A stretch of DNA of 62,975 bases, the filler included, from Conidiobolus incongruus B7586 (lineage: Eukaryota): NCBI GenBank assembly GCA_000697335.1. It is 6 parts of 6 records of this genome, joined end to end, with 100 filler letters (N's around TTAATTAATTAA, not from the genome) between each part and the next. Parts side by side here need not be neighbours in the genome. Positions count along the whole stretch, not along the records: positions 1 to 12,476 come from JNEM01006208.1; positions 12,577 to 21,038 come from JNEM01006211.1; positions 21,139 to 38,228 come from JNEM01006214.1; positions 38,329 to 49,990 come from JNEM01006215.1; 2 more parts are not named here. One strand, 5' to 3'. Shown here one piece after another: positions 1 through 62,975 of this stretch. Both the position numbers and the translations under genes were made by a program. The notes below the pieces were generated by a model. The model did not search any database, was not told the origin of the DNA, and was given only the letters and a program-made list of their open reading frames with translations. Every line of letters begins with the position of its first letter. Position 1 is the stretch's first letter.

Positions 1-262
1 TAAAAAACTAAGGTTATAAAGAATTTTCTAATTAAATTAATTGAAGTAAACTATCATTTATATAATATTGATTATATTATGACTTATATAGTGATAATTG
101 TTTTAAATAAAAGAATAAGCATAAAAAGGTGAAAATTTTTATCAAAATATTTAATTAATAAAATTTTAAGTTTTAATTTTGAATAAAAATGAATATTTTA
201 TAATGGATATTAAAGGTTTATCAAAATTATAACAAAATGTTATTAATAATAAAAAAGAGTAT
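1..262 (+). repeat. Diverged copy of unclassified AT-rich interspersed repeat (family 2)
   Basis: ttatgacttatatagtgataattgttttaaat (77-108) aligns with ttataacctatatgattataattgttttaaac (21521-21552) and with the 10102-10133 copy. Confidence 0.5.
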
Positions 263-801
263 GAAATATATTTTATATATTAAAACTTGTAAATTATATA
301 TTAAAATATTTATTAATTTTTAATATCAAAAAAGTCTCATTATTTGAAATATAGAGTAATGATATAAATATAAGATATTTGGTATTATTAATATAAATAC
401 AAAATATTTTTTTAATACAAATATTGTACAAAATCTGATAATTTTACATTCATATATTAAAGAACATAATTTTTTGATTTATAGCATTTTCTATTAATAG
501 TTCATATTTATGACTAAATAATATTTAAAATAAAAAAGTGATATATTTTAAATAAAAAAATCAGCTATTGAATTTAATGAATTATATAAACATAAGATTT
601 CTTTCACTCTATATAAGAAAGCAATTCAATACTGAAGTCATTTCAAAATCATTAAACTGAAATTTAATTTTTGTAAATCATTAAGTAGTAAAATGACGAA
701 TATGATTTTTAAGCTATTTTCAATATAATATGAGTTACAAAATAAATTTAAAAATATTATATTCATTTTGATAAATTGGTTAAGAACAATTGATCAATTG
801 A

Positions 802-809
802 TCCCATAA
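802..809 (+). promoter_or_regulatory. Recurrent upstream element TCCCATAA (first of 8 occurrences noticed)
   Basis: The same 8-mer lies upstream of ATGs in gene-sense orientation at 802, 25242(-), 26749, 28003(-), 40971(-), 41745 and 49113(-). One antisense copy is at 49190. Confidence 0.65.
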
Positions 810-966
810 TCTCTTTCTAACGATTCAACTTTTTAAATATACCAAATCTCGCAAATCCGATTTTTTATCTATCATTCACCAATTTATTAATTAATCAACC
901 AAACAATATAACTTACTTAATTTAACATATACAATATAATAAATTAGCAAATCACAGATAATAATA

Positions 967-3900
967 ATGAACTCTGATTTCATAAATAATTACGATTTAT
1001 GGATACAGCAGCTATCCATATCGACACCTGAAAGTTTAAATCATTTAAATCAGGTTCAAGATAGTCCTGAAGCTTGGAACTTGGCTTTTAACTTATTAGA
1101 ACATCCAGTGAGTTTGATTATTTTTCTATTTTTTTCATAGATATTTATTATTATTTCTGATTTTTAGAATTTAACTTGTAAATTTTATGGTGCTCATACA
1201 CTATTTCACAAAGTTTCTAGAAATTGGTAAATATAAAATTCTTAATACAATTTGATATATTTTTAACATTTATAATTTTAGGAATCAATTGGCAGAAGAT
1301 CAAACTAGAGAATTAGGGAATCAAATTATTCAACTTATTCAAAATTTACAAAACTTAAAATTACAACAGCAATCTTCTGATCAACTATTTTCCCCTATCA
1401 TTAGAAAATTATTACAAACAGTAATATATAACATATTATAAATATCTAATTGATTTTTACTAATATTATTCTTATAGATAGTTTGGTATCAATTTTATAC
1501 ATTTAACAAATTTGAAAATAATGATTTCATTCATCAAACTCTCAATTATTTTCAATACGATCCAAACGATCCTAATCGATCTTTATCCAGTCAATTGATC
1601 CAATTGGATTACTTGAAATTGATTCCTGAAGAACATCAGAGTGCTCCCAGCAGCTTAAATAGCAAGAGGTATATCCATGCTATTAATTCAAAATATTATT
1701 CATTAATCTGAATATTGAATAGTGTTGGAATTACTGACTATCTTCATAAATCAGTGGATTTAGTTTTGTCAATATTGCAACCCCATTTAATTTCAGAATC
1801 TATGGATAGTTCAAGTGATATGCTATTTCAAAAATGCTTATCTACACTTCAGAGTTGGACTAATTTTGGTTTACCTATTGAGTAAGGTTCACAAATGCAT
1901 TAAATTATCATCAAAAGTTAATTGTTGATTTTAGTTCAATACCCAATATTGTCCGTACCCTTATTCAGCAATTAAATCATAAAGAGAGAATCTTCCCAAT
2001 TGGCAAAACTTTGCAAGAAATATTGTCCCATCCCAACTCTTTTAAAGTTCAATCTACACTATTTAGCATCCTTTTACCTACTTTATGCCACCCTTCTTTA
2101 CTTGGTTTCATTGCAGGTAACTTGAAAACGATTTTAATAGGACGACTTTAATTAAGTATATTCTACTTAGAATTACAACAAACTGATCCCGATCGTGATT
2201 CAGTATTACCATTATGCCAACTATATGTAGATTTTTGCGAGACATTTTCAGAAATGATCATGGAGAAAATTATCTATCAAAACGATCAGCAAGTGTACCA
2301 AATCCTCGAAGCATTACTCAATTTTACCAATTATCCAGGTTTATGCCCATCTGAGCAAACTATTACTGAAGAATGTCTACTTGTGTGGACCACTTTGCAA
2401 GATTCTTATCAATCTCTTGATGATGATAGCTATCAGAGGGAAGGTCAAGCTGCCAACAAGGATGGTGCTCTCAATTACTTCAGACGTCTTTTAGATGTCT
2501 TACTCACTAAAATTAAATATCCTGAACAGGAGGAATTATCAGATTGGACAGCTAACGATCATCATATTTTCCGAGTGTTCAGAAGAGATGTTGGTGACTT
2601 GTTCCAGAACACTTACTATTTAATGAACACAGAAATGACACAGTACTATTTCAGCCAAGCCAATCAGATGATTAATCATTTGGTTCATCAGAATGCGTCA
2701 CAGGATTCCTGGCAGCCCTTAGAAAGTATTTTGTATTTACTACTCAAGATTTCAGAGCCTATGAATGGAAACACACCATTGTTACCCGAAGTTACTGAAT
2801 TTTTTACTCCCCAAATTTTAGACTTGTTACTTGAAGGGCCATTCAGCTCACTTTATCTTAAGCAAACTATTTTCCAAATCATTGGGGAATACGCTAGTTA
2901 CATCAAAGCTGATCAACAACTTCTCATTTACTGTATTAGCAAATCCCTTTCTGCACTTGCTAATGCTGAATTAGCTGCTACTGCAACCTCCGCATTTGGA
3001 AAATTATGTGATATTGCTCGAGACGATATGATAAATTCCATCCACGACTTGATCAATACCTATCTATCTATTTCTCATAATATTGAACCTGAATTACTGG
3101 ATAAAATCCTGAAGGGATTATTCAATATACTTTACAAGCTTCACAGTATCGACGCGAATAAGTTCCAAGTTGAAATGGATCGTGTTGTAGGTAATTTATT
3201 GGATATGTTGGAGCAAATTATTGTTCAAGGCAAAATTGGCGACTTTTCCAATCTATCCATCAATTCCCCATCAGCTGACGCCAACCCTAAAGATCTTTGG
3301 ATCGAGCAGTTAGTTCAAAGAATTCACAATTTAACAGCTTGCTGCAACGGTTTGAAACCTTCCAATGAATTTGAGGTTTCTGATTTGGCTGTTGACACCT
3401 TACAGCTTCCACAATCGATCATGTCTCCTTTATGTCAGCGGTTATATATGGCACTCATTGAATGTTTGAACTTGGCTGGAGGTCAAGAAGTGATGGTTGA
3501 AGCTATCAGTCGTCTAGTTGCTGCTGGATTAGACACTGATGGTATTGCAGTCCCCTTCGTTTTCCCACTCAATTCATTACTTGAAATGCTCGTCAATAAC
3601 TATTTAGCTCATCCAAACATCAACGCCTATCTTTGTTGGTTTAACAGAGTCGTCAACATCTATGGATCTTCTTCCAATATGAGTCTCAAGTCTCAGCTCT
3701 TTTTCAACAACAACCTTACTCAAGACCAACCCCCTGCTCACTACGATGACGGACTTTTGGGCCAAGCATTGCAAAAGGTGCTTCCAGCCTTCTTTGGTAT
3801 TGTCACTGATTTGGAATCAATGGAAGTGGACCTCGACTTATCTCTCAGCATGGTCAATCTCTTATCCAGATTCACTAGATGCGATCTCAAATCCATTCTT

Positions 3901-4446
3901 ACTCTACCTTCCCACTTAATCAACTCCATCTTCATGTTCAATATCACCGGCCTTTCAGTTCAGAACCGCTTCCTGCTCAAAGCTCAACTCAGATTAACTG
4001 TCGATTTACTCTCCAGCTACAAGGAGGAAGAGATCCTAATCATGAAATTGATTAATACCAACGTCCAATTCACCCAAATTTCTCAAATGATCAACGACAA
4101 GGGTATTGGCAAAATGATCTGTGATAAACTACTGCTTGGTATCGGCAAAGATACCCCTAAATCGTGTATTGTGAACGTTTCAGAAGTCTTACATCATTTA
4201 ATCTTATCGAGTAAGTCCCTAGCTCATCAATGGCTTAGGGAGTTGTTAAGTCAGGTAACTATATATATTATACCTATATATCAATATTATTTATTTACAA
4301 TGAACTAGGACAATTATCCCACTTCAATGGTGGATGCTCAATCCAAAGAGCAATTCCTCAAAAAATTAATTACAACGAGTAGTTTGAAAGAGAGAAAGAA
4401 ATTATGTGAAAATTTCAGTTTAAATTGTAGAGGTTATAATTTATAA
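967..4446 (+). CDS. IPO13: Importin-13 / transportin-SR family karyopherin (multi-exon)
   Basis: ATG at 967 (MNSDFINNY...QVQDSPEAWNLAFNLL, importin-beta N-terminal-like). Several short GT-AG introns precede the 684-aa helical ORF 2254-4308. The last intron (~4255-4308) is followed by the exon DNYPTSMVDAQSKEQFLKKL...ENFSLNCRGYNL*, whose F-x-L-x-CRG end resembles importin-13. Confidence 0.8.
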
Positions 4447-5564
4447 CTCTAGAAAATAAATTATTAGATAATTAAGATATTAATATAAAAAGTGGTATAA
4501 TATATTATTGAATTTAAACATTTTTAAACTTTATTGATAATCAATTATAATGCCTATTTTGTTTTGATCAGCATAATTATCAGAAATTTAAAGTCATTAA
4601 TTATCATATTAAATTAATAATTATTGAACAAGTGTAATTATATGGATGAAAATTTTTCAATCATTTTAAGTAATACTCATCTATTTGATTATAACCATCA
4701 AGCAAATTACAAGTATAATTATAAATTATTTTTTAGAGTAAAATTTGTTTTACAAATGGTTAGTTAAATTGATAGTTTTCAATACCTATATAGAATTAAT
4801 GAAATTGTTTACATTTATAAATATTGCAGGTTGAATAAGATCAATTTTTTGTTAATTATTGTAGATGAAGAGATAGAATAATTTAAAAAGTAATAATGAG
4901 TAAATTGATAATATCTAATCTATTTTTGATATAATAATTTTAATAGTTACCATAACCTATTTTAAGTTCCAAATTTATACTAATAATATTATTATTATAA
5001 TATATATATATATATCAATGTACAATTACTAGTTATTTTTTTATTAGTATAAACTTCATTCGTATAAATTTTTAAAATGAGGTTTGCCTACGATTAGATA
5101 AAAGAGTGGATATATTTTTATTCTATATTCATACGAATGTGATAGTTGATTGACTTTAATAAATCTATATCATAATTAAAATAAAATTTGTTGTATATTT
5201 TTAAAATTTATACTTTCAATGATTAAAAATCACCATTTGATAAATTCTATAATGTCAATATTTAATGGAAAATTAATTATTATTGAAATTTGAAATGAAT
5301 GGAAATGATTAAAGAGATTGTATAAACTAATCAATATAACATATTGCACAAATATAATTACACAATGAAAACCTGTAAGTTGACAAGAATGAATATATAG
5401 TACATGAAACGTTCAATGCTTGATCTAGACAATATTTATAACACCAATATAACTATAATTGTAAAAAGCAATGAATATAAAAATAGATTAATCAGAAGGA
5501 GGTTTTGTATTGAGTAAAAGTTTGATAATCAATATTGTGTATAAAATGATGAAGTGACTACTAA

Positions 5565-6605
5565 CTAGTTAAAAAATTTACGGTTGGGGGAAGGTCCAAA
5601 TAAACTCATACGGATTTGAGGCAACATCTAATATTCATTCAATTAATGTAATGATATCAAATATAATCAATAATAAAAGAAATTACCTGCTCTTTTAACA
5701 TTTCTAAACGACTTTCAAGAGTATTGTGGACACGAATTCTACCGTCTAAACAGGAGAGAACAACACCACCAGCACTAAGTTACAAAGCATGAGTGATTAC
5801 TAAAATGTAAATGATGCATAAAATGAATTACCTGGAATCTTTCAAATATTCGGAATCGATGACAGTTTCAACAGGGTAACCGATTTCTTTTTCGAATAAA
5901 TCAGAAGCTTCTTTGGCGGCGGTTTGAACATCGGATTCGTCCTTTTGTCTGCATTGAATAGTGACTTTACGTTCCATTAAAGAGTAGAAACCCTAAAAAA
6001 TGTTTGGTAAAAAGAAATGAATTTAGTAGTGATGTTAACTTACTTGAAGAATAAAATCAACCAAAAGTTTATGATATTTGTCTTTATCTTCCTGAATCTT
6101 TAAGAGGGCTTGGTTGGCGATTTCGAATAATTCGTCGACTTTAGTTTGACGAGCAGCTAAAATATCCAATCTAGCTTTATTGGTCAAAGTAGATTGGGTG
6201 ATACGTTTTTGAATTTCCACCTGTTTTAACTTTTTATCAAAGTGAGCTTCAATAGCTATACTCTCTTGTCTAACTATTTTAGCCTAATTATTTTTGGAAG
6301 AAATTATTTAATATATGATTTTTAAATTGTTTTTTATAATTGAGTTAATGTACTTTTTCCATACTAAATTCTTCATCAGCCTATAAATAACAAAAATTAC
6401 ATTAATTATCAAAATGATGAAGAAATGATAAAATTACTCACTTTAACTTTAATTTCTCTAGCTTTTTCAAGAGCTTCTTGCTTGATAAAAGCAACCTAAG
6501 CGAGTAGATGATTAATAAAATGTACCGAAGAAATATTGAATAAAAGAGAACCATCTTCTTCATTTCAGCGTAGACTTCTTCATCGTTTAAAGAACGGTTA
6601 GCCAT
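5565..6605 (-). CDS. VMA4: V-type proton ATPase subunit E (multi-exon)
   Basis: Spliced exons read MANRSLNDEEVYAEMKKM / VAFIKQEALEKAREIKVK / ADEEFSMEK (27-nt exon) / AKIVRQE...NKARLDIL / ...GGVVLSCLDGRIRVHNTLESRL / MLPQIRMSLFGPSPNRKFFN*. These are hallmark subunit E segments. Confidence 0.96.
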
Positions 6606-7299
6606 TTTGGATTAAATTTGTATTATTTAAACGGAATTAAAGATTGAATAAACAGATATTAAATGGAATAAAAGAAATCAATTCAATAAATAAAATAATA
6701 GTCAATTTTTATTCAGCTGATTGATATTGGGGTTTATGGTACACTACTCAATTAATTAGTGTCCATATTCTATTAACATTACATTTAATGTGTATTTACG
6801 TCATTTCAAATTTAGTGTTTGGTGCATATATTAAATAAAAAAATTATATTGTTCAAATATGTCAAATATTCAAAATATTTCATTAAATAATGAATTGTTT
6901 TTGGTATAAATTATCTTTACAATAACTTCGTTTATTAATCCTTCATATACACTATCAATAATAAAATTTTCCATATCTTATTCACAACTGCTTATTATTA
7001 AATTTGAAAATTTTAATTGAATGAATAACTAATTAATTTATTTTCGAAAAAAATAGAATGATGCTGAATAAAAATAATTTAAATGATAAATATTTTATAG
7101 TCGTAATATATAATAAACTCTGAACCTTTTATTTATAAAATATAGACCAATTAATTCAAATCAAAATGAAAAGTTTGAAAATAGTGGTATAGTTGAATAA
7201 TACTTTAAAAAGAGGATGAATTATTAAATAAATTATTGAAATAATTATTATATTATAAAAATAAAACTTGATTAAAGAATAGTTGGAATAAATTTTCTT

Positions 7300-7371
7300 G
7301 AGTTGTTGGAGCAATGGTAGCGCGTCTGCCTCCAGAGCGGAAGGTTAGGGCTCTAAGTCACCCACGCGTCA
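7300..7371 (+). pseudogene. tRNA-Trp(CCA) pseudogene
   Basis: A-box-like TGGAGCAATGGTAGCGCG, anticodon arm TCTGC-CTCCAGA-GCGGA, 3' acceptor strand ACGCGTC-A, then T6. The 5' acceptor strand (GAGTTGT) mispairs and the T-loop lacks GTTCRA. Confidence 0.75.
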
Positions 7372-7499
7372 TTTTTTATTTTTCCAGTTTCCATATAAAA
7401 TTTTTTATTCTTATTAAATAACTCGTTAATTTATTGTCTATATTATTTTTATTTATTTATTTAATCGTTATTTATTTGTTTTAAAATTTCAATTATTTT

Positions 7500-8735
7500 C
7501 CAATTAATTCAAATCAAGATTTGAAGACTTTGAGTACTAATGATTTCCTCACGTATTTTAATCAAACAGAAATGGAACAATTTGGCCTAGGTTGCAAATA
7601 TTTAAATTTTAAATACGTTCCTTTAAATTAAAATCGTTTTATTTACACAAATATCTTTAGGCTAATAATACCCATCATAACTTTGTGCTTCTTTCAGCAT
7701 TGGAACTTATTGATGGCGATGAGTATAAGATTTGTAAAAGTTATTGGTTCGTAGTATTTATTTGGAGCCTTATATTGTATATAACTCTGAACTTGATATT
7801 TTAGTACCCTTATCTCAGCTGGCATTCTTGTCATTATATTCTACCAATTTTTCATTAGAGATATTGAACTAAATCTCCAGTCAATCTCGTTTACTTCAAT
7901 CATTTCAATAAATATCAGTGAATTTTATATTTTCTGCCAACAGACCCAAGTCACAGTACCAATTACAATTTCCACATCAATTAAATCGAATATGAATATA
8001 TCGTTGTGATTGGATAAACTCTGATTTACGTGGAATTGAAAGTTTCACAGTATATCGTCCTTTCCATACTAGAAGCATCCAAAGTGAATTTACCGAATCT
8101 GAACTTTTATGTGTTATGATACCTATACAGTCGCTGAAGTCATTATCAACAATTTCTTATACAGCGTTCCTAAGTCGGTTCACTTTAAGCTGAAGTGGCG
8201 TAGTCTCGGAGACACTACTTTTATTCAAGACAGTTGCATTAATTCACGTATTGAAATTTGAGTAAGTATAGCATCAGTTCGAATTTTTAGAAAGTTATGG
8301 ACTAAGAACTTTGGAAAATGTTCAATCTCTCAAGGCAAAATACATGAATACTTCAAAATTGTCTCTGACTCAAGATATTCACATGCATTTTCCAAATCTT
8401 ATTCAACTCCATATTGAATATGTACAATCTGGTCACATTACAGTTGTCAGCATGCTAACGAAACCATAATCAACTCATCTCACCATTCAGGCAGTATCCT
8501 CTTGCTCTACTAAATTTTAGCCCACAGATTTCTTTTCACCACATCTGCAATTTCTAGTATTAAAATTTTTCATATATTATATGTGGGGTCAAGTTTGTTG
8601 AAAGACAGTCATCAACTTTGAAAGATTTTAATACACTAAAAGAATATGAATAAATTGGACATATGATTCAAACATATCTTGATCGATATGATAGTTGAAT
8701 TTGTGCAAAATTTGGAATCAGTAAATTATTATTAG
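7500..8735 (+). pseudogene. Degraded F-box/LRR-type gene
   Basis: Coding-like GC island with stop- and frameshift-broken fragments: F-box-like DFLTYFNQTEMEQFGLGCKYL and LRR-like SQLAFLSLYSTNFSLEIL, FPNLIQLHIEY, SPHLQFLVLKF. Boundaries are approximate. Confidence 0.5.
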
Positions 8736-9720
8736 AAATAATGATAAATATTGATATAAAATATTTGTTAATCAATTTGTATAATGAAATATTCTTTGTT
8801 AATATTTTTGACTTGATGTTTAAAAATATTAATATTAATTAATACATAGTAGGTGATTAATACTTTGAAATATTATTAATATTAATATATAATTATTTTG
8901 TAATTAAATGAATGAATATAATGATCTTATCTATTATTAATATTAATTATATTATTTAATAGCTTTATCAAATATAACTCATAATACTAGAATAAAAATG
9001 ATAATATATAATATAAAGATAGATCAATTTTTAGATATATGTTATTTATAATAGTTAATATCACTATATTACAATTATTTATAGAATCTTAATCTTTTTC
9101 AATATAATATTTTACCACAGAATTGAAATAATATGAAATTTTTTATTTTTTGATTTTCTAAACTTATTATTAGTTTCAGAAAAAATATATACACAAAATA
9201 TATAGGAAAATAAATAATTTCAAACTATATATATAATGTGTTTTTTTTTGAAAAATTATCTTTTAAAAACTTATTGCTTAATTTAATCATAACTAAATTA
9301 AATAATGATCACCAAAAGTCTTTTATTTTAATATTAATAAAACTTAACCATAGGCTATTAAAATATTTTAAAATTCCAAAATAACTTTTAAAGATGATGT
9401 TTTATTTAAATTAATTATTGATCACTAAGTAAATAACTTTAAAGCCAAAAAATATTAATATTTATTAATATTTAAAAAACTAATTTTACTTATTACTCTT
9501 TTAATTATTGATAAAGAGAAAACATATATTAATAGATAATTTATTTAGTCAAAGAATTATTAAGATAGTTTAATATTTATTATATAAATATTCTATATAT
9601 AATTAAATTTAAACTTAATTTAAATAATAAAAATAAAAAATAACTTATAATTGAGTTAATATTTAAAAAGTTAAAGTAGTTATAGTTAAATAAAACTTAT
9701 CAAAATATAACTAAAAACCA

Positions 9721-10355
9721 AGGTTTTTATAGCAAATTATTATAACTAATAAACTATAAATCCCTTTATATAATTTTTTATTATAACATGAATTAAAATA
9801 TTAGGTTAAGTTATAATAATTATTTTCATAAATTTTAATAAATATTTTATTTATAAGAAAATATTAATTATTATAATAAATTATAATTTTATATATTATA
9901 CTTATTTGATTTTTAAGGGAAAATGATTTAATAATAAATTTTATATTGTTTTTTAAATAATACTGTTAATTAATTAATGATTTTGATATAATTTAAAAAT
10001 ATTTATTATTTTATATGATAATTATAAAATATATAAAATTATAAAGAAATTATTAATTAAAAATAATTAAAAAAACTACCATGTTTAATATATTTATTAA
10101 ATTATAACATATATAATTATAATTGTTTTAAATGATTAAAAAAATATACTAACAAGAAAAATATTCTTATAAATAAAATAAATTAGCTTGTAAAATATCA
10201 TATTTTAGTCTTTAATAAAAATGGTATTTTTTAAGTATTAGAAACTTTTTAAAAATATTATAAAACAGTTATTAGCGATAGAGTATTGATTTTATAACTT
10301 ATATATTAAAATCTTTATTTATTTTCAATCTCAAAAAATTCTCACTAATTAATTT
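9721..10355 (+). repeat. Unclassified AT-rich interspersed repeat (family 2)
   Basis: Colinear with 21139-21800 over ~600 bp (e.g. aggtttttatagcaaat vs aagtttttacagtaaat; gtctttaataaaaatgg vs atctttaataaaaagaa). May extend further left. Confidence 0.7.
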
Positions 10356-10580
10356 TAAAAGTAATAATTGGTAACTTTTCAGATATTTTTTGATATAGAT
10401 AGTATTGAAATTGGTAATATTAGAGTGTTTTAAATAGACCTTTTACTAATAAATATAATTCTAGTTTAACTTATCATCAGTAATTTTGACAAATATCAGA
10501 AGTATTGAATAAGTGTTTTTTATATTAATATTATGATATATTTTGAATTGTATTTTAATTTTAATAATTAACTTAATGAT

Positions 10581-12476
10581 TTAAAGGGAAGGTCTCTCAT
10601 TTTTGAAGTAGCCTTCATCAACTATTTCAAATTCTTCATTTTTGATAAGATCGTGAATCAAAGCTTCTAATTGAGGAAATTGCTTAATGAGTTCATTCTT
10701 CACTAAATTAAAGTGCTCTTCGTTGCGTCCGTACTTCTTGAGGAACTGAATTATTGTTGTGATGGTTTTGTCCGTAATGGCGTAGTCTTTTTGGTTGGTG
10801 ACTAATTGTAGAGCTTTGTCAATTTGGCCCAATCTGGCAAGAGCTTCGATGTAGGAGGTGAAGACGTTCGATGTGATGTCGAAGTTGATTTGTTTTAAGT
10901 ATGCCCAAGCGTGTTCCAATCGCCCCAATTGTTGGTGATGGCCACAAGTGTCTAGCATACTGCAGGCTGTAATTTCATCAATGGGATAGCTCATAAAGGT
11001 AAGCATATCCCAAAGCTGTAGAGTAGCCAAAGGCCTGTTCAATTTGTTGTAAGCATCCATCAAACTGTTATAAACGGAAATATCGGGATCACAGTAGATG
11101 TCCATATTAATGATTCGATGATAATAGATCACACCTTGGATGTGGTTAGCCTTGGCATTTCCTTGGATCATAAGAGAATAAAGCAAGGGATCAGCGCGAA
11201 TTTCCATAGCAGTCATATCTTCAAAGAGCTTTTGGGCGTAGGTTAAATATCCTCCCTTGATGAGGGGTTGAATTAGTTGAGTGAATTCTTTGACGTCCTT
11301 GAGGGGTCGATATGTCTTTAAAAAGTAGTAGATTTCCATTGCTTGATCTTGACGTTTTTGTTTTACCAAATTGATAAAGAGGGTAAAGTACACAGATGAG
11401 GGAATAGCAGGATTAGGCTGAGAAATCAATTGGCCTAATAGCTCGATAGATCGTTCAACTAACTGATGCTTGGTATAAAATTGAGTAAGGGCAGGAAGTA
11501 GCTTGTGAGACACCTTGTCATCTAATAAATTAAGCTTTTCAATCCAATTCATTGTTTTATCTAAAGAATCTGTTTGAATATAACCCAAAATCATTTCTTC
11601 TACTAATCTCTGTTTCTGAGATTTTGATAACTGAGTATCTTCTTGTGAAACAAACATATCTTGGGCTTGTTGAAAGAGAGATTCAGCTTGTTCGATTTGA
11701 TTTAATTGGAAATGAGCACGAATGCAGTAACGGTATAAATCAGGATTGAATTTTAATTCGCGATCCAAATATTGCTGGAAGAAATTAATGGCATCCTCAT
11801 AGCGATTACTCTTAACCATCCCTTTCACCATAAAGTAATATATTTGATCATCTAAATCAACTTGGAGTTGGTTCATCTGTTGGAATAATTTCCATAGGCG
11901 AGTGGGCTCTTTGTCAATAGTACAATAGAGTCGAAGTCCTAGATGATAAGTGGAGTTCTGAATGGCAATACCACTTTCTACCAACTCCTCCCAAAGTTGA
12001 TTGGCTCTTTTATATTCCCTCTTATTCAAGCATGCTTCGATGAGTGGCTGATATATAGAATCTTCTAATGTGACCTGGTTCTGAGTTTTGATCTCTTCAA
12101 ACAAAGCATTTGCTTGATCCAAATCACCATATTGTACTCTATACTTTAAGATACTAGATAATAGCTCACTATCAGGAGTAATATCAGCTTCTAACATATT
12201 TGCAAACAATTCTTCAGCATTGAATTTGTCGCCCTCTTCAAATAACGAAACAATTGTCAATTTAAACAATTCGAGATCCCAAGCAATATTACTTTGAGCC
12301 AATTGAGCATTGATCAAGTCCAAGTTTTCTCCCAACAAACCCTTTTTAGACAATAGATTGATATAGTCCAATAAGGTAGATTTATCCAGTTGAACTTGGA
12401 ATAGTTCAAAATCCTTGATAACTCTGTGTATTTTGTACTGAGCTTGAGTGTCTGCTTGAGCTCTTTCAATCAAAAG
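10581..12476 (-). CDS. Pentatricopeptide repeat (PPR) protein, 5' end truncated by gap
   Basis: 630-aa ORF with ~35-aa PPR repeats (PDISVYNSLMDAYNK, ADPLLYSLMIQGNAKA, SNVFTSYIEALARLGQIDKAL). The frame is open into the N gap. Confidence 0.9.
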   Translation of the reverse strand, partial: LLIERAQADTQAQYKIHRVIKDFELFQVQLDKSTLLDYINLLSKKGLLGENLDLINAQLAQSNIAWDLELFKLTIVSLFEEGDKFNAEELFANMLEADITPDSELLSSILKYRVQYGDLDQANALFEEIKTQNQVTLEDSIYQPLIEACLNKREYKRANQLWEELVESGIAIQNSTYHLGLRLYCTIDKEPTRLWKLFQQMNQLQVDLDDQIYYFMVKGMVKSNRYEDAINFFQQYLDRELKFNPDLYRYCIRAHFQLNQIEQAESLFQQAQDMFVSQEDTQLSKSQKQRLVEEMILGYIQTDSLDKTMNWIEKLNLLDDKVSHKLLPALTQFYTKHQLVERSIELLGQLISQPNPAIPSSVYFTLFINLVKQKRQDQAMEIYYFLKTYRPLKDVKEFTQLIQPLIKGGYLTYAQKLFEDMTAMEIRADPLLYSLMIQGNAKANHIQGVIYYHRIINMDIYCDPDISVYNSLMDAYNKLNRPLATLQLWDMLTFMSYPIDEITACSMLDTCGHHQQLGRLEHAWAYLKQINFDITSNVFTSYIEALARLGQIDKALQLVTNQKDYAITDKTITTIIQFLKKYGRNEEHFNLVKNELIKQFPQLEALIHDLIKNEEFEIVDEGYFKNERPSL

Positions 12477-12576
12477 NNNNNNNNNNNNNNNNNNNNNNNN
12501 NNNNNNNNNNNNNNNNNNNNTTAATTAATTAANNNNNNNNNNNNNNNNNNNNNNNNNNNNNNNNNNNNNNNNNNNN
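12477..12576. other. Artificial contig spacer (N44 + TTAATTAATTAA + N44)
   Basis: The same 100-bp spacer, with a six-frame stop 12-mer, recurs at 21039-21138, 38229-38328, 49991-50090 and 58512-58611. Confidence 0.98.
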
Positions 12577-15500
12577 GGATGCATTTAACGACAAGAACCT
12601 TGCGTAAAGCATTGACGACAGGATTACTAGAATCTTCACTCTCCCAACATTCTGGAACAAGGTTCAAATCACCATTAGTATCATTGACAAAATCAGTCCA
12701 TGCGTCAACATTGTTATTAACATGGAAAATGACATTAGAGAAAGATGGAACCTTGGAAAGACTGACAATAGCTTGGGCCATTTCTTCAGTGAAGAGACCT
12801 TGAGGGAATTTGTCAATTTCAGAGTTCTTAGACAAAATAACATCACTTCCTCCAGTAAGGAAATCATATTCAGAATCGTCAACTTGGTTAGGAGTATTCT
12901 TAATTCTGATTTGGGCAAGGAGAGTAGCGAAAACAATGTGATCATGGTGAAGCAGTGTTAATGAAGTTCTACGATAAGTTTCAGTGAATAAATCTCGCGT
13001 TAAGATATCAAGTCTTTGGCTTTGATCAGTGATACCCTTCAGGTTAGGATTTTCAGGATTGATAACATAGTTAAAGATATCGTAGAAGAAATCAAGTGAA
13101 AATTGGTAAAAATGGTTGAGGAGATTGAGTTGATCCATGACGAAGAATAAAGAGCTGCACGATTGGGCCAATGGTGTGTAGATAGCAGTAACCGCTTCGA
13201 CTTCTTGCATGATAGTATCAGTCTCCTCAACTTTTTGAGTGACTTCGGCAGCTTCTTTCTTGAGAGTTTCAAGAGTTTCAATGACGTTATCATCATCAAG
13301 TATATTGCCTTTAGATTCACTGAGAGCTTGAAGTAATGACTTTTCGAGATGGCGCAGACGCAAGCGGAATTCACCTTGTAATTTGATGAGATCAGATCGC
13401 TTTTGATCAGTCTCAGGACTTTCACTCTTAAGAACCTTGTTCAAGCATTGTACTTGTAAACTGCCCTTAGTGACAGTGAAATTAACAAAAGTAACTCTAC
13501 TGCAGACATCAGGAGGGAAGTTGACAGAAGGATCTCTAGTAGATAAGAAAAGAGTGAATGAAGGTGAGAAATCGATATCCTGGCCACCTAAGCGAATTAA
13601 TACACGACCTCCAGTACGACGCAATTCTCTGTTGAGAACAGGGTTGATAATAGGATCTAAGTTTTCAACGTCTTGAATAAGTAAGGGGTTACCAAATCTG
13701 AGAGCACTTTCAAGATTCTTCAAGAAAGCATCATCTAAGAAACTAGTAACAGTAATCTTTTGATCCTTGTATTTGTTAGCCAAGAAAGCAGTAGCTTGAC
13801 CTGAAGGATCAATAATCAAGGGGTAACGGTTGAATCTCTTCAACATGATAGCGTTTTCAATACACAAATCATCAGCTGGTAAAGAGTCTGCTTGCCATGA
13901 TAGACGTTCATCAGCAGTTGATAGATATTCAGTGAGAGAAATATCTTGCTTGAACTGAATACCTGAACGGATTAGATGGCTAGTCCATTTGTTAAATAAA
14001 ATTTCACGATATTGCTGATCGAAATAACCACCATAAGCCATATATGCCGAAGAAAGCAATACATCACCAACAATAGTAGCCATTTGTGTATCAAAAGCCT
14101 GACTTGAAGCTTCCCAACGCTCCTTTTCAGAAGACAAGCTGGAAAGAAGTGTCAAACTACGATCAACTTTAGATTTGACTCTCTCCATTTCGGATTTGAT
14201 GGCTTGAGTTTCGCTAATTAAAACAGCGTATTCTTCTTTATAAACAGCAATACTGCTTTCTAATTCAGCAACCATCTTTTCCATTTTAGAAGCCATAATT
14301 TGAGTTTCTTCAGCACTCTTTTCGAGTTCTTCAACTTCCTTACGGAGAGGACCAACTTTATCGAGGATGGAAGCAAAGTTAACTTGGGCAATAGTCCATT
14401 GAACTAATGGTCCACAAGCCTTGGAAGCACGGTTCATGGTTTCAAAGTTAAAATTGGGATTACTCAAATACTCCTTATTCATCTTATCTCTAATCGCTTT
14501 AGTGATCTTGGTATTGGTGTCAAAGTTTTCAATAGATGAAATAAAGTCATCACGGCGAAGTACACCTTGGACAGTCTTCCAACTATCAATTTTGTGACCC
14601 AATAAAATGCATACTGCTTCCATACACAATTTGACTGGAGCAGGAGGATTGGCCATAGATCTGACTTCGGTAAGATGTTGTTTCTTGATATTTCTGACAC
14701 TGTTTTGAGCTTCAATGACAGCTGGTTCAGCTTTAGCCAAATCTTCCATGACAATAGTCTTGCGCTCGGCAATAGCTTTGTTTTTAACCTCAAGTTCGCT
14801 TTGAATCTTAATGGTCTCAGCTTTCTTTTGTTCGGCTTCTTGTTGATCAGCAACCATCTTCTTAAGCTTTTCATTAGCTTCAACATTTTTAGCTTCAAGT
14901 TCAGTTTTCTTGACGGCCAAACTCTTTCTTAGTTCTTCAACCTTGACGACAGTATCCTTCAATTTGTCCAAACCAATATTTAAGTGACGCTGCTGCTCTT
15001 CAAGATCATCACGTTTTTCGTGGTATAATTTCACATAATGGTTAATGAAATCCAAGTAATGTCTAGGAGTAACATGGTTGTGACGGCCTTGACGCTTACT
15101 TAATTTAGCATTAATTTCATACAAGGTTTGATGAATGTATACAAAAGCATTGACAACCAATTCTCTATGACTTGCAGGAAGTGAAAGGCCTGAATAAACA
15201 ATTTGGGCTTCAGTAGGGCATTCGAAATTTTGTAAATCAAGATCCAAGTTATGAGTAAATTCACTACCAACCTGGAAGAAGGCCTGATCTGACCAATCAC
15301 CAAACCAGTCCAGTACACAACGATTGAACAAGGCAGGAGAAGTTGCGGCACGGGAAGCCAAGCCACCTTCGGGGGGGTTCATTGTGAAGACAACGTGAAG
15401 ATTCTTCATAACTTGTTGTGTGAACCACTTGTATAATTCATCACCACTATCAAGCATTAGACCTTCCTTAGAAGCAGCTTCTTTACATTGTGTCATTAAT

Positions 15501-18500
15501 GATGAATATTCATCGCCTTCGAACAGACCTGGAACTTCGGCATTGGCAAGCAAGGTATTCATACGTTCTAAGAAACCGGAATCGAGGACGTTAGATTCAT
15601 CCATAATGAAACAAATCTTTTCACCCTTGCAACCAGCTCTTCTGAGCACAGTTCTGAGATCTTCATCGAAATCATCACCAGTATACTTGTTGTGGGCTTT
15701 AATTTGGAATACACTTAAACCGTTCATCCAAGCAACAAATCTTGAAAGAGTGGTTTTACCACTTCCACTAACACCAATAAGTAACAAGTGACCTTGCATT
15801 TGGCGGAAGACACGGTCAATTCTGAGAACATGGTCAAGTACATCATTGAAAAGAACCAAAGGAACATCAAGTTCTTCTTCATAGAAAACTTTGAGACGAG
15901 CTTTAGTGTAATCTCTAAGCTCTTCACGAGAAACTGGAATATAATGCTTACTTAACCAGTTGGAGAAGAGAATAGGTCTTGCTAAGGCTTCTTCCTTATC
16001 CAATTGAGGGAAGTGTTTCATAGCAATTTCATCAATGGCATCATCAGTCCATTTACGTTCTTCATCAGTAACTAAACGATCTTGGAACAAACGAAGTGCT
16101 TCATGAGCCCAGATACGAATTAAGCCTTCCAATGAAAGAGTTTCCATGGGTTTAATGGCTTCGTAAATACCTCTCATCCATCTGGTTAATTCACGAGGAG
16201 AGTAGATATAATGAGCTTGAATATCTGGGGTAAATCGTTTCTGCGAAGCCAAATAGAGATCGACCATAGCAGCAGTCAAAGCCTGGGTATGACCACGAAG
16301 CTCGGGAACAACCTTTAACATGGCTCTAGCAAATGTAGAGTAAATCTGGTTGAGTGAAATCTCACCAGGATAATCTACCATAACTAAGGGAGCGTGACGC
16401 ATGAAACGATGAGATAAAGGAACACGACCAGGATCAGTAGGTGGATTACAAGCGCCAACAAATTGAATACGTTCTAATTGAACCCAGGATTTGTCAGAAG
16501 TTCTCCAATAACCACCATGTTCAATTAGCTGTCTCAAGAAAGAGATAACACGTTGAGTACCATACTTGTCAGTAGCGGGCAAATTGATTTCATCACAGAA
16601 TACAACTAGCCATCTACCTAACATGGTAGGTGACAAGAGAACACCATTAGGGGTCTTACGATATTCACAATATTGCTCAAATGTTTTCATAATTAATTCA
16701 GGTGTAGTAGCACTTGAGAAGTTAAGACCGACGACTTCCATATCAGGCAACTTACGAAGGGCACTAAATAAAGTCATAGTCTTACCAGAGCCGGGAGGAC
16801 CACAGAGAAGAAGAGGTTTGTGTTCAGAAAGCCAACTGTACAATACTTCTTCATGTCTAACTGTATCAATAGTAGGAACAACAACATCGGCTTGTGAAAC
16901 AGTGTGAGTTTCAATTTCGATAGTAGGGACCTTGGTTTGCCATAGTACCCATTCACCATCGTTGATAGAAACATCATAGTCAATGATAGAGCCTCCAGCT
17001 TCTAGAACAGGCATGTCTACAGTAGTAATGCCTCTGACAAAATCACCTAATTCAGCACGATAATCCAATTTAGAATCACCTGAGAAACTCCAAACGATAG
17101 AAAGAATCAATTTTCTGACAATATAATTTTCAAAATGATCACCGGTCATTGGGAAATCTGGGTGTTGATTATTATAGGTGATAATGTTGCGAACAGCCTT
17201 ATTAATCAAAGAAAAGAGAGTATTGAGAGCTCTCATAGGTGTAAAATCCATGATGTGGGTAAGAGTAGAGGCGTGATCTAGGCATTTGGCTACTAAGTTA
17301 CCTTCTTGGAAGAATGGTTCTAATAATTTGACACAAGCAAGTTGAGTAGCCATTCTACTAGAGGTAGAATCAGTGCTATCTACACCGCCATCATCATCAC
17401 CTTCTCCGCTAAGGGGAACTGTAGACAAAGTTTGGAGATAGTTGGAGAATAACATTGGAAGTGTGACAATATCATCACTGAACCAAACCATACCACAACG
17501 ACTGACAGTAGCAAGGGTAGCATATTGTAAATTCTCAACTTCAAACATAACGCGAACATTAGGTGGCAAATTAAGACGTTCACCATTAGGTAAAGTAAGC
17601 AATCTATTATCATCCAATACACTGTTCAAGTTTTCTACCCATTCAGGATCGACATCACCATCAAAGATGATCCAGTGACGTTTAAGATTTTCACCACGAA
17701 CATTATCCAAAATCTTACGTAAAATATGAGTAAACAAACCATCAGTCCATTCTCTGGTAGTTGGATCTAAGGAACCGTAAAGAGCTTCTTTGGACATGGC
17801 TTTAGGATCGATGACGTAAGGAACACCTTCAACGTTTTCAACTCGTTCTAAAGCAGTTAAAAGTACTTGCCAAGCAACTGATTTACCACTACCAGAAGGT
17901 CCAACCATCATGAGACCGTGGTGAATATTTTGAATCTGATACAATTGGATAACCTTTTCTAACCAAGCTTCTTCGACAACCAATCTACGTTCTTGACAGA
18001 CTTGATGGATAGCTTCCTTCAATTTGTCTAAATCGACAGGGCAGTATTCAACACCAGGGAAGACATCGGACATCAAACTCTTAAGAAGAGGAATATCATC
18101 AGAAACCAACTTGGGAACTAATGTTTCTCTGACACTCTGAATCAAAATTTCTTGTTCAGGGAGACCTTCAGAAATACTGGAAAGAGATTCCGGAGATTCA
18201 CCAGATTCAATAGCTTGTCTCAACTTAGCCAATCTATCACGCTTCAAGTTACCAGCACTAACCAGTACACTCTTCAAAGCACGGAGACCAAAATCATAAT
18301 GAGATTGTGGAGAGAGCTGTTCTGAACACAGAACAAAGAGGGGTACAACCTTTGAAGCCAATAATTCTGCACTTCTGAAACCTTGAGAGTAAAGCATAAC
18401 TTGGGCAATGAGTTCTCTATCAGGCTTGGTCATAGCCATAGATCTGAACAATTTCTTCAAATTGTCTGGAAGATTAGAACGTCCGGCATAACCGGGATTC

Positions 18501-21038
18501 ATGGTAATGAAAATACCAGTGTCTCCGTGAATCTTTACGCTCTTACCAACCAAATCAATCTCAGTATTAGGATTAGATTGAAGAGATTTCAATCCCAACT
18601 GAATAGTTTGAATTTGTTGTGAAACGGCACTAAGAATCTTTTCTTCCAATCTGTTGAACTCATCAAAACAACCCCAAGCACCAACTTGGCAAAGTCCGAC
18701 GAAAATACGACCCATTGCTTGGAAATCAAAGTTTTCATCACAACAGAATACCAATACAAAACGACCAAGTTGAACACCCAATGCTTTGACAGACTCTGTT
18801 TTACCAGTACCAGCAGGTCCGAAGGGAGAACCACCTAATCTACTCTCTAAAGCTTGAGTCAATGTCAAGTAACAACGATCAGTCAAAGGAGTCTGAACCA
18901 ATCTGTCAGGAACACCGAGATATTCATATCCGTAGAAGAAGTTAGCATTGGCCATCTTGATAACAAGATTATCAACAGCCTTTTCTGCAGAAGGATCAAA
19001 GTAGAATCTCATTTGATAAAGCCAGTTGAAATCCTTAGGGTTGATCACCTTGTTTTTTATGAGTAAACGAATCACATCTCTTTGATGGACTAATTCAGTG
19101 ATCAAATGTTCACACTTCTTACGCTTGGTTACGTGCAAATCAGTCAATACAGTATCAGCAAGAACTGTTAAACCTCGTTCAACCAAGCTAGAGGGGTAAT
19201 CAAAGTGACTTAAATTATTAACGTCACCTGAAGATTTCTCCAAGGATTCTTCAACAGTTTTAGTCCAAATATATTGTAAAGCGAGAACAACGAGTTGAGC
19301 AGGGTATTTATCAATCCATTGAATAAATGCTTCAGCAGATAAATCTTGAGCCAAGTAAATTTGCTTGATTTCGTTAATCGAATCAGCTAACAAAAGTGCC
19401 AAGGTATTCTTCATTTCTTTTTCAAGCAACGTCAACCAATCATTGATACGAGGATTGTCTTTAATAGAAACAGGCTTTTTGAAGATAACTTCTTCACCTT
19501 CTTTGGAAGCCATACCCAATATTTCTGTAGCTTCGGGGCTTAGGATGATATTTGCAATACCAGCAAACATCTTCTTGAAATGCTTTTGAATTCTGACGAC
19601 ATCCTTGCTATTACCAATAATTTCTAGAAGATCTTCGTCACCAACAAAGTAGAAACGAGGGAAAGAAGATCTTTCTTTTTCCAAATATTCACCAAGAGCT
19701 TTTTGGATTTTGCTCAACAAATCTTTCAATCTTTCCAAAGATTTCAAAATATTGGGAATGTTGAGGACGTCAAGAACGAAAGGAGCCTTGTATACCTTCT
19801 TCATCACAGCCAAGAATTCAGTATTAATATTTTGAAATCTAGAAGTTTCCATAGGAAGAAGATGCTTGATGTCAGCACTTCCAGTAAAGATTCCTTCCAA
19901 ATAAACCCATTGACGTTGAACATCAATCCAAACATCAAAGAAGAGAACATGTATACGATTCAACTTGTCTTCCCATCCTGAAGCTTCTTCTTCAAATACT
20001 TTATAATATGGAGACATCTTCATAGCAGTCAAAGAGTTGAGATTTTCGCTACATTTGGCCATCAACTCGTCCCATCCCTTGATTAAGCGACATTTGTTTT
20101 GATAATTAACCAATTCGAGAGAATACCCAGTCCAAGTTTCTCTCACTTGTCTTAAGAATTCTTCCAAAGCCATTTCACCTTGAGCAACAACGATGACTTC
20201 TCTAACAATAGATTCGTTTTTCTTGAGATCGAGATCCCAAAGGTTACCCAAAGTCATTTCACTCAATAAAAATTTACCTTCAACTTTAAGAAGTTTGAAC
20301 AGATTCTTCCAATGACGCTCTCTCAAAGCTTCAGATTTCAAATCACCCAAAAGTAAATTGATTTTGAGGTAAGATTTCAAGGTATCTTGGATGTATTCAA
20401 AAGCAGCATATTGTCTCATTCGGCTTGGCATTTGGTTGGTTTCATTGAGTAACTGATCTAAACTTTGACGAATTTTACGAGGGACAACAGAGGCCCAAGG
20501 AATATCACGAACTTCGAACAAAGTACCCCATACTTTGGATAAAGCAATCCATACAGCTTTAAGGTCTTGTAATTCTTCCAAGATAGGATCCAAGCGGTCG
20601 TCCGTAGTAGAAGCAAGGTCCAAGGCTTCCTTAGCTTGACTTACTTGAACAAACTCTTGTTTTAGTCTGGTAAGTCTACCTTCAAAGATGCTCAAAGTAT
20701 TATTAGCAATGTCAGGCTTGATATTGCCTTGAATGGGCTTATTCTGATCCCACTCTGCAACAATGTCAGTAATCTTTTGAGCGACAACTTTGTCTTCAGC
20801 AATAATCTTCATTTGCAAGCTAGCGACTTGGTCTTGTATGGATGAGTTTTTACGGCTAAGGATTTCATTGAAAGCACTCCATTCACCATCTACTTGATCC
20901 ACGTACAACCAATCAGAAGGGAATTGATAACGTTGACGTTCCAAAGTCTTTTGACCTTGACGGAAGAGTTCAACATCTGAAGTCCACTTCTTAACCTTAC
21001 GCTTTAAATCTTGAACGAAGGTAATGAAAGTAACAGTT
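12577..21038 (-). CDS. DYN1: Cytoplasmic dynein heavy chain (internal fragment, both ends cut by gaps)
   Basis: About 2800 uninterrupted codons with four P-loops ([32 protein letters not shown]), [10 protein letters not shown], stalk coiled coil/MTBD and AAA5. Confidence 0.99.
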
Positions 21039-21138
21039 NNNNNNNNNNNNNNNNNNNNNNNNNNNNNNNNNNNNNNNNNNNNTTAATTAATTAANNNNNN
21101 NNNNNNNNNNNNNNNNNNNNNNNNNNNNNNNNNNNNNN

Positions 21139-21803
21139 AAGTTTTTACAGTAAATATTTAAAATTAATAAATCTTCAATTCTTTTATATAATCTTTTACT
21201 TAAAAATAAAATAAAATATTAAGTTAAATTATCTTTTTTATAAATTTTAATAAATAAATATTTTAAATATAAGTAAATATTAATTGTTATAATAAATTAT
21301 AATAGTATATAGTTTTTTTATTTAATACTTTAAAGAAAATTAATTAATAATAAGTTATATATTACCTTTTTAAATAAAACAATTTTTAAATAATATTTTT
21401 AATATAAATTAAAAACACATTATTTTACATAATAATTATAAATATATTAAATTAAAACTATAAAAGATTTTTTAAATAAAAAAAATAAAAGGAGTTACTA
21501 TATCTAATATATTCACTTAATTATAACCTATATGATTATAATTGTTTTAAACAATTAAAAAACAGCTTACAAGAAAAAAAATTCCTGTAAACAAATTAAA
21601 TTAATTTATAAAATATCAAATTTTAATCTTTAATAAAAAGAATTATTTTTAAATATTAAAAGCTTACTAAAAATATAAAAAAGAGTTATTAATAATATAA
21701 CAAGCTATTAATTTTATATTATTTATTAATTTTTATATATTATTTATTAATTTATTTGTTTAATTTCAATCTTAAAATTGTGCCATTATTTAATTTCTAC
21801 ACT
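21139..21803 (+). repeat. Unclassified AT-rich interspersed repeat (family 2)
   Basis: Aligns with 9721-10355. Its last ~247 bp are the reverse complement of 37982-38228. Terminus aattgtgccattatttaatttctacacta. Confidence 0.85.
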
Positions 21804-21906
21804 AATATTAATTAACTCCTGGATAATAAAATATCTTGAATAAATGAATTCAATTCCAAAATTGAGAATTTGAGAAAATTTATAAAAAATTTCATTTCCA
21901 AAATAA

Positions 21907-22820
21907 TCAATCTTTTCCCTCAATTCCAACTAATACAAATCTCCCTCCCCCTCTTGAGTAATCATAAACTGGAAAAATACTTGAAAGTGCAGCGTCTAGC
22001 GAACACGTCGAATATGTCAAAGGTCTTGCATAGTTGATTAAACACTGTTTGATGGTGGCGTCTGTGAGTGCAATAGCAACGTAGTTACTGAGCACTCTCC
22101 CGAATGCAATAAGACGGAAGCACACTTCGCGGATTCTGTTTCTCAAAATTCTGCACATAGACCACGGCAGGAAGGACGTCGAACTCCGACGGAGTGAGCT
22201 TCATGAGCGATCAGATGGAAATGATTGGATTTGCAAATATCGAGTAATTCTACCAGTGACGCAGTATCGTCCTCCATCGAGTGGACATCTTCTACAACTA
22301 TGAATACCTGAATATCCTTAGTTAAATAATTTTAATGACTCGCTTTAATATTATTCACAATCTCCATAAAATGGTCCAAATTATTATGTCTAGAGCTGAA
22401 CTGATTCCTACACTTACTCAAGTTCAACCCATCATGAACACTCGCATTGGTCAACTTGTAGATAATATAATTTCTAGGCTGCAAACGACATCCGAAAATT
22501 CTCAAGTTAGCAATGCACCTATTATTAAAGATCAAACCAGTGTCACTATCCTGAAACTTGGCAATGTTGATTTCTAGCGAGTTGATGTAGTAGTGATTGC
22601 CATTCAACAGTCTCGAACAAAAATTCCGAACTCTTCCAGTTAGTCAAATGATATTACTTAATCAACTCTTGCAACAGCGAATTGTCAGTAGCCAGTCCTA
22701 AATAATCGTCGGACAAACAATCATACTGATCTTTTTTTGAAAGTTAGTTTTCTCCAAGTACCAACTCATGACCTCTTTTATAATAGGTTTTTGAGTTTTT
22801 TTTTCAAGTGTGATTGTCAT
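21907..22820 (-). pseudogene. bioF: 8-amino-7-oxononanoate synthase (BioF, PLP class II) pseudogene
   Basis: Colinear decayed motifs: DCLSDDYLGLA (DFSSNDYLGL), SRLLNGN, IIYKLTNASVHDG (IIYDELIHASVHDG), RHNNLDH, IVVEDVHSMEDD (VESVYSMDGD), IAHEAHSVGV (VDEAHATGV), AFGRVL (TFGKA, catalytic Lys lost), LINYARPLTYST. Stops and frameshifts throughout. Confidence 0.85.
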
Positions 22821-23057
22821 TTGTAATCAATTTCAAATTTGAAATTGAAATGAAAATTAAAATGAATAATTATCTTTTTAATACTATATCATTTTTAGTT
22901 GTTAAATAGTAAATTTAATAATATTAATTTATACCTGATTGATCAATAAATAAATTAAAAAGTACTTAATGATATTATTAAAATTATAATAAAAATATTA
23001 TATCATATAATTTATAAATATATCATCTCCTAATTAATTAAATAATCTATAATTTTA

Positions 23058-25139
23058 TTAAATATTCAATTTCAAATAAGCCATCATCTCCATATACTTA
23101 TCATTATCACTACTATCTAATTTAAATTCGTCGCAATCCTCCAACTGTTCCTCCAAGAATTGCATAGAATCACTAAACTCCCTCATTAGTTCCTGATCCC
23201 TAGTTTTGGACAAAATTTGATAAATCTTATAAGCATAATTGACTAGAATATGATAGCCGTTAAAATAAATAAACGTGGAATGGAGATCTTCGTAACTGCA
23301 TAGGACCAATAAACCGTTGAGGATATCGCTCAAAGGTATGGAGGGTTGGGGTAATTCACTCTCGCATCTAAAGAATATAATTAATTTATAAAGTAATTAA
23401 CAGTAATAAATTTAATAATTACAATGTAATTAATCCCAATATTAAAGGAAACAAACAATTAAAACCTCCCTGATATTTAATATCCACTATTCCCTTCTTA
23501 TTCTCTTTGGAGGTACTCGTACTGGGACTGTCGCCATCGTCGTCTTCATGCTCGAAAGTTTCATTAGAGTCTAAAGTGGATTGTACGAGTGCTTCGTCCT
23601 GGGAAATGTATGTCATCAGTGTTTTGAGTACTAAAATGACCAATTGATTCTGAATCAGTCCTTCGAGATCTGTATTCACATCCTATAAAAATATATGATT
23701 AGAATATGATATACTGTTACATATAGATATTACAATAATATCAATTAACCAATCCAAACAATCCATTCCCGTTTCGAACCACCATTTATTTAATTTTATC
23801 AAGTGATCCGATTTCAAAAATAATGCAGCGTCATCGTCCTCATCGTCCAACAGATTGGAAATGGACCAAATTGTAGTCTTGATCAATTCTAAACAGTTGA
23901 TTAACTTAGGTTGAGGTTTGGGAGGTGATTTCGAGGATCTCAAACTTTCGAGACCAAGGCGGATTTCAATACAACTGAGTTGGATAAGGATGATGAGGAA
24001 TTCGCTGTCAGTTTGGAGCCAGTCGAGTTGGAAGGTTTGAATGAGTTGATTACTGCACATTAGTGTCAGGTCGCGTATTTCAGTTTCTAATAAATTAATT
24101 TTAATACATCGTCAAAATAAATGGATGTTTTTAATCACCTTTCGCTTTCAAACATCTTCTCAATTTTGGAATCAAATCCTTAAATAACAATTTGACAAAT
24201 TCTTCACTAATATTTAATATGTTTAAGACCTAAATTTTATATAAATATTTCAATATATAAATAAATTCTATAAATTACTTCAATTTCAAATGCTTTCCAA
24301 CCATCAGCATAAGATAATAGCCAGTTTTTCTCCAATTCTAATTGACTTAATATATCGAACGATTTGTGATAACTCATTATACTATGATTAAAACATTGTA
24401 CTTTTGTACTTAATGTAATATCCTTATATTTGCAAAATTCCAAAGTTTTAATTCTGTTGAATATTTGATGAATTAAATTAAATAATTGAATGATATTATC
24501 TAAATAAATTATGTTAATAATTTATGATATTAATATATATAGAATTACCTTTATTCTTCAACTGACATTGGTAACCCATAGCAATTTCAACTTGTTTTAA
24601 CAATTCCTCATTTGCAACAATTACCAAACTCTCAAACGAAGCCAATATAGTATTAAATGTTATCTGAATTAAATTATTAATTAATTCATCATCCCTAAAC
24701 CTCTATGAATAAACTCTCTATTATTTAATAGATAATTAATTTACTTTAAAAAGTTATAAATTTTCCAAAGATGAATTAACTGATTATAGCATTGAGATTG
24801 TTGTACCAATTTAGGATAATTAAAAAAATTGGAACAAATGTGAAATGCTAGTTGTATCAACATCAAATCTAAACCCTTATTTATTAACCGACATTCATGA
24901 AATTAATTACTAATATTACCTTGATCCGTCTTTTCTGTCTTACCAACCAATCCCATCAACTGACTAACGAAATTCCAGTCCAAATTATCGAATATTTTAA
25001 ATACTAGGTCAGAGTCCTGAGGGTCTACAATCTTTGGTATTAGGGTAAAACTCACCAACTTGTCACTCAATTTAGAAGATTTTTTAATCGTATTTAAAAT
25101 ATCTAGTAATTTTTGCTCTTTTGTTGTTGATGACGACAT
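23058..25139 (-). CDS. Neurochondrin-like ARM-repeat protein (multi-exon)
   Basis: The ORF-track pieces join through GT-AG introns. N-terminal LSDKLVSFTLIPKIV...IFDNLDWNFVSQLM and internal LIILIQLSCIEIRLGLE resemble neurochondrin (LVNLACVEVRLALE). Confidence 0.7.
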
Positions 25140-26114
25140 TTTTTTAAAGATTTGTTAGAATTTTTTTTTAATTTTTTTATATAATAATAAATTAAAATGA
25201 ATTTAATATTTAAATTAATTTATAAAATTTGATAATTTTAATTATGGGATAAAATTATTTTAAATTTAATTATTATAATTTAAAAATTTGATCTAATTAA
25301 AAATTGATTATTATAATAATTTTATAAATAGAAATTAAATCAATTATTTAATATACAAATTTTATCAATTTTGATATATTTATAATGTCTTAATATTATT
25401 AGATTTAATGATATTAATATTGAAAATGATAGTCAAGTTGAACAATGTACTTAGCCGTTGACATAATTTTCTTAAAAGATTAATAATGGTAAAGATCAAT
25501 ATATTCATATTATTTGAAATTTCAATTCAAAATATAATTCAAGTGATATTATAAAGAATATTAGTTGTTCATTTTGTAATATAAAATTTAAACTAATCAA
25601 TTCTTTTTCAAAATATTACATAATTAAATTCATAATTATTTTTATCATTTTCAAAACACTTGTGCTATAATTATATATGTAGTCACAACCTTCATAAATA
25701 AAATTTAACAATAAATTATTCACAAAGTATCAAACGTGATATTTATTTCAAAAATCATTGTATCTAAAATGATATATATATAAGTATAAAATCGAAATAA
25801 TTAAACTAAATTGATTAAAGTTAAACCAATATTAAAAATAAATTATATCCCATTTTCAATCTCTATTAAATCATTAATATTAAATTTTTATTAAAAAAAT
25901 TAAATTTCTGTAAGAAATTTATGGAATTTTCGAAACAAGCATATGACTTACACAATAAATAAAAATAAATGATCAAAAAGTTAATAAATTAGTAAAAATT
26001 ACTAATTATTGATGTTAAATGGATATTGGTTGGTACAGTTCTTGAATAAAATCATATTCTTTGATATAGTTTAGGATGAATCCTTGAGAAAATCAAAGAG
26101 TATTGATATTGCTG

Positions 26115-26198
26115 TGATCATATGATTGATCATTAAATTGGGAGTGATCAAGCGTTAGATATTGGGAGTTCGGAGTATAAAAAGAATAAAGAGTCAGT
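26115..26198 (+). promoter_or_regulatory. TATA promoter with clustered TGATCA palindromes
   Basis: TGATCA at 26115, 26127 and 26145; ATTGGGAGT twice; TATAAAA at 26176, 77 bp upstream of ATG 26253. Confidence 0.5.
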
Positions 26199-26252
26199 CA
26201 TTAATATTCTTTATATACAATTAATATAATATAATTTAATAACAGATCTAAA

Positions 26253-26540
26253 ATGAAAGCTGGTATCTTTACTCTCTTATTAACTCCCATCTTGGGTGAA
26301 ATCTGGTTAGAAGGAGCTCGCACCGATGGTACTGTCAGTCACATTGGTGGTACTACCGGATGTTTCGGTACTTTCGGTTCCTTCGTCAAGGTGAAGGCCA
26401 GTGCCGGTAGTTTAGCTCTATTCTACGACGACTATGGCTGCAAGGGCAAACAAATCTACGACGTTGTCGAAGGCGAGCACGATTTACCCCGTCCCATCAA
26501 TGCTAAATCTGTTGAAATTTTCGACCTTGGCAACTTATAA
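26253..26540 (+). CDS. Small secreted protein (95 aa, 2 Cys)
   Basis: Signal-peptide-like MKAGIFTLLLTPILG, coding-like GC and codon usage in an AT-rich background, upstream TATA, downstream AATAAA. Confidence 0.85.
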   Translation: MKAGIFTLLLTPILGEIWLEGARTDGTVSHIGGTTGCFGTFGSFVKVKASAGSLALFYDDYGCKGKQIYDVVEGEHDLPRPINAKSVEIFDLGNL

Positions 26541-26842
26541 TCTATTTATTTAATAAATTACTTATCAATTGATTGATTCAATACAATACTCAATATAAGT
26601 TAATATTTATATTTATTGAAGTAGATTTTTAATAATAAGTCTAATCATATTAAAACATAATATGATTTTATGAATTTTTATCAATTATATTCAGTTAATT
26701 TTAACCTAATTGATTTACATTTTCAAAATAAATTAATTTTATTCAATCTCCCATAAATTAAATAACTCAAATTAATATTTTTAATTTCAAAATCAAGTCT
26801 CACACCTCAAAATCTTAATAACTATATTAAAATTGAATAAAA

Positions 26843-27079
26843 ATGCCATCAATGCCCAATGACAGTGATAATGACAAAATCGGCTTATATATTCTATTAA
26901 TCATGCTAGTCATACTCGTTTTTATTCTGGTATTGTGGTGCTGCTTGAGCTCATGTCTTGGTACTTATTTCCTAAGGTGGTTAGGGTGGGAGAATTGCTG
27001 CAAAAATCCATACAGAAGGAAGAATTATCACTCGGAAATTAATGAAGAGACTGAGGAGGACTACGAACTGTTAGAATGA
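26843..27079 (+). CDS. Small single-pass membrane protein with juxtamembrane Cys cluster
   Basis: 78 aa; TM IGLYILLIMLVILVFILVLW followed by CCLSSC...NCC and an acidic tail; coding-like GC. Confidence 0.65.
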   Translation: MPSMPNDSDNDKIGLYILLIMLVILVFILVLWCCLSSCLGTYFLRWLGWENCCKNPYRRKNYHSEINEETEEDYELLE

Positions 27080-27102
27080 TTTACTAGTATGCCAGAATTC
27101 CA

Positions 27103-27918
27103 CTAATCTTCCGATCCCGAGAAATCGAACTCGTCGAAGATAGCTTTGACCTTTTCGGTATCTTTGGGAGCGTTGTGGTCGGTACCAAAGTGGGAGTACA
27201 CCCTGCTGATATCATCTTTGTGAATGAACTGTTCGTCCTCTACCTTCACGTCGTTCTGGTCCAAATTCAGTTTGTCGAGACCTTCGCCCTCTCTTTGTAG
27301 TTTACTCTTCAGGGGTCGGATGAGGTCAGGATGAGCAAGAAGTCCAGATCGCATCACCACTTCACCAGGGTAAGGCGGCTCTGCAGGGATATTTCTCGTG
27401 GCATTGTCAAAATTAGGAGGTGCCGACGTAGTGCTGCTAATTCTCTGAGCATACGATAACACTGTTGAAATATCTACCATATGTCCCCGGCTGTTTTCAT
27501 TTAATTTGGACTGGGCTCTTGTGATCAATTGATAGAGGTTCGCTTTAGCAAGTTGCAACTGTTCGATCATTTTTAGGACTGCACGCTCCTCCTTCCCTAA
27601 TTCGTGGTCAATAGCATCCAAATGAGCCTGAATTCTACGATGGTTGATAATATACGGCAACGAAGTGGTCAACTTCTCATTCAGCTCCAGCAACTCATTC
27701 AAGGCATTTGGAATGTTTGGTAAACTATTGGTCTTCCCTTCAATTGTTCCATTAATTAATTTGAATAATTTTTGAATCGCTAACAAATACTGCTTTAATA
27801 AATCGGACATATAATCTTTCAAACTAACTTTGTAAAATGGATTCTTCTCATCTTCAATTCTTTCTAGATTTATAGGTGGAATAGTATTGGGTATAGATGG
27901 ATTTTGTAAATTAGACAT
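27103..27918 (-). CDS. MED4: Mediator of RNA polymerase II transcription subunit 4
   Basis: Coiled coil followed by VLSYAQRIS...PP...PYPGEVVMRSGLL, the conserved Med4 signature. Single exon. Confidence 0.88.
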   Translation of the reverse strand: MSNLQNPSIPNTIPPINLERIEDEKNPFYKVSLKDYMSDLLKQYLLAIQKLFKLINGTIEGKTNSLPNIPNALNELLELNEKLTTSLPYIINHRRIQAHLDAIDHELGKEERAVLKMIEQLQLAKANLYQLITRAQSKLNENSRGHMVDISTVLSYAQRISSTTSAPPNFDNATRNIPAEPPYPGEVVMRSGLLAHPDLIRPLKSKLQREGEGLDKLNLDQNDVKVEDEQFIHKDDISRVYSHFGTDHNAPKDTEKVKAIFDEFDFSGSED

Positions 27919-28036
27919 TATTTTTAAATTAACAATTATTTCATTAAAGTGAATTAGAAATAATTCGTGTCAAAATTTAAAAGAATTGAGAAAGAATCAA
28001 TTTTATGGGATAGTCAATTAAATAAAAAAAATCTGA

Positions 28037-28118
28037 TGAACAGAGAGAGGTTCGAACTCTCGCCTCCGAAGAGACCACGGCCTTAACGTGGCGCCTTAGA
28101 CCACTCGGCCATCTGTCC
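28037..28118 (-). tRNA. tRNA-Leu(AAG)
   Basis: GGACAGATGGCCGAGTGGTCTAAGGCGCCACGTTAAGGCCGTGGTCTCTTCGGAGGCGAGAGTTCGAACCTCTCTCTGTTCA: full cloverleaf, long variable arm, intact A and B boxes, downstream T-run. Confidence 0.97.
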
Positions 28119-28921
28119 ATACTTATGGAAATTATATACAATATGTATTTTTGACTGAAAATGTTTTTGCATCAATAAGACTTCTTGATTCATTGATTTC
28201 GTTATTAATTCTAATATATTTTTTGCATTTCTTCTTATCAATTTCAAATTTATTTGCTTCTTATCCTTTTATTTTTCTGATACTTTATAATTCTTTCAAC
28301 TTTCATTCGTTCATAATTTTTGCTTTATATAAATATGTTATATATTACATACATTTTTAAATTCAAAATCATATTAAATATAATTGTTCTATTTTTTCAA
28401 TTTTATTTGATTTTTAATATTATCATTATCAATATAGTAAAATAACTATCTATTACCATTTCACAAATAATTATTGAAATAATTTCACAATATCCAATTT
28501 TAATTGAAATTATGTGACTGCTTATTTATGTTATAATTTTAACAATTTTAATATTAAAATTATATTTTTAAATTTTTTATAAAAGAAATATCTAGGATAT
28601 AGTATATAATTATTAATATCAACCAAGTATAATGAGGTTTATAATAACTTTCTTTAATTTTTATAAATTACGCAATTCAATAACAAGTTACATATTGAAT
28701 TTAATGATTGGATATTGAAAGGTTTCAATTCAATCAATCTTCAATTTCAATACTAAAATAATTTAAAACAATTTATTTTATACCATAATTTTTTGATATT
28801 TTTAATTATGTGTAAATCAATTCCTATTCAAAAATAACCCTTTAATCTATTTTCTTTTAACCATCACCACCTTCCCAATAATTACCATATAATTTGGTAT
28901 TAGTATTAATCCTTGTATAAT

Positions 28922-29293
28922 ATGCCAGTTCCTCACTTTTGGTTCGGAGTAGGAGTATCGGTGATAGCGATTGGTGTTTTAGGGTATGTAACTTACCAAA
29001 TGTATTTGGAGATGGAGGAAAGGGAAAAGGAGAAGATTTATTATAAACTTTCGCACCCTCCACCTCCTTACACCAGAGAAGATAGAGAAAATTATGACCG
29101 TCAACAGAGTTTACTTCAACAGGAGCGGTTAGAGGTAAGTTTTTATTTTATTAGTGTAACCTATATCTTAATTTGTTTTTAGAACGTCAGACAAAATCTC
29201 AGAAGAGTGAACCCTACTAGATTTCGAAGAAATAGTGATGATTTTAACGATAATGAGTGGACTAAAATAGATAATAACAACATACCTCAGTAA
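28922..29293 (+). CDS. Small membrane-anchored protein with PPPY motif (2 exons)
   Basis: MPVPHFWFGVGVSVIAIGVLGYVTY TM segment and HPPPPY. Intron GTAAGT (~29134) to TTTTAG (29182); second exon NVRQNLRR...NIPQ*. The 3' end is uncertain. Confidence 0.65.
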
Positions 29294-30755
29294 CGTAACT
29301 ATTTGGAATAGTTATATGAGCTTATATTCAGGTCAATTCAGAGCTGCTCCAGTCGCTCAGCTCCTATATAATACTATCATTTCCAAAGCTAACTAATCAT
29401 AGCATTGGATAATTTCGTTTCTCAATCAAGTTCCATATTTTTTAAATATATCGATTTTTTAGTGTAATTATGATTTATTTCCAATATATATATATAATTA
29501 TTTAATAATTTTACCAAATTTAACTTTCAATTCTATTAGAAATTAATTTAGACAGTATAAGTATTTTTAAAAAGATTTACAATTCAAATTTATATTCAAT
29601 AATAATTTCTTAATATATAATTTTATATTTATATATTTGTCAAAGTTAGTGACAATTCTTCAAATATCTAATTTATCATAAATTATCATAAACTAACATT
29701 AAATATCATATTAAAACTGAATTATCTGAATGAAATACGATTAATTAATTTATTTTTATTAGGTGTTCTTGTTCATTATTAAGCATTGATTGAAATTTAT
29801 TTCATAGATATATTTTTAATTTTAATTCATTTGAATAGCTATTTTAATTAATTGATATTATAAAAAAATATATGGCCATCTTATATTTAGTATTATTTAC
29901 AGACAGTATTATTATCATAATATTTATGATTTAGTATTTATTGGATTGGCTATCTTCCATTACATTTTATCAGTAAACCCTATGTTATTGAGTTCAAGTT
30001 ATTGTTTATAAAACTTTGAACCAATTATCAAGAATTAAAGAGATTATCCAAGTATAAAAGGTCACAATTTTTAAATCTTTTACACACATAGCTCTTTCTG
30101 ATTTATAATAATAGTTATTAATGTAAATTTCAAGTTTAATAAAGCATATTAATAATTATTAATATATAATGTTTAATATCTAATATTATATTTATCAGAC
30201 TAGCACTATAAGGTATTTTATAATGAAACTATTTTTCTTTTTATTTTTAATTGATTTTTATAAATATAAATTATAATTTAATAAATAGAGATATAACAAT
30301 TGCTAAATAAATATATTTTAAATTGAATTAGTATATGTTGTATTAACTAATTCATTATTATATAAATATAATTTTATAATTTTAATTATTTGAAAAAAAA
30401 ATTATTATTTAATATTTATTTAATTGTATTTTATAAAAAATAGTATTTTGATCATGGTGAGATTATTATTCTGATTATTATACTTGAGCTGTTCTATTAG
30501 GACAATTAAACACTAAAATATAATATAATTTATAGATAAAGTATTAGTTGCAGAAAAGTGTCATGGTATTTTATAATAATAATATAAATTTAATATTAAA
30601 TACAGATACTGGTAAATAATATTAATTCGAAATAAATCTTTAAATACTATAAAATTTTTATTGCATTGTTAATTATAATCTGGATATTTTATTTAATATA
30701 CCAAATTAAAAAATTTAAACAAAAAATCACTAATATCCAATTAAGGTGTAGATAA

Positions 30756-31891
30756 TTAAATATTCCTAAAAGGATTTTCGACGAATTCGAGATTAGGAGG
30801 TGAAGAGGTAATGCCATTCCAAAACTTAAACTTATATTCATCATAGAGTTCTCTTAACCCTTGACAATATTTTTCATGTAATTGAATTATATCTTCCTCA
30901 GTTGGATTTAAGTTTTTTTCAATTTGAATAGGTTTACCAACTAATAAATATTAATAAATGTATTAAAAATGGAGTTAATAATATTATTATTACCAACAAT
31001 GTTAATAGGTACATTTTTGGGGAATAGACCCTTAGTTCCTGGGTAAATACCTCTGCCAGAAATCATTGGAATAAAAAATCCGATTTGTTTGTATAGTTTG
31101 GCCCTCAGTTTGACGTGCCAAGCTTCGAAATCCACTGGAGATTGGTCATAGACTTCATTCTCTCCAAATGCGTAAATTGGTACAAGATCAGCACTAAAAA
31201 TTTTATGAAAAACAAATTAAAAATATTTGATAATATTAAATTACCCTGATTGAAGTGCAATTTTAACAAATCCAAATCGATTTTTAATTATTAATTTTGC
31301 AGTGTTTGGTATTGCAAAAACCATTTCAGCACCACCGCCAATATTGATGGCTACACTTTTACCAGGACCCATTCCCAAAGTCTTCAATATGGATTCCTTA
31401 CTCACAGTCTGAAATCCGAATAAAAGACACAGTTCCCTAAGTAATGGAAAATATGTAAAGAACCTATGTCCCTTAATATTGACATCAATCCCTGGGAACA
31501 TTTCATCCAATCCACAAGCATTAGAATTCAGTCCAATAGCCATACCCCAAGGTGTTACACCGTGAGGATGATAGCCAAAGATATAGTTCTTTGAAGGATC
31601 CAGATCGCTAACTTTATGTAGTTTCATATTGAAATATTCGGCGCCGATTTTATATATCGAACTATTGCGATATTGATTGGATTTTGGACTACCGTATTTG
31701 GACCTAGGATCAAAGTAGATATATATGCAGTAGATTAGGACTGTATATCTATATCTCGAATAAATAGCTAATAGCATTATGAAAGTGGCAACAGTTGAGC
31801 CCAACATAGACCAAATCAACCAAATGTGCCTTAATTGTAATTTTGAATCTTTAATAGATAATTTAGAATTATTATTTTTGTTTATTTTCAT
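30756..31891 (-). CDS. DGAT2/MOGAT-family acyltransferase, copy 1 (3 exons)
   Basis: YIFGYHPHG, GGGAE, RFGFVKIALQSG / ADLVPIYAFGENE...PINIV / VGKPI...LEFVENPFRNI*. Confidence 0.92.
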
Positions 31892-31925
31892 TCTTTAGAT
31901 TATCTAATTAATTATGGTTTAATCT

Positions 31926-31927
<2 letters not shown>

Positions 31928-31954
<27 letters not shown>
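31928..31954. repeat. (AT)n microsatellite in DGAT copy 1 promoter
   Basis: About 13 AT units. Confidence 0.85.
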
Positions 31955-31959
<5 letters not shown>

Positions 31960-32732
31960 TGATTTTTGATTTGTATTTATACTTTAATAAATATGGGGTA
32001 ATTAATATTAGGAAATTATAGGAGATTACCACCCCATTCAAAGTACTAAACTGTCAATCAATAACACCAAAACTTTTTATTAATAATTTTAATTAATTTG
32101 AAATTATATATATATTCAATATATTTTTATACTGATAAAAATATCAAATCCAAGCAAACAATTTTTAAATAATAATATAATAACTGTATATATTAAAATA
32201 TTTATCAATATTTTTATAATTTTTTTAATAAAATTCATTTAAATTATTTTAATAAATAAATATTATATTTTTATTAATTATGATTCAATTTAAATTATAA
32301 TAATAATATATTTAAATAAAAAAACTTAAATAATATTATAATTGTTATAAATTAGTCAAGTGTTTATTGATAATTACATTTGTTTTTTAAATGATATATG
32401 AGTAAGTTGAAAGTGTATTTATTAATACTCGCTTTTCTATCATATTTATTATTATGGTTTACTAGATTTAATATTGAAACCTTGTTATTCTTCAAACTCG
32501 AAAATTCATTAATATTCCATTTAATTACATTCAAGATCATTTTATTAATTAATTATAGACATTTAGCATCTATGATTTTATTTATTATTAAATATTAATA
32601 TATATCATTGTTTATATTTTCAGATATTATTGGTTAATGTCTTATGAAAATTAATCAATTTTATAGTACAAATTTAAAAACTGATTTTCAGATTATAATT
32701 GAGAAGCCTCAATTCTATTAAATTTTTAATTT

Positions 32733-33863
32733 TTAAATGCTTTTTAATGGATTTTCCACCAGTTCAAGATTTGGAGGAGGAGTACCATAGTACCAAAACT
32801 TTGATTTATATTCATTAAATAAAGATTTGAGAGCTTCACAATATTGTTCATGTAATTCTATTACTTCTTCATCTGTGGGATTAGAGTTTCTCTTAACTCG
32901 AATAGGTTTACCAACTACATTTTATATTAGTTTAATGTATCAATAGTGAGCAATATAACTTAATTACCAACTATATTAATAGGAACATTTTTAGGGAATA
33001 TACCCTGAGTTCCTGGTAAAATACCTCGACCACTGATGAAAGGTATAAAAAATCCTGACATTTGATAAAATTTGGCTCTTAATTTAGCATGCCAATCATT
33101 CAAATTGACTGGATCTTGGTCAAATGCATCATTCTCACCAAATGAGTACACAGGCACAAGGTCAGCACTATTTAAAATATATTAATATATTCTCATTACA
33201 AATTAATATGGTCGATTACCCAGCCATTAATGCTATTTTAACAAATCCAAAGCGATTTTTAACGATTAATTTAGCAGTGCCCGGGACTGCAAAAACCATC
33301 TCTGCGCCACCTCCAATGTTGATGGCAACACTTTTTCCAGGTCCCTGACCAAGAGTTCTGAAAATTGACTTCTTGTTCACAGTTTGAGCTCCCATTAAAA
33401 AGCACAATTCTCTAACCAGTGGGAAACGAGAGTAGAAGTAATGCCCTTTAATATTTAGATCAATTCCAGGAAACAAATCATCAAATCCACATGCGTTAGA
33501 GTTAATACCCACTTGCATGCCCCAAGGTGTTGCACCATGAGGATGATAGCAAAATATATAGTTCCTACTCGGATCCAAATCACAGGTTTTATGTAATTTC
33601 ATATCAAAGTATTCTGCAATAGTTTTAAAAACTATACTGTTTCTATATTGGTTTGACGTTGGACTACCATACATCGATTTAGGATCAAAGTATATATAGA
33701 TAAAGTATAACAGTACAAAGTGCCAGTACCCCCAATAAACTAATGAAGCAAGAATAGCAGCACCCAAAACAGGAACCACAATTGAAATAATCAAAAAAAT
33801 ATGTTTAAAATGTAAAGTTGAATCTTTCAAAGGGACTGCTAAGTTATTATTTGTAATTTTCAT
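32733..33863 (-). CDS. DGAT2/MOGAT-family acyltransferase, copy 2 (3 exons)
   Basis: YIFCYHPHG, GGGAE, RFGFVKIALMAG / ADLVPVYSFGEND / VGKPI...VENPLKSI*. Same intron positions as copy 1. Confidence 0.92.
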
Positions 33864-36241
33864 TATATTTTTTTATAAAACTTTTTAATTTAAAAAAATA
33901 ATATAATAAAATATTTAATGATGTATTTATAATAAAATTTCAATCAGAATTTGAATCAATTGTGTAACTTTAATTAATAATATGATTTGTTAAGTTAATT
34001 TAATTTATTATAATAAGGGAAAACTTATTGTTGATCAATTTTTATTTTATCTGATATTTTGTCAAGTATAAACTTACTCAATTAAGTATAAATTAATTTT
34101 TTAATTAATAATATATTAAGTGGTTAATTTAATACTTTTTTTTATTTCATAATTATTTAATTGATAAAATGAAATTTTATAAATTTTAAATTAAATTAAA
34201 TTTTTAATATAAAAGTATAATTAAATATTCTAAAATAATATTCAATTTAAATAAATTAATATTCGCTTAAAATATGGACTAGTGTAATATTAATATTTAT
34301 AATTAAAATAATTATATAGTTTACATTTATTGAATAATTTTTTAGGTATCTAAAAATATCCATTATTATTCTCGCTGAATTCAACAAGTTTTTATCATTG
34401 ATATTTTTATTATACACTAGTTTTAATTGTTATTATAATTATAAAACCTATAATTTTTGCAAATAATTAATCTTAATTAAATTTTTTAAAATATAAATTA
34501 TTATTTAATTTTTATACTTGTTAAAAATTATTTTAATAATGGTAAAGTAAATATATTCATTTATATATTAATTCAATTATAATTTTTATAACATAAATAA
34601 AATATTAATCAAGTTACTTTAAATATTAAATTGAAATTATAAAAAAGGGGGGTTTAAATTTAATCAAATATTAATATTGGATCCATTCAAAATTCAAAGA
34701 ATCTGAGAAGGGTTATTGATATTATACACCCATATTGATCCATTATTATAAGTGGAAATCAATTGAAATAAAAATATAAATATAATTTTAAAAATACTGA
34801 TGCTTTGTATTATTTTGATAACCACAATATATACATGAAAATTTATGACATATTTTTTAAACATCATAATCATTAAAATATTAAGAGTGGCTAATAGTTT
34901 TTACAAATAATTTTTTCATTTTATAATATATAATATATAGTAATTATTAGTTTTTTTAATGAATAATATACTTTCTTTACTAGATAATTAATTTATGATA
35001 AATTTAATTAAAATTTTTCAAAAATTTTTAATATTAATTAATATAATTTTTTTTAAATTAAATAATTTGAAATAATATTAATATATTGAACTTAGGTATA
35101 TATTCTTTGGACCAATGCACATTTAGATAAAATATTTTAATACTAGGTACTAATATCACTCAATAATTAGTAAATGTATTAATACCAATCTCTGCAATGG
35201 GTATAGTGAGGTTAGTAGTAAATAAATGTTGATTAATTGCAACTTGGAATCCTTCAACAAGACATTTCAATTATCACATTTTACGACTAGTATAATAATT
35301 GGTTTTTAATCTAGCCAGGTTTGAATAAAATTTTCTGAACATTATTTATATTCTAATAAATTAGATTTAATGAAAAACTACTTGAATTCATTAATTTGAG
35401 ATATTGTGGCTCTACCAATTGCTAGTAGGACGCTATTAATATGGAAGGAAGCGGTTTCCTCGTGGATTATTTTTATAGTTTGAATTAAAGTGCTTTATTA
35501 GGGCTTGCTAAGGGTTTAGTAGACTTTACAAAAGACCAGATGTGATGATGAAAATGTATTCCAACAATGGTTCTTTTATAGACCATTCATTGTCGTGGGT
35601 AATGTAAAGTGTATTAGGTCTTCAGAAAAGTGAGACCTTAAAGTGGTGTGACGGGTATTCCGGGGTTATATCTTCATAAAGCAATAGATAATGAGAAGTT
35701 AGTTGGGTGAGTTATCATCTAGGTGACCAGAATATATTTTACTTGGCCAATTAGCTGCAAATAAATAGATTATAGTATATGAATATAATTATTTTTTTTC
35801 TAAATTAATTTAATATTAAAGGAGAAATAATTATACAAAAAATATATATGATTCATATGTATATTTTTGAAATTAAAAAGTTTACAATTTAAAATAAATT
35901 TTATAAAAATTTATCAATAATTTAAATATAAATTACTAATTATTATATTGTAATATTGAATTTGGTGAGTATATTAAAATCCATATTTTTTAATATATTA
36001 TATAAAATTAAATTATATATTTATATTCTATTATATTTTTTTCATTTATGTTAAATTTCTGATAAAAATTCTTAGAAATTAATGGCAAAAAAAGTTAAAT
36101 ATTCTCAATAAAAATGTATTTTAATAAGAACTTGAAATTAATAATAAAATGCTGATAAAATTTTGGATATAAGATATTAGCGTAAGATATTTAAGAATTT
36201 AATTAAAAGTAATTAATTTAATTATTTTTATAATTTAATGG

Positions 36242-37375
36242 TTATATGTATTTTAATGGATTTTCAACAAGTTCAAGTGAAGGAGGTGATGTAGTTTTAT
36301 CATACCAAAATTGGGATTTGTATTGATCATATAGAGATTTAAGTGATTCACAATATTGTTCATGTAATTCCATTACTTCTTCATCGGTAGGATTAGAGTT
36401 TCTCTTGACTGGAATCGGTTTACCAACTAAATTTGATATCAATTTAATATATCAATAATGAGCAATATAACTTAATTACCAACTACATTGATAGGTACGT
36501 TTTTGGGGAACATACCTTTTGTTCCTGGTAAAATACCTCGACCTGTAAAATTAGGGATGAAGAATCCAAATTTTTTATATATCCAAACCCTGAGTTTAAA
36601 ATGCCATTTGTTGAAATCTACGGGAGTCTGGTCATATGCTTCAGTTTCTCCAAATCCAAAGACAGGTACAAGATCAGATCTATAAAAATTCCATCAATAT
36701 CAATTATATAGGACATAAAATAAAGAATTACCCAGTTATTACAGCAATTTTAATGAATCCAAAGCGATTTTTAACAATCAATTTGGCTGTTCCCGAGACT
36801 GCATAAATCATTTCTGCACCACCTCCGATATTAATAGCAACACCCTTTCCAGGCCCTTGACGAAGAGTTCTCAAAATTGATTCTTTATTAACAGATTGAG
36901 CCCCAAACATTAAGAACAGCTCCCTTAAAAGAGGATAGCATATACTCAACCTATGTCCTTTAATATTTAGATCAATACCTGGGAACATGTCATCGAATCC
37001 ACAGACATTAGAATTCAATGCAGCGAACATTCCCCAAGGGACAATGCCGTGAGGATGATAGCAAAATATATAGTTCTTTCTGGAATCTAAATCAGCTGTC
37101 TTATGTAATTTCATATCAAAATACTCGGCAATAATTTTAAATATTTTATGATCCCTGTATTGATTGGACGTTGTACTACCAGACTTGGATCTAGGATCAA
37201 AATAAATATATATCAAATAGGCTAACAAAATATACCAATATCCCCAATAAATAAGTGAAATCATAATCAAATCAGCTATTATTGGGACAACTATGAAAAA
37301 AATTAACCAAATATGCTGAAATTGTAAATTTGAATCTTTAATAGATCGTTTCAAATTATTATTATTCATTGACAT
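36242..37375 (-). CDS. DGAT2/MOGAT-family acyltransferase, copy 3 (3 exons)
   Basis: YIFCYHPHG, GGGAE, RFGFIKIAVITG / SDLVPVFGFGETE / VGKPIPV...VENPLKYI*. Same intron positions as copies 1 and 2. Confidence 0.92.
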
Positions 37376-37981
37376 ATTAAAAAAATTTTTTATAATTTAA
37401 TTTTATTCAAATTATTTCATACTTTAAAAGCTATTTATACTTAATTTATTAATTAATTTAATACAATTTAAAATAAATTTTGATTTATGTAACTAAATAA
37501 AGCCTTTAAAATTAATTATACCTTTTATTATTTTATATAATTTTCTGTAATTCATATTAAGTTTGAAAGTTTAAGTAGAATATAGCGAATATATTGATTA
37601 ATACAGATGCTTAATCAATTATTTAATTAATTCATTTTTGAAATTAATCTATCTAAAAATAATAACTTTAGATTGAAGTGAATTCAGTTTAATCAAAGTT
37701 TCACAATATAATTTTTCAACTATCGAGAAAAAGCAGATTACAATAAATTAAATTTTTTATACAACACATACATACATACATATATATATAATTTCCTTTA
37801 TACTTTATATAACCAATTTACAAATTAAAATATTAAATTATTTATTTATTTTATTAAATATTTATTATATTATTTGCATAAATTATTAAATTTTATTAAT
37901 TAATTAAAAACTATTAAATAATAAATTATATGGAAAAATAATTAAATTTAAATTGATTAGTAATAAATTTATTTAATTATT

Positions 37982-38228
37982 AATGCAGAAATTAAGTAAT
38001 GGCACAATTTTGAAATTAAAATTAAACAAATAAATTAATAAATAATATATAAAAATTAATAAATAATATAAAATTAATAGCTTGTTATATTATTAATAAC
38101 TCTTTTTTATATTTTTAGTAAGCTTTTAATATTTAAAAATAATTCTTTTTATTAAAGATTAAAATTTGATATTTTATAAATTAATTTAATTTGTTTACAG
38201 GAATTTTTTTTCTTGTAAGCTGTTTTTT
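37982..38228 (-). repeat. Family 2 repeat, inverted relative to 21557-21803
   Basis: The reverse complement is identical to 21557-~21765, then differs by 6 transitions in the last ~40 bp. Confidence 0.9.
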
Positions 38229-38328
38229 NNNNNNNNNNNNNNNNNNNNNNNNNNNNNNNNNNNNNNNNNNNNTTAATTAATTAANNNNNNNNNNNNNNNN
38301 NNNNNNNNNNNNNNNNNNNNNNNNNNNN

Positions 38329-39918
38329 CCCATTATTTCAGCTAACATTGATGCTAGCAAAAACCCCAAATTAGGTCCTATTTTGAAGCCCTACACCATT
38401 ATTGAAAAATATAACCTTGGTATCATTGGTTATATCACTCCTACTTTAGCTTCCATCTCTAATTCTGGTCCCACTCTCAAGATTGTTGATCCTATTGCTC
38501 CTGTTCAAAAAGCCATTGATGAGCTCCGTGCTAAAGGAATCAAACGTATCATTGCTGTTTCCCACAATGGTTACCAAGATGACGTTAGATTAGCTAAGAA
38601 CACTAAAGGATTAAGTTTAATTGTTGGAGGTCATAGTCATACTTATCTTGCTCCTGCTTCCAATCAAAATGATACTTCTCGTCCCGTTTCTGGTGGTTTG
38701 TATCCTACTGAGGTCAAAAACTTGGAAAACGAAAATACCTATGTTGTTCAAGCTTACTGCTGGGGTCGTTTCCTTGGTCATGTTGATATCAACTTCAAAG
38801 AAAACGGATATTTACAAACCATTGAAGGTTCACCAATTGAAATGGGTGATGATGTTAAACCTGATGTAGCTACTAAGGAATTAGTCGCCAAATGGAGAAA
38901 ACCTTTTGATGAAATGGCCAAAGAAGTCATTGGAAAGGCCACCAAGGACTTTGATCAATCTACCTGCTCCAAGCAAGAATGTACTATGGGTAATCTTATC
39001 AGTGATGTTATGTTAGAAAGCCGTAAAGCTATTAATGCCGACTTTGCCATCATCAATTCTGGTGCTATTCGTGCTGGTATTGCTGCTGGTGATGTTCAAG
39101 TTCAACAAGCTTTGGTTGCTTTCCCATTCGGCAACGCTTTAGCTGATATTGAATTACCTGGCTCCAAAATTTGGGAAATTTTCGAAGGCATTGTATCTGT
39201 TGAAAACCAAGTTAATCATAAACCTTTGACTGCTTTCATCCAAGTTTCTGGATTAAAATTCAAGTATGACCCCAAGCAACCTAAGGGACAACGTTTAGTT
39301 TCTATTGAAATTAAGGATTCTACTACTGGAAACTACTCACCTATTGATCTTGAAAAGAACTACAAGATGGTTACTTTAGATTTCATTGTTAATGGTGGTG
39401 ATAACATTTTAGCTCCTCCCGAAAATGAAGTTATCCTTTTAGATCAATTAGATGCCTTATTGATTAATTATATTAAGAAAGCTAAGACTATTACTCCTGT
39501 TCTTGAAGGCCGTATCCAAATTGTTGATAAGGGATCTGTTCCATCTACGTCTGTTACTACTGTTAGCTCTAAGCCTACTGACTCTGCTACTAGCTCCTCT
39601 GGTCAAGGTTATCCCATTAAGACTACTACTGTTGATGGCTATCCCGCTAAGCCTTCTGATGCTCAATCCAGCTCTAAGATTAACGGTGGTGATGGATATC
39701 CTATTAAGCCTACTACTACTACTGTTGATAGTTATCCTTCTAAGCCTACTTCCTCTTTCAATGGCTACCCTACTAAGCCTTCCGATACTCAATCTGGCTC
39801 CAAGGTTAGTGGTGGTGATGGATACCCTACCAAGCCTACTCCCAATACCACCAATGGATCTGGCTACCCTGTAATTACATCTGCTACTCGTTCTAGATGT
39901 AAGCGCAAGAACCATTAA
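38329..39918 (+). CDS. 5'-nucleotidase/apyrase (metallophosphatase + 5'NT C-domain) with S/T/P-rich repeat tail; 5' end truncated by gap
   Basis: IIAVSHNG, LIVGGHSHT, VVQAYCWGRFLG, ECTMGNLISD, INSGAIR, FPFGN, QVSGLKFKYD, FIVNGGD. Confidence 0.93.
   Translation, partial: PIISANIDASKNPKLGPILKPYTIIEKYNLGIIGYITPTLASISNSGPTLKIVDPIAPVQKAIDELRAKGIKRIIAVSHNGYQDDVRLAKNTKGLSLIVGGHSHTYLAPASNQNDTSRPVSGGLYPTEVKNLENENTYVVQAYCWGRFLGHVDINFKENGYLQTIEGSPIEMGDDVKPDVATKELVAKWRKPFDEMAKEVIGKATKDFDQSTCSKQECTMGNLISDVMLESRKAINADFAIINSGAIRAGIAAGDVQVQQALVAFPFGNALADIELPGSKIWEIFEGIVSVENQVNHKPLTAFIQVSGLKFKYDPKQPKGQRLVSIEIKDSTTGNYSPIDLEKNYKMVTLDFIVNGGDNILAPPENEVILLDQLDALLINYIKKAKTITPVLEGRIQIVDKGSVPSTSVTTVSSKPTDSATSSSGQGYPIKTTTVDGYPAKPSDAQSSSKINGGDGYPIKPTTTTVDSYPSKPTSSFNGYPTKPSDTQSGSKVSGGDGYPTKPTPNTTNGSGYPVITSATRSRCKRKNH
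39607..39870 (+). repeat. Coding tandem repeat, seven (G/S)YP(xKP) units
   Basis: GYPIK, GYPAKP, GYPIKP, SYPSKP, GYPTKP, GYPTKP, GYPV; the nucleotide unit GGTGGTGATGGATA is duplicated. Confidence 0.85.
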
Positions 39919-40477
39919 TTAAAATAGAAATAACAACCAATTAATATTAAATAAATAATTAAAATCATTTTATTTACAAATTTTAACAATATGGTACATA
40001 CCTTTTATAATATATTATGATAATAATAATTATATTAATTGATATATAAAAATTTGGATTGAGAATTGAAATATATTTAACCTATCATTACTTTTATTAA
40101 ATTCATAATAACAATATCAATTTAATCGATAGAAAAAGTTCATAACATTAAATAATTAAAAAAATTTTATATTTATGATTTGTAAATGGATATTTGAATT
40201 TTAATTAGAAAAAACAGTACCAATTGCTAATGCTGATTATTTTAAAGTCAACTGAATAGCAGAAAAAAAATAAGTATTAAATTTAAGGAATATATGGATA
40301 TTAATGAAATGTAATAAGCAATGATATATAGTATAAATAAACAATACTGTTTAAATTTTGTAAATCTGTATAATATTTTTTCAAGAAAAAACTGATTCAT
40401 TTAAACTAAAAAAATCTAGAATAGATATGAAAATGATATTAGTGAATATTTTATGATATGAATGAATATAATACCAA

Positions 40478-40801
40478 TTATTCAAGTAACAAAGTTTGAA
40501 TAATTTTCATAGCTTCCTGAAGTGTAGGATCTTCAGGATTTTCAATATGACCGTATTCTTTAGTAACCAAATCAGTTAAATCTTGAACAGCTTGGTTGAG
40601 ACGATTCTTAACATCAGGTAACATATCTTTGGTTTCTTGGAGACTTTGTTTGATTTGGCGGATTTCATAAAAATCTCTTCCTTCTTTTTCCATCTTGTCA
40701 ATTTTTTCTTGAACTTCTACCATTTCTTTTAAATAATATTGTTCTTCTTTTTGGATTCTTTTTACTACATTGACTTTAATTTGCAATTGATTGGGAGCCA
40801 T
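40478..40801 (-). CDS. RBL2: Tubulin-specific chaperone A
   Basis: 107 aa: QLQIKVNVVKRIQKEEQYY...YEIRQ...LQETKDMLPDVKNRL matches the TBCA/Rbl2 pattern. Confidence 0.92.
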   Translation of the reverse strand: MAPNQLQIKVNVVKRIQKEEQYYLKEMVEVQEKIDKMEKEGRDFYEIRQIKQSLQETKDMLPDVKNRLNQAVQDLTDLVTKEYGHIENPEDPTLQEAMKIIQTLLLE

Positions 40802-42015
40802 ATTGATATACTGAAATTAATAAATGTGTGTTTAGTAAAATGAATTTTTAATATATTAATTTAAACTTTTAATTAATTAGTAATTATTTAAGTTGAAATT
40901 TTGGTGAATAAGTTTTGAGATTGATGAATAATTGACTAATATTTTAATTCTCATTTAAATTATATAAACTTTATGGGATTCAACCTTCTCTAAAAATATA
41001 ATATTTTAAGGTTAACTAATTTTTGAGTTATACTTTTCGATTTGAATCAGTTATTCACATATATTTTAATAATATATTTTTAACTAAATAAAACTATTAA
41101 CTAAATTAATTTTCATATAATACATTTACAATAATATAAATATAATAGTGAATAAAAAATAAATTTTGAAATATTTAAAGGTATCAACATAATCAAAAAT
41201 TAAAAATCAAAATTATATGTTCCAAATTTTATATCTTACAATATAAAAGAATATTGTTATTGAAAATGTAAATCTATATCCATTTATGTTATAGTTTAAA
41301 ACACATATAAGATTGTAGATATAATTATGTTATTATTATATTTTAATTCTCATATAAGTGTAATAAACAACAATTGCGAAGATTAAAATTTAATGACTTA
41401 ATCAAGCTAAAAATTTTTTATTAATCTTAATTATAAATGATTATAAATCAAAGAATAAATTAGAAATAGAAATCTAGTTATATTATGACTATTTAATCCA
41501 ATAAAAGTAATAAACAATTAATATAAATATTTGAGCTAATCTTATATTATAAAGATTGGTCAAGATGGTTGGGTATAGCTTGTGAAACATTATGCTAAGC
41601 AGTAAATTTATTAAGAAATAATGATTTAGAAAGTTCTAGATTAGGAAAGTGGTAAGCAAATAATGCAAAAAATTAATTTAGTTTATTGAATAAGAAAATT
41701 ACAACTCATTCAAAAATATAATTTCATTCCCCCTATTCATATAATCCCATAATGAAATTGCAAATCTGGTTGATTTGTCATAAATTCATAACACAGAATC
41801 AATTAAACATAATTAAGCCATTCTATTATCTTTTTCCCGCAGTCCATACATCTTTTAAATAATTCATTGTAACTCTCCAATATATCTTCAAATAAATTAT
41901 ATTGATCAGGTGTTCCATATTTAATTTCACACAAGTTGATACCTATTGCCAAGCTTTTGTCAAGAGTATTTTTATCATCAAAATTCATTTAAGCTATTAG
42001 AGAAAATTATTTACT

Positions 42016-45000
42016 ATGCTTCCATGGATTCTTGATCAAATTTTTATTATTGTTATCCTTTTTACTTATATCAGATGCAGTCTCGTTATTCCTGTCAATT
42101 CTAATTCAGGCAATGGGATAATTCCGGCTCCCAATAGGTTAATAAAGCGTGCTTCTATACCTCAAAATGGCGCACCAATTCCGCAACAATTACCCAGGCT
42201 TATTAATGAAAAATCGTGTCCAATTCTTTCTTCTAAAAGTCTTCCAATTGTTTTAATTTCAACTATTGATGGCTCACTCCATTGCATGAACAAAAACACA
42301 GGCAAATTATTGTGGTCTCAAAAAGGTTATTTAGAACCTTTAGTCACATCTCACCATTCCAAATCTCCTCCAGTTGATTGGGATAATATTGAAGATTCTC
42401 TTTTAGAATCTGATGATGGAGTTTTCACTGAAAGTGATTTTATACCTGAAACTATTTTTATGACCGAACCAGCTAATAATGGTATCATTTATACCTTAAG
42501 TCAAGGTAGAGAAAGGCCAGTTTTTGAAGTAAATATCAGATTTGTTTTTATTTTTTTTCTAGTATTAATTTTCAATTTTTAGAAATCTCCTTTATCTTTC
42601 AAATCATTTGTGGAGAAAGTTCCTTTCGAATGGAATAATAGAATATATCTCGGTTCTAAGAAGACACATTACTATGCTTTGGATCACCGCACCGGAGAAA
42701 TTATTGAAGAATTTGACGAGAACAATTATATGTCATATCAAACTTCATCTGGTAAAGGAACCAAAGATCCCTTACTAATGATCGGAAGAATAGGTATTTT
42801 TAAATTCCTATTTATATTTATTAATAATGTATTAACTAAATTTAATAGATTATTCTCTCAGAATCCATGATCAAAAAACTAAACATTTAATGTAAGATTA
42901 TTACATAATATATCACATATATTTAGTTTAACTTATTTTATTTTTAGTGCCAATCTTATTTATAGGGACTTCGTGCCTGATATCTTCTCTCAATTAATTG
43001 AAAAGGATGAGTTTCCTGAACCTGATAAATGTAAATTTTTCTTTGAATATCTGTTGGCAGTATACTCACTTTTCATTTAGTTACCATTTCTCCAGATATT
43101 TTTGAATATCCAATTGTATCAGTATTTGATGTTCTAGTTAATACTGTAGGAGACAATCTCCAATGCGTCACTCGCAAACTCTCTCTTTCACAAACCGTTG
43201 AAGGAAGCTCCCAAAAAAAACAAAGTGGTAAACCTCGCGACAACTTTTATTTTGGACTTCTTAAAGATTATCCCTACGTCATGTCTCCTGACCATTTCCC
43301 TTATATAACTTCTTCTAAATTTATGAAAATTTATAAAGCTGGTGGTAAATTGGGTCCTAATACAAATTCCATGATTCCACATAGTCAGGCAGACATCGAT
43401 TGGAAAATTGATAACACTCACACTATCAATGCGCCAGAATCATATCCTTCGTTGGATCCACCTTCACTCGAAGCTAAAAAATCGAATACGTTATTTACAC
43501 TTCCTTTAGCATCTTTGGAAAAGATTGCCTTGTTCATTTTTTCTGTTGGAATATTCATTGGTTGGTCTTTTTCCAAAACTAGATCTGCCTATATGAAAAT
43601 TGTGAATCCTCCATCAGCTACCGAAATTAAAAAGAAAACTAAGAAAATTAAAGGCAAATCATTGCAACAATCGGTACAAACTCTTCCTGACGGATCGACT
43701 GTTATAAACTCATTGACTGTTTCTAACGTTGCGATTGGATATGGCAGTCACGGAACCATTGTTTATAAGGGTAAATTCCAGAATCGACAAGTAGCTGTTA
43801 AAAGAATGTTAATTGATCTTTATCACATCGGTGAACGTGAAGTTAAATCTCTTCAAGAAAGTGATGACCATCCCAATGTAATTAGGTATTATTGTATGGA
43901 ACAAAATGACAAGTTCTTATATCTTGGTTTGGAATTGTGCCCCATGTCGCTTCATGGATTAATTGAAGGTCCCCGTCACCCAGATTTCCCGATAGAAATA
44001 TCCCAGACCGAGATGTTATACCAAATGATGAGTGGTCTTAATCACTTACATTCATTGAAGATTGTTCATCGGGATATCAAACCTCAAAATATTCTAGTCT
44101 CTTTGAAAAAGGATAGAGTAGGAAAGCCACCATCGGTAAAGTTGCTTATTTCTGACTTTGGTCTTTCCAAGCGATTGGATGACGATCAGAGTTCATTCCA
44201 TAACACCATCCATTCAGGTGGTACTGGAACAGCTGGATGGAGAGCTCCTGAATGCCTACTTAACTTGCCAGGAGGAATTGATGGCACTGTATCTGGAGAC
44301 GATAATTCTTATTCTTTTGTATCTACTTCTGCTGAACAGTCAGAGCCCTCTACCGAACAGAATACCAATAGACCTAAATTATCTAGAGCTATTGACATTT
44401 TCTCAATTGGGTGTGTTTTTTATTATGTATTGTCTAATGGACAGCATCCATTTGGCAACAGATTTGTCAGAGAAAGCCGAATTATAGAAGGAGATTTTGA
44501 CTTATCGGCCTTATTAAGTGATGATACTGTTGAAAACAGAAACGAGGCATATGATCTCATAGAGCAAATGATCTCCGCAGATCCCAAACAACGTCCAACA
44601 AGCTCAGAAATTTTATTACATCCATACTTTTGGTCATCATCCAAAAAGTTGAACTTTTTGCAAGATGTGTCAGATAGACTTGAAGGGGAATCACGTGATC
44701 CTCCTTCTCCTCTTTTGCAATCTCTAGAAGGTTTAAGTGTTGAGGTATTAGGGGATAGCTGGTATCACTCACTAGACAAATGTGTATTGAATGACTTGAA
44801 GCGATTCAGAGGTTATGACGGAACCAGGATACAGGATTTATTGCGCGTAGTCCGAAATAAGAAGAATCACTATAACGATTTACCCCCTTATGTTAAAAAG
44901 ACGTTTGGATCATTACCAGACGAGTATCTCAACTATTTTACATCTCGATTTCCTCAACTTCTTCTCCATACCTACTACGTTATCAGTTTAAATCAAGAAG

Positions 45001-45053
45001 TTAAGAATGAAAAACGCTTCCAACCATATTTCCAATCATATCGCGAAAATTAA
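42016..45053 (+). CDS. IRE1: Ser/Thr kinase/endoribonuclease IRE1 (5 exons)
   Basis: Signal peptide, luminal LISTIDGSLH...TGKLLW and IYLGSKKT, TM, kinase GYGSHGT/VAVKRML/HRDIKPQNIL/ISDFGL/GTAGWRAPE, and KEN domain DLLRVVRNKKNHY. Four introns between 42529 and 43080 keep the frame. Confidence 0.97.
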
Positions 45054-45838
45054 TACTAACAACTATATTTTTATCTTTTTAACTCATTTTGTATAACCAT
45101 TTTATTGTATCAACTCGAGAAATAAAAAAAATATTCTTCTCTTTTCCTTAAATAAAAACATTTATAATAATAGTATTTTTATATTACAATATATATATAT
45201 AATATTAAATACTTTTTAATCCCAAATGATATACTTCATTTAAATTTTATCGAATTTATAATTTAATATCACAGAATTTCTAACCAAATTTTAAAATAGC
45301 GTTAAATTACAACAACTATTAAAGATATTTGAGTAAATATCAAAATTAAGGAAACAAGTTATAAAATATTATCACTTTGAGATATTATAGCATTACTATT
45401 TCAAAAGTTTGACAGACTAATATTTGAAAACTATAGCAATTATGTTGAAAATTATAATTTTAACAAAATAATTAGTAGCAAGAGAATTTATTGATTCTCA
45501 ATTCATTATGAATTCCTCCATTAATAGTCAATTGATAATTGGAATATAGCTTTAATTACGTTGCAGAGTTCTCAAATGATTAACCACAATACGAAAAATT
45601 ATTTAGATAGGATAAATTTTTTGTTCAAAATGTTCAAAATAACAAATATTCTGATAATTTAAATTGATATATTCAGGATTATATAATTATATTAGTAGTA
45701 TAAAAAATGTAAAAATTCTATAAAGGTGATTAACATTTAAGTAGCTTAATAAAATTCAAATAATATGCAATCTGAATTTAAAATCAGAGTTATACGTTAT
45801 TTATGAGTAGGAAGGACACAATAGTTAACAATGAAAAA

Positions 45839-45910
45839 TTAAGAATCCGAGCATCAATCTTGGTGCCTCTGCGTGCAAAGCGAGCGCTCTACCATATGAG
45901 TTAATTTCCC
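45839..45910 (-). pseudogene. tRNA-Ala(TGC) pseudogene
   Basis: GGGAAATTAACTCATATGGTAGAGCGCTCGCTTTGCACGCAGAGGCACCAAGATTGATGCTCGGATTCTTAA: Ala-type D and anticodon arms, but stems and B box are broken. Confidence 0.75.
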
Positions 45911-46543
45911 ATATTAAAACTCCGTAATATCTCATCCTATACTTAATATTATACGATCTAATATTTTTATATCAACAATCTCAAAGTAAATCAAAATTCA
46001 CTCCATTCGCTTTTAATACAATCGAAATATATAATGTGTATCAAAGAATTTTTACAATTAATTATTAATATAACTGGTTTTGAACTATAGATTTTGAACA
46101 TTTCATGATTTTATTTGGTATTAATCAGTATAAAATTCACAATTTCATATAGTTGAATACTATTTCTAAATAGTAATTATAATAAACTAAAAATTGTCAA
46201 AATACTTAATATTTCCACATATTTTAAATTTGAGTTAGATTATTTATGAAAATGCATATTTTGTAAAAATTCAATTGATTTGGATAATATTGAATAGTTA
46301 AATACACGATATAAATCAATCATCCCTCAAAGTTGATTAACTGTTAATCTTCACAATTATATCCATATTAATTTGAAAAACTATATTCATTCCAAAAAAT
46401 AAATAAATATTGAATATTATTTGATCAATAGATTATACAGCCATATTATATTTCAGAATAATTTAAAATAAATAGAGTCTATTTATTTAGCAGAAAAAAA
46501 TATATTCATTTAACAAGATTATTATTATTTAAAAATTAAGGAA

Positions 46544-49029
46544 TTAAGCCCACTAAAAATTTTAAATTAGCTAAAAATATATTGAAATAAATATAGAAAA
46601 AAATTACCAAATCTCTCAAATATCTTCCTTCCTGCATCAATTGGGTCAAAATTTGAGTTGCTTCAATCTTACTTCGATTCAATTCGGGAGGTCCTTGTAA
46701 GATATCCGTGAAAGCTTGGTGAACGTCCTTGGCCATATTCTTGGCATCGCTATTAAAATGTGGAATGAGTTGTGTGTAAATTAATTTTATATATTTAAAT
46801 TACCCGCAAATGTAAATATAGCCATTTTGATTCATAATGAAATCGTAGACTTCTTCCTTGTTTTGTAGAAGAACGTGTTGGACATATTTGATCTCTTGAT
46901 TGGGATTCAATCTACTGAAACAGCAGTCCAATCGGGTTAAAGTGCCATCTTCGACGTAAGTTTGAAGTTCTTTTTCAAAGAGGTAGTCCTTCTTGGGGTC
47001 TCTGGTACCGAAGATGAGCCACATTTTACCAAACGACTTCTTGAGCTCTTCGGAGATGGATGAGCTGAAGCCACCCATCTTCTTCTTAAGCCTGCGTTGG
47101 CATTGGCGATGCTGGAGGAAACCGATGAATGGAGCAACACCAGTACCAGGGCCAATCATGAGTACGGGCTTGTTAGTTTGAGTAGGTAGGTGGAAGTTTT
47201 GGGCGGTTTGTTTACGGAATAAGCAGAGGGGATGAGGGCTGGCCAAGGTGTTGGAAGTATTGGAAGCAACATATCCAGAAATTTGATCGAGCCAAGGTGT
47301 ACATAATCCGTGGCGAAGATATTGTGGATCAGTTTCGAGGTTGTATTGAATCACGTTGAAAGCTAATCTGAGTTGGCTAGGTGCGGCCAAAGGAGAGTTA
47401 GCAGCGGAGTAGTATCTTGGCTGTAATTGAGGTAAAGTATCTAACAAACGCTCAATAGGAGGTTGAGCAGTGTTGAAATATACCAAGATATCAAGAATGC
47501 TAGGATTCAGTGATTTAAGCTGGTTATAAAGATTTCCACCTATTAAAGTTATTAGTAAGATCTTTATATACGTACAGTGTATAATAGTTATAATTACCTT
47601 GCTTACTAACCATAGCTAATAAAATTTGTTTTTGGTTATTGTCACTAGTGAAATCAGCCAGCATTCTGAACCAAGCCTTCTTAGGGAATGAATTCAAATC
47701 CAAAAAGTTAGCAAATAATTGTTTCAAAGTGATGTTTTGAGGAAGGTTAGTTAGGTGATTGGGGAGGATTGTGTTGGGTTTGGCTTGAATCCTAATAATT
47801 TGGTCCCATTGATCGGGTGTAAGTTGAAGTCTGGTGAGGAGCCTTTCAACTAGTTCGTTGTCATTAGGGCAGCAGATACCATAAGCATCTCCTGGCATAA
47901 AGGGTTCGGTATCTTCTGGAAGCTCGATATTGACCAAAAGAGTACGCTTAACAGCATTTGAGCTAGTTAAGCTAGAAACTGAAGTAAGATATCCAATGAA
48001 AGAGTTGGCATGGGACTTGAGTTGGATATCTAGATCAGATAAAGGCTTATGAGATTCCGATTTTTGTTCCAATGCATAAGTCATTAATTCAGGGGGATTT
48101 TTAGGGAACCCTGAGATAGCAGTGAGCTTCTGAAGTTCAGTTAAATCCAATTTGATGGGTTGATCATAGTTTCTAGGTAAAGGGTGGTTGAGTGGTTCGT
48201 TAGGATCACTAATCACAGTATCTTGCAAATTTTCAGCAATAATATTTTCAACTACAGTGTTAACTGAAGTTTCTGTATTAGCATTATTATTGGCTTGTGT
48301 ATAGATGGTAGCTATTTAAATTAATTAAATATTTACTAAAATTATAATTAATATAATAATCTTACCAGGAATGGATCCAGAATTCCAAGATTTAACTACA
48401 GTGATAATATCTTCTAACCAAGCTTCAATAACGGTATCAGCACTAAATTTATCAAATCAGTACAGATCACTAATTTGGCTATTATATAAAACTTCATTAC
48501 CCTTCTTCATCGTCAGCAATTTGAAAACGGAATTTAGGTTGAGCACCTAACTTGATCAAATATTCATAAACATACTTAGGGAATCCTCCAAAATTGTCAT
48601 AGGAACTATCTCCCAAGCCTAAGGAAAATATGTAAGTTAAAATAACTCAATTTAAACAAAAAAAATAATATGTACCTAATAATGCGAAATGAATATGACT
48701 CAAAGGTTTATCATTAAGTTGGGCCAAGTCCCTCAACTTAGTCTTAAATTTCAAACTATCTTCGGGAGGGTCACCATCTCCAGTAGAAGAACAAATAATA
48801 ATTAAATTAGTTTCTTGTTTATTGGTTAAGTTCTAAAATTTAATAAGTCAAAATTTATATCATAATTATAATTTTTTGAATTTACCGGAATATATTCATC
48901 ACAACTGAATCTTTCAACTTGAATTTGCTCAGTTTCATCAGTATTAAGTTGTAGCAATTGGTTACTAAGTTGACCAATTAAACCTCTAGCAGTTCCTGTT
49001 TCAGATCCGTATACTAAATTGAATTTCAT
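46544..49029 (-). CDS. MTRR: Diflavin (FMN/FAD/NADPH) reductase, methionine synthase reductase-like (multi-exon)
   Basis: No N-terminal TM anchor. Motifs: YGSETGTA, CSSTGDGDPP, LGLGDSSY, LQPRYYSAANS, GLCTPWL, FHLP, MIGPGTGVAPFIGFLQHR, YIYICG/DAKNMAKDV, GRYLRDL/WA*. G-x-CT-x-WL, FHLP and KNMAKDV favour MTRR over CPR/NDOR1. Confidence 0.75.
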
Positions 49030-49394
49030 TATTAATTATAATTTATATTTATCTGTTATCAGATTATTTTTGAGAACTATATCTATTTATACTAATAATA
49101 TCAATATAATAATTATGGGATCTTAATATCTTTTTATCCAAATTTGGTTATTTGAAGGATCCACACTTCATAAAGATCACTATATTAATTCCCATAAAGA
49201 TTTAATTAGATCATATAAAGGATCTGATTATTAATAAAGAGTGACACTATTAAATCCTAAATAATCCTATATGATCTTATATAATCTGACAAAATCTTGT
49301 GTTTTATTTATTTTTTATTGGGTTTAACCTTTAAACTCGAATTAAGAAAATTTTGAATAATTAATCTGGAATTTAACTCCATTTAAAATATTAC

Positions 49395-49620
49395 TAAAGA
49401 AATTAAATAATAGCACAATTATATTATCAAAATTAAATATAATTCGAATAAATGATTAATAAAAATAAATAAAAAATATAAATTTAATACTTTTATTATT
49501 AAAAACTTTCTGTTATACTTTTAGTAAGATATTAACACTTAATAAATAGTTCTTTTTATTTACAACTAAGATTTAATATTTCATAAATCAATTTATATTG
49601 AAATCAAATAAATATGAATT
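49395..49620 (-). repeat. Family 2 repeat, diverged copy
   Basis: gaaattaaataatagcacaatt (49399) matches the terminus gaaattaagtaatggcacaatt (37988). Downstream ttagtaag...ttctttttatt is colinear. May extend to the gap at 49990. Confidence 0.6.
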
Positions 49621-50090
49621 TATCTTTGATTCAAGGAGCTATGAATAATATTCCCTTATAATATTAAATATATAAAAAATCATTAAAATTTTTAGAATCT
49701 TATATATAAGTTTAATTTTAATATTAAATAAAAATCCCAAAATTTTATAAAAAAGATTAATATAAATAAAAAATATTATATATAATTTTAAATGGAATAA
49801 TAAAAGATTAAATTTAATATTATTAAGTTTACTAAATATAAAAATGTTGAAAAGCTAATTCCATATTATTTGAAAATATTATTTTGAAAATAATATAATA
49901 TTTTGTTTAATATTAAGTTATTTTATTAATAATTAATATAAATATTTTACTTAAGATATAAATTTTAAATAGATAGGTTATTTATATTAANNNNNNNNNN
50001 NNNNNNNNNNNNNNNNNNNNNNNNNNNNNNNNNNTTAATTAATTAANNNNNNNNNNNNNNNNNNNNNNNNNNNNNNNNNNNNNNNNNNNN

Positions 50091-51289
50091 TTATAAAAAA
50101 AATAAATCAACTTGTGATATTGTTAGAATTACTAGTGTTAGCTAGTTTATTATAGTTAAAGTTGTTAAGAATAGCAATAAAGAAACATTTAAACCTAAAC
50201 TTAAATGTGTTAAAATTATAGATGAATATAATAAAAAATATATCTATAGGTTAGTTAATATAGGTAAATATAGTACTATTGTAGAAATACAACAGGAACT
50301 ATAAAACTATATAAGAATATTAGTTAACACTAATATTATTATATATACTTTATATTAGCATAGATACCACTTACACCTTAAGAAAAAACACCCCCAACTA
50401 AAAAAATCCTACTGTAAAACTAGGTGGGAGTTTAAATATCACCACTAATGTTAAACTAAAACTAATTAGAGTAAAGTTATTTAGTTTAATGAAACAAAAA
50501 TATACTTTAGTAAATTTAATAAAAAAGCTAGATATTTTAAAAAAGATACAGAATTACTTTATAACTATTATGTTAATTTTACCCAAAAGTATAATAATAG
50601 GTTAATTATTGTTTAGGGATGTATGTTGTTTTTAAGTATAAGGTATCTTTGTAAAATTAATAAGGGAATTAATATTAAGATATACTAAAGTATTCTAAAT
50701 AATAAATTGAAAAAAACCATTGAATAATATAAGTTAAACAAATCTAATATTATTTTCTAATAAGATAATACCTTTTGTTATACTATAGCTTCTATTACCA
50801 AATAGCTTAAAAATAACAAAATAACAGTTATAAAGTAGCTTCCTTAATTTTTTAACTTTAATCTAATTAAACACTTTTAAGATTAGTTAAAAAAAGCTAT
50901 TAAAGCTTTCCCCCTAATAAAAAATTTAAATCAACTTTAAAAATATATTTAAGAAGTATAGAGCAAGATTAACCCTTCTTAGTGTAAGAAGTTAGTTGAT
51001 TCTATACCCTACAAACTTAAAGAAGTTAGAAAAGCTAAAGGTAGATACACTAGGTTTTAATTTTTTTTATCACCAAAAACCTACAAATTTATAACTCACC
51101 TTAGGTAAAATTTAAAGGTTTATATTTTAACCAATTAATAACTAAATATCATTATTTAATGATATATATAACTAATAAATATAATAGATTTTAATTATTT
51201 AATTTAGGTTTATTTTATTAAATATTAATTAAGTTATTAGTAAAAATATAGGTGTTTTTGATTTTATAACTTACTTTTGCAGGTTAGTG
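50091..51289 (+). mobile_element. Tc1 (DD34E) transposon relic, copy A, left end lost in gap
   Basis: Back-mutating T>C and A>G restores WSKVIWSDETK (50467-), IFQQDNASCH (D at 50764), WPPQSPDLNPIEHLW (E at 50869, 34 residues after D) and LVDSMP...KAKGGYT. The right TIR ends TTTTGCAGGTTAGTG followed by TA. Confidence 0.93.
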
Positions 51290-52321
51290 TAGTATTAATT
51301 ATAATATTTATATAAATCAAACATACCATATTTCTTATTAATTATTAAATATTCTGAATTTAAAATATTTTTTTTATTTTAGTAAAAGATTTGATAAAAG
51401 TAAATTAAATCATATCTTAAGGATCATTATATATTTATATGTCAATTTAATAAATAAAAGCTAATTTTTTCCTAATTTTATAATCAATGTTATAAAAAGA
51501 AAATGATAGTAATATTTAGTATTACAGGTTTTATACTAAAATAATATAATATTTTATATTACTAGTTCATTTATATTAAAAATTAAATATTTAAATTAAA
51601 TAAAATTGAAATAAAAAAATATTTATAACATAAATTATAAATTATCATCAATTTTTCAAAATTTTAAATTAATATATATATTAAATATTTTTAAAATATT
51701 TTAATTATATAAATATATAATATTTTATTAAATTAAATTAAATATCAATTATTAAGTAACTTTTTGACTTATGAAAATTCTATAATCAAATTATTTATAT
51801 ATAAAAGAGTTTAAGTTTCTAGTTTAAGAAATATATTTGATATATTCTCAATATCAATATATATTATGTGATTTAAAAATAGATTTATATAAGATTAAAA
51901 TACTATTATTTATAATAATAGATTTTTTAAAAAAAGTTATATATTAAACTTGAAATATTTGAATATATTTTCAAAAAAATGTAATGCTAAAGTAAAGTTT
52001 ATATATTGAATATAAAAATATTTGGAATTATGTCAAATAATATATCAAAGAATTAAAAATATATAAATCTAATGAATTGCAAACTAAATATTCAATAATA
52101 TCTTTAAATATGAAATATTTAAATATATTGAAAATATTGATAAAATAAATATAAGTTAATATGTCTTATTAATATATTAATAATTACATATGTGCTATAT
52201 TCTTTTTTTACAGACTTAAACTTATGTTGAAATAATATTTCCTAATTTAATTGATTGAAACTAATGTGATTGATTATGCTTTTATCTAATAATCATTTAT
52301 AAAAATTAATTTTTATAATAC

Positions 52322-52547
52322 TGTCATAGATTAGATCACTTTGTCATCATCATGACACTGTCAACCATATCTTCTTACCTTACCTTATCTTTATCTACTT
52401 CATCTTATCTTGTCTGACTTTATCTTTAGACTATCTCCAACTTTTACATATAAAAAGGGAAAACATCATGAAATAAACAAGGGACTTGTCTTTACACTGT
52501 TCACACTGTTTACATCGAAACAACTCGTTTACATTGACCCTGTTATA
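52322..52547 (+). mobile_element. Solo LTR (226 bp)
   Basis: Starts TGTCATAG and ends CTGTTATA (TG...CA with CA>TA). Exact 5-bp TSD AATAC at 52317-52321 and 52548-52552. Internal TATAAAAAGGG followed by AATAAA. Confidence 0.85.
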
Positions 52548-54505
52548 AATACCAAATCAATTAAACACTAAATCTCCAATCTAACTATATAGAAATGATA
52601 ATATAAACGTTTGAAATATTTTTAATTTATATTAATATAATTCAAAATGTCTCAATTAAATTATATACACAGTATAATTATCTAAATTTATGAATTTAAG
52701 CTTAAATTTTTTTAATATATTTTATTATTAAGTATCTGATAATTTTTAATTATTAAATATTATTATCAAATTTTTGAAATAGTGTTAAAAATTTTATTTA
52801 TTTGTATATTTATTATTTGAAATATCACAAATGCTTTATATTTAAATAAAAATCTAAAATTAACTCAATCAAAATATAAAATATTTTATTGTTAGAATTG
52901 TTATATAATATAATTAATATGAGTATTGTTTTGCCTTTGCATACTCTTTTCTATTGATAGCTGAAAAATTTTAACTCATTGTTAAAAATAAAATAATTTA
53001 GTTTCTCTTATAATATCAATATGGATTAACCACTTTTAAATAACTTTAATTTATGCTTATTGAAAATGATCAAAATAGAATACGTCAATATTTTACTGCC
53101 AACTTTCATCATTTTTAAAGTTACATATTAATAAAATTTAAGAAATTAGATCTACTGCAGTTATTATATATTATCAATTTATGGCAATTTTCTTGAGTTT
53201 TATTACTCCTATGAAATATATTGACAAATACAACATTTTTAATAAACTTATGTCAAATTTACGGAATTAAGTGACGGAGATAAAGTTGAGATAACCGAGT
53301 AAGATTTAATATTATATTTTAAAATTAAATAATTTCATATACTTGATAATTTTAATATTTAAACCGTAAAATTAACAATATTAATATTTTTTAACCCGAA
53401 AATATATTATTAGCATATAAATTCCAATTGTTTAATTTTCATGATACTAATTACGAATAATAGAGATTTATAAAAATTAAATTTCCAAAATAAGCTTCTA
53501 AAACCTTATTTTTATTTACATTTATATATAAGAATACTAATAAATCTAATTTCAATTAACATATGAATTTATTAAATTTAAAGTTTACCCTATAATTAAT
53601 TATAATTTAATGATATTTTAATTGAAAACGTAGATCAATTAATTTTTAATGAAATTTTTTGTTAATTTTTTTAATTCGGATAAAATTATCAAATTTAGAT
53701 TCAAATAATTTAAATAAATTCAAATCTTAAATTAATTAAAGTTACCCTATTATGGAATATTTCAAAATAATAATACAAATTTTATATGAAAAATTAAAAT
53801 GAAATTAGAAATGTGGGGATTTTAAATTAGTTATATTCGATTTTTAAAACTATTATCAACTTAAGATTGGGTAAATTATGACAAAAATTCATAATATAAT
53901 TACTAATTTTCTTCTTTAAGAGGACAACTAATATGCAATAACCTTTTTTCTGCATTTATTCACCTTTATTTTTGGAATGTCACGCTCTTTAAGAATACTT
54001 TTAACCGAATCAATTATAACAAGGTAGTGGGGTGAGATAAAAATAGCTAATTGGCAAACTTTAAATATTTTATATATTATTAGGTTAAATAATTTCTTTA
54101 ATATTCAATTTATTTCTATTGATGAGGCTAAAACTCAGATAATGACAAGGTTTGAAATTGATTGATTGATTTATGATTGATTTTGATCAATTGCTTATTG
54201 TAGCAATACGAATGTAATCTGTGGATATAAATTTATTTTTCCAAGTTTGGTATTCCTGGATATTATTGGCCAACTCAAATGGACTGACAGACAAACAAGT
54301 AAAAAATTCAAAATAAAAAAGGAATGCGAGTTCAATAGAAACCGCTAATTCGAATTTTGGTTTTGATTTTGATTTAATACTGTTGTTGATTGGTCAATTG
54401 ACATGATTACTAAATAAAAATGAAATTAATCATTTTGTGTATAAAAGGATAGTATTGGTGAGGTAAGTCAGTAATATTGTAAGTTTTATCAACGTGAGTT
54501 ATAAT

Positions 54506-54865
54506 ATGATGAAATCTCGAGTAACAAACTATGAACAAATTGTTCAAACTATTGAAAAATTAAAACCTTTTGAGTGCATTGAAAAGATGGGATATATTTC
54601 TCAAATGCGTCGTAGAGGATCAAATGCATCCATTTGTTCACAGCAATCAATCGCGTTATCAGTTTGCTCAAATTCTTCTATAAAGTCAGTTGTACCATCA
54701 GCACTCGATTATGACACCGCTCTATACCAAAAGGGCTTTGAATTCCGCCAATTCGACTCCAATGAAGATTTCGATGCGATCATCGAACAAGGATTCCATG
54801 GGTATGGATTGGAATCCATGCCAACTTTAAAATTGACTTTAACACCTGAATTATTACGAAAATAA
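54506..54865 (+). CDS. Small orphan protein with RRRGS site and C-terminal DFD...TLKLTLTP motif
   Basis: Coding-like GC island; TATAAAA at 54440 and TCAGT ~28 bp downstream of it; first ATG at 54506. Confidence 0.75.
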   Translation: MMKSRVTNYEQIVQTIEKLKPFECIEKMGYISQMRRRGSNASICSQQSIALSVCSNSSIKSVVPSALDYDTALYQKGFEFRQFDSNEDFDAIIEQGFHGYGLESMPTLKLTLTPELLRK

Positions 54866-56665
54866 CTAATCTCAAACAAATTGAAAAAGCAACTGGTTAA
54901 GATTTTTTAAGAATTGGATCAAAACTCAAATTTTCTATCATTGAATACTTTACCTCCCTTTTAACTTAGCAATATCATCTATCTAATTGTAAATATTCAT
55001 TGAAATAAAAATCAAAATTGAAGAATAAAAAATAAATAATTCAAAATTTAATAAATTATAAAAATAATTATTTTAAATTTTATAAATACATAGTAATCTT
55101 AACCAATAGTTAATATACTCAATTAAAAAGTTTGAACAAGTCAATTAATTCACTTGTTTATTTCGAATATAGTTCATTTATTAAATATAATATCATTAAA
55201 TTTTATTATTTTATAATATATGCTTATCATTTTTCTTGTAAGTTCTATTGAGGTATGCATTCAATATTTTGAATTAAAAGTCAAATTCTACTAATAAATT
55301 TAAATATGCTAGGTTAAAATAATAATATTTGGTAGATTTGATTGATTCTTGTATAAAATTTAATATTGTTTTAATATAGTAATTAATATTTAGTTCAACA
55401 ATGCTATATTTATATTAACTATAATACTATATATTTATCAAATCTTGATTTCAAAAGTCAGTCTATATACTAATTATTAATCAATAGATTTTGAGGGTTT
55501 AAAGTTGATAAAAATATTTAACTAATTAGCCCTTATAAATAATCAAATTAATTTTAGAGCAATAAATGTATAAATCATATTTTTTACAATAGCGAGCTAA
55601 AAAATAACTTTTTATTAATCTAGAATTTCACCACTTAGCAAGGTAGTAACAAGAAAATATTTAGAATACAAGAAATTGAAGTGGATATATTATGAGAATA
55701 CATCTCTATTAATTTAATTTAAAAAATGCCCAATGACATTAATATCTTAATTAAACAGATATTTATATATTAACTAGAGAAAATGACTTAAGCCAGTAAT
55801 ATAAAATTATATCCATTTTCAATATTCAAATATTGACTAAACACTAAGATTTTGACTCTCTCAATTGATCATTATAAGCAATTTAATTTGCTCCCTTAGC
55901 TACTCATTTAGTTTTATAAAATAAATATGCAACTATTTATACTTATACTAGATTTTCTCAAAAAATTAATTTAAAATTAGATTATTATGGAATTTTAAAA
56001 TATTATAACATTGCAATATTTATTATAAGGTTTAAAATAATCTGTGTTTTTTTATTTATATTAGTAAATTTCAATTTAAAATAAAATATTTATATTAATT
56101 ATTAATATTAAATTGGTTAATTCTAATAATATAAGTTATTGTTTTTATAGATTTAGTTTTGAAATAGATTTATTAGATATAAAACTAAGCCATTTTTCAA
56201 GGAATTATAAATATATCAGGATTAAGTAATTAATTTAAAATAATTGAATAATATCTCAAAATTCAGTTTAAAATTAATTTAATATAAATATCATTAAAAT
56301 ATATTTAATAAAAACAATGTTTAAAGTTGAATATTATATAATATTTAATATAAAGAAATAAGATTCTATTATAAATTAATATTTTGATAATTCAAAAAAT
56401 TTTATTACTAGAAATAATCAATCCAATTAATATAATATTATTATAATTATGATAAAAAATATATGTTAAAATAATTTCAAGTTTTTAATTATTATAATTT
56501 ATTATAACTAAATATACAAGATATTTCAAATGATTATTTATTTATTATAATATATAAAAGTTATATTAAAAAAATCAAGTTAAAAATATAATACAAAAAA
56601 ATAAGATTTAATTGTTTATTAGATATATTTGATTTAATAAATTATAAACAAAATATTATAATATA

Positions 56666-58227
56666 TACTAGCCTACAAAAGTAAGTCATAAAATCAAAAT
56701 TACTTATATATTTACCTATATCTTAAACAATTCTTAATTAAATAAATTTAAATTAAAATATATAATTTACCTATATTAGTTGATTATAACTAACTATATT
56801 TGATTATATTTCATTAAATATTGGTTGATATATCAAAACCTAAAATTTAACCAAGGTGAGTTATAAATTTACAAGTTAATATATTAAAGGGGTATAAATA
56901 ACAAAACTTATATATATTCTTTTTCTTTTGTTTTATTATATATATTATAAAACTATTAAGATAATATTTTAAAATTAATATTATAATGTTTAAATCTTTT
57001 TTTAAAAAAGTTCACCTATGTATTAATCAACTTTATAATAAAAATAAATCAACTTATAAGATTGCTAGAATTATTAATATTAGCTAATTTATTATAGTTA
57101 AGATTATTAAGAACAATGTTAAAAAAACACCTAAACTAAAATTAAGTGTATTAAGATTATAGATAAATATGATAAAAAGTATATTTATAGATTAATTAGT
57201 ATAAATAAATATAATATTATTATAGAAGTATAACAAAAATTATAAAACTATATAAGAATATTAATTAGCATTAATACTATTATATATGTTTTATATTAAA
57301 ATAAATATCACTTATATCTTAAAAAAACACCTCTAACCAAAGAAATCTTACCATAAAATTAAATAAAAGTTTAAATGCTAAAACTAAAGTTGAATTAAAA
57401 TTAACTAAAGTAAAGTTATTTAGTTTAATAAAATAAAGGTATATTTTAATAAATTTAATAAAAAAGCTAGATATTTCAAAAAAGATAAAGAATCACTTTA
57501 TAACCATTATGTAATTATAATTTAAAAATATAATAGTGGGTTAATTATATTTTAAAGATATATATTATCTTTAAGTATAAGGTATCTTTATAAAATTAAT
57601 AGGGGAATTAATATTGAGATATATTAAATTATTTTAACCATTGAATTGAAAAAAATTATTGAATGGTATAGGTTAAATAAATCAAATATTATTTTCTAAC
57701 AAGATAATACCTTTTGTTATATTATAAATTCTACTATCATTTGGCTTAAAAATAACAAAATAACTGTTATAAAATAACCTTCTTAATCTCTTAATCTTAA
57801 CCTAATTAAATATCTTTGGGATTAATTAAAAAAATTAATTAAAATTTTCCCTCTAACAAAAAATTTAAATTAACTTTAAAAGTATATTTAAGAAGCTTAG
57901 AATAATATTAGTTTTATTTAATATAAGAAGCTAGTTGACTCTATACCCCATAAACTTAAAGAAGTTAAGAAAGCAAAAGGTAGATATATTAGATATTAAT
58001 TTTTCTATCAATATTAAAACTTATAAATTTATAACTTACTTTAGGTATAGTTTTAATTTTAATATATCAATTAATAATTAATTAAATTTAACTTTATATA
58101 TTATATTATAAATAAAAAATATATTAATCATATAGTTTAATATAAATTTATTTAAATTAGAATTGATCAAGATATTAATCAAAATATTTATATTTTTAAT
58201 TTTATGACTTATTTTTGCAAGCTAGTA
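56666..58227 (+). mobile_element. Full-length Tc1 (DD34E) transposon relic, copy B, ~1.56 kb
   Basis: Left end TA|TACTAGCCTACAAAAGTAAGTCATAAAATC and right end TTTTATGACTTATTTTTGCAAGCTAGTA|TA (TA TSD). Decayed transposase ~56986-57999, colinear with copy A, with HTH-like KST..IARI...S. Confidence 0.93.
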
Positions 58228-58611
58228 TATATATATATATATCAAAATTAATTATTAAAAGTATATTATTAATTGAATATTATATTGTATCATAACAGTA
58301 ATAAGGTTAAAAAGGATATTGGTATTTAAATATATATTTTGTACAAAATATATAATCTAATAATATAATTTTTTATCAAATTTATTTTTTATATTCCTAG
58401 AGTCTTAAAATATCAAGTTTTAATTTTGAATTCTAATTAATATTATATAGAAATTTTATAATTCTTTTTAATAGTATTATTAAATAATATTTATAAATAT
58501 ATTAGGAATATNNNNNNNNNNNNNNNNNNNNNNNNNNNNNNNNNNNNNNNNNNNNTTAATTAATTAANNNNNNNNNNNNNNNNNNNNNNNNNNNNNNNNN
58601 NNNNNNNNNNN

Positions 58612-59165
58612 CTTTACAGAATGAAAAGGTTGAACGTCTCAATTCCCGCCAAAAGAAAATGTCTTCTTCATATTTCTTTGTTGAAGATGTGTTTTATTGT
58701 GATACGAGAGCAGATAAGAGTGAAGATTATGCCAACACAATTATTGAATGGAGTAATGATCCAGCTCGTCAGTCTCAGCCTAATAATCCATTTAAGAATC
58801 TCAAATTGGCTCATGCTGAATCCGTATGCTTCCAAGATCTCGCATGGAGAATTGACCAACCCTATTTATTCACACATCAAGGAAATTGTGAACATATTTT
58901 CATAGTGAAGGAAATTCGACTCTTGGATCCTAAGATTGATGACACAGTCTATGATGCTTATCCTAAACCTGTATTTATGTCCAAGATTAATAGACACAAG
59001 TGTCAAATGTGTAACTTATTCCCTGCTAAATACATCACTGTAGGAGATATCCATGCTGGTGAATCACCTTGTTTCTTCTGTGAACATTGTTTTGATCCGT
59101 TTCACTTTGATGAGGATGGTCAACCACTTTATGATTTTGCTACTTATTTTTATGCTTATGATTAA
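58612..59165 (+). CDS. SNAPC3: snRNA-activating protein complex subunit 3 (SNAP50), C-terminal part, 5' end truncated by gap
   Basis: FFVEDVFYCDTR, FQDLAWRIDQPYLFTHQGNCEH, YP...CQMC...SPCFFCEHCF..FH: the SNAP50 C-terminal zinc-finger signature. Confidence 0.9.
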
Positions 59166-59544
59166 TTCATTTCTATTGATGCATTTATTGAATATATGCT
59201 TTATAATAAATTTTCTTTTATATTACTATATTAATTATTTTTAATTTGATAACATTTCTGACTCATATAGCTAACTAAAACGCACATATATAATATATAA
59301 TTTTAAATTTCAAATTTCGAAATCAAAAATATTAAATATTTTTAATATAAAATAATTATTTTATTCAATAAATAATAGTATCTAAAATTTGAATTTCATA
59401 AACAGATAAATTATTATTAAATTATTTCGAAACTAAGTAATTTAAAGTTTTATTTATATTGTATATATTTATAAAAGCTGAAAATTATTATCTAAAAAAT
59501 AGAATTTTTATTCAAATAGAAAGAAAGAAAATTTGAGATTTGAA

Positions 59545-62500
59545 TTATTCAAGAGGTCGATTAGATTGTCTATATTGGTTGAGAGCTTCTTCAACTTTGG
59601 TAAAAAACCATTTTTTGGCAGCTGCTTCAGTGATGGGAATAAAAGGACCAGGCTCTCCATTGTTGAGAATAAACTGAATTCCATTATTGACCATATCGAC
59701 AGTATGTAATTCAGCTAAGGCAATATCCCATTCTAAAGTAAGTTGCTTGGAACGAAGGAGTAATACTCTGTTACCAGTCAGCATGATTACATTTTGCGAG
59801 CTTCTAAGATCATAATGTGCGATATAATGCTCAGAGAAATATTTACCATCCTTAACTTCTTTGAGCCAGGACTGGCCTAAAGCCTCTCGTTGAGAATATG
59901 GTTTTAAGACACCATCTGGCCCAATATATCTTGTTAGACGAACACGGTCAATATCGGTACCATCAAACACAGTTGTGGTATTACGAATTCCTTCTGCGAC
60001 ATTACTAGCAAGATCAAAAACACCAACAACTGGTTTGGCAACAGCTCCAACTAAACCTTTACCAATACCCTTGAAGAAACCACCAACACCCTCTTTTTCA
60101 GCACCTTCAATGGGTCTCATCAAAACACCAGTTAAGCCACTAGCTACACTCGATCCAAAAGAGTTGGCACCTTGGGCAACACCGTATAAGGCATGCTTAG
60201 GCCTATTCCTGACTCTTGTCATTCTACGTCTATCTTGGTATGCTTTATCCATAGTAACGACAGAGAGACCTTTACCCAAACTCTCAGTAATTTTACTGAG
60301 TGAATCGGATAAACCGAATACAGTCTTTTTAACGAAGGAACTAGTGCCTCTAGCCAGCCCAATACCAAAATCTTGAGGTCTATCGCTCATTACGAAGCCT
60401 TGATAAGGCTCATAGAATATATCAACGACACCACTGCTTAAGTTATTGAATAAGCCTACTGGATTCCCAATGACATCAGCAGAACCTACAATTTTATGTA
60501 TCTGGAACAAGAATTCTTGGCTGTAGTAACTGGAGAATCGATTCACCAATACAGGATAAGTAGCCAACAAATTTTCAAGCACTAGAGCATTGAATTTAAT
60601 TGGTGCATCGTTGATACTACCAATTGTCATAGTGAGGACATTAAATAAGAAGGTAATTGGATTATGTGAAGGCGGTGGATTTTCTTCTTGGTTAATTCTC
60701 TCAGTTCGAGTGAAGGAGATATTAAACTTCAGTGGTTGAATATGGAAAACTTCAAAGAATGAGAGATGTTCATGTTCTTGAGCTTTTGGCTCAATAATTT
60801 CCATGGAGTGAGGGTCGAGTTCATCATCTTGAGTAGCTTCAATTTCATGTCCTGGAATACTATATTTAGCGAAATCCAGTAGAGCAAACAAGAAATCTTC
60901 GTCCACTTCAAATGACATAGCTTGCATCAAAAAAGTAACATATTTATAGAATTTAACACCATACGATTCATCTTTAGCTCTAACAGCAATAAATCTAAGA
61001 GCAGGATGTAAATTAGATTCGTTGCCATGCTTTGGAATTTCTGTGGGGTAGAGAATAATGGGGTATAATGCTCCGTATAACTGATTGTCAACTTGAATCC
61101 ATTTAATACACAAGCTGATAGATTGAGAAGCATCAGAATCCTCGAATTTGAAATCAAGTCCTCTGAAGGTTGCATAAATTAATTCTTGATTTCTTCTATT
61201 GATTACAGAAACACCAATTCCTTCCAATTTGACTTGGAAAGTGAATGATACTTTAGATTCAGTTTGAACTAACTCAAATCCTTGAGTAGTTCCAGTCCTG
61301 GTGATGGTAGTATTTGTAGAAGTAGTAGGGTTAGAAGCAGGAGCAGGAGCATATGTTGGTTTGAAAACACTCTCATCAGCACGGTAAGGAGTTAATCGAA
61401 GCACCATCACAAGGCCTTCAGCTTTAACTTCAATAGACATAATATGCGATTGATTTCCAATCTTAAACTTGAAAGGCATGCTAACACCAATTTCTTGGAA
61501 ATCGATTTCTCTTTGGAATCCGTTTACACTAATGACTAGCAATTTGTTCTTTTCAGATGGATAATCCCATGAATAAGGCACAATTCTACCAGCAGGAAGA
61601 CGATATTTAGTGCCTTCAGCAGCTCCAGAAGATTGTCTAGATACTGAATTGCTTTGATAGAAGGTAATATCTGTGTCATAAAGATTTTCGATTCTGAATG
61701 GCCATTTACCTTCTTCTTTCTCGAATGAAATAAACAAAACAGGGCCTTCTAACTGAATTCTAATTCTAATCAATTCCATTTCACCCATATCCTTGCTGAT
61801 CCTTAAATGAATTTTGCCTACAGAGTCAATCTTAAAAGGTGCGGACCATCTATTTTTATCACCAGAAAACCTTATAGTTAATTGCTTGTCGCCATTATGG
61901 CTTAAGAAGTAAAGTGGCGATTTATCTCCTGATTGAAGAGTGGTTGATTGAGGGATTGCAATATCACGGAAATCAATCGATTCTTGTAGCTTGTTAGATA
62001 TAATAAACCTTGGAGTGAATGTAACGACCTTTGATAAATGGTATTTACCAACGCCTTCATTGACACTAAACCCAGTGTATAGCTCTTCTTGCTCATTTCC
62101 TGTTTTGAGAATAAGTTCAGAAACGGTCCCAGAAGCTTCGAAACTTACTGGACCACTCCAATCAGCAGTGCCGATCTTTACCATAGCACGTTTACGAGAT
62201 TCTCCAGATCCATAAGAAAATAAGAAAGGCTGAACTTTTGAGGGTTGATATTGATTTTGTTGATCAGAAACAACTTTACTTGTTCTAATGATCGACTGTG
62301 TTTTAAAGCAGATATCCATACCCGTCTTATTCAAAATAACATAAGGACAATATATACTAAGTTTGAATGCGCCTCCAGATTCTGGAATTGTAGTGTAATG
62401 GAGATTTAAAGTAAGTTGAAGGCCATTTGAATCTAGTAGAGTAATCTGGTCTGCTGGAACAGGGCCATTGGAGTCTGGAGAATGAATAGCGACCAATTCG

Positions 62501-62975
62501 CTTGTACGGTAATCAGTGTTACTGATTTGAAGAGTTAATAACAAAAGATGACTAGAGTCAATTACATAGATAGGAGCCAGAGCCCCTTTTTCAAGACTAC
62601 TTGACCATTCAGGCCCTCCAGATTTATCTTGAATACGATATTTGATATCGAAAGGTAAAAGATTTTCGATTTCAATTGGAGCGCTTAGTTTAAAGGTGAT
62701 AAATGGGTAGTTGGCAACAATAGGGTTAGAAACATGGAATTGACCATGAATCTGGAATCTGAAATCAGAGTTACTGGAGTCATAGGAGGAACAAGATATG
62801 GAGTTCATTACTTCTCCAACGAGGAATTCTCTCCAATAAAAGTATTTCTCACTCCATGCATAACCATATCCAGCACTCGGTCTCACTTTGATACCAAATC
62901 GATAAGCATATTCAATTGGCACAGAACTCTTGGCCCCAGGAGCGATGGTAGTGACTCCGGAAACTCGAGAGCCTT
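59545..62975 (-). CDS. VPS13: Vacuolar protein sorting 13, C-terminal part (runs off window)
   Basis: VAB/SHR-BD repeats (YCPYVILNKTG, TFTPRFIISN), WIQVDNQL, GSADVIGNPVGLF, ATG2_C-like Gly-rich amphipathic helices and a terminal PH-like domain. Confidence 0.97.
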   Translation of the reverse strand, partial: GSRVSGVTTIAPGAKSSVPIEYAYRFGIKVRPSAGYGYAWSEKYFYWREFLVGEVMNSISCSSYDSSNSDFRFQIHGQFHVSNPIVANYPFITFKLSAPIEIENLLPFDIKYRIQDKSGGPEWSSSLEKGALAPIYVIDSSHLLLLTLQISNTDYRTSELVAIHSPDSNGPVPADQITLLDSNGLQLTLNLHYTTIPESGGAFKLSIYCPYVILNKTGMDICFKTQSIIRTSKVVSDQQNQYQPSKVQPFLFSYGSGESRKRAMVKIGTADWSGPVSFEASGTVSELILKTGNEQEELYTGFSVNEGVGKYHLSKVVTFTPRFIISNKLQESIDFRDIAIPQSTTLQSGDKSPLYFLSHNGDKQLTIRFSGDKNRWSAPFKIDSVGKIHLRISKDMGEMELIRIRIQLEGPVLFISFEKEEGKWPFRIENLYDTDITFYQSNSVSRQSSGAAEGTKYRLPAGRIVPYSWDYPSEKNKLLVISVNGFQREIDFQEIGVSMPFKFKIGNQSHIMSIEVKAEGLVMVLRLTPYRADESVFKPTYAPAPASNPTTSTNTTITRTGTTQGFELVQTESKVSFTFQVKLEGIGVSVINRRNQELIYATFRGLDFKFEDSDASQSISLCIKWIQVDNQLYGALYPIILYPTEIPKHGNESNLHPALRFIAVRAKDESYGVKFYKYVTFLMQAMSFEVDEDFLFALLDFAKYSIPGHEIEATQDDELDPHSMEIIEPKAQEHEHLSFFEVFHIQPLKFNISFTRTERINQEENPPPSHNPITFLFNVLTMTIGSINDAPIKFNALVLENLLATYPVLVNRFSSYYSQEFLFQIHKIVGSADVIGNPVGLFNNLSSGVVDIFYEPYQGFVMSDRPQDFGIGLARGTSSFVKKTVFGLSDSLSKITESLGKGLSVVTMDKAYQDRRRMTRVRNRPKHALYGVAQGANSFGSSVASGLTGVLMRPIEGAEKEGVGGFFKGIGKGLVGAVAKPVVGVFDLASNVAEGIRNTTTVFDGTDIDRVRLTRYIGPDGVLKPYSQREALGQSWLKEVKDGKYFSEHYIAHYDLRSSQNVIMLTGNRVLLLRSKQLTLEWDIALAELHTVDMVNNGIQFILNNGEPGPFIPITEAAAKKWFFTKVEEALNQYRQSNRPLE

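What the first reader, a model, noticed from the sequence alone, without database searches (positions are those of the whole stretch)
802..49197. Oriented promoter element (A)TCCCATAA(W) upstream of most housekeeping genes
Seen: TCCCATAA lies on the sense strand about 85-270 bp upstream of the ATG of IPO13 (802), neurochondrin-like (25242-25249), the 78-aa TM gene (26749), MED4 (28003-28010), TBCA (40971-40978), IRE1 (41745) and MTRR (49113-49120), with one antisense copy at 49190. The variant TACCATAA sits in the same orientation upstream of VMA4 (6734-6741) and the PPPY gene (28781), but also occurs away from promoters (4948, 57349). A rough composition estimate gives well under one chance copy of the strict 8-mer in the AT-rich intergenic DNA. 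The TATA-led genes (secreted protein, three DGATs, 54506 orphan) lack the strict motif. Inference: a lineage-specific core-promoter or general-regulatory-factor site. The resemblance to ZNF143/Staf (TCCCAnAATG) or CSL (TGGGAA) cores is speculative. My scan was by eye and may have missed copies.
Basis: partly seen in the sequence, partly recalled or inferred. Interest (0 to 1): 0.7.

Follow-up and report, generated by a model that had tools for sequence, protein, structure and literature searches.

The report
Oriented promoter word in Conidiobolus fungus
In this Conidiobolus-like fungus a short DNA word, TCCCATAA (or TACCATAA), sits once, pointing towards the gene, 90-270 bases before 9 of the 14 genes whose starts are visible, mostly those without a TATA box, and it is likely the landing site of an unidentified protein that would start transcription of everyday genes.

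Summary
All 8 TCCCATAA copies lie where stated, none in coding DNA; 7 are single sense copies 91-271 bp before a start codon (7 of 14 visible starts). No 8-mer with 3 or more G/C reached 6 of 14 upstream regions in 2000 shuffles. Two more genes carry TACCATAA in the same place. All 5 motif-less genes have a TATA-like box at -63 to -77; only 2 of 9 motif genes have one at -100 to -40 (p 0.01-0.045). From about 40 bp after the motif to the start codon the DNA is C-rich and almost free of ATG (1 in 917 nt, 6.3 expected), so the motif likely lies just upstream of the transcription start. Best reading: a proximal-promoter element of TATA-less genes, like yeast proximal promoter motifs or Drosophila DRE/Motif 1. 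It fails the CSL and ZNF143 consensus tests; the closest word is human ZNF410's (10 of 12 bases), binder untested. No genome, RNA or orthologous promoter was obtainable, so all rests on one window.

The parts
802..809 (+). TCCCATAA, 165 bp before IPO13 ATG (967)
6734..6741 (-). variant TACCATAA, 136 bp before VMA4 ATG (6605); only 1-mismatch sense copy in that 300 bp
25242..25249 (-). TCCCATAA, 110 bp before neurochondrin-like ATG (25139)
26749..26756 (+). TCCCATAA, 94 bp before the 78-aa TM gene ATG (26843)
28003..28010 (-). TCCCATAA, 92 bp before MED4 ATG (27918), between tRNA-Leu and MED4
28781..28788 (+). variant TACCATAA, 141 bp before the PPPY (weak COX14-like) gene ATG (28922)
40971..40978 (-). 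TCCCATAA, 177 bp before TBCA ATG (40801); 121 bp if the candidate leader intron is spliced
40811..40866 (-). candidate 56-nt intron in the TBCA leader (GT...branch-like TTTACTAA...CAG; size as the 53-60-nt introns of IPO13 and IRE1); inferred, no RNA
41745..41752 (+). TCCCATAA, 271 bp before IRE1 ATG (42016); no sense ATG from +8 to the start codon
49113..49120 (-). TCCCATAA, 91 bp before MTRR ATG (49029)
49190..49197 (+). antisense copy in the MTRR upstream region; no ORF, Rfam RNA or C>G skew to its right; a dispersed AT-rich repeat begins at about 49381
26176..26183 (+). TATAAAAA at -77 of the motif-less secreted-protein gene (contrast class)
31974..31981 (-). TATAAATA at -90 of DGAT copy 1 (a (TA)n run at -63 to -45 also fits the TATA pattern)
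33924..33931 (-). TATAAATA at -68 of DGAT copy 2
37432..37439 (-). TATAAATA at -70 of DGAT copy 3
54440..54447 (+). TATAAAAG at -66 of the 54506 orphan gene

Best explanation
A single oriented word, (A)T(C/A)CCATAA(A/T), lies 91-271 bp before 9 of 14 visible start codons and is likely a DNA proximal-promoter element of TATA-less genes, probably some 30-45 bp upstream of the transcription start. Shown: placement, strand, one copy per gene, avoidance of genes with a TATA-like box, and a C-rich, ATG-poor stretch from about +40 to the start codon. Inferred: that this stretch is the 5' leader; that a sequence-specific factor binds the word in one orientation, keeps the promoter open and brings in TFIID/Pol II where TBP has no TATA box; that the targets are constitutive genes. 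The binder is unknown; a C2H2 zinc-finger protein is a guess from the likeness to ZNF410/ZNF143 words.
For: 7 of 8 strict copies fall in the sense-strand 300 bp upstream of ATGs, which are 7.8% of intergenic strand positions (binomial 1.4e-7); top-ranked of 2911 upstream 8-mers. Look-elsewhere: in 0 of 2000 dinucleotide shuffles did any 8-mer with 3 or more G/C reach 6 of 14 regions (maximum 5, once); in 2000 sets of non-promoter intergenic windows the maximum was 3. Divergent pairs TBCA/IRE1 and MED4/PPPY each carry their own copy turned to their own gene. TATAWAWR at -100 to -40: 5 of 5 motif-less vs 2 of 9 motif genes (Fisher 0.010; 0.045 with DGATs merged); 7 of 9 motif genes have none in 300 bp, against 64% of control windows having one. 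C:G is 163:193 before and 105:34 after +40 in the 7 strict genes; motif-anchored fit beats ATG-anchored (18.6 vs 12.3). ATG: 1 in 917 nt from +40 to the start (shuffle mean 6.3, P 0.01), 3 in 315 nt at +5 to +40 (3.5 expected), 23 in 1350 nt upstream (21.8 expected). Flanks are unrelated and no copy lies in the window's dispersed repeats. Same logic is published for yeast proximal promoter motifs (PMC3170328, abstract and section 7) and Drosophila DRE/Motif 1 (PMC12549938, passages).
Against: One window, 14 genes, and the same genes that suggested the motif; no genome, no orthologous promoter, no TSS data. Locking of the skew to the motif is only borderline: 340 of 5040 permutations (7 strict genes), 58 of 3000 (9 genes), 155 of 3000 (without IRE1), and the fit has a second peak at 0 to +15. 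The ATG contrast between +5..+40 and +40..start is Fisher 0.054; distance to the nearest upstream ATG does not correlate significantly with motif distance (rho 0.61, p 0.15); MED4 has an ATG at -26. Part of the ATG depletion can come from my choosing the first in-frame ATG as start. MTRR and neurochondrin-like have both motif and TATA-like strings; DGAT1's -63 box lies in a (TA)n run. One copy is antisense with no transcript found. The variant word is not enriched window-wide.
Confidence: 0.68

Rival explanations
1. The word is an initiator that overlaps the transcription start (or the first bases of the mRNA, read as RNA), not an upstream binding site.
For: All 8 strict copies fit the human Inr consensus BBCABW (consensus from the search listing of PMC5287114). 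Strict orientation. In 5 of 9 genes C exceeds G already at +9 to +40, and the change-point fit has a secondary peak at 0 to +15.
Against: 3 of 9 genes (IRE1 +7, TBCA +24, PPPY +27) have an ATG right after the motif, at the background rate, while the stretch beyond +40 is depleted. The two TACCATAA variants do not fit BBCABW. Eight invariant bases is more than known initiators need (own knowledge); BBCABW occurs 4.5 times per kb of strand in gene-poor DNA here.
Confidence: 0.13
2. The word is the site of a condition-specific transcription factor (a regulon such as growth or ER/secretory function) rather than a general promoter element; the housekeeping split is accidental.
For: The class split is post hoc and weak once DGAT paralogs are merged (7 of 9 vs 0 of 3, Fisher 0.045). 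TM78 and PPPY are not shown to be housekeeping genes.
Against: The targets share no pathway (import, V-ATPase, Mediator, tubulin folding, UPR, B12 enzyme repair). One copy per gene, near-perfect strand bias and 50-64% of genes are more than a typical regulon would give (inference).
Confidence: 0.12
3. The word is read by a fungal homolog of the ZNF410/ZNF143 zinc-finger group, so the likeness to CATCCCATAATA reflects shared ancestry.
For: 5 of 8 strict copies match the ZNF410 12-mer at 10 of 12 positions (motif from 10.1101/2020.08.31.274324 and PMC9976917, passages); all 8 have CCCR at SBS positions 3-6 (PMC3082894 passage). ZNF143 works at TATA-less promoters (PMC3082894 passage).
Against: No copy has the leading C of the ZNF410 word or C at SBS position 12; the variant changes one of the three Cs. 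ZNF410 is described as conserved among vertebrates and needs clustered sites (PMC9976917, 10.1101/2024.02.24.581901, passages). A 9-10 base match to one of many known motifs is easily chance (not quantified: no motif library here).
Confidence: 0.05
4. Chance in AT-rich DNA, a repeat remnant, or a 3'-end signal of the upstream gene.
For: Window-wide count is only marginal (5 of 100 shuffles). The motif was picked by eye. The TM78 copy is also 209 bp downstream of the secreted-protein gene (the 1 hit in 18 downstream regions).
Against: Look-elsewhere controls 0 of 2000; no shared flanks; no copy inside the dispersed repeats; copies in divergent pairs have no same-strand gene ending upstream.
Confidence: 0.02

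Closest known systems
Yeast proximal promoter motifs of TATA-less promoters (Erb and van Nimwegen 2011, PMC3170328; abstract and section 7 read)
   Same: Short motif close to the start, under-represented in TATA promoters, proposed to be where pre-initiation complexes are recruited.
   Different: Different words (GATA, FKH, PBF/PAC, RPN4, NDT80, ROX1), each in a subset of genes; here one word covers 9 of 9 non-TATA-class starts in the window; no TSS, binder or nucleosome data here.
Drosophila housekeeping promoter motifs DRE (DREF) and Ohler Motif 1 (M1BP) (PMC12549938, passages)
   Same: Sequence-specific sites marking housekeeping, TATA-less promoters.
   Different: Unrelated sequence; those motifs are variably placed with dispersed initiation, whereas this word may keep a narrower distance to the leader (borderline); binder unknown.
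Human ZNF410 site CATCCCATAATA (10.1101/2020.08.31.274324, PMC9976917, 10.1101/2024.02.24.581901; passages)
   Same: Core ATCCCATAA(T): 10 of 12 bases in 5 of 8 copies; the AA pair that ZNF410 needs is invariant.
   Different: No exact 12-mer, leading C never present, single copies at many promoters instead of clusters at one gene (CHD4); ZNF410 described for vertebrates.
ZNF143/Staf binding site (PMC3082894, passages)
   Same: CCCR core; TATA-less promoters.
   Different: C at position 12 absent in 8 of 8 strict copies; no 18-bp extension, no ACTACA companion seen in the aligned flanks.
Microsporidian CCC-like promoter signal (PMC2803860, passages)
   Same: A CCC run after an A/T-rich tract upstream of most genes of a fungal-related lineage; some listed examples read TTTATCCC.
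   Different: It lies immediately before the ATG (leaders under 7 nt) and is only a triplet; here the word is 8-9 bases and 91-271 bp from the ATG, and the variant has only CC.

Membership tests
Proximal/housekeeping promoter motif of TATA-less genes (yeast PPM, DRE/Motif 1 kind) | Enriched close upstream of gene starts | tested here: met
   7 of 8 strict copies in sense 300-bp upstream regions; 0 of 2000 look-elsewhere shuffles; one window only
Proximal/housekeeping promoter motif of TATA-less genes (yeast PPM, DRE/Motif 1 kind) | Under-represented in TATA promoters | tested here: met
   TATAWAWR at -100..-40 in 5 of 5 motif-less vs 2 of 9 motif genes, Fisher 0.010 (0.045 with DGATs merged); small numbers
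Proximal/housekeeping promoter motif of TATA-less genes (yeast PPM, DRE/Motif 1 kind) | Preferred position relative to the TSS | tested here: inconclusive
   Proxies only: skew change at +40 (permutation 0.02-0.07), ATG depletion beyond +40
Proximal/housekeeping promoter motif of TATA-less genes (yeast PPM, DRE/Motif 1 kind) | Genome-wide enrichment at constitutive genes | not testable with these tools
   No genome held
Proximal/housekeeping promoter motif of TATA-less genes (yeast PPM, DRE/Motif 1 kind) | Bound by a sequence-specific factor in a nucleosome-depleted region | not testable with these tools
   Needs pull-down, footprinting, MNase/ATAC
CSL site | GTG(G/A)GAA consensus (PMC1973085) | tested here: not met
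   0 of 10 sites; only the antisense copy has TGGGAA
CSL site | CSL protein in the organism | not testable with these tools
   CSL genes are reported in Rhizopus (PMC1973085 passages); this organism's proteome is not held
ZNF143/Staf binding site | CCCR at positions 3-6 | tested here: met
   8 of 8 strict, 0 of 2 variant sites
ZNF143/Staf binding site | Highly conserved C at position 12 (PMC3082894) | tested here: not met
   0 of 8 strict sites; 1 of 2 variant sites
ZNF410 site | 12-mer CATCCCATAATA | tested here: inconclusive
   0 of 8 exact; 10 of 12 in 5, 9 of 12 in 1, 8 of 12 in 2; leading C in none
ZNF410 site | Homotypic clusters of same-orientation sites | tested here: not met
   One sense copy per promoter
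ZNF410 site | ZNF410-type five-finger protein in the organism | not testable with these tools
Initiator (BBCABW) | Consensus match | tested here: inconclusive
   8 of 8 strict, 0 of 2 variant; the consensus is common, 4.5 per kb of strand
Initiator (BBCABW) | TSS at the central A | not testable with these tools
   No 5'-end data; indirect evidence against: ATG at +7 to +27 in 3 of 9 genes
Microsporidian CCC-like signal | Immediately upstream of the start codon | tested here: not met
   -91 to -271 against leaders under 7 nt (PMC2803860)
MADS CArG box (consensus recalled) | CC(A/T)6GG | tested here: not met
   0 of 10 sites

The most novel reading that the evidence does not exclude
Entomophthoralean fungi run a two-class promoter system in which this one oriented word replaces the TATA box at a fixed distance (about -30 to -45) for nearly all constitutive genes, and it is read by a zinc-finger factor of the ZNF410/ZNF143 lineage, i.e. 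an ancient animal-fungal promoter factor lost in yeasts and moulds and narrowed to a single target in vertebrate ZNF410.
Probability: 0.07. Interest if true: 0.85.

Novelty: new member of a known kind. Interest (0 to 1): 0.45.

Why it matters
Promoter architecture of Zoopagomycota is undescribed in the papers I could search. A single, strand-specific word at about half to two thirds of genes would be the first core/proximal promoter rule for Entomophthorales: it would help place starts and 5' leaders in very AT-rich genomes, give a handle for building expression vectors in oil-producing and insect-pathogenic Conidiobolus, and add an early-diverging fungal data point on how TATA-less promoters recruit Pol II. 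It is directly testable with an existing public C. coronatus assembly. It is not a new kind of system unless the binder or a fixed TATA-replacing geometry is shown.

Tried and rejected
No whole genome is held. Sequencing runs: no RNA holder listed; this is no evidence on expression. Laying contigs on 26700-28030: three runs with the same species label gave nothing, and the run that holds the window covered the two promoters thinly or not at all, so haplotype conservation of the motif could not be read. Close relatives' DNA: MED4 in metagenome contigs, 0 of 200 candidate stretches confirmed; MED4 pattern in GTDB and viral contigs, 0 and 0; dynein in viral and GTDB contigs, 0 of 12 and 0 of 41. 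Homologs P0122 and P0123 each list a JGI contig of 26,935 bp, probably one syntenic contig of a C. coronatus-like organism, but its DNA was not obtained. MTRR alignment gave 80 loci, mostly distant and many probably bacterial; 12 TCCCATAA in 629,732 bp; the only one of the four best loci that reaches the MTRR promoter (L003, 51% GC) lacks the word: n=1, too distant to mean much. Rfam: only tRNA-Leu and a chance hit; no RNA right of the antisense copy. MITE or hairpin origin of the 49113/49190 pair: only an 18-nt, 78% inverted match among 66 AT-rich pairs; rejected. The 61-aa antisense ORF in the IRE1 leader has no Pfam or Atlas hit. A second element (TCAAT-like) after the motif is not enriched over upstream (6 vs 6). 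ApT ratios were descriptive only and showed nothing usable on 6mA; Lax et al. report high 6mA in Zoopagomycota but my term searches found no Conidiobolus methylome there (PMC11258239 passages and supplements). Earlier scan notes: none on this genome or motif.


Full report
Organism and setting. The window is an intron-bearing, very AT-rich eukaryotic sequence (intergenic GC 17%) made of contigs joined by five 100-base spacers. MED4 is 79% identical to that of Conidiobolus coronatus NRRL 28638, its only hit among 580 candidates, so the organism is a Conidiobolus-like entomophthoralean fungus distinct from that strain. No whole genome is held, so all statistics come from this window. Fourteen protein genes have a visible ATG; five more start in gaps or outside; three degenerate coding-like stretches (about 7650-8600, 21950-22720, 35150-35760, by eye) were not counted as genes.

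Observation. TCCCATAA occurs 8 times at the stated places. None is genic; 7 are sense copies at -91, -92, -94, -110, -165, -177 and -271 from an ATG, one per gene, and one is antisense in the MTRR upstream region. The count alone is marginal (8 vs 3.9; 5 of 100 whole-window shuffles) and intergenic expectation is 0.4-1.4 by model. Placement is the signal: sense upstream regions are 7.8% of intergenic strand positions, giving 1.4e-7 for 7 of 8, the best rank of 2911 upstream 8-mers. To allow for picking the word by eye I asked how often any 8-mer with 3 or more G/C is shared: never by 6 or more of 14 regions in 2000 dinucleotide shuffles (5 once), and never by more than 3 in 2000 sets of non-promoter intergenic windows. 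Aligned flanks show A before the word in 6 of 8 and A/T after it in 8 of 8, and nothing else. TACCATAA is not enriched window-wide (6 vs 4.7), but it is the only one-mismatch sense copy upstream of VMA4 and of the PPPY gene, where about 0.15 or fewer is expected per 300 bp (0.50 per kb of strand); I count it as a probable variant.

Two promoter classes. All 5 genes without the word have TATAWAWR at -63 to -77 (DGAT1's in a TA run, with another at -90); 2 of 9 genes with it have one in -100..-40 (Fisher 0.010; 0.045 when the three DGAT paralogs count once). Seven of the 9 have no TATAWAWR in 300 bp, though 64% of control windows do. The housekeeping label is weaker: Pfam supports IPO13, VMA4, neurochondrin, MED4, TBCA and IRE1 and homolog names support MTRR, but TM78 is a lineage-restricted protein (one homolog, 74%) and the PPPY gene has only a sub-threshold COX14 hit.

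Where transcription probably starts. No RNA run was listed, so I used two proxies. First, strand skew: with coding DNA and the tRNA masked, C:G is 163:193 before and 105:34 after a point 40 bp downstream of the motif in the 7 strict genes; anchoring on the motif fits better than on the ATG (18.6 vs 12.3), but permuting distances among genes reaches the observed fit in 340 of 5040 (7 genes), 58 of 3000 (9 genes) and 155 of 3000 (without IRE1), and the unmasked profile has a second peak at 0 to +15. The TATA genes show no such skew after their box (17 C, 29 G). Second, upstream ATGs: 1 in 917 nt from +40 to the start (shuffle mean 6.3, P 0.01; 10.2 at the intergenic rate), 3 in 315 nt at +5..+40 (3.5 expected), 23 in 1350 nt upstream (21.8 expected); the contrast of the two downstream zones is Fisher 0.054. 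IRE1 has no sense ATG over the last 260 bp, which fits a long leader. TBCA has a candidate 56-nt leader intron that would bring its distance to 121. Together these suggest, without proving, that the word lies some 30-45 bp upstream of the start, about where a TATA box lies in Drosophila regulated promoters (PMC12549938 passage).

Mechanism. Most likely (0.68) a sequence-specific factor binds the word in one orientation just upstream of the start of TATA-less genes, holds the promoter open and recruits the basal machinery. Shown: placement, orientation, single copy, TATA avoidance, leader-like DNA downstream. Inferred: the TSS, the binding, the chromatin effect, constitutive expression. Rivals: an initiator or 5' RNA element (0.13; fits BBCABW but 3 of 9 genes have an ATG within 27 bp of the word); a condition-specific regulon (0.12; targets share no pathway); a ZNF410/ZNF143 homolog as binder (0.05; compatible with the best reading, listed apart because it is a claim of ancestry); chance, repeat or 3'-end signal (0.02; no copy in the dispersed repeats found, and divergent gene pairs each have their own copy).

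Comparison with what is known. It works like yeast proximal promoter motifs, which avoid TATA promoters (PMC3170328, abstract and section 7), and like Drosophila DRE and Motif 1 (PMC12549938, passages). It is not a CSL site (GTG(G/A)GAA, PMC1973085 passages; 0 of 10), not a full ZNF143 site (C at position 12, PMC3082894 passage; 0 of 8) and not a CArG box (consensus recalled; 0 of 10). The nearest word is ZNF410's CATCCCATAATA (passages of 10.1101/2020.08.31.274324; PMC9976917; 10.1101/2024.02.24.581901): 10 of 12 bases in 5 of 8 copies, but ZNF410 is described for vertebrates and acts through clusters. The microsporidian CCC signal (PMC2803860, passages) abuts the ATG and is shorter. From recall only, CCATAA(A) also resembles posterior-Hox/CDX homeodomain sites and the YY1 core; untested.

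In print? Seven searches bear on it. The word itself is in 1,096 papers; the 30 listed are unrelated by title, apart from one on ZNF410, and I did not see the rest. The reverse word with 'motif enriched' and 'fungal' gave 0. Conidiobolus or early-diverging-fungus promoter searches listed no promoter-motif study of this group, and a search on ZNF143/ZNF410 in fungi listed nothing on point. The library lacks most subscription journals, and bioRxiv supplements were not seen, so this is not proof of absence. The scan's own index returned no note on this genome or word.

Conservation could not be tested. Five scans for close relatives' DNA were empty; the 80 MTRR-related loci were distant, and the single fungal-like promoter reached lacks the word. 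A probably syntenic 26,935-bp contig of a C. coronatus-like organism exists but was not obtained. The run that holds the window shows a second, diverged haplotype in the coding parts, but did not cover the promoters well enough.

Verdict. A real, statistically solid local pattern and a sound, ordinary kind of explanation: a new member of the known class of TATA-less proximal promoter motifs, in a lineage with no such description in my searches. Interest 0.45; it would rise with genome-wide confirmation, a fixed distance to mapped starts, or an identified binder.

Noticed in passing
window 26947-27912: Contigs of the run that holds the window include a second version of TM78/MED4 differing at 21 of 211, 12 of 167 and 13 of 190 bases at depth similar to the identical version: two haplotypes or genome copies about 7-10% apart (hybrid, heterozygous or mixed culture). 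The run may be the window's own source.
   Followed up: partly
window 58614-59162: SNAPC3 domain (Pfam E 5e-49): a SNAPc subunit in an early-diverging fungus; from recall, budding and fission yeasts lack SNAPc, so snRNA promoters here may be animal-like.
   Followed up: no
window 50091-51291 and 57033-58229: Two copies of a 1.2-kb AT-rich decayed repeat, 80% alike, with 178 transitions against 58 transversions and no C-G swaps; looks like deamination-driven decay (RIP- or methylation-like), unexpected if confirmed in this lineage.
   Followed up: partly
window 14-370, 9723-10368, 21141-21815, 37969-38228, 49381-49601: A second dispersed AT-rich repeat family, several copies next to assembly gaps.
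   Followed up: partly
window about 7299-7371 (+) and about 45840-45910 (-): Two degenerate tRNA-like sequences (Trp-like and Ala-like by eye) not called by ARAGORN or Rfam; probably pseudogenes.
   Followed up: no
window 41803-41988 (-): 61-aa ATG-started ORF antisense to the probable long IRE1 leader, starting 28 bp from the IRE1 ATG; no Pfam or Atlas hit.
   Followed up: partly
window 30756-37369 (-): Three tandem DGAT2-family genes 71-74% alike in DNA, each with a TATA-like box and no strict motif.
   Followed up: partly
window 28123-28130 (-): TTCCATAA, a one-mismatch form of the word, lies directly upstream of the tRNA-Leu gene; the form is not enriched (5 in the window).
   Followed up: no
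window 12477-12576, 21039-21138, 38229-38328, 49991-50090, 58512-58611: Artificial 100-base spacers with a six-frame stop word join the contigs; dynein heavy chain lacks both ends, so distances across them are not real.
   Followed up: yes

Follow-up and report, generated by a model that had tools for sequence, protein, structure and literature searches.

Mutagenic defence against repeats is so far credited almost only to Ascomycota, and two ruined Tc1 transposons in the genome of Conidiobolus incongruus B7586 (GCA_000697335.1) raise the question of what process could have produced comparable damage elsewhere in the fungi. The window, meaning the whole stretch of DNA analysed, comprises 62,975 nucleotides, filler included, in six joined parts. 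The original prediction described a RIP-like hypermutation of repeats in an apparently non-Dikarya host, and its core observation stands: in the Tc1 copies more than half of the C:G pairs have turned into T:A, which is not so in neighbouring single-copy DNA.

Judged from one marker, the host is a Conidiobolus-type fungus outside Dikarya (Zoopagomycota), as had been supposed. Med4 is 79% identical to that of Conidiobolus coronatus (E 1.7e-134), the sole match among 445 candidates, which places its closest relative outside Ascomycota and Basidiomycota and speaks against a Pezizomycotina species with ordinary RIP.

27103..27915, minus strand: Med4, the taxon marker

Two dead copies of one Tc1 element

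50091..51289, plus strand: Tc1 copy A, its left end lost at the contig join 49991-50090
~50091-51059, plus strand: transposase remnant of copy A
~51065-51289: right inverted repeat of copy A, with TA at 51290-51291
56666..58227, plus strand: Tc1 copy B, full length
56664-56665 and 58228-58229: TA target duplication of copy B
~56666-56890 and 58000-58227: inverted repeats of copy B
56983..57999, plus strand: dead transposase frame of copy B, with 26 internal stops and a terminal stop, collinear with the intact transposase P0004

The assignment of both copies to one Tc1 element was borne out by the features of the Tc1/mariner (DD34E) group, namely a TA target duplication, terminal inverted repeats (about 225 bp) and an HTH + DDE transposase. 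With stops read as X, the copy B frame was aligned by phmmer, nearly without gaps, to the intact 338-aa transposase P0004 (E 2.3e-37, 30% identity), whose domains are DDE_3/HTH_Tnp_Tc3_2; a Pfam search of the same frame found no domain, and the identification is that given by phmmer. No close intact member of the exact family was found: with the best relatives, C>T/G>A changes by themselves account for 60-67% of codons, and the name Conidiobolus is absent among the best 120 matches.

Wherever the intact relative has Trp (10 codons), both copies read TAA, TAG, TGA or TGG, with the T unchanged throughout, and the codon comparisons quoted in the original prediction are correct as given. Its claim that the two copies complement each other back to a transposase went too far: of the 31 in-frame positions with a stop, 22 carry one in A and B alike, two catalytic-motif codons are altered in both, and merging the copies raises identity to P0004 only to 36%, from 31-32% for single copies.

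Spectrum, context and independence of the losses

The spectrum was polarised at 108 conserved codons, with intact Tc1 relatives as outgroup. Conserved C:G sites have become T:A at 59 of 106 positions in copy A and 64 of 106 in copy B, all other changes amount to 4 of 195 conserved sites in each, and C:G>T:A accounts for 123 of the 131 polarised substitutions in the two together, the near-exclusive transition spectrum expected of RIP. In a deeper alignment with 120 intact relatives, C>T affects 58-67% of C:G sites and other changes 3.5-6% of sites; as a control of the method, four intact relatives showed C>T at 0-6 of 124-140 C:G sites. Direct comparison of the copies over 964 aligned core columns yielded 180 differences (150 transitions, 30 transversions) and 3 gap columns, in agreement with the dense changes of both kinds on the same strand and the few indels originally reported. 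Losses confined to one copy comprise 27 C and 29 G in A, and 46 C and 48 G in B. C>T and G>A are intermixed (strand-run test, z 0.82 and -1.45), and the lack of strand clustering in either copy neither shows nor excludes repeated rounds.

The absence of CpG, first noted by eye, holds in both copies, against 12.1 and 9.0 (21 in all) expected. Loss by context reaches 10/10 at CpG, 76-80% at CpA, 67-75% at CpT (n=12) and 38% at CpC, an order in which CpT lies between CpA (76%) and CpC; CpA and CpC differ clearly over both copies (35/46 vs 23/60, p 1.6e-4). The CpA/TpG observed/expected ratios are 0.65 and 0.67, in keeping with the heavy damage first ascribed to CpA/TpG. All five CGN-type Arg codons are destroyed in both copies, one of them reading TG in A but CA in B. 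Restriction of the mutations to CpG, which the original prediction had named as counting against it, was not found, since 58 of 106 CpA and CpC sites are lost over both copies; nor is there the strong preference for CpA over every other context that marks Pezizomycotina RIP, as CpG is lost most. This rank of CpG, missed in the earlier reading, points towards DNA methylation and not Neurospora-type RID specificity.

The losses in A and B are mostly independent and not mainly inherited from a decayed ancestor. The independence first claimed needs qualification overall, 47 sites being lost in both copies against 39 expected (p 0.002, all contexts), and largely holds within known contexts, where little excess is seen (CpA 14 vs 15.2 expected; CpT 7 vs 6.0; CpC 11 vs 7.7, p 0.08). 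The excess is therefore largely gone once known contexts are separated, and persists at sites of undetermined context (45 vs 39, p 0.001).

The family is very abundant in the contigs of two sequencing runs (X1 and X3), in which summed contig depth does not equal copy number; runs X5 and X7 gave 0 contigs for it, which does not prove absence. Transitions make up 92-93% of the variable places (379/408 in X1, 386/420 in X3), and in X1 the bases of copy A vary to T/A at 103/117 C and 101/125 G. As both runs come from one sample, possibly the source of the window itself, they show the family genome-wide and are not independent support. Among the best-supported 40 of 422 variable-site rows, 14 of 27 sites lost in A are lost in B too, yet 49-82% of family depth retains the base. 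Furthermore, A<>T differences are concentrated in the inverted repeat (20/179 vs 18/707 in the frame, p 5e-6) and frame transversions at third codon positions (15/30, p 0.04), which suggests that the A and B lineages split while still under selection.

Single-copy controls and other repeats

21850..22800, minus strand: BioF/AONS-like pseudogene, the control, where substitutions are of mixed kinds and CpG survives
51290..52320: right flank of copy A, 0 CpG vs 3.4 expected, CpA/TpG observed/expected 1.13
55900..56665: left flank of copy B, 0 CpG vs 2.3 expected, CpA/TpG observed/expected 1.05
52322..52599, plus strand: solo-LTR-like segment, with inverted termini and a near 4-bp target duplication (by eye)
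9723..10324, plus strand: family-2 repeat, ~90% AT; other copies at 1-370, 21141-21815, 37969-38228 (inverted) and 49381-49600 (inverted)
45840..45911, minus strand: tRNA-Ala-like pseudogene, matched weakly in Rfam (17 bits, E 0.21)

For Tc1, a C>T hypermutation confined to repeats and broad in context is supported against intergenic, BioF and 4-fold controls, and the argument that this is not generic AT drift was upheld. The composite RIP index is +0.92 and +0.45 in the Tc1 copies, against -0.52 for intergenic DNA pooled at equal GC (20%), and such AT-rich DNA keeps CpA. The BioF pseudogene (GC 0.37) retains 30 CpG vs 32.6 expected, and C>T/G>A make up 5-7 of its 13-15 substitutions against 123/131 in Tc1 (p 1.3e-5), a count made by eye against homologues of ~30% identity, from solved-structure alignments, after a homologue search with the pseudogene gave no match. 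Three DGAT paralogs, 68-73% identical, are intact, with transitions in 6/24, 9/24 and 4/18 of their 4-fold differences; their spectrum and that of BioF are mixed, free of the transition excess that in single-copy neutral DNA would have spoken against the original prediction. Its second control, an "F-box" pseudogene, likewise keeps GC (0.31) and CpG (20 vs 28.7 expected), although the label itself found no Pfam match. Genes adjoining the Tc1 copies are intact.

The extension of the same bias to other repeats fared less well. The solo-LTR-like segment does not share it, since 2 CpG are kept, CpA/TpG observed/expected is 1.27, the index is -0.07 and the interior is not depleted; only its end bases fit. 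In family 2 the index (+0.16), the CpG count (2 vs 6.1 expected) and the 97% pair, alone at 6 transitions to 1 transversion, agree with it, whereas five older pairs have ts/tv of 0.6-1.1. In the tRNA-Ala-like pseudogene, stem pairing judged by eye points to ~4-5 G>A/C>T, but it keeps 4 CpG and is too short to count; ARAGORN and a whole-window Rfam search returned an intact tRNA-Leu only. The short LTR-like segment and the DGAT paralogs at 68-73% identity escape, which makes too few cases for any length or identity threshold.

Mechanism and known systems

The Tc1 copies were likely mutated, at a probability of roughly 0.55, by a repeat-targeted DNA cytosine methyltransferase driving C-to-T change, a RIP-like defence without need of RID. 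The Tc1 family spread to many copies; these would have been detected as repetitive DNA and their cytosines methylated whatever the context, above all at CpG, and the marked cytosines would have turned to T at ~20-40x the rate of all other changes. The process would be cumulative, given that C>T and G>A lie mixed along the copies and form no strand runs. Stops have arisen from Trp, Gln and Arg codons and catalytic-motif codons have changed, and the Tc1 copies are therefore dead. Zygospore formation and vegetative growth are both possible as the stage of mutation. A precedent exists in the Dim2-dependent mitotic C>T mutator of Zymoseptoria repeats (PMC8016269), and PF00145 genes occur in all Entomophthorales studied (PMC11105155). 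Counting against this reading, reviews report little 5mC in Zoopagomycota (PMC11258239, PMC13297926), the signature is well supported in one repeat family and lacking in the solo LTR, and more losses are shared by A and B than chance would give. A search of the supplements of PMC11105155 and PMC11258239 yielded no Conidiobolus DNMT inventory.

It is rather unlikely that the repeats, densely methylated in all contexts, merely decayed by spontaneous, unrepaired deamination of 5mC with no dedicated mutagenic step. The loss of CpG, more complete than that of any other context, the lack of strand runs and a possible CpG-only loss in the flanks (0 vs 6.5 expected over three flanks, weak in the right flank of copy A) would suit such decay, and the order CG > CA > CT > CC resembles that of broad-specificity methyltransferases. 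However, even CpC is lost at 38% when all other changes total ~2%, and CpG exceeds non-CpG by little, beside fungal CG-type methylomes with far less 5mC outside CG (CG 2.8-16.4% vs non-CG 0.4-2.5%; PMC7862722).

Canonical RIP of the Pezizomycotina kind, the premeiotic mutation of paired duplications by a RID/Masc1-type enzyme, is improbable. The both-strand, transition-only spectrum with CpA preference, the stop of CpA loss at element boundaries and the escape of the short solo LTR and the DGAT paralogs resemble it, as does the lack in C. coronatus of repeats of at least 1 kb at 95-100% identity (PMC12543289, supplement file 3), which assembly collapse could also cause. Nevertheless, RID/Masc1 homologues are known from Dikarya only (PMC5751038), the Entomophthorales candidates share only 12-14% identity with RID and are expressly not termed homologues (PMC11105155), and complete CpG loss with 38% CpC loss is broader than the Neurospora CpA bias.

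Editing of transposon DNA by an AID/APOBEC-like cytidine deaminase is very improbable: the pure C>T spectrum on both strands would fit it, but the preference is for the 3' neighbour, the 5' context affected least is TpC (24/53 vs ApC 68/103) and strand runs are missing from either copy. Cut-and-paste elements, moreover, are not known to pass through a long single-stranded intermediate. Generic AT-biased decay, one decayed ancestor or a sequencing artefact is largely refuted, for the low intergenic GC (11-26%) and 4-fold GC (22-24%) and the excess of shared losses are outweighed by the mixed control spectra, the intact genes beside the copies, the bases retained across the family, the signs of a split under selection and the G/C loss of AT-rich Dictyostelium, where transitions number 7 and transversions 9 (PMC7466956). 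An artefact of bisulfite treatment or of DNA damage was rejected, the changes being fixed in assembled contigs, the same in two runs and sparing adjacent genes.

More tentatively, Zoopagomycota may run their own homology-triggered, RID-independent RIP (CpG > CpA > CpT > CpC), which would predate Dikarya or have evolved twice and which composition screens could have missed in genomes already AT-rich. A 2025 kingdom screen concluded that RIP-like signatures are unique to ascomycetes and scored 8/8 Zoopagomycota, C. coronatus included, as no_rip (PMC12543289); under a window-scale version of its rule the hypermutated Tc1 copies yield zero k-mers, and the rule misses the window. At the level of single copies, the window gives evidence for C>T mutagenesis of RIP strength, restricted to repeats, in a Conidiobolus-type fungus. 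If general, this would alter the history of genome defence in fungi, may account for the unclassifiable, very AT-rich repeats of such genomes, and would offer a culturable system for asking how, in the absence of RID, a methyltransferase turns into a mutator.

Among known systems, the RIP-like CpG/TpCpG transitions in Basidiomycota repeats, reportedly described by Horns et al. in 2012, likewise destroy CpG in transposons without RID, whereas most lost cytosines here are non-CpG. RIP itself (RID, DIM-2; Neurospora and other Pezizomycotina) shares the confinement of C:G>T:A to repeats, its presence on both strands, the scarcity of indels, dead transposons, preference for CpA among non-CpG contexts and a positive composite index; it differs in that the host here belongs to Zoopagomycota, RID being reported absent outside Dikarya (PMC5751038), and that CpG is wiped out with CpC/CpT heavily mutated. 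The Zymoseptoria tritici Dim2 mutator, methyltransferase-linked and needing no sex, also places >90% of its changes at C>T in repeats, but >98% of that C>T falls at CpA with CpG spared (PMC8016269), a pattern not seen here, where CpG is fully lost and CpC/CpT are hit. In Entomophthorales, the same fungal order, PMC11105155 argues with major caveats, from dinucleotide indices, that RIP may act, with signal in the same direction in 24.2% of windows in Z. radicans, 5.7% in E. maimaiga, 2.7% in M. cicadina and 2.4% in E. muscae, so that "possibly undescribed" was too strong given this index-only hint in Zoophthora and its relatives; that work used indices only, with no Conidiobolus value in its accessible part, and the present analysis adds a polarised spectrum, a context ranking, an independence test and single-copy controls.

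Direction and sequence context of the changes

The window comprises six separate contigs, and neighbourhood across the five linkers between them is not genomic evidence.

50091-51289, copy A, Tc1 element truncated by the contig end
56666-58227, copy B, full Tc1 element with TA duplication and long inverted repeats
12477-12576, 21039-21138, 38229-38328, 49991-50090 and 58512-58611, five linkers of 100 bases, identical to one another (a 12-base all-frame stop between two runs of 44 N)

With X placed at stops, copy B matched 1285 proteins (E up to 0.001), the best being P0004 (E 2.3e-37), an intact 338-aa transposase with HTH and DDE_3, with which it is collinear along its entire length. Aligned with each other, copies A and B show 180 differences over 964 core columns (150 transitions; 3 gap columns), and all 10 of 10 Trp codons now read TAA, TAG, TGA or TGG. 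The original prediction that the copies complement each other back to a transposase was not borne out, since 22 of 31 stop positions are common to both and merging them yields 36% identity to P0004 versus 31-32%.

In a polarised count over 108 codons that are conserved in P0004 and the four intact loci nearest to it, C>T was observed at 59/106 C:G sites in copy A and 64/106 in copy B, with other changes at 4/195 sites in each. Three further conservation filters, using 120 relatives, gave 58-67% C>T and 3.5-6% other changes, the second figure being a ceiling because lineage differences are counted in it; four intact relatives treated identically gave 0-6 C>T. The corrected C>T distance is 0.81-0.93 versus about 0.02, so that C>T is in excess some 20-40 fold, according to the baseline chosen. 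Over the frame, C>T and G>A are interspersed and evenly spread. The absence of CpG first noted by eye and the broad context were both upheld: CpG numbers 0 in 2,761 bases (21 expected), CGN-type Arg codons are destroyed in 5/5 cases in each copy, and loss reaches 35/46 at CpA versus 23/60 at CpC (p 1.6e-4). Loss at CpT is 67-75% (12 sites), which a two-copy count places lower, near CpC, and TpC is the 5' context struck least.

Independence of the copies and extent of the family

The changes had been described as largely independent, and for the most part they are: joint losses exceed chance overall (47 versus 39, p 0.002) but not within CpA (14 versus 15.2) or CpT (7 versus 6.0); a weak excess occurs within CpC (11 versus 7.7, p 0.08), and the excess remains at sites of unknown context. 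One CpG has turned into TG in copy A but into CA in copy B. Two observations suggest that A and B stem from separate active ancestors: the inverted repeat carries A<>T differences at 4.4 times the density of the frame, and third positions account for half of the transversions in the frame. As a caveat, the two arms of copy B differ from each other by as much, so drift or poorer alignment of such AT-rich sequence may be all that lies behind this.

Contigs from two runs of one sample were placed on copy A at 80% likeness, with 29,613/493,904 and 36,236/1,490,999 matching and transitions accounting for 379/408 and 386/420 variable places. Among the best 40 of 422 sites, the alternative letter is carried by 46-120 distinct contigs per site, and G/C is kept in 49-82% of depth at the 27 sites with A/T in copy A, having gone from B too at 14 of these. 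The family would comprise hundreds to thousands of copies, depth not being equivalent to copy number. At 50843 and 50963, copy A keeps C/G, but T/A makes up 89% of the family's depth at the first site and more than 99% at the second, pointing to hot sites, subfamily marks or a change private to A. Contigs connecting 50258-50289 to 51286-51291 link the right end of the element, in either orientation, with its interior, which suggests that some Tc1 copies lie nested within others.

Restriction to repeats

By the composite RIP index, the copies score +0.92 and +0.45, family 2 (an approximately 90% AT repeat family) scores +0.16, and 12/12 intergenic stretches score -0.32 to -0.86 (pooled GC 0.20, CpA/TpG o/e 1.11, CpG o/e 0.6). 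The CpA deficit ends at the element boundaries; three flanks contain 0 CpG (6.5 expected), a weak hint of possible CpG-only spread. The single-copy BioF pseudogene (21850-22800, minus strand; match to a solved AONS, E 5.6e-22), the internal control, keeps 30 CpG versus 32.6. A by-eye count at residues common to three distinct homologues (about 44 C:G sites) gave 5-7 changes of the C>T/G>A type and 3 of the T>C/A>G type, together with 5 transversions at C:G and a single deletion, a spectrum distinct from that of Tc1 (p 1.3e-5), with about a quarter of its C>T load although BioF is older by other changes. At the 4-fold sites of the DGAT paralogs, most differences are transversions. The main exons of these three tandem DGAT2-type paralogs (30600-37400; 68-73% DNA identity) are open, and transitions are not in excess; their escape is consistent with a threshold of identity or with targeting through chromatin. 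Unlike the Tc1 copies, a tRNA-like pseudogene (7300-7371, plus strand; anticodon CCA for Trp; weak match to Rfam at 17 bits) shows mixed changes by stem pairing and has retained its CpGs.

The bias proposed for other repeats fared less well. The solo-LTR-like segment (52322-52599, plus strand) was tested for depletion and none was found. Family 2 gives a mixed picture, with a positive index and one transition-rich inverted pair but a ts/tv of 0.6-1.1 in five older pairs; the older pairs and the LTR-like segment speak against generality. The inverted pair (21557-21815 and 37969-38228; 97% identity; 6 transitions, 1 transversion) has one arm lying where a contig ends, and could reflect either a young copy or the assembly. 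In this Tc1 family the signal is real, strong and confined to repeats.

Host, earlier reports and cause

Med4 matched only Conidiobolus coronatus among 445 candidates (79% identity, E 1.7e-134), so by this one marker the host is placed as a Conidiobolus-type member of Entomophthoromycotina, consistent with the predicted non-Dikarya origin. Window genes include importin-13, IRE1-type kinase-RNase, SNAPC3, TBCA and DGAT, and presumably dynein and VPS13. Two open frames have no Pfam hits: 54467-54865 (plus strand, 132 aa), between the Tc1 copies and retaining a CpG cluster, and 26253-26540 (plus strand), which spans about 90 aa and whose start resembles a signal sequence.

According to PMC12543289, RIP signatures are confined to ascomycetes and Zoopagomycota are scored no_rip in 8/8. 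Among C. coronatus repeats of at least 1 kb it lists 555 in the 80-95% identity range and 0 in the 95-100% range, and its supplement classes 2.29/2.56 Mb of that species' repeats as 'Unknown' and 0 bases as DNA transposon, as expected if repeats were hypermutated there too. When its two-fold k-mer rule is adapted to the scale of the window, it takes 0 k-mers from copies A and B. The finding is anticipated by one index-based report; in the literature covered, which leaves out most subscription papers, no copy-level mutation spectrum was found for Conidiobolus or any Zoopagomycota repeat.

C>T in the Tc1 family is repeat-restricted, both-strand and broad in context. A methyltransferase-coupled mutator is the favored cause (probability about 0.55), because the context order begins at CpG, RID is reported only from Dikarya (PMC5751038) and a Dim2-dependent mitotic mutator is already known (PMC8016269). 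Passive 5mC deamination, the main competitor, is distinctly less probable. Canonical RID-type RIP appears improbable, a deaminase slightly more so, and drift or artefact very improbable. The mutagenesis seen here would be a RIP-like variant new for a phylum now scored without RIP. The outcome in these Tc1 copies resembles that of RIP, but they lack its CpA specificity and are not to be classed as RIP.
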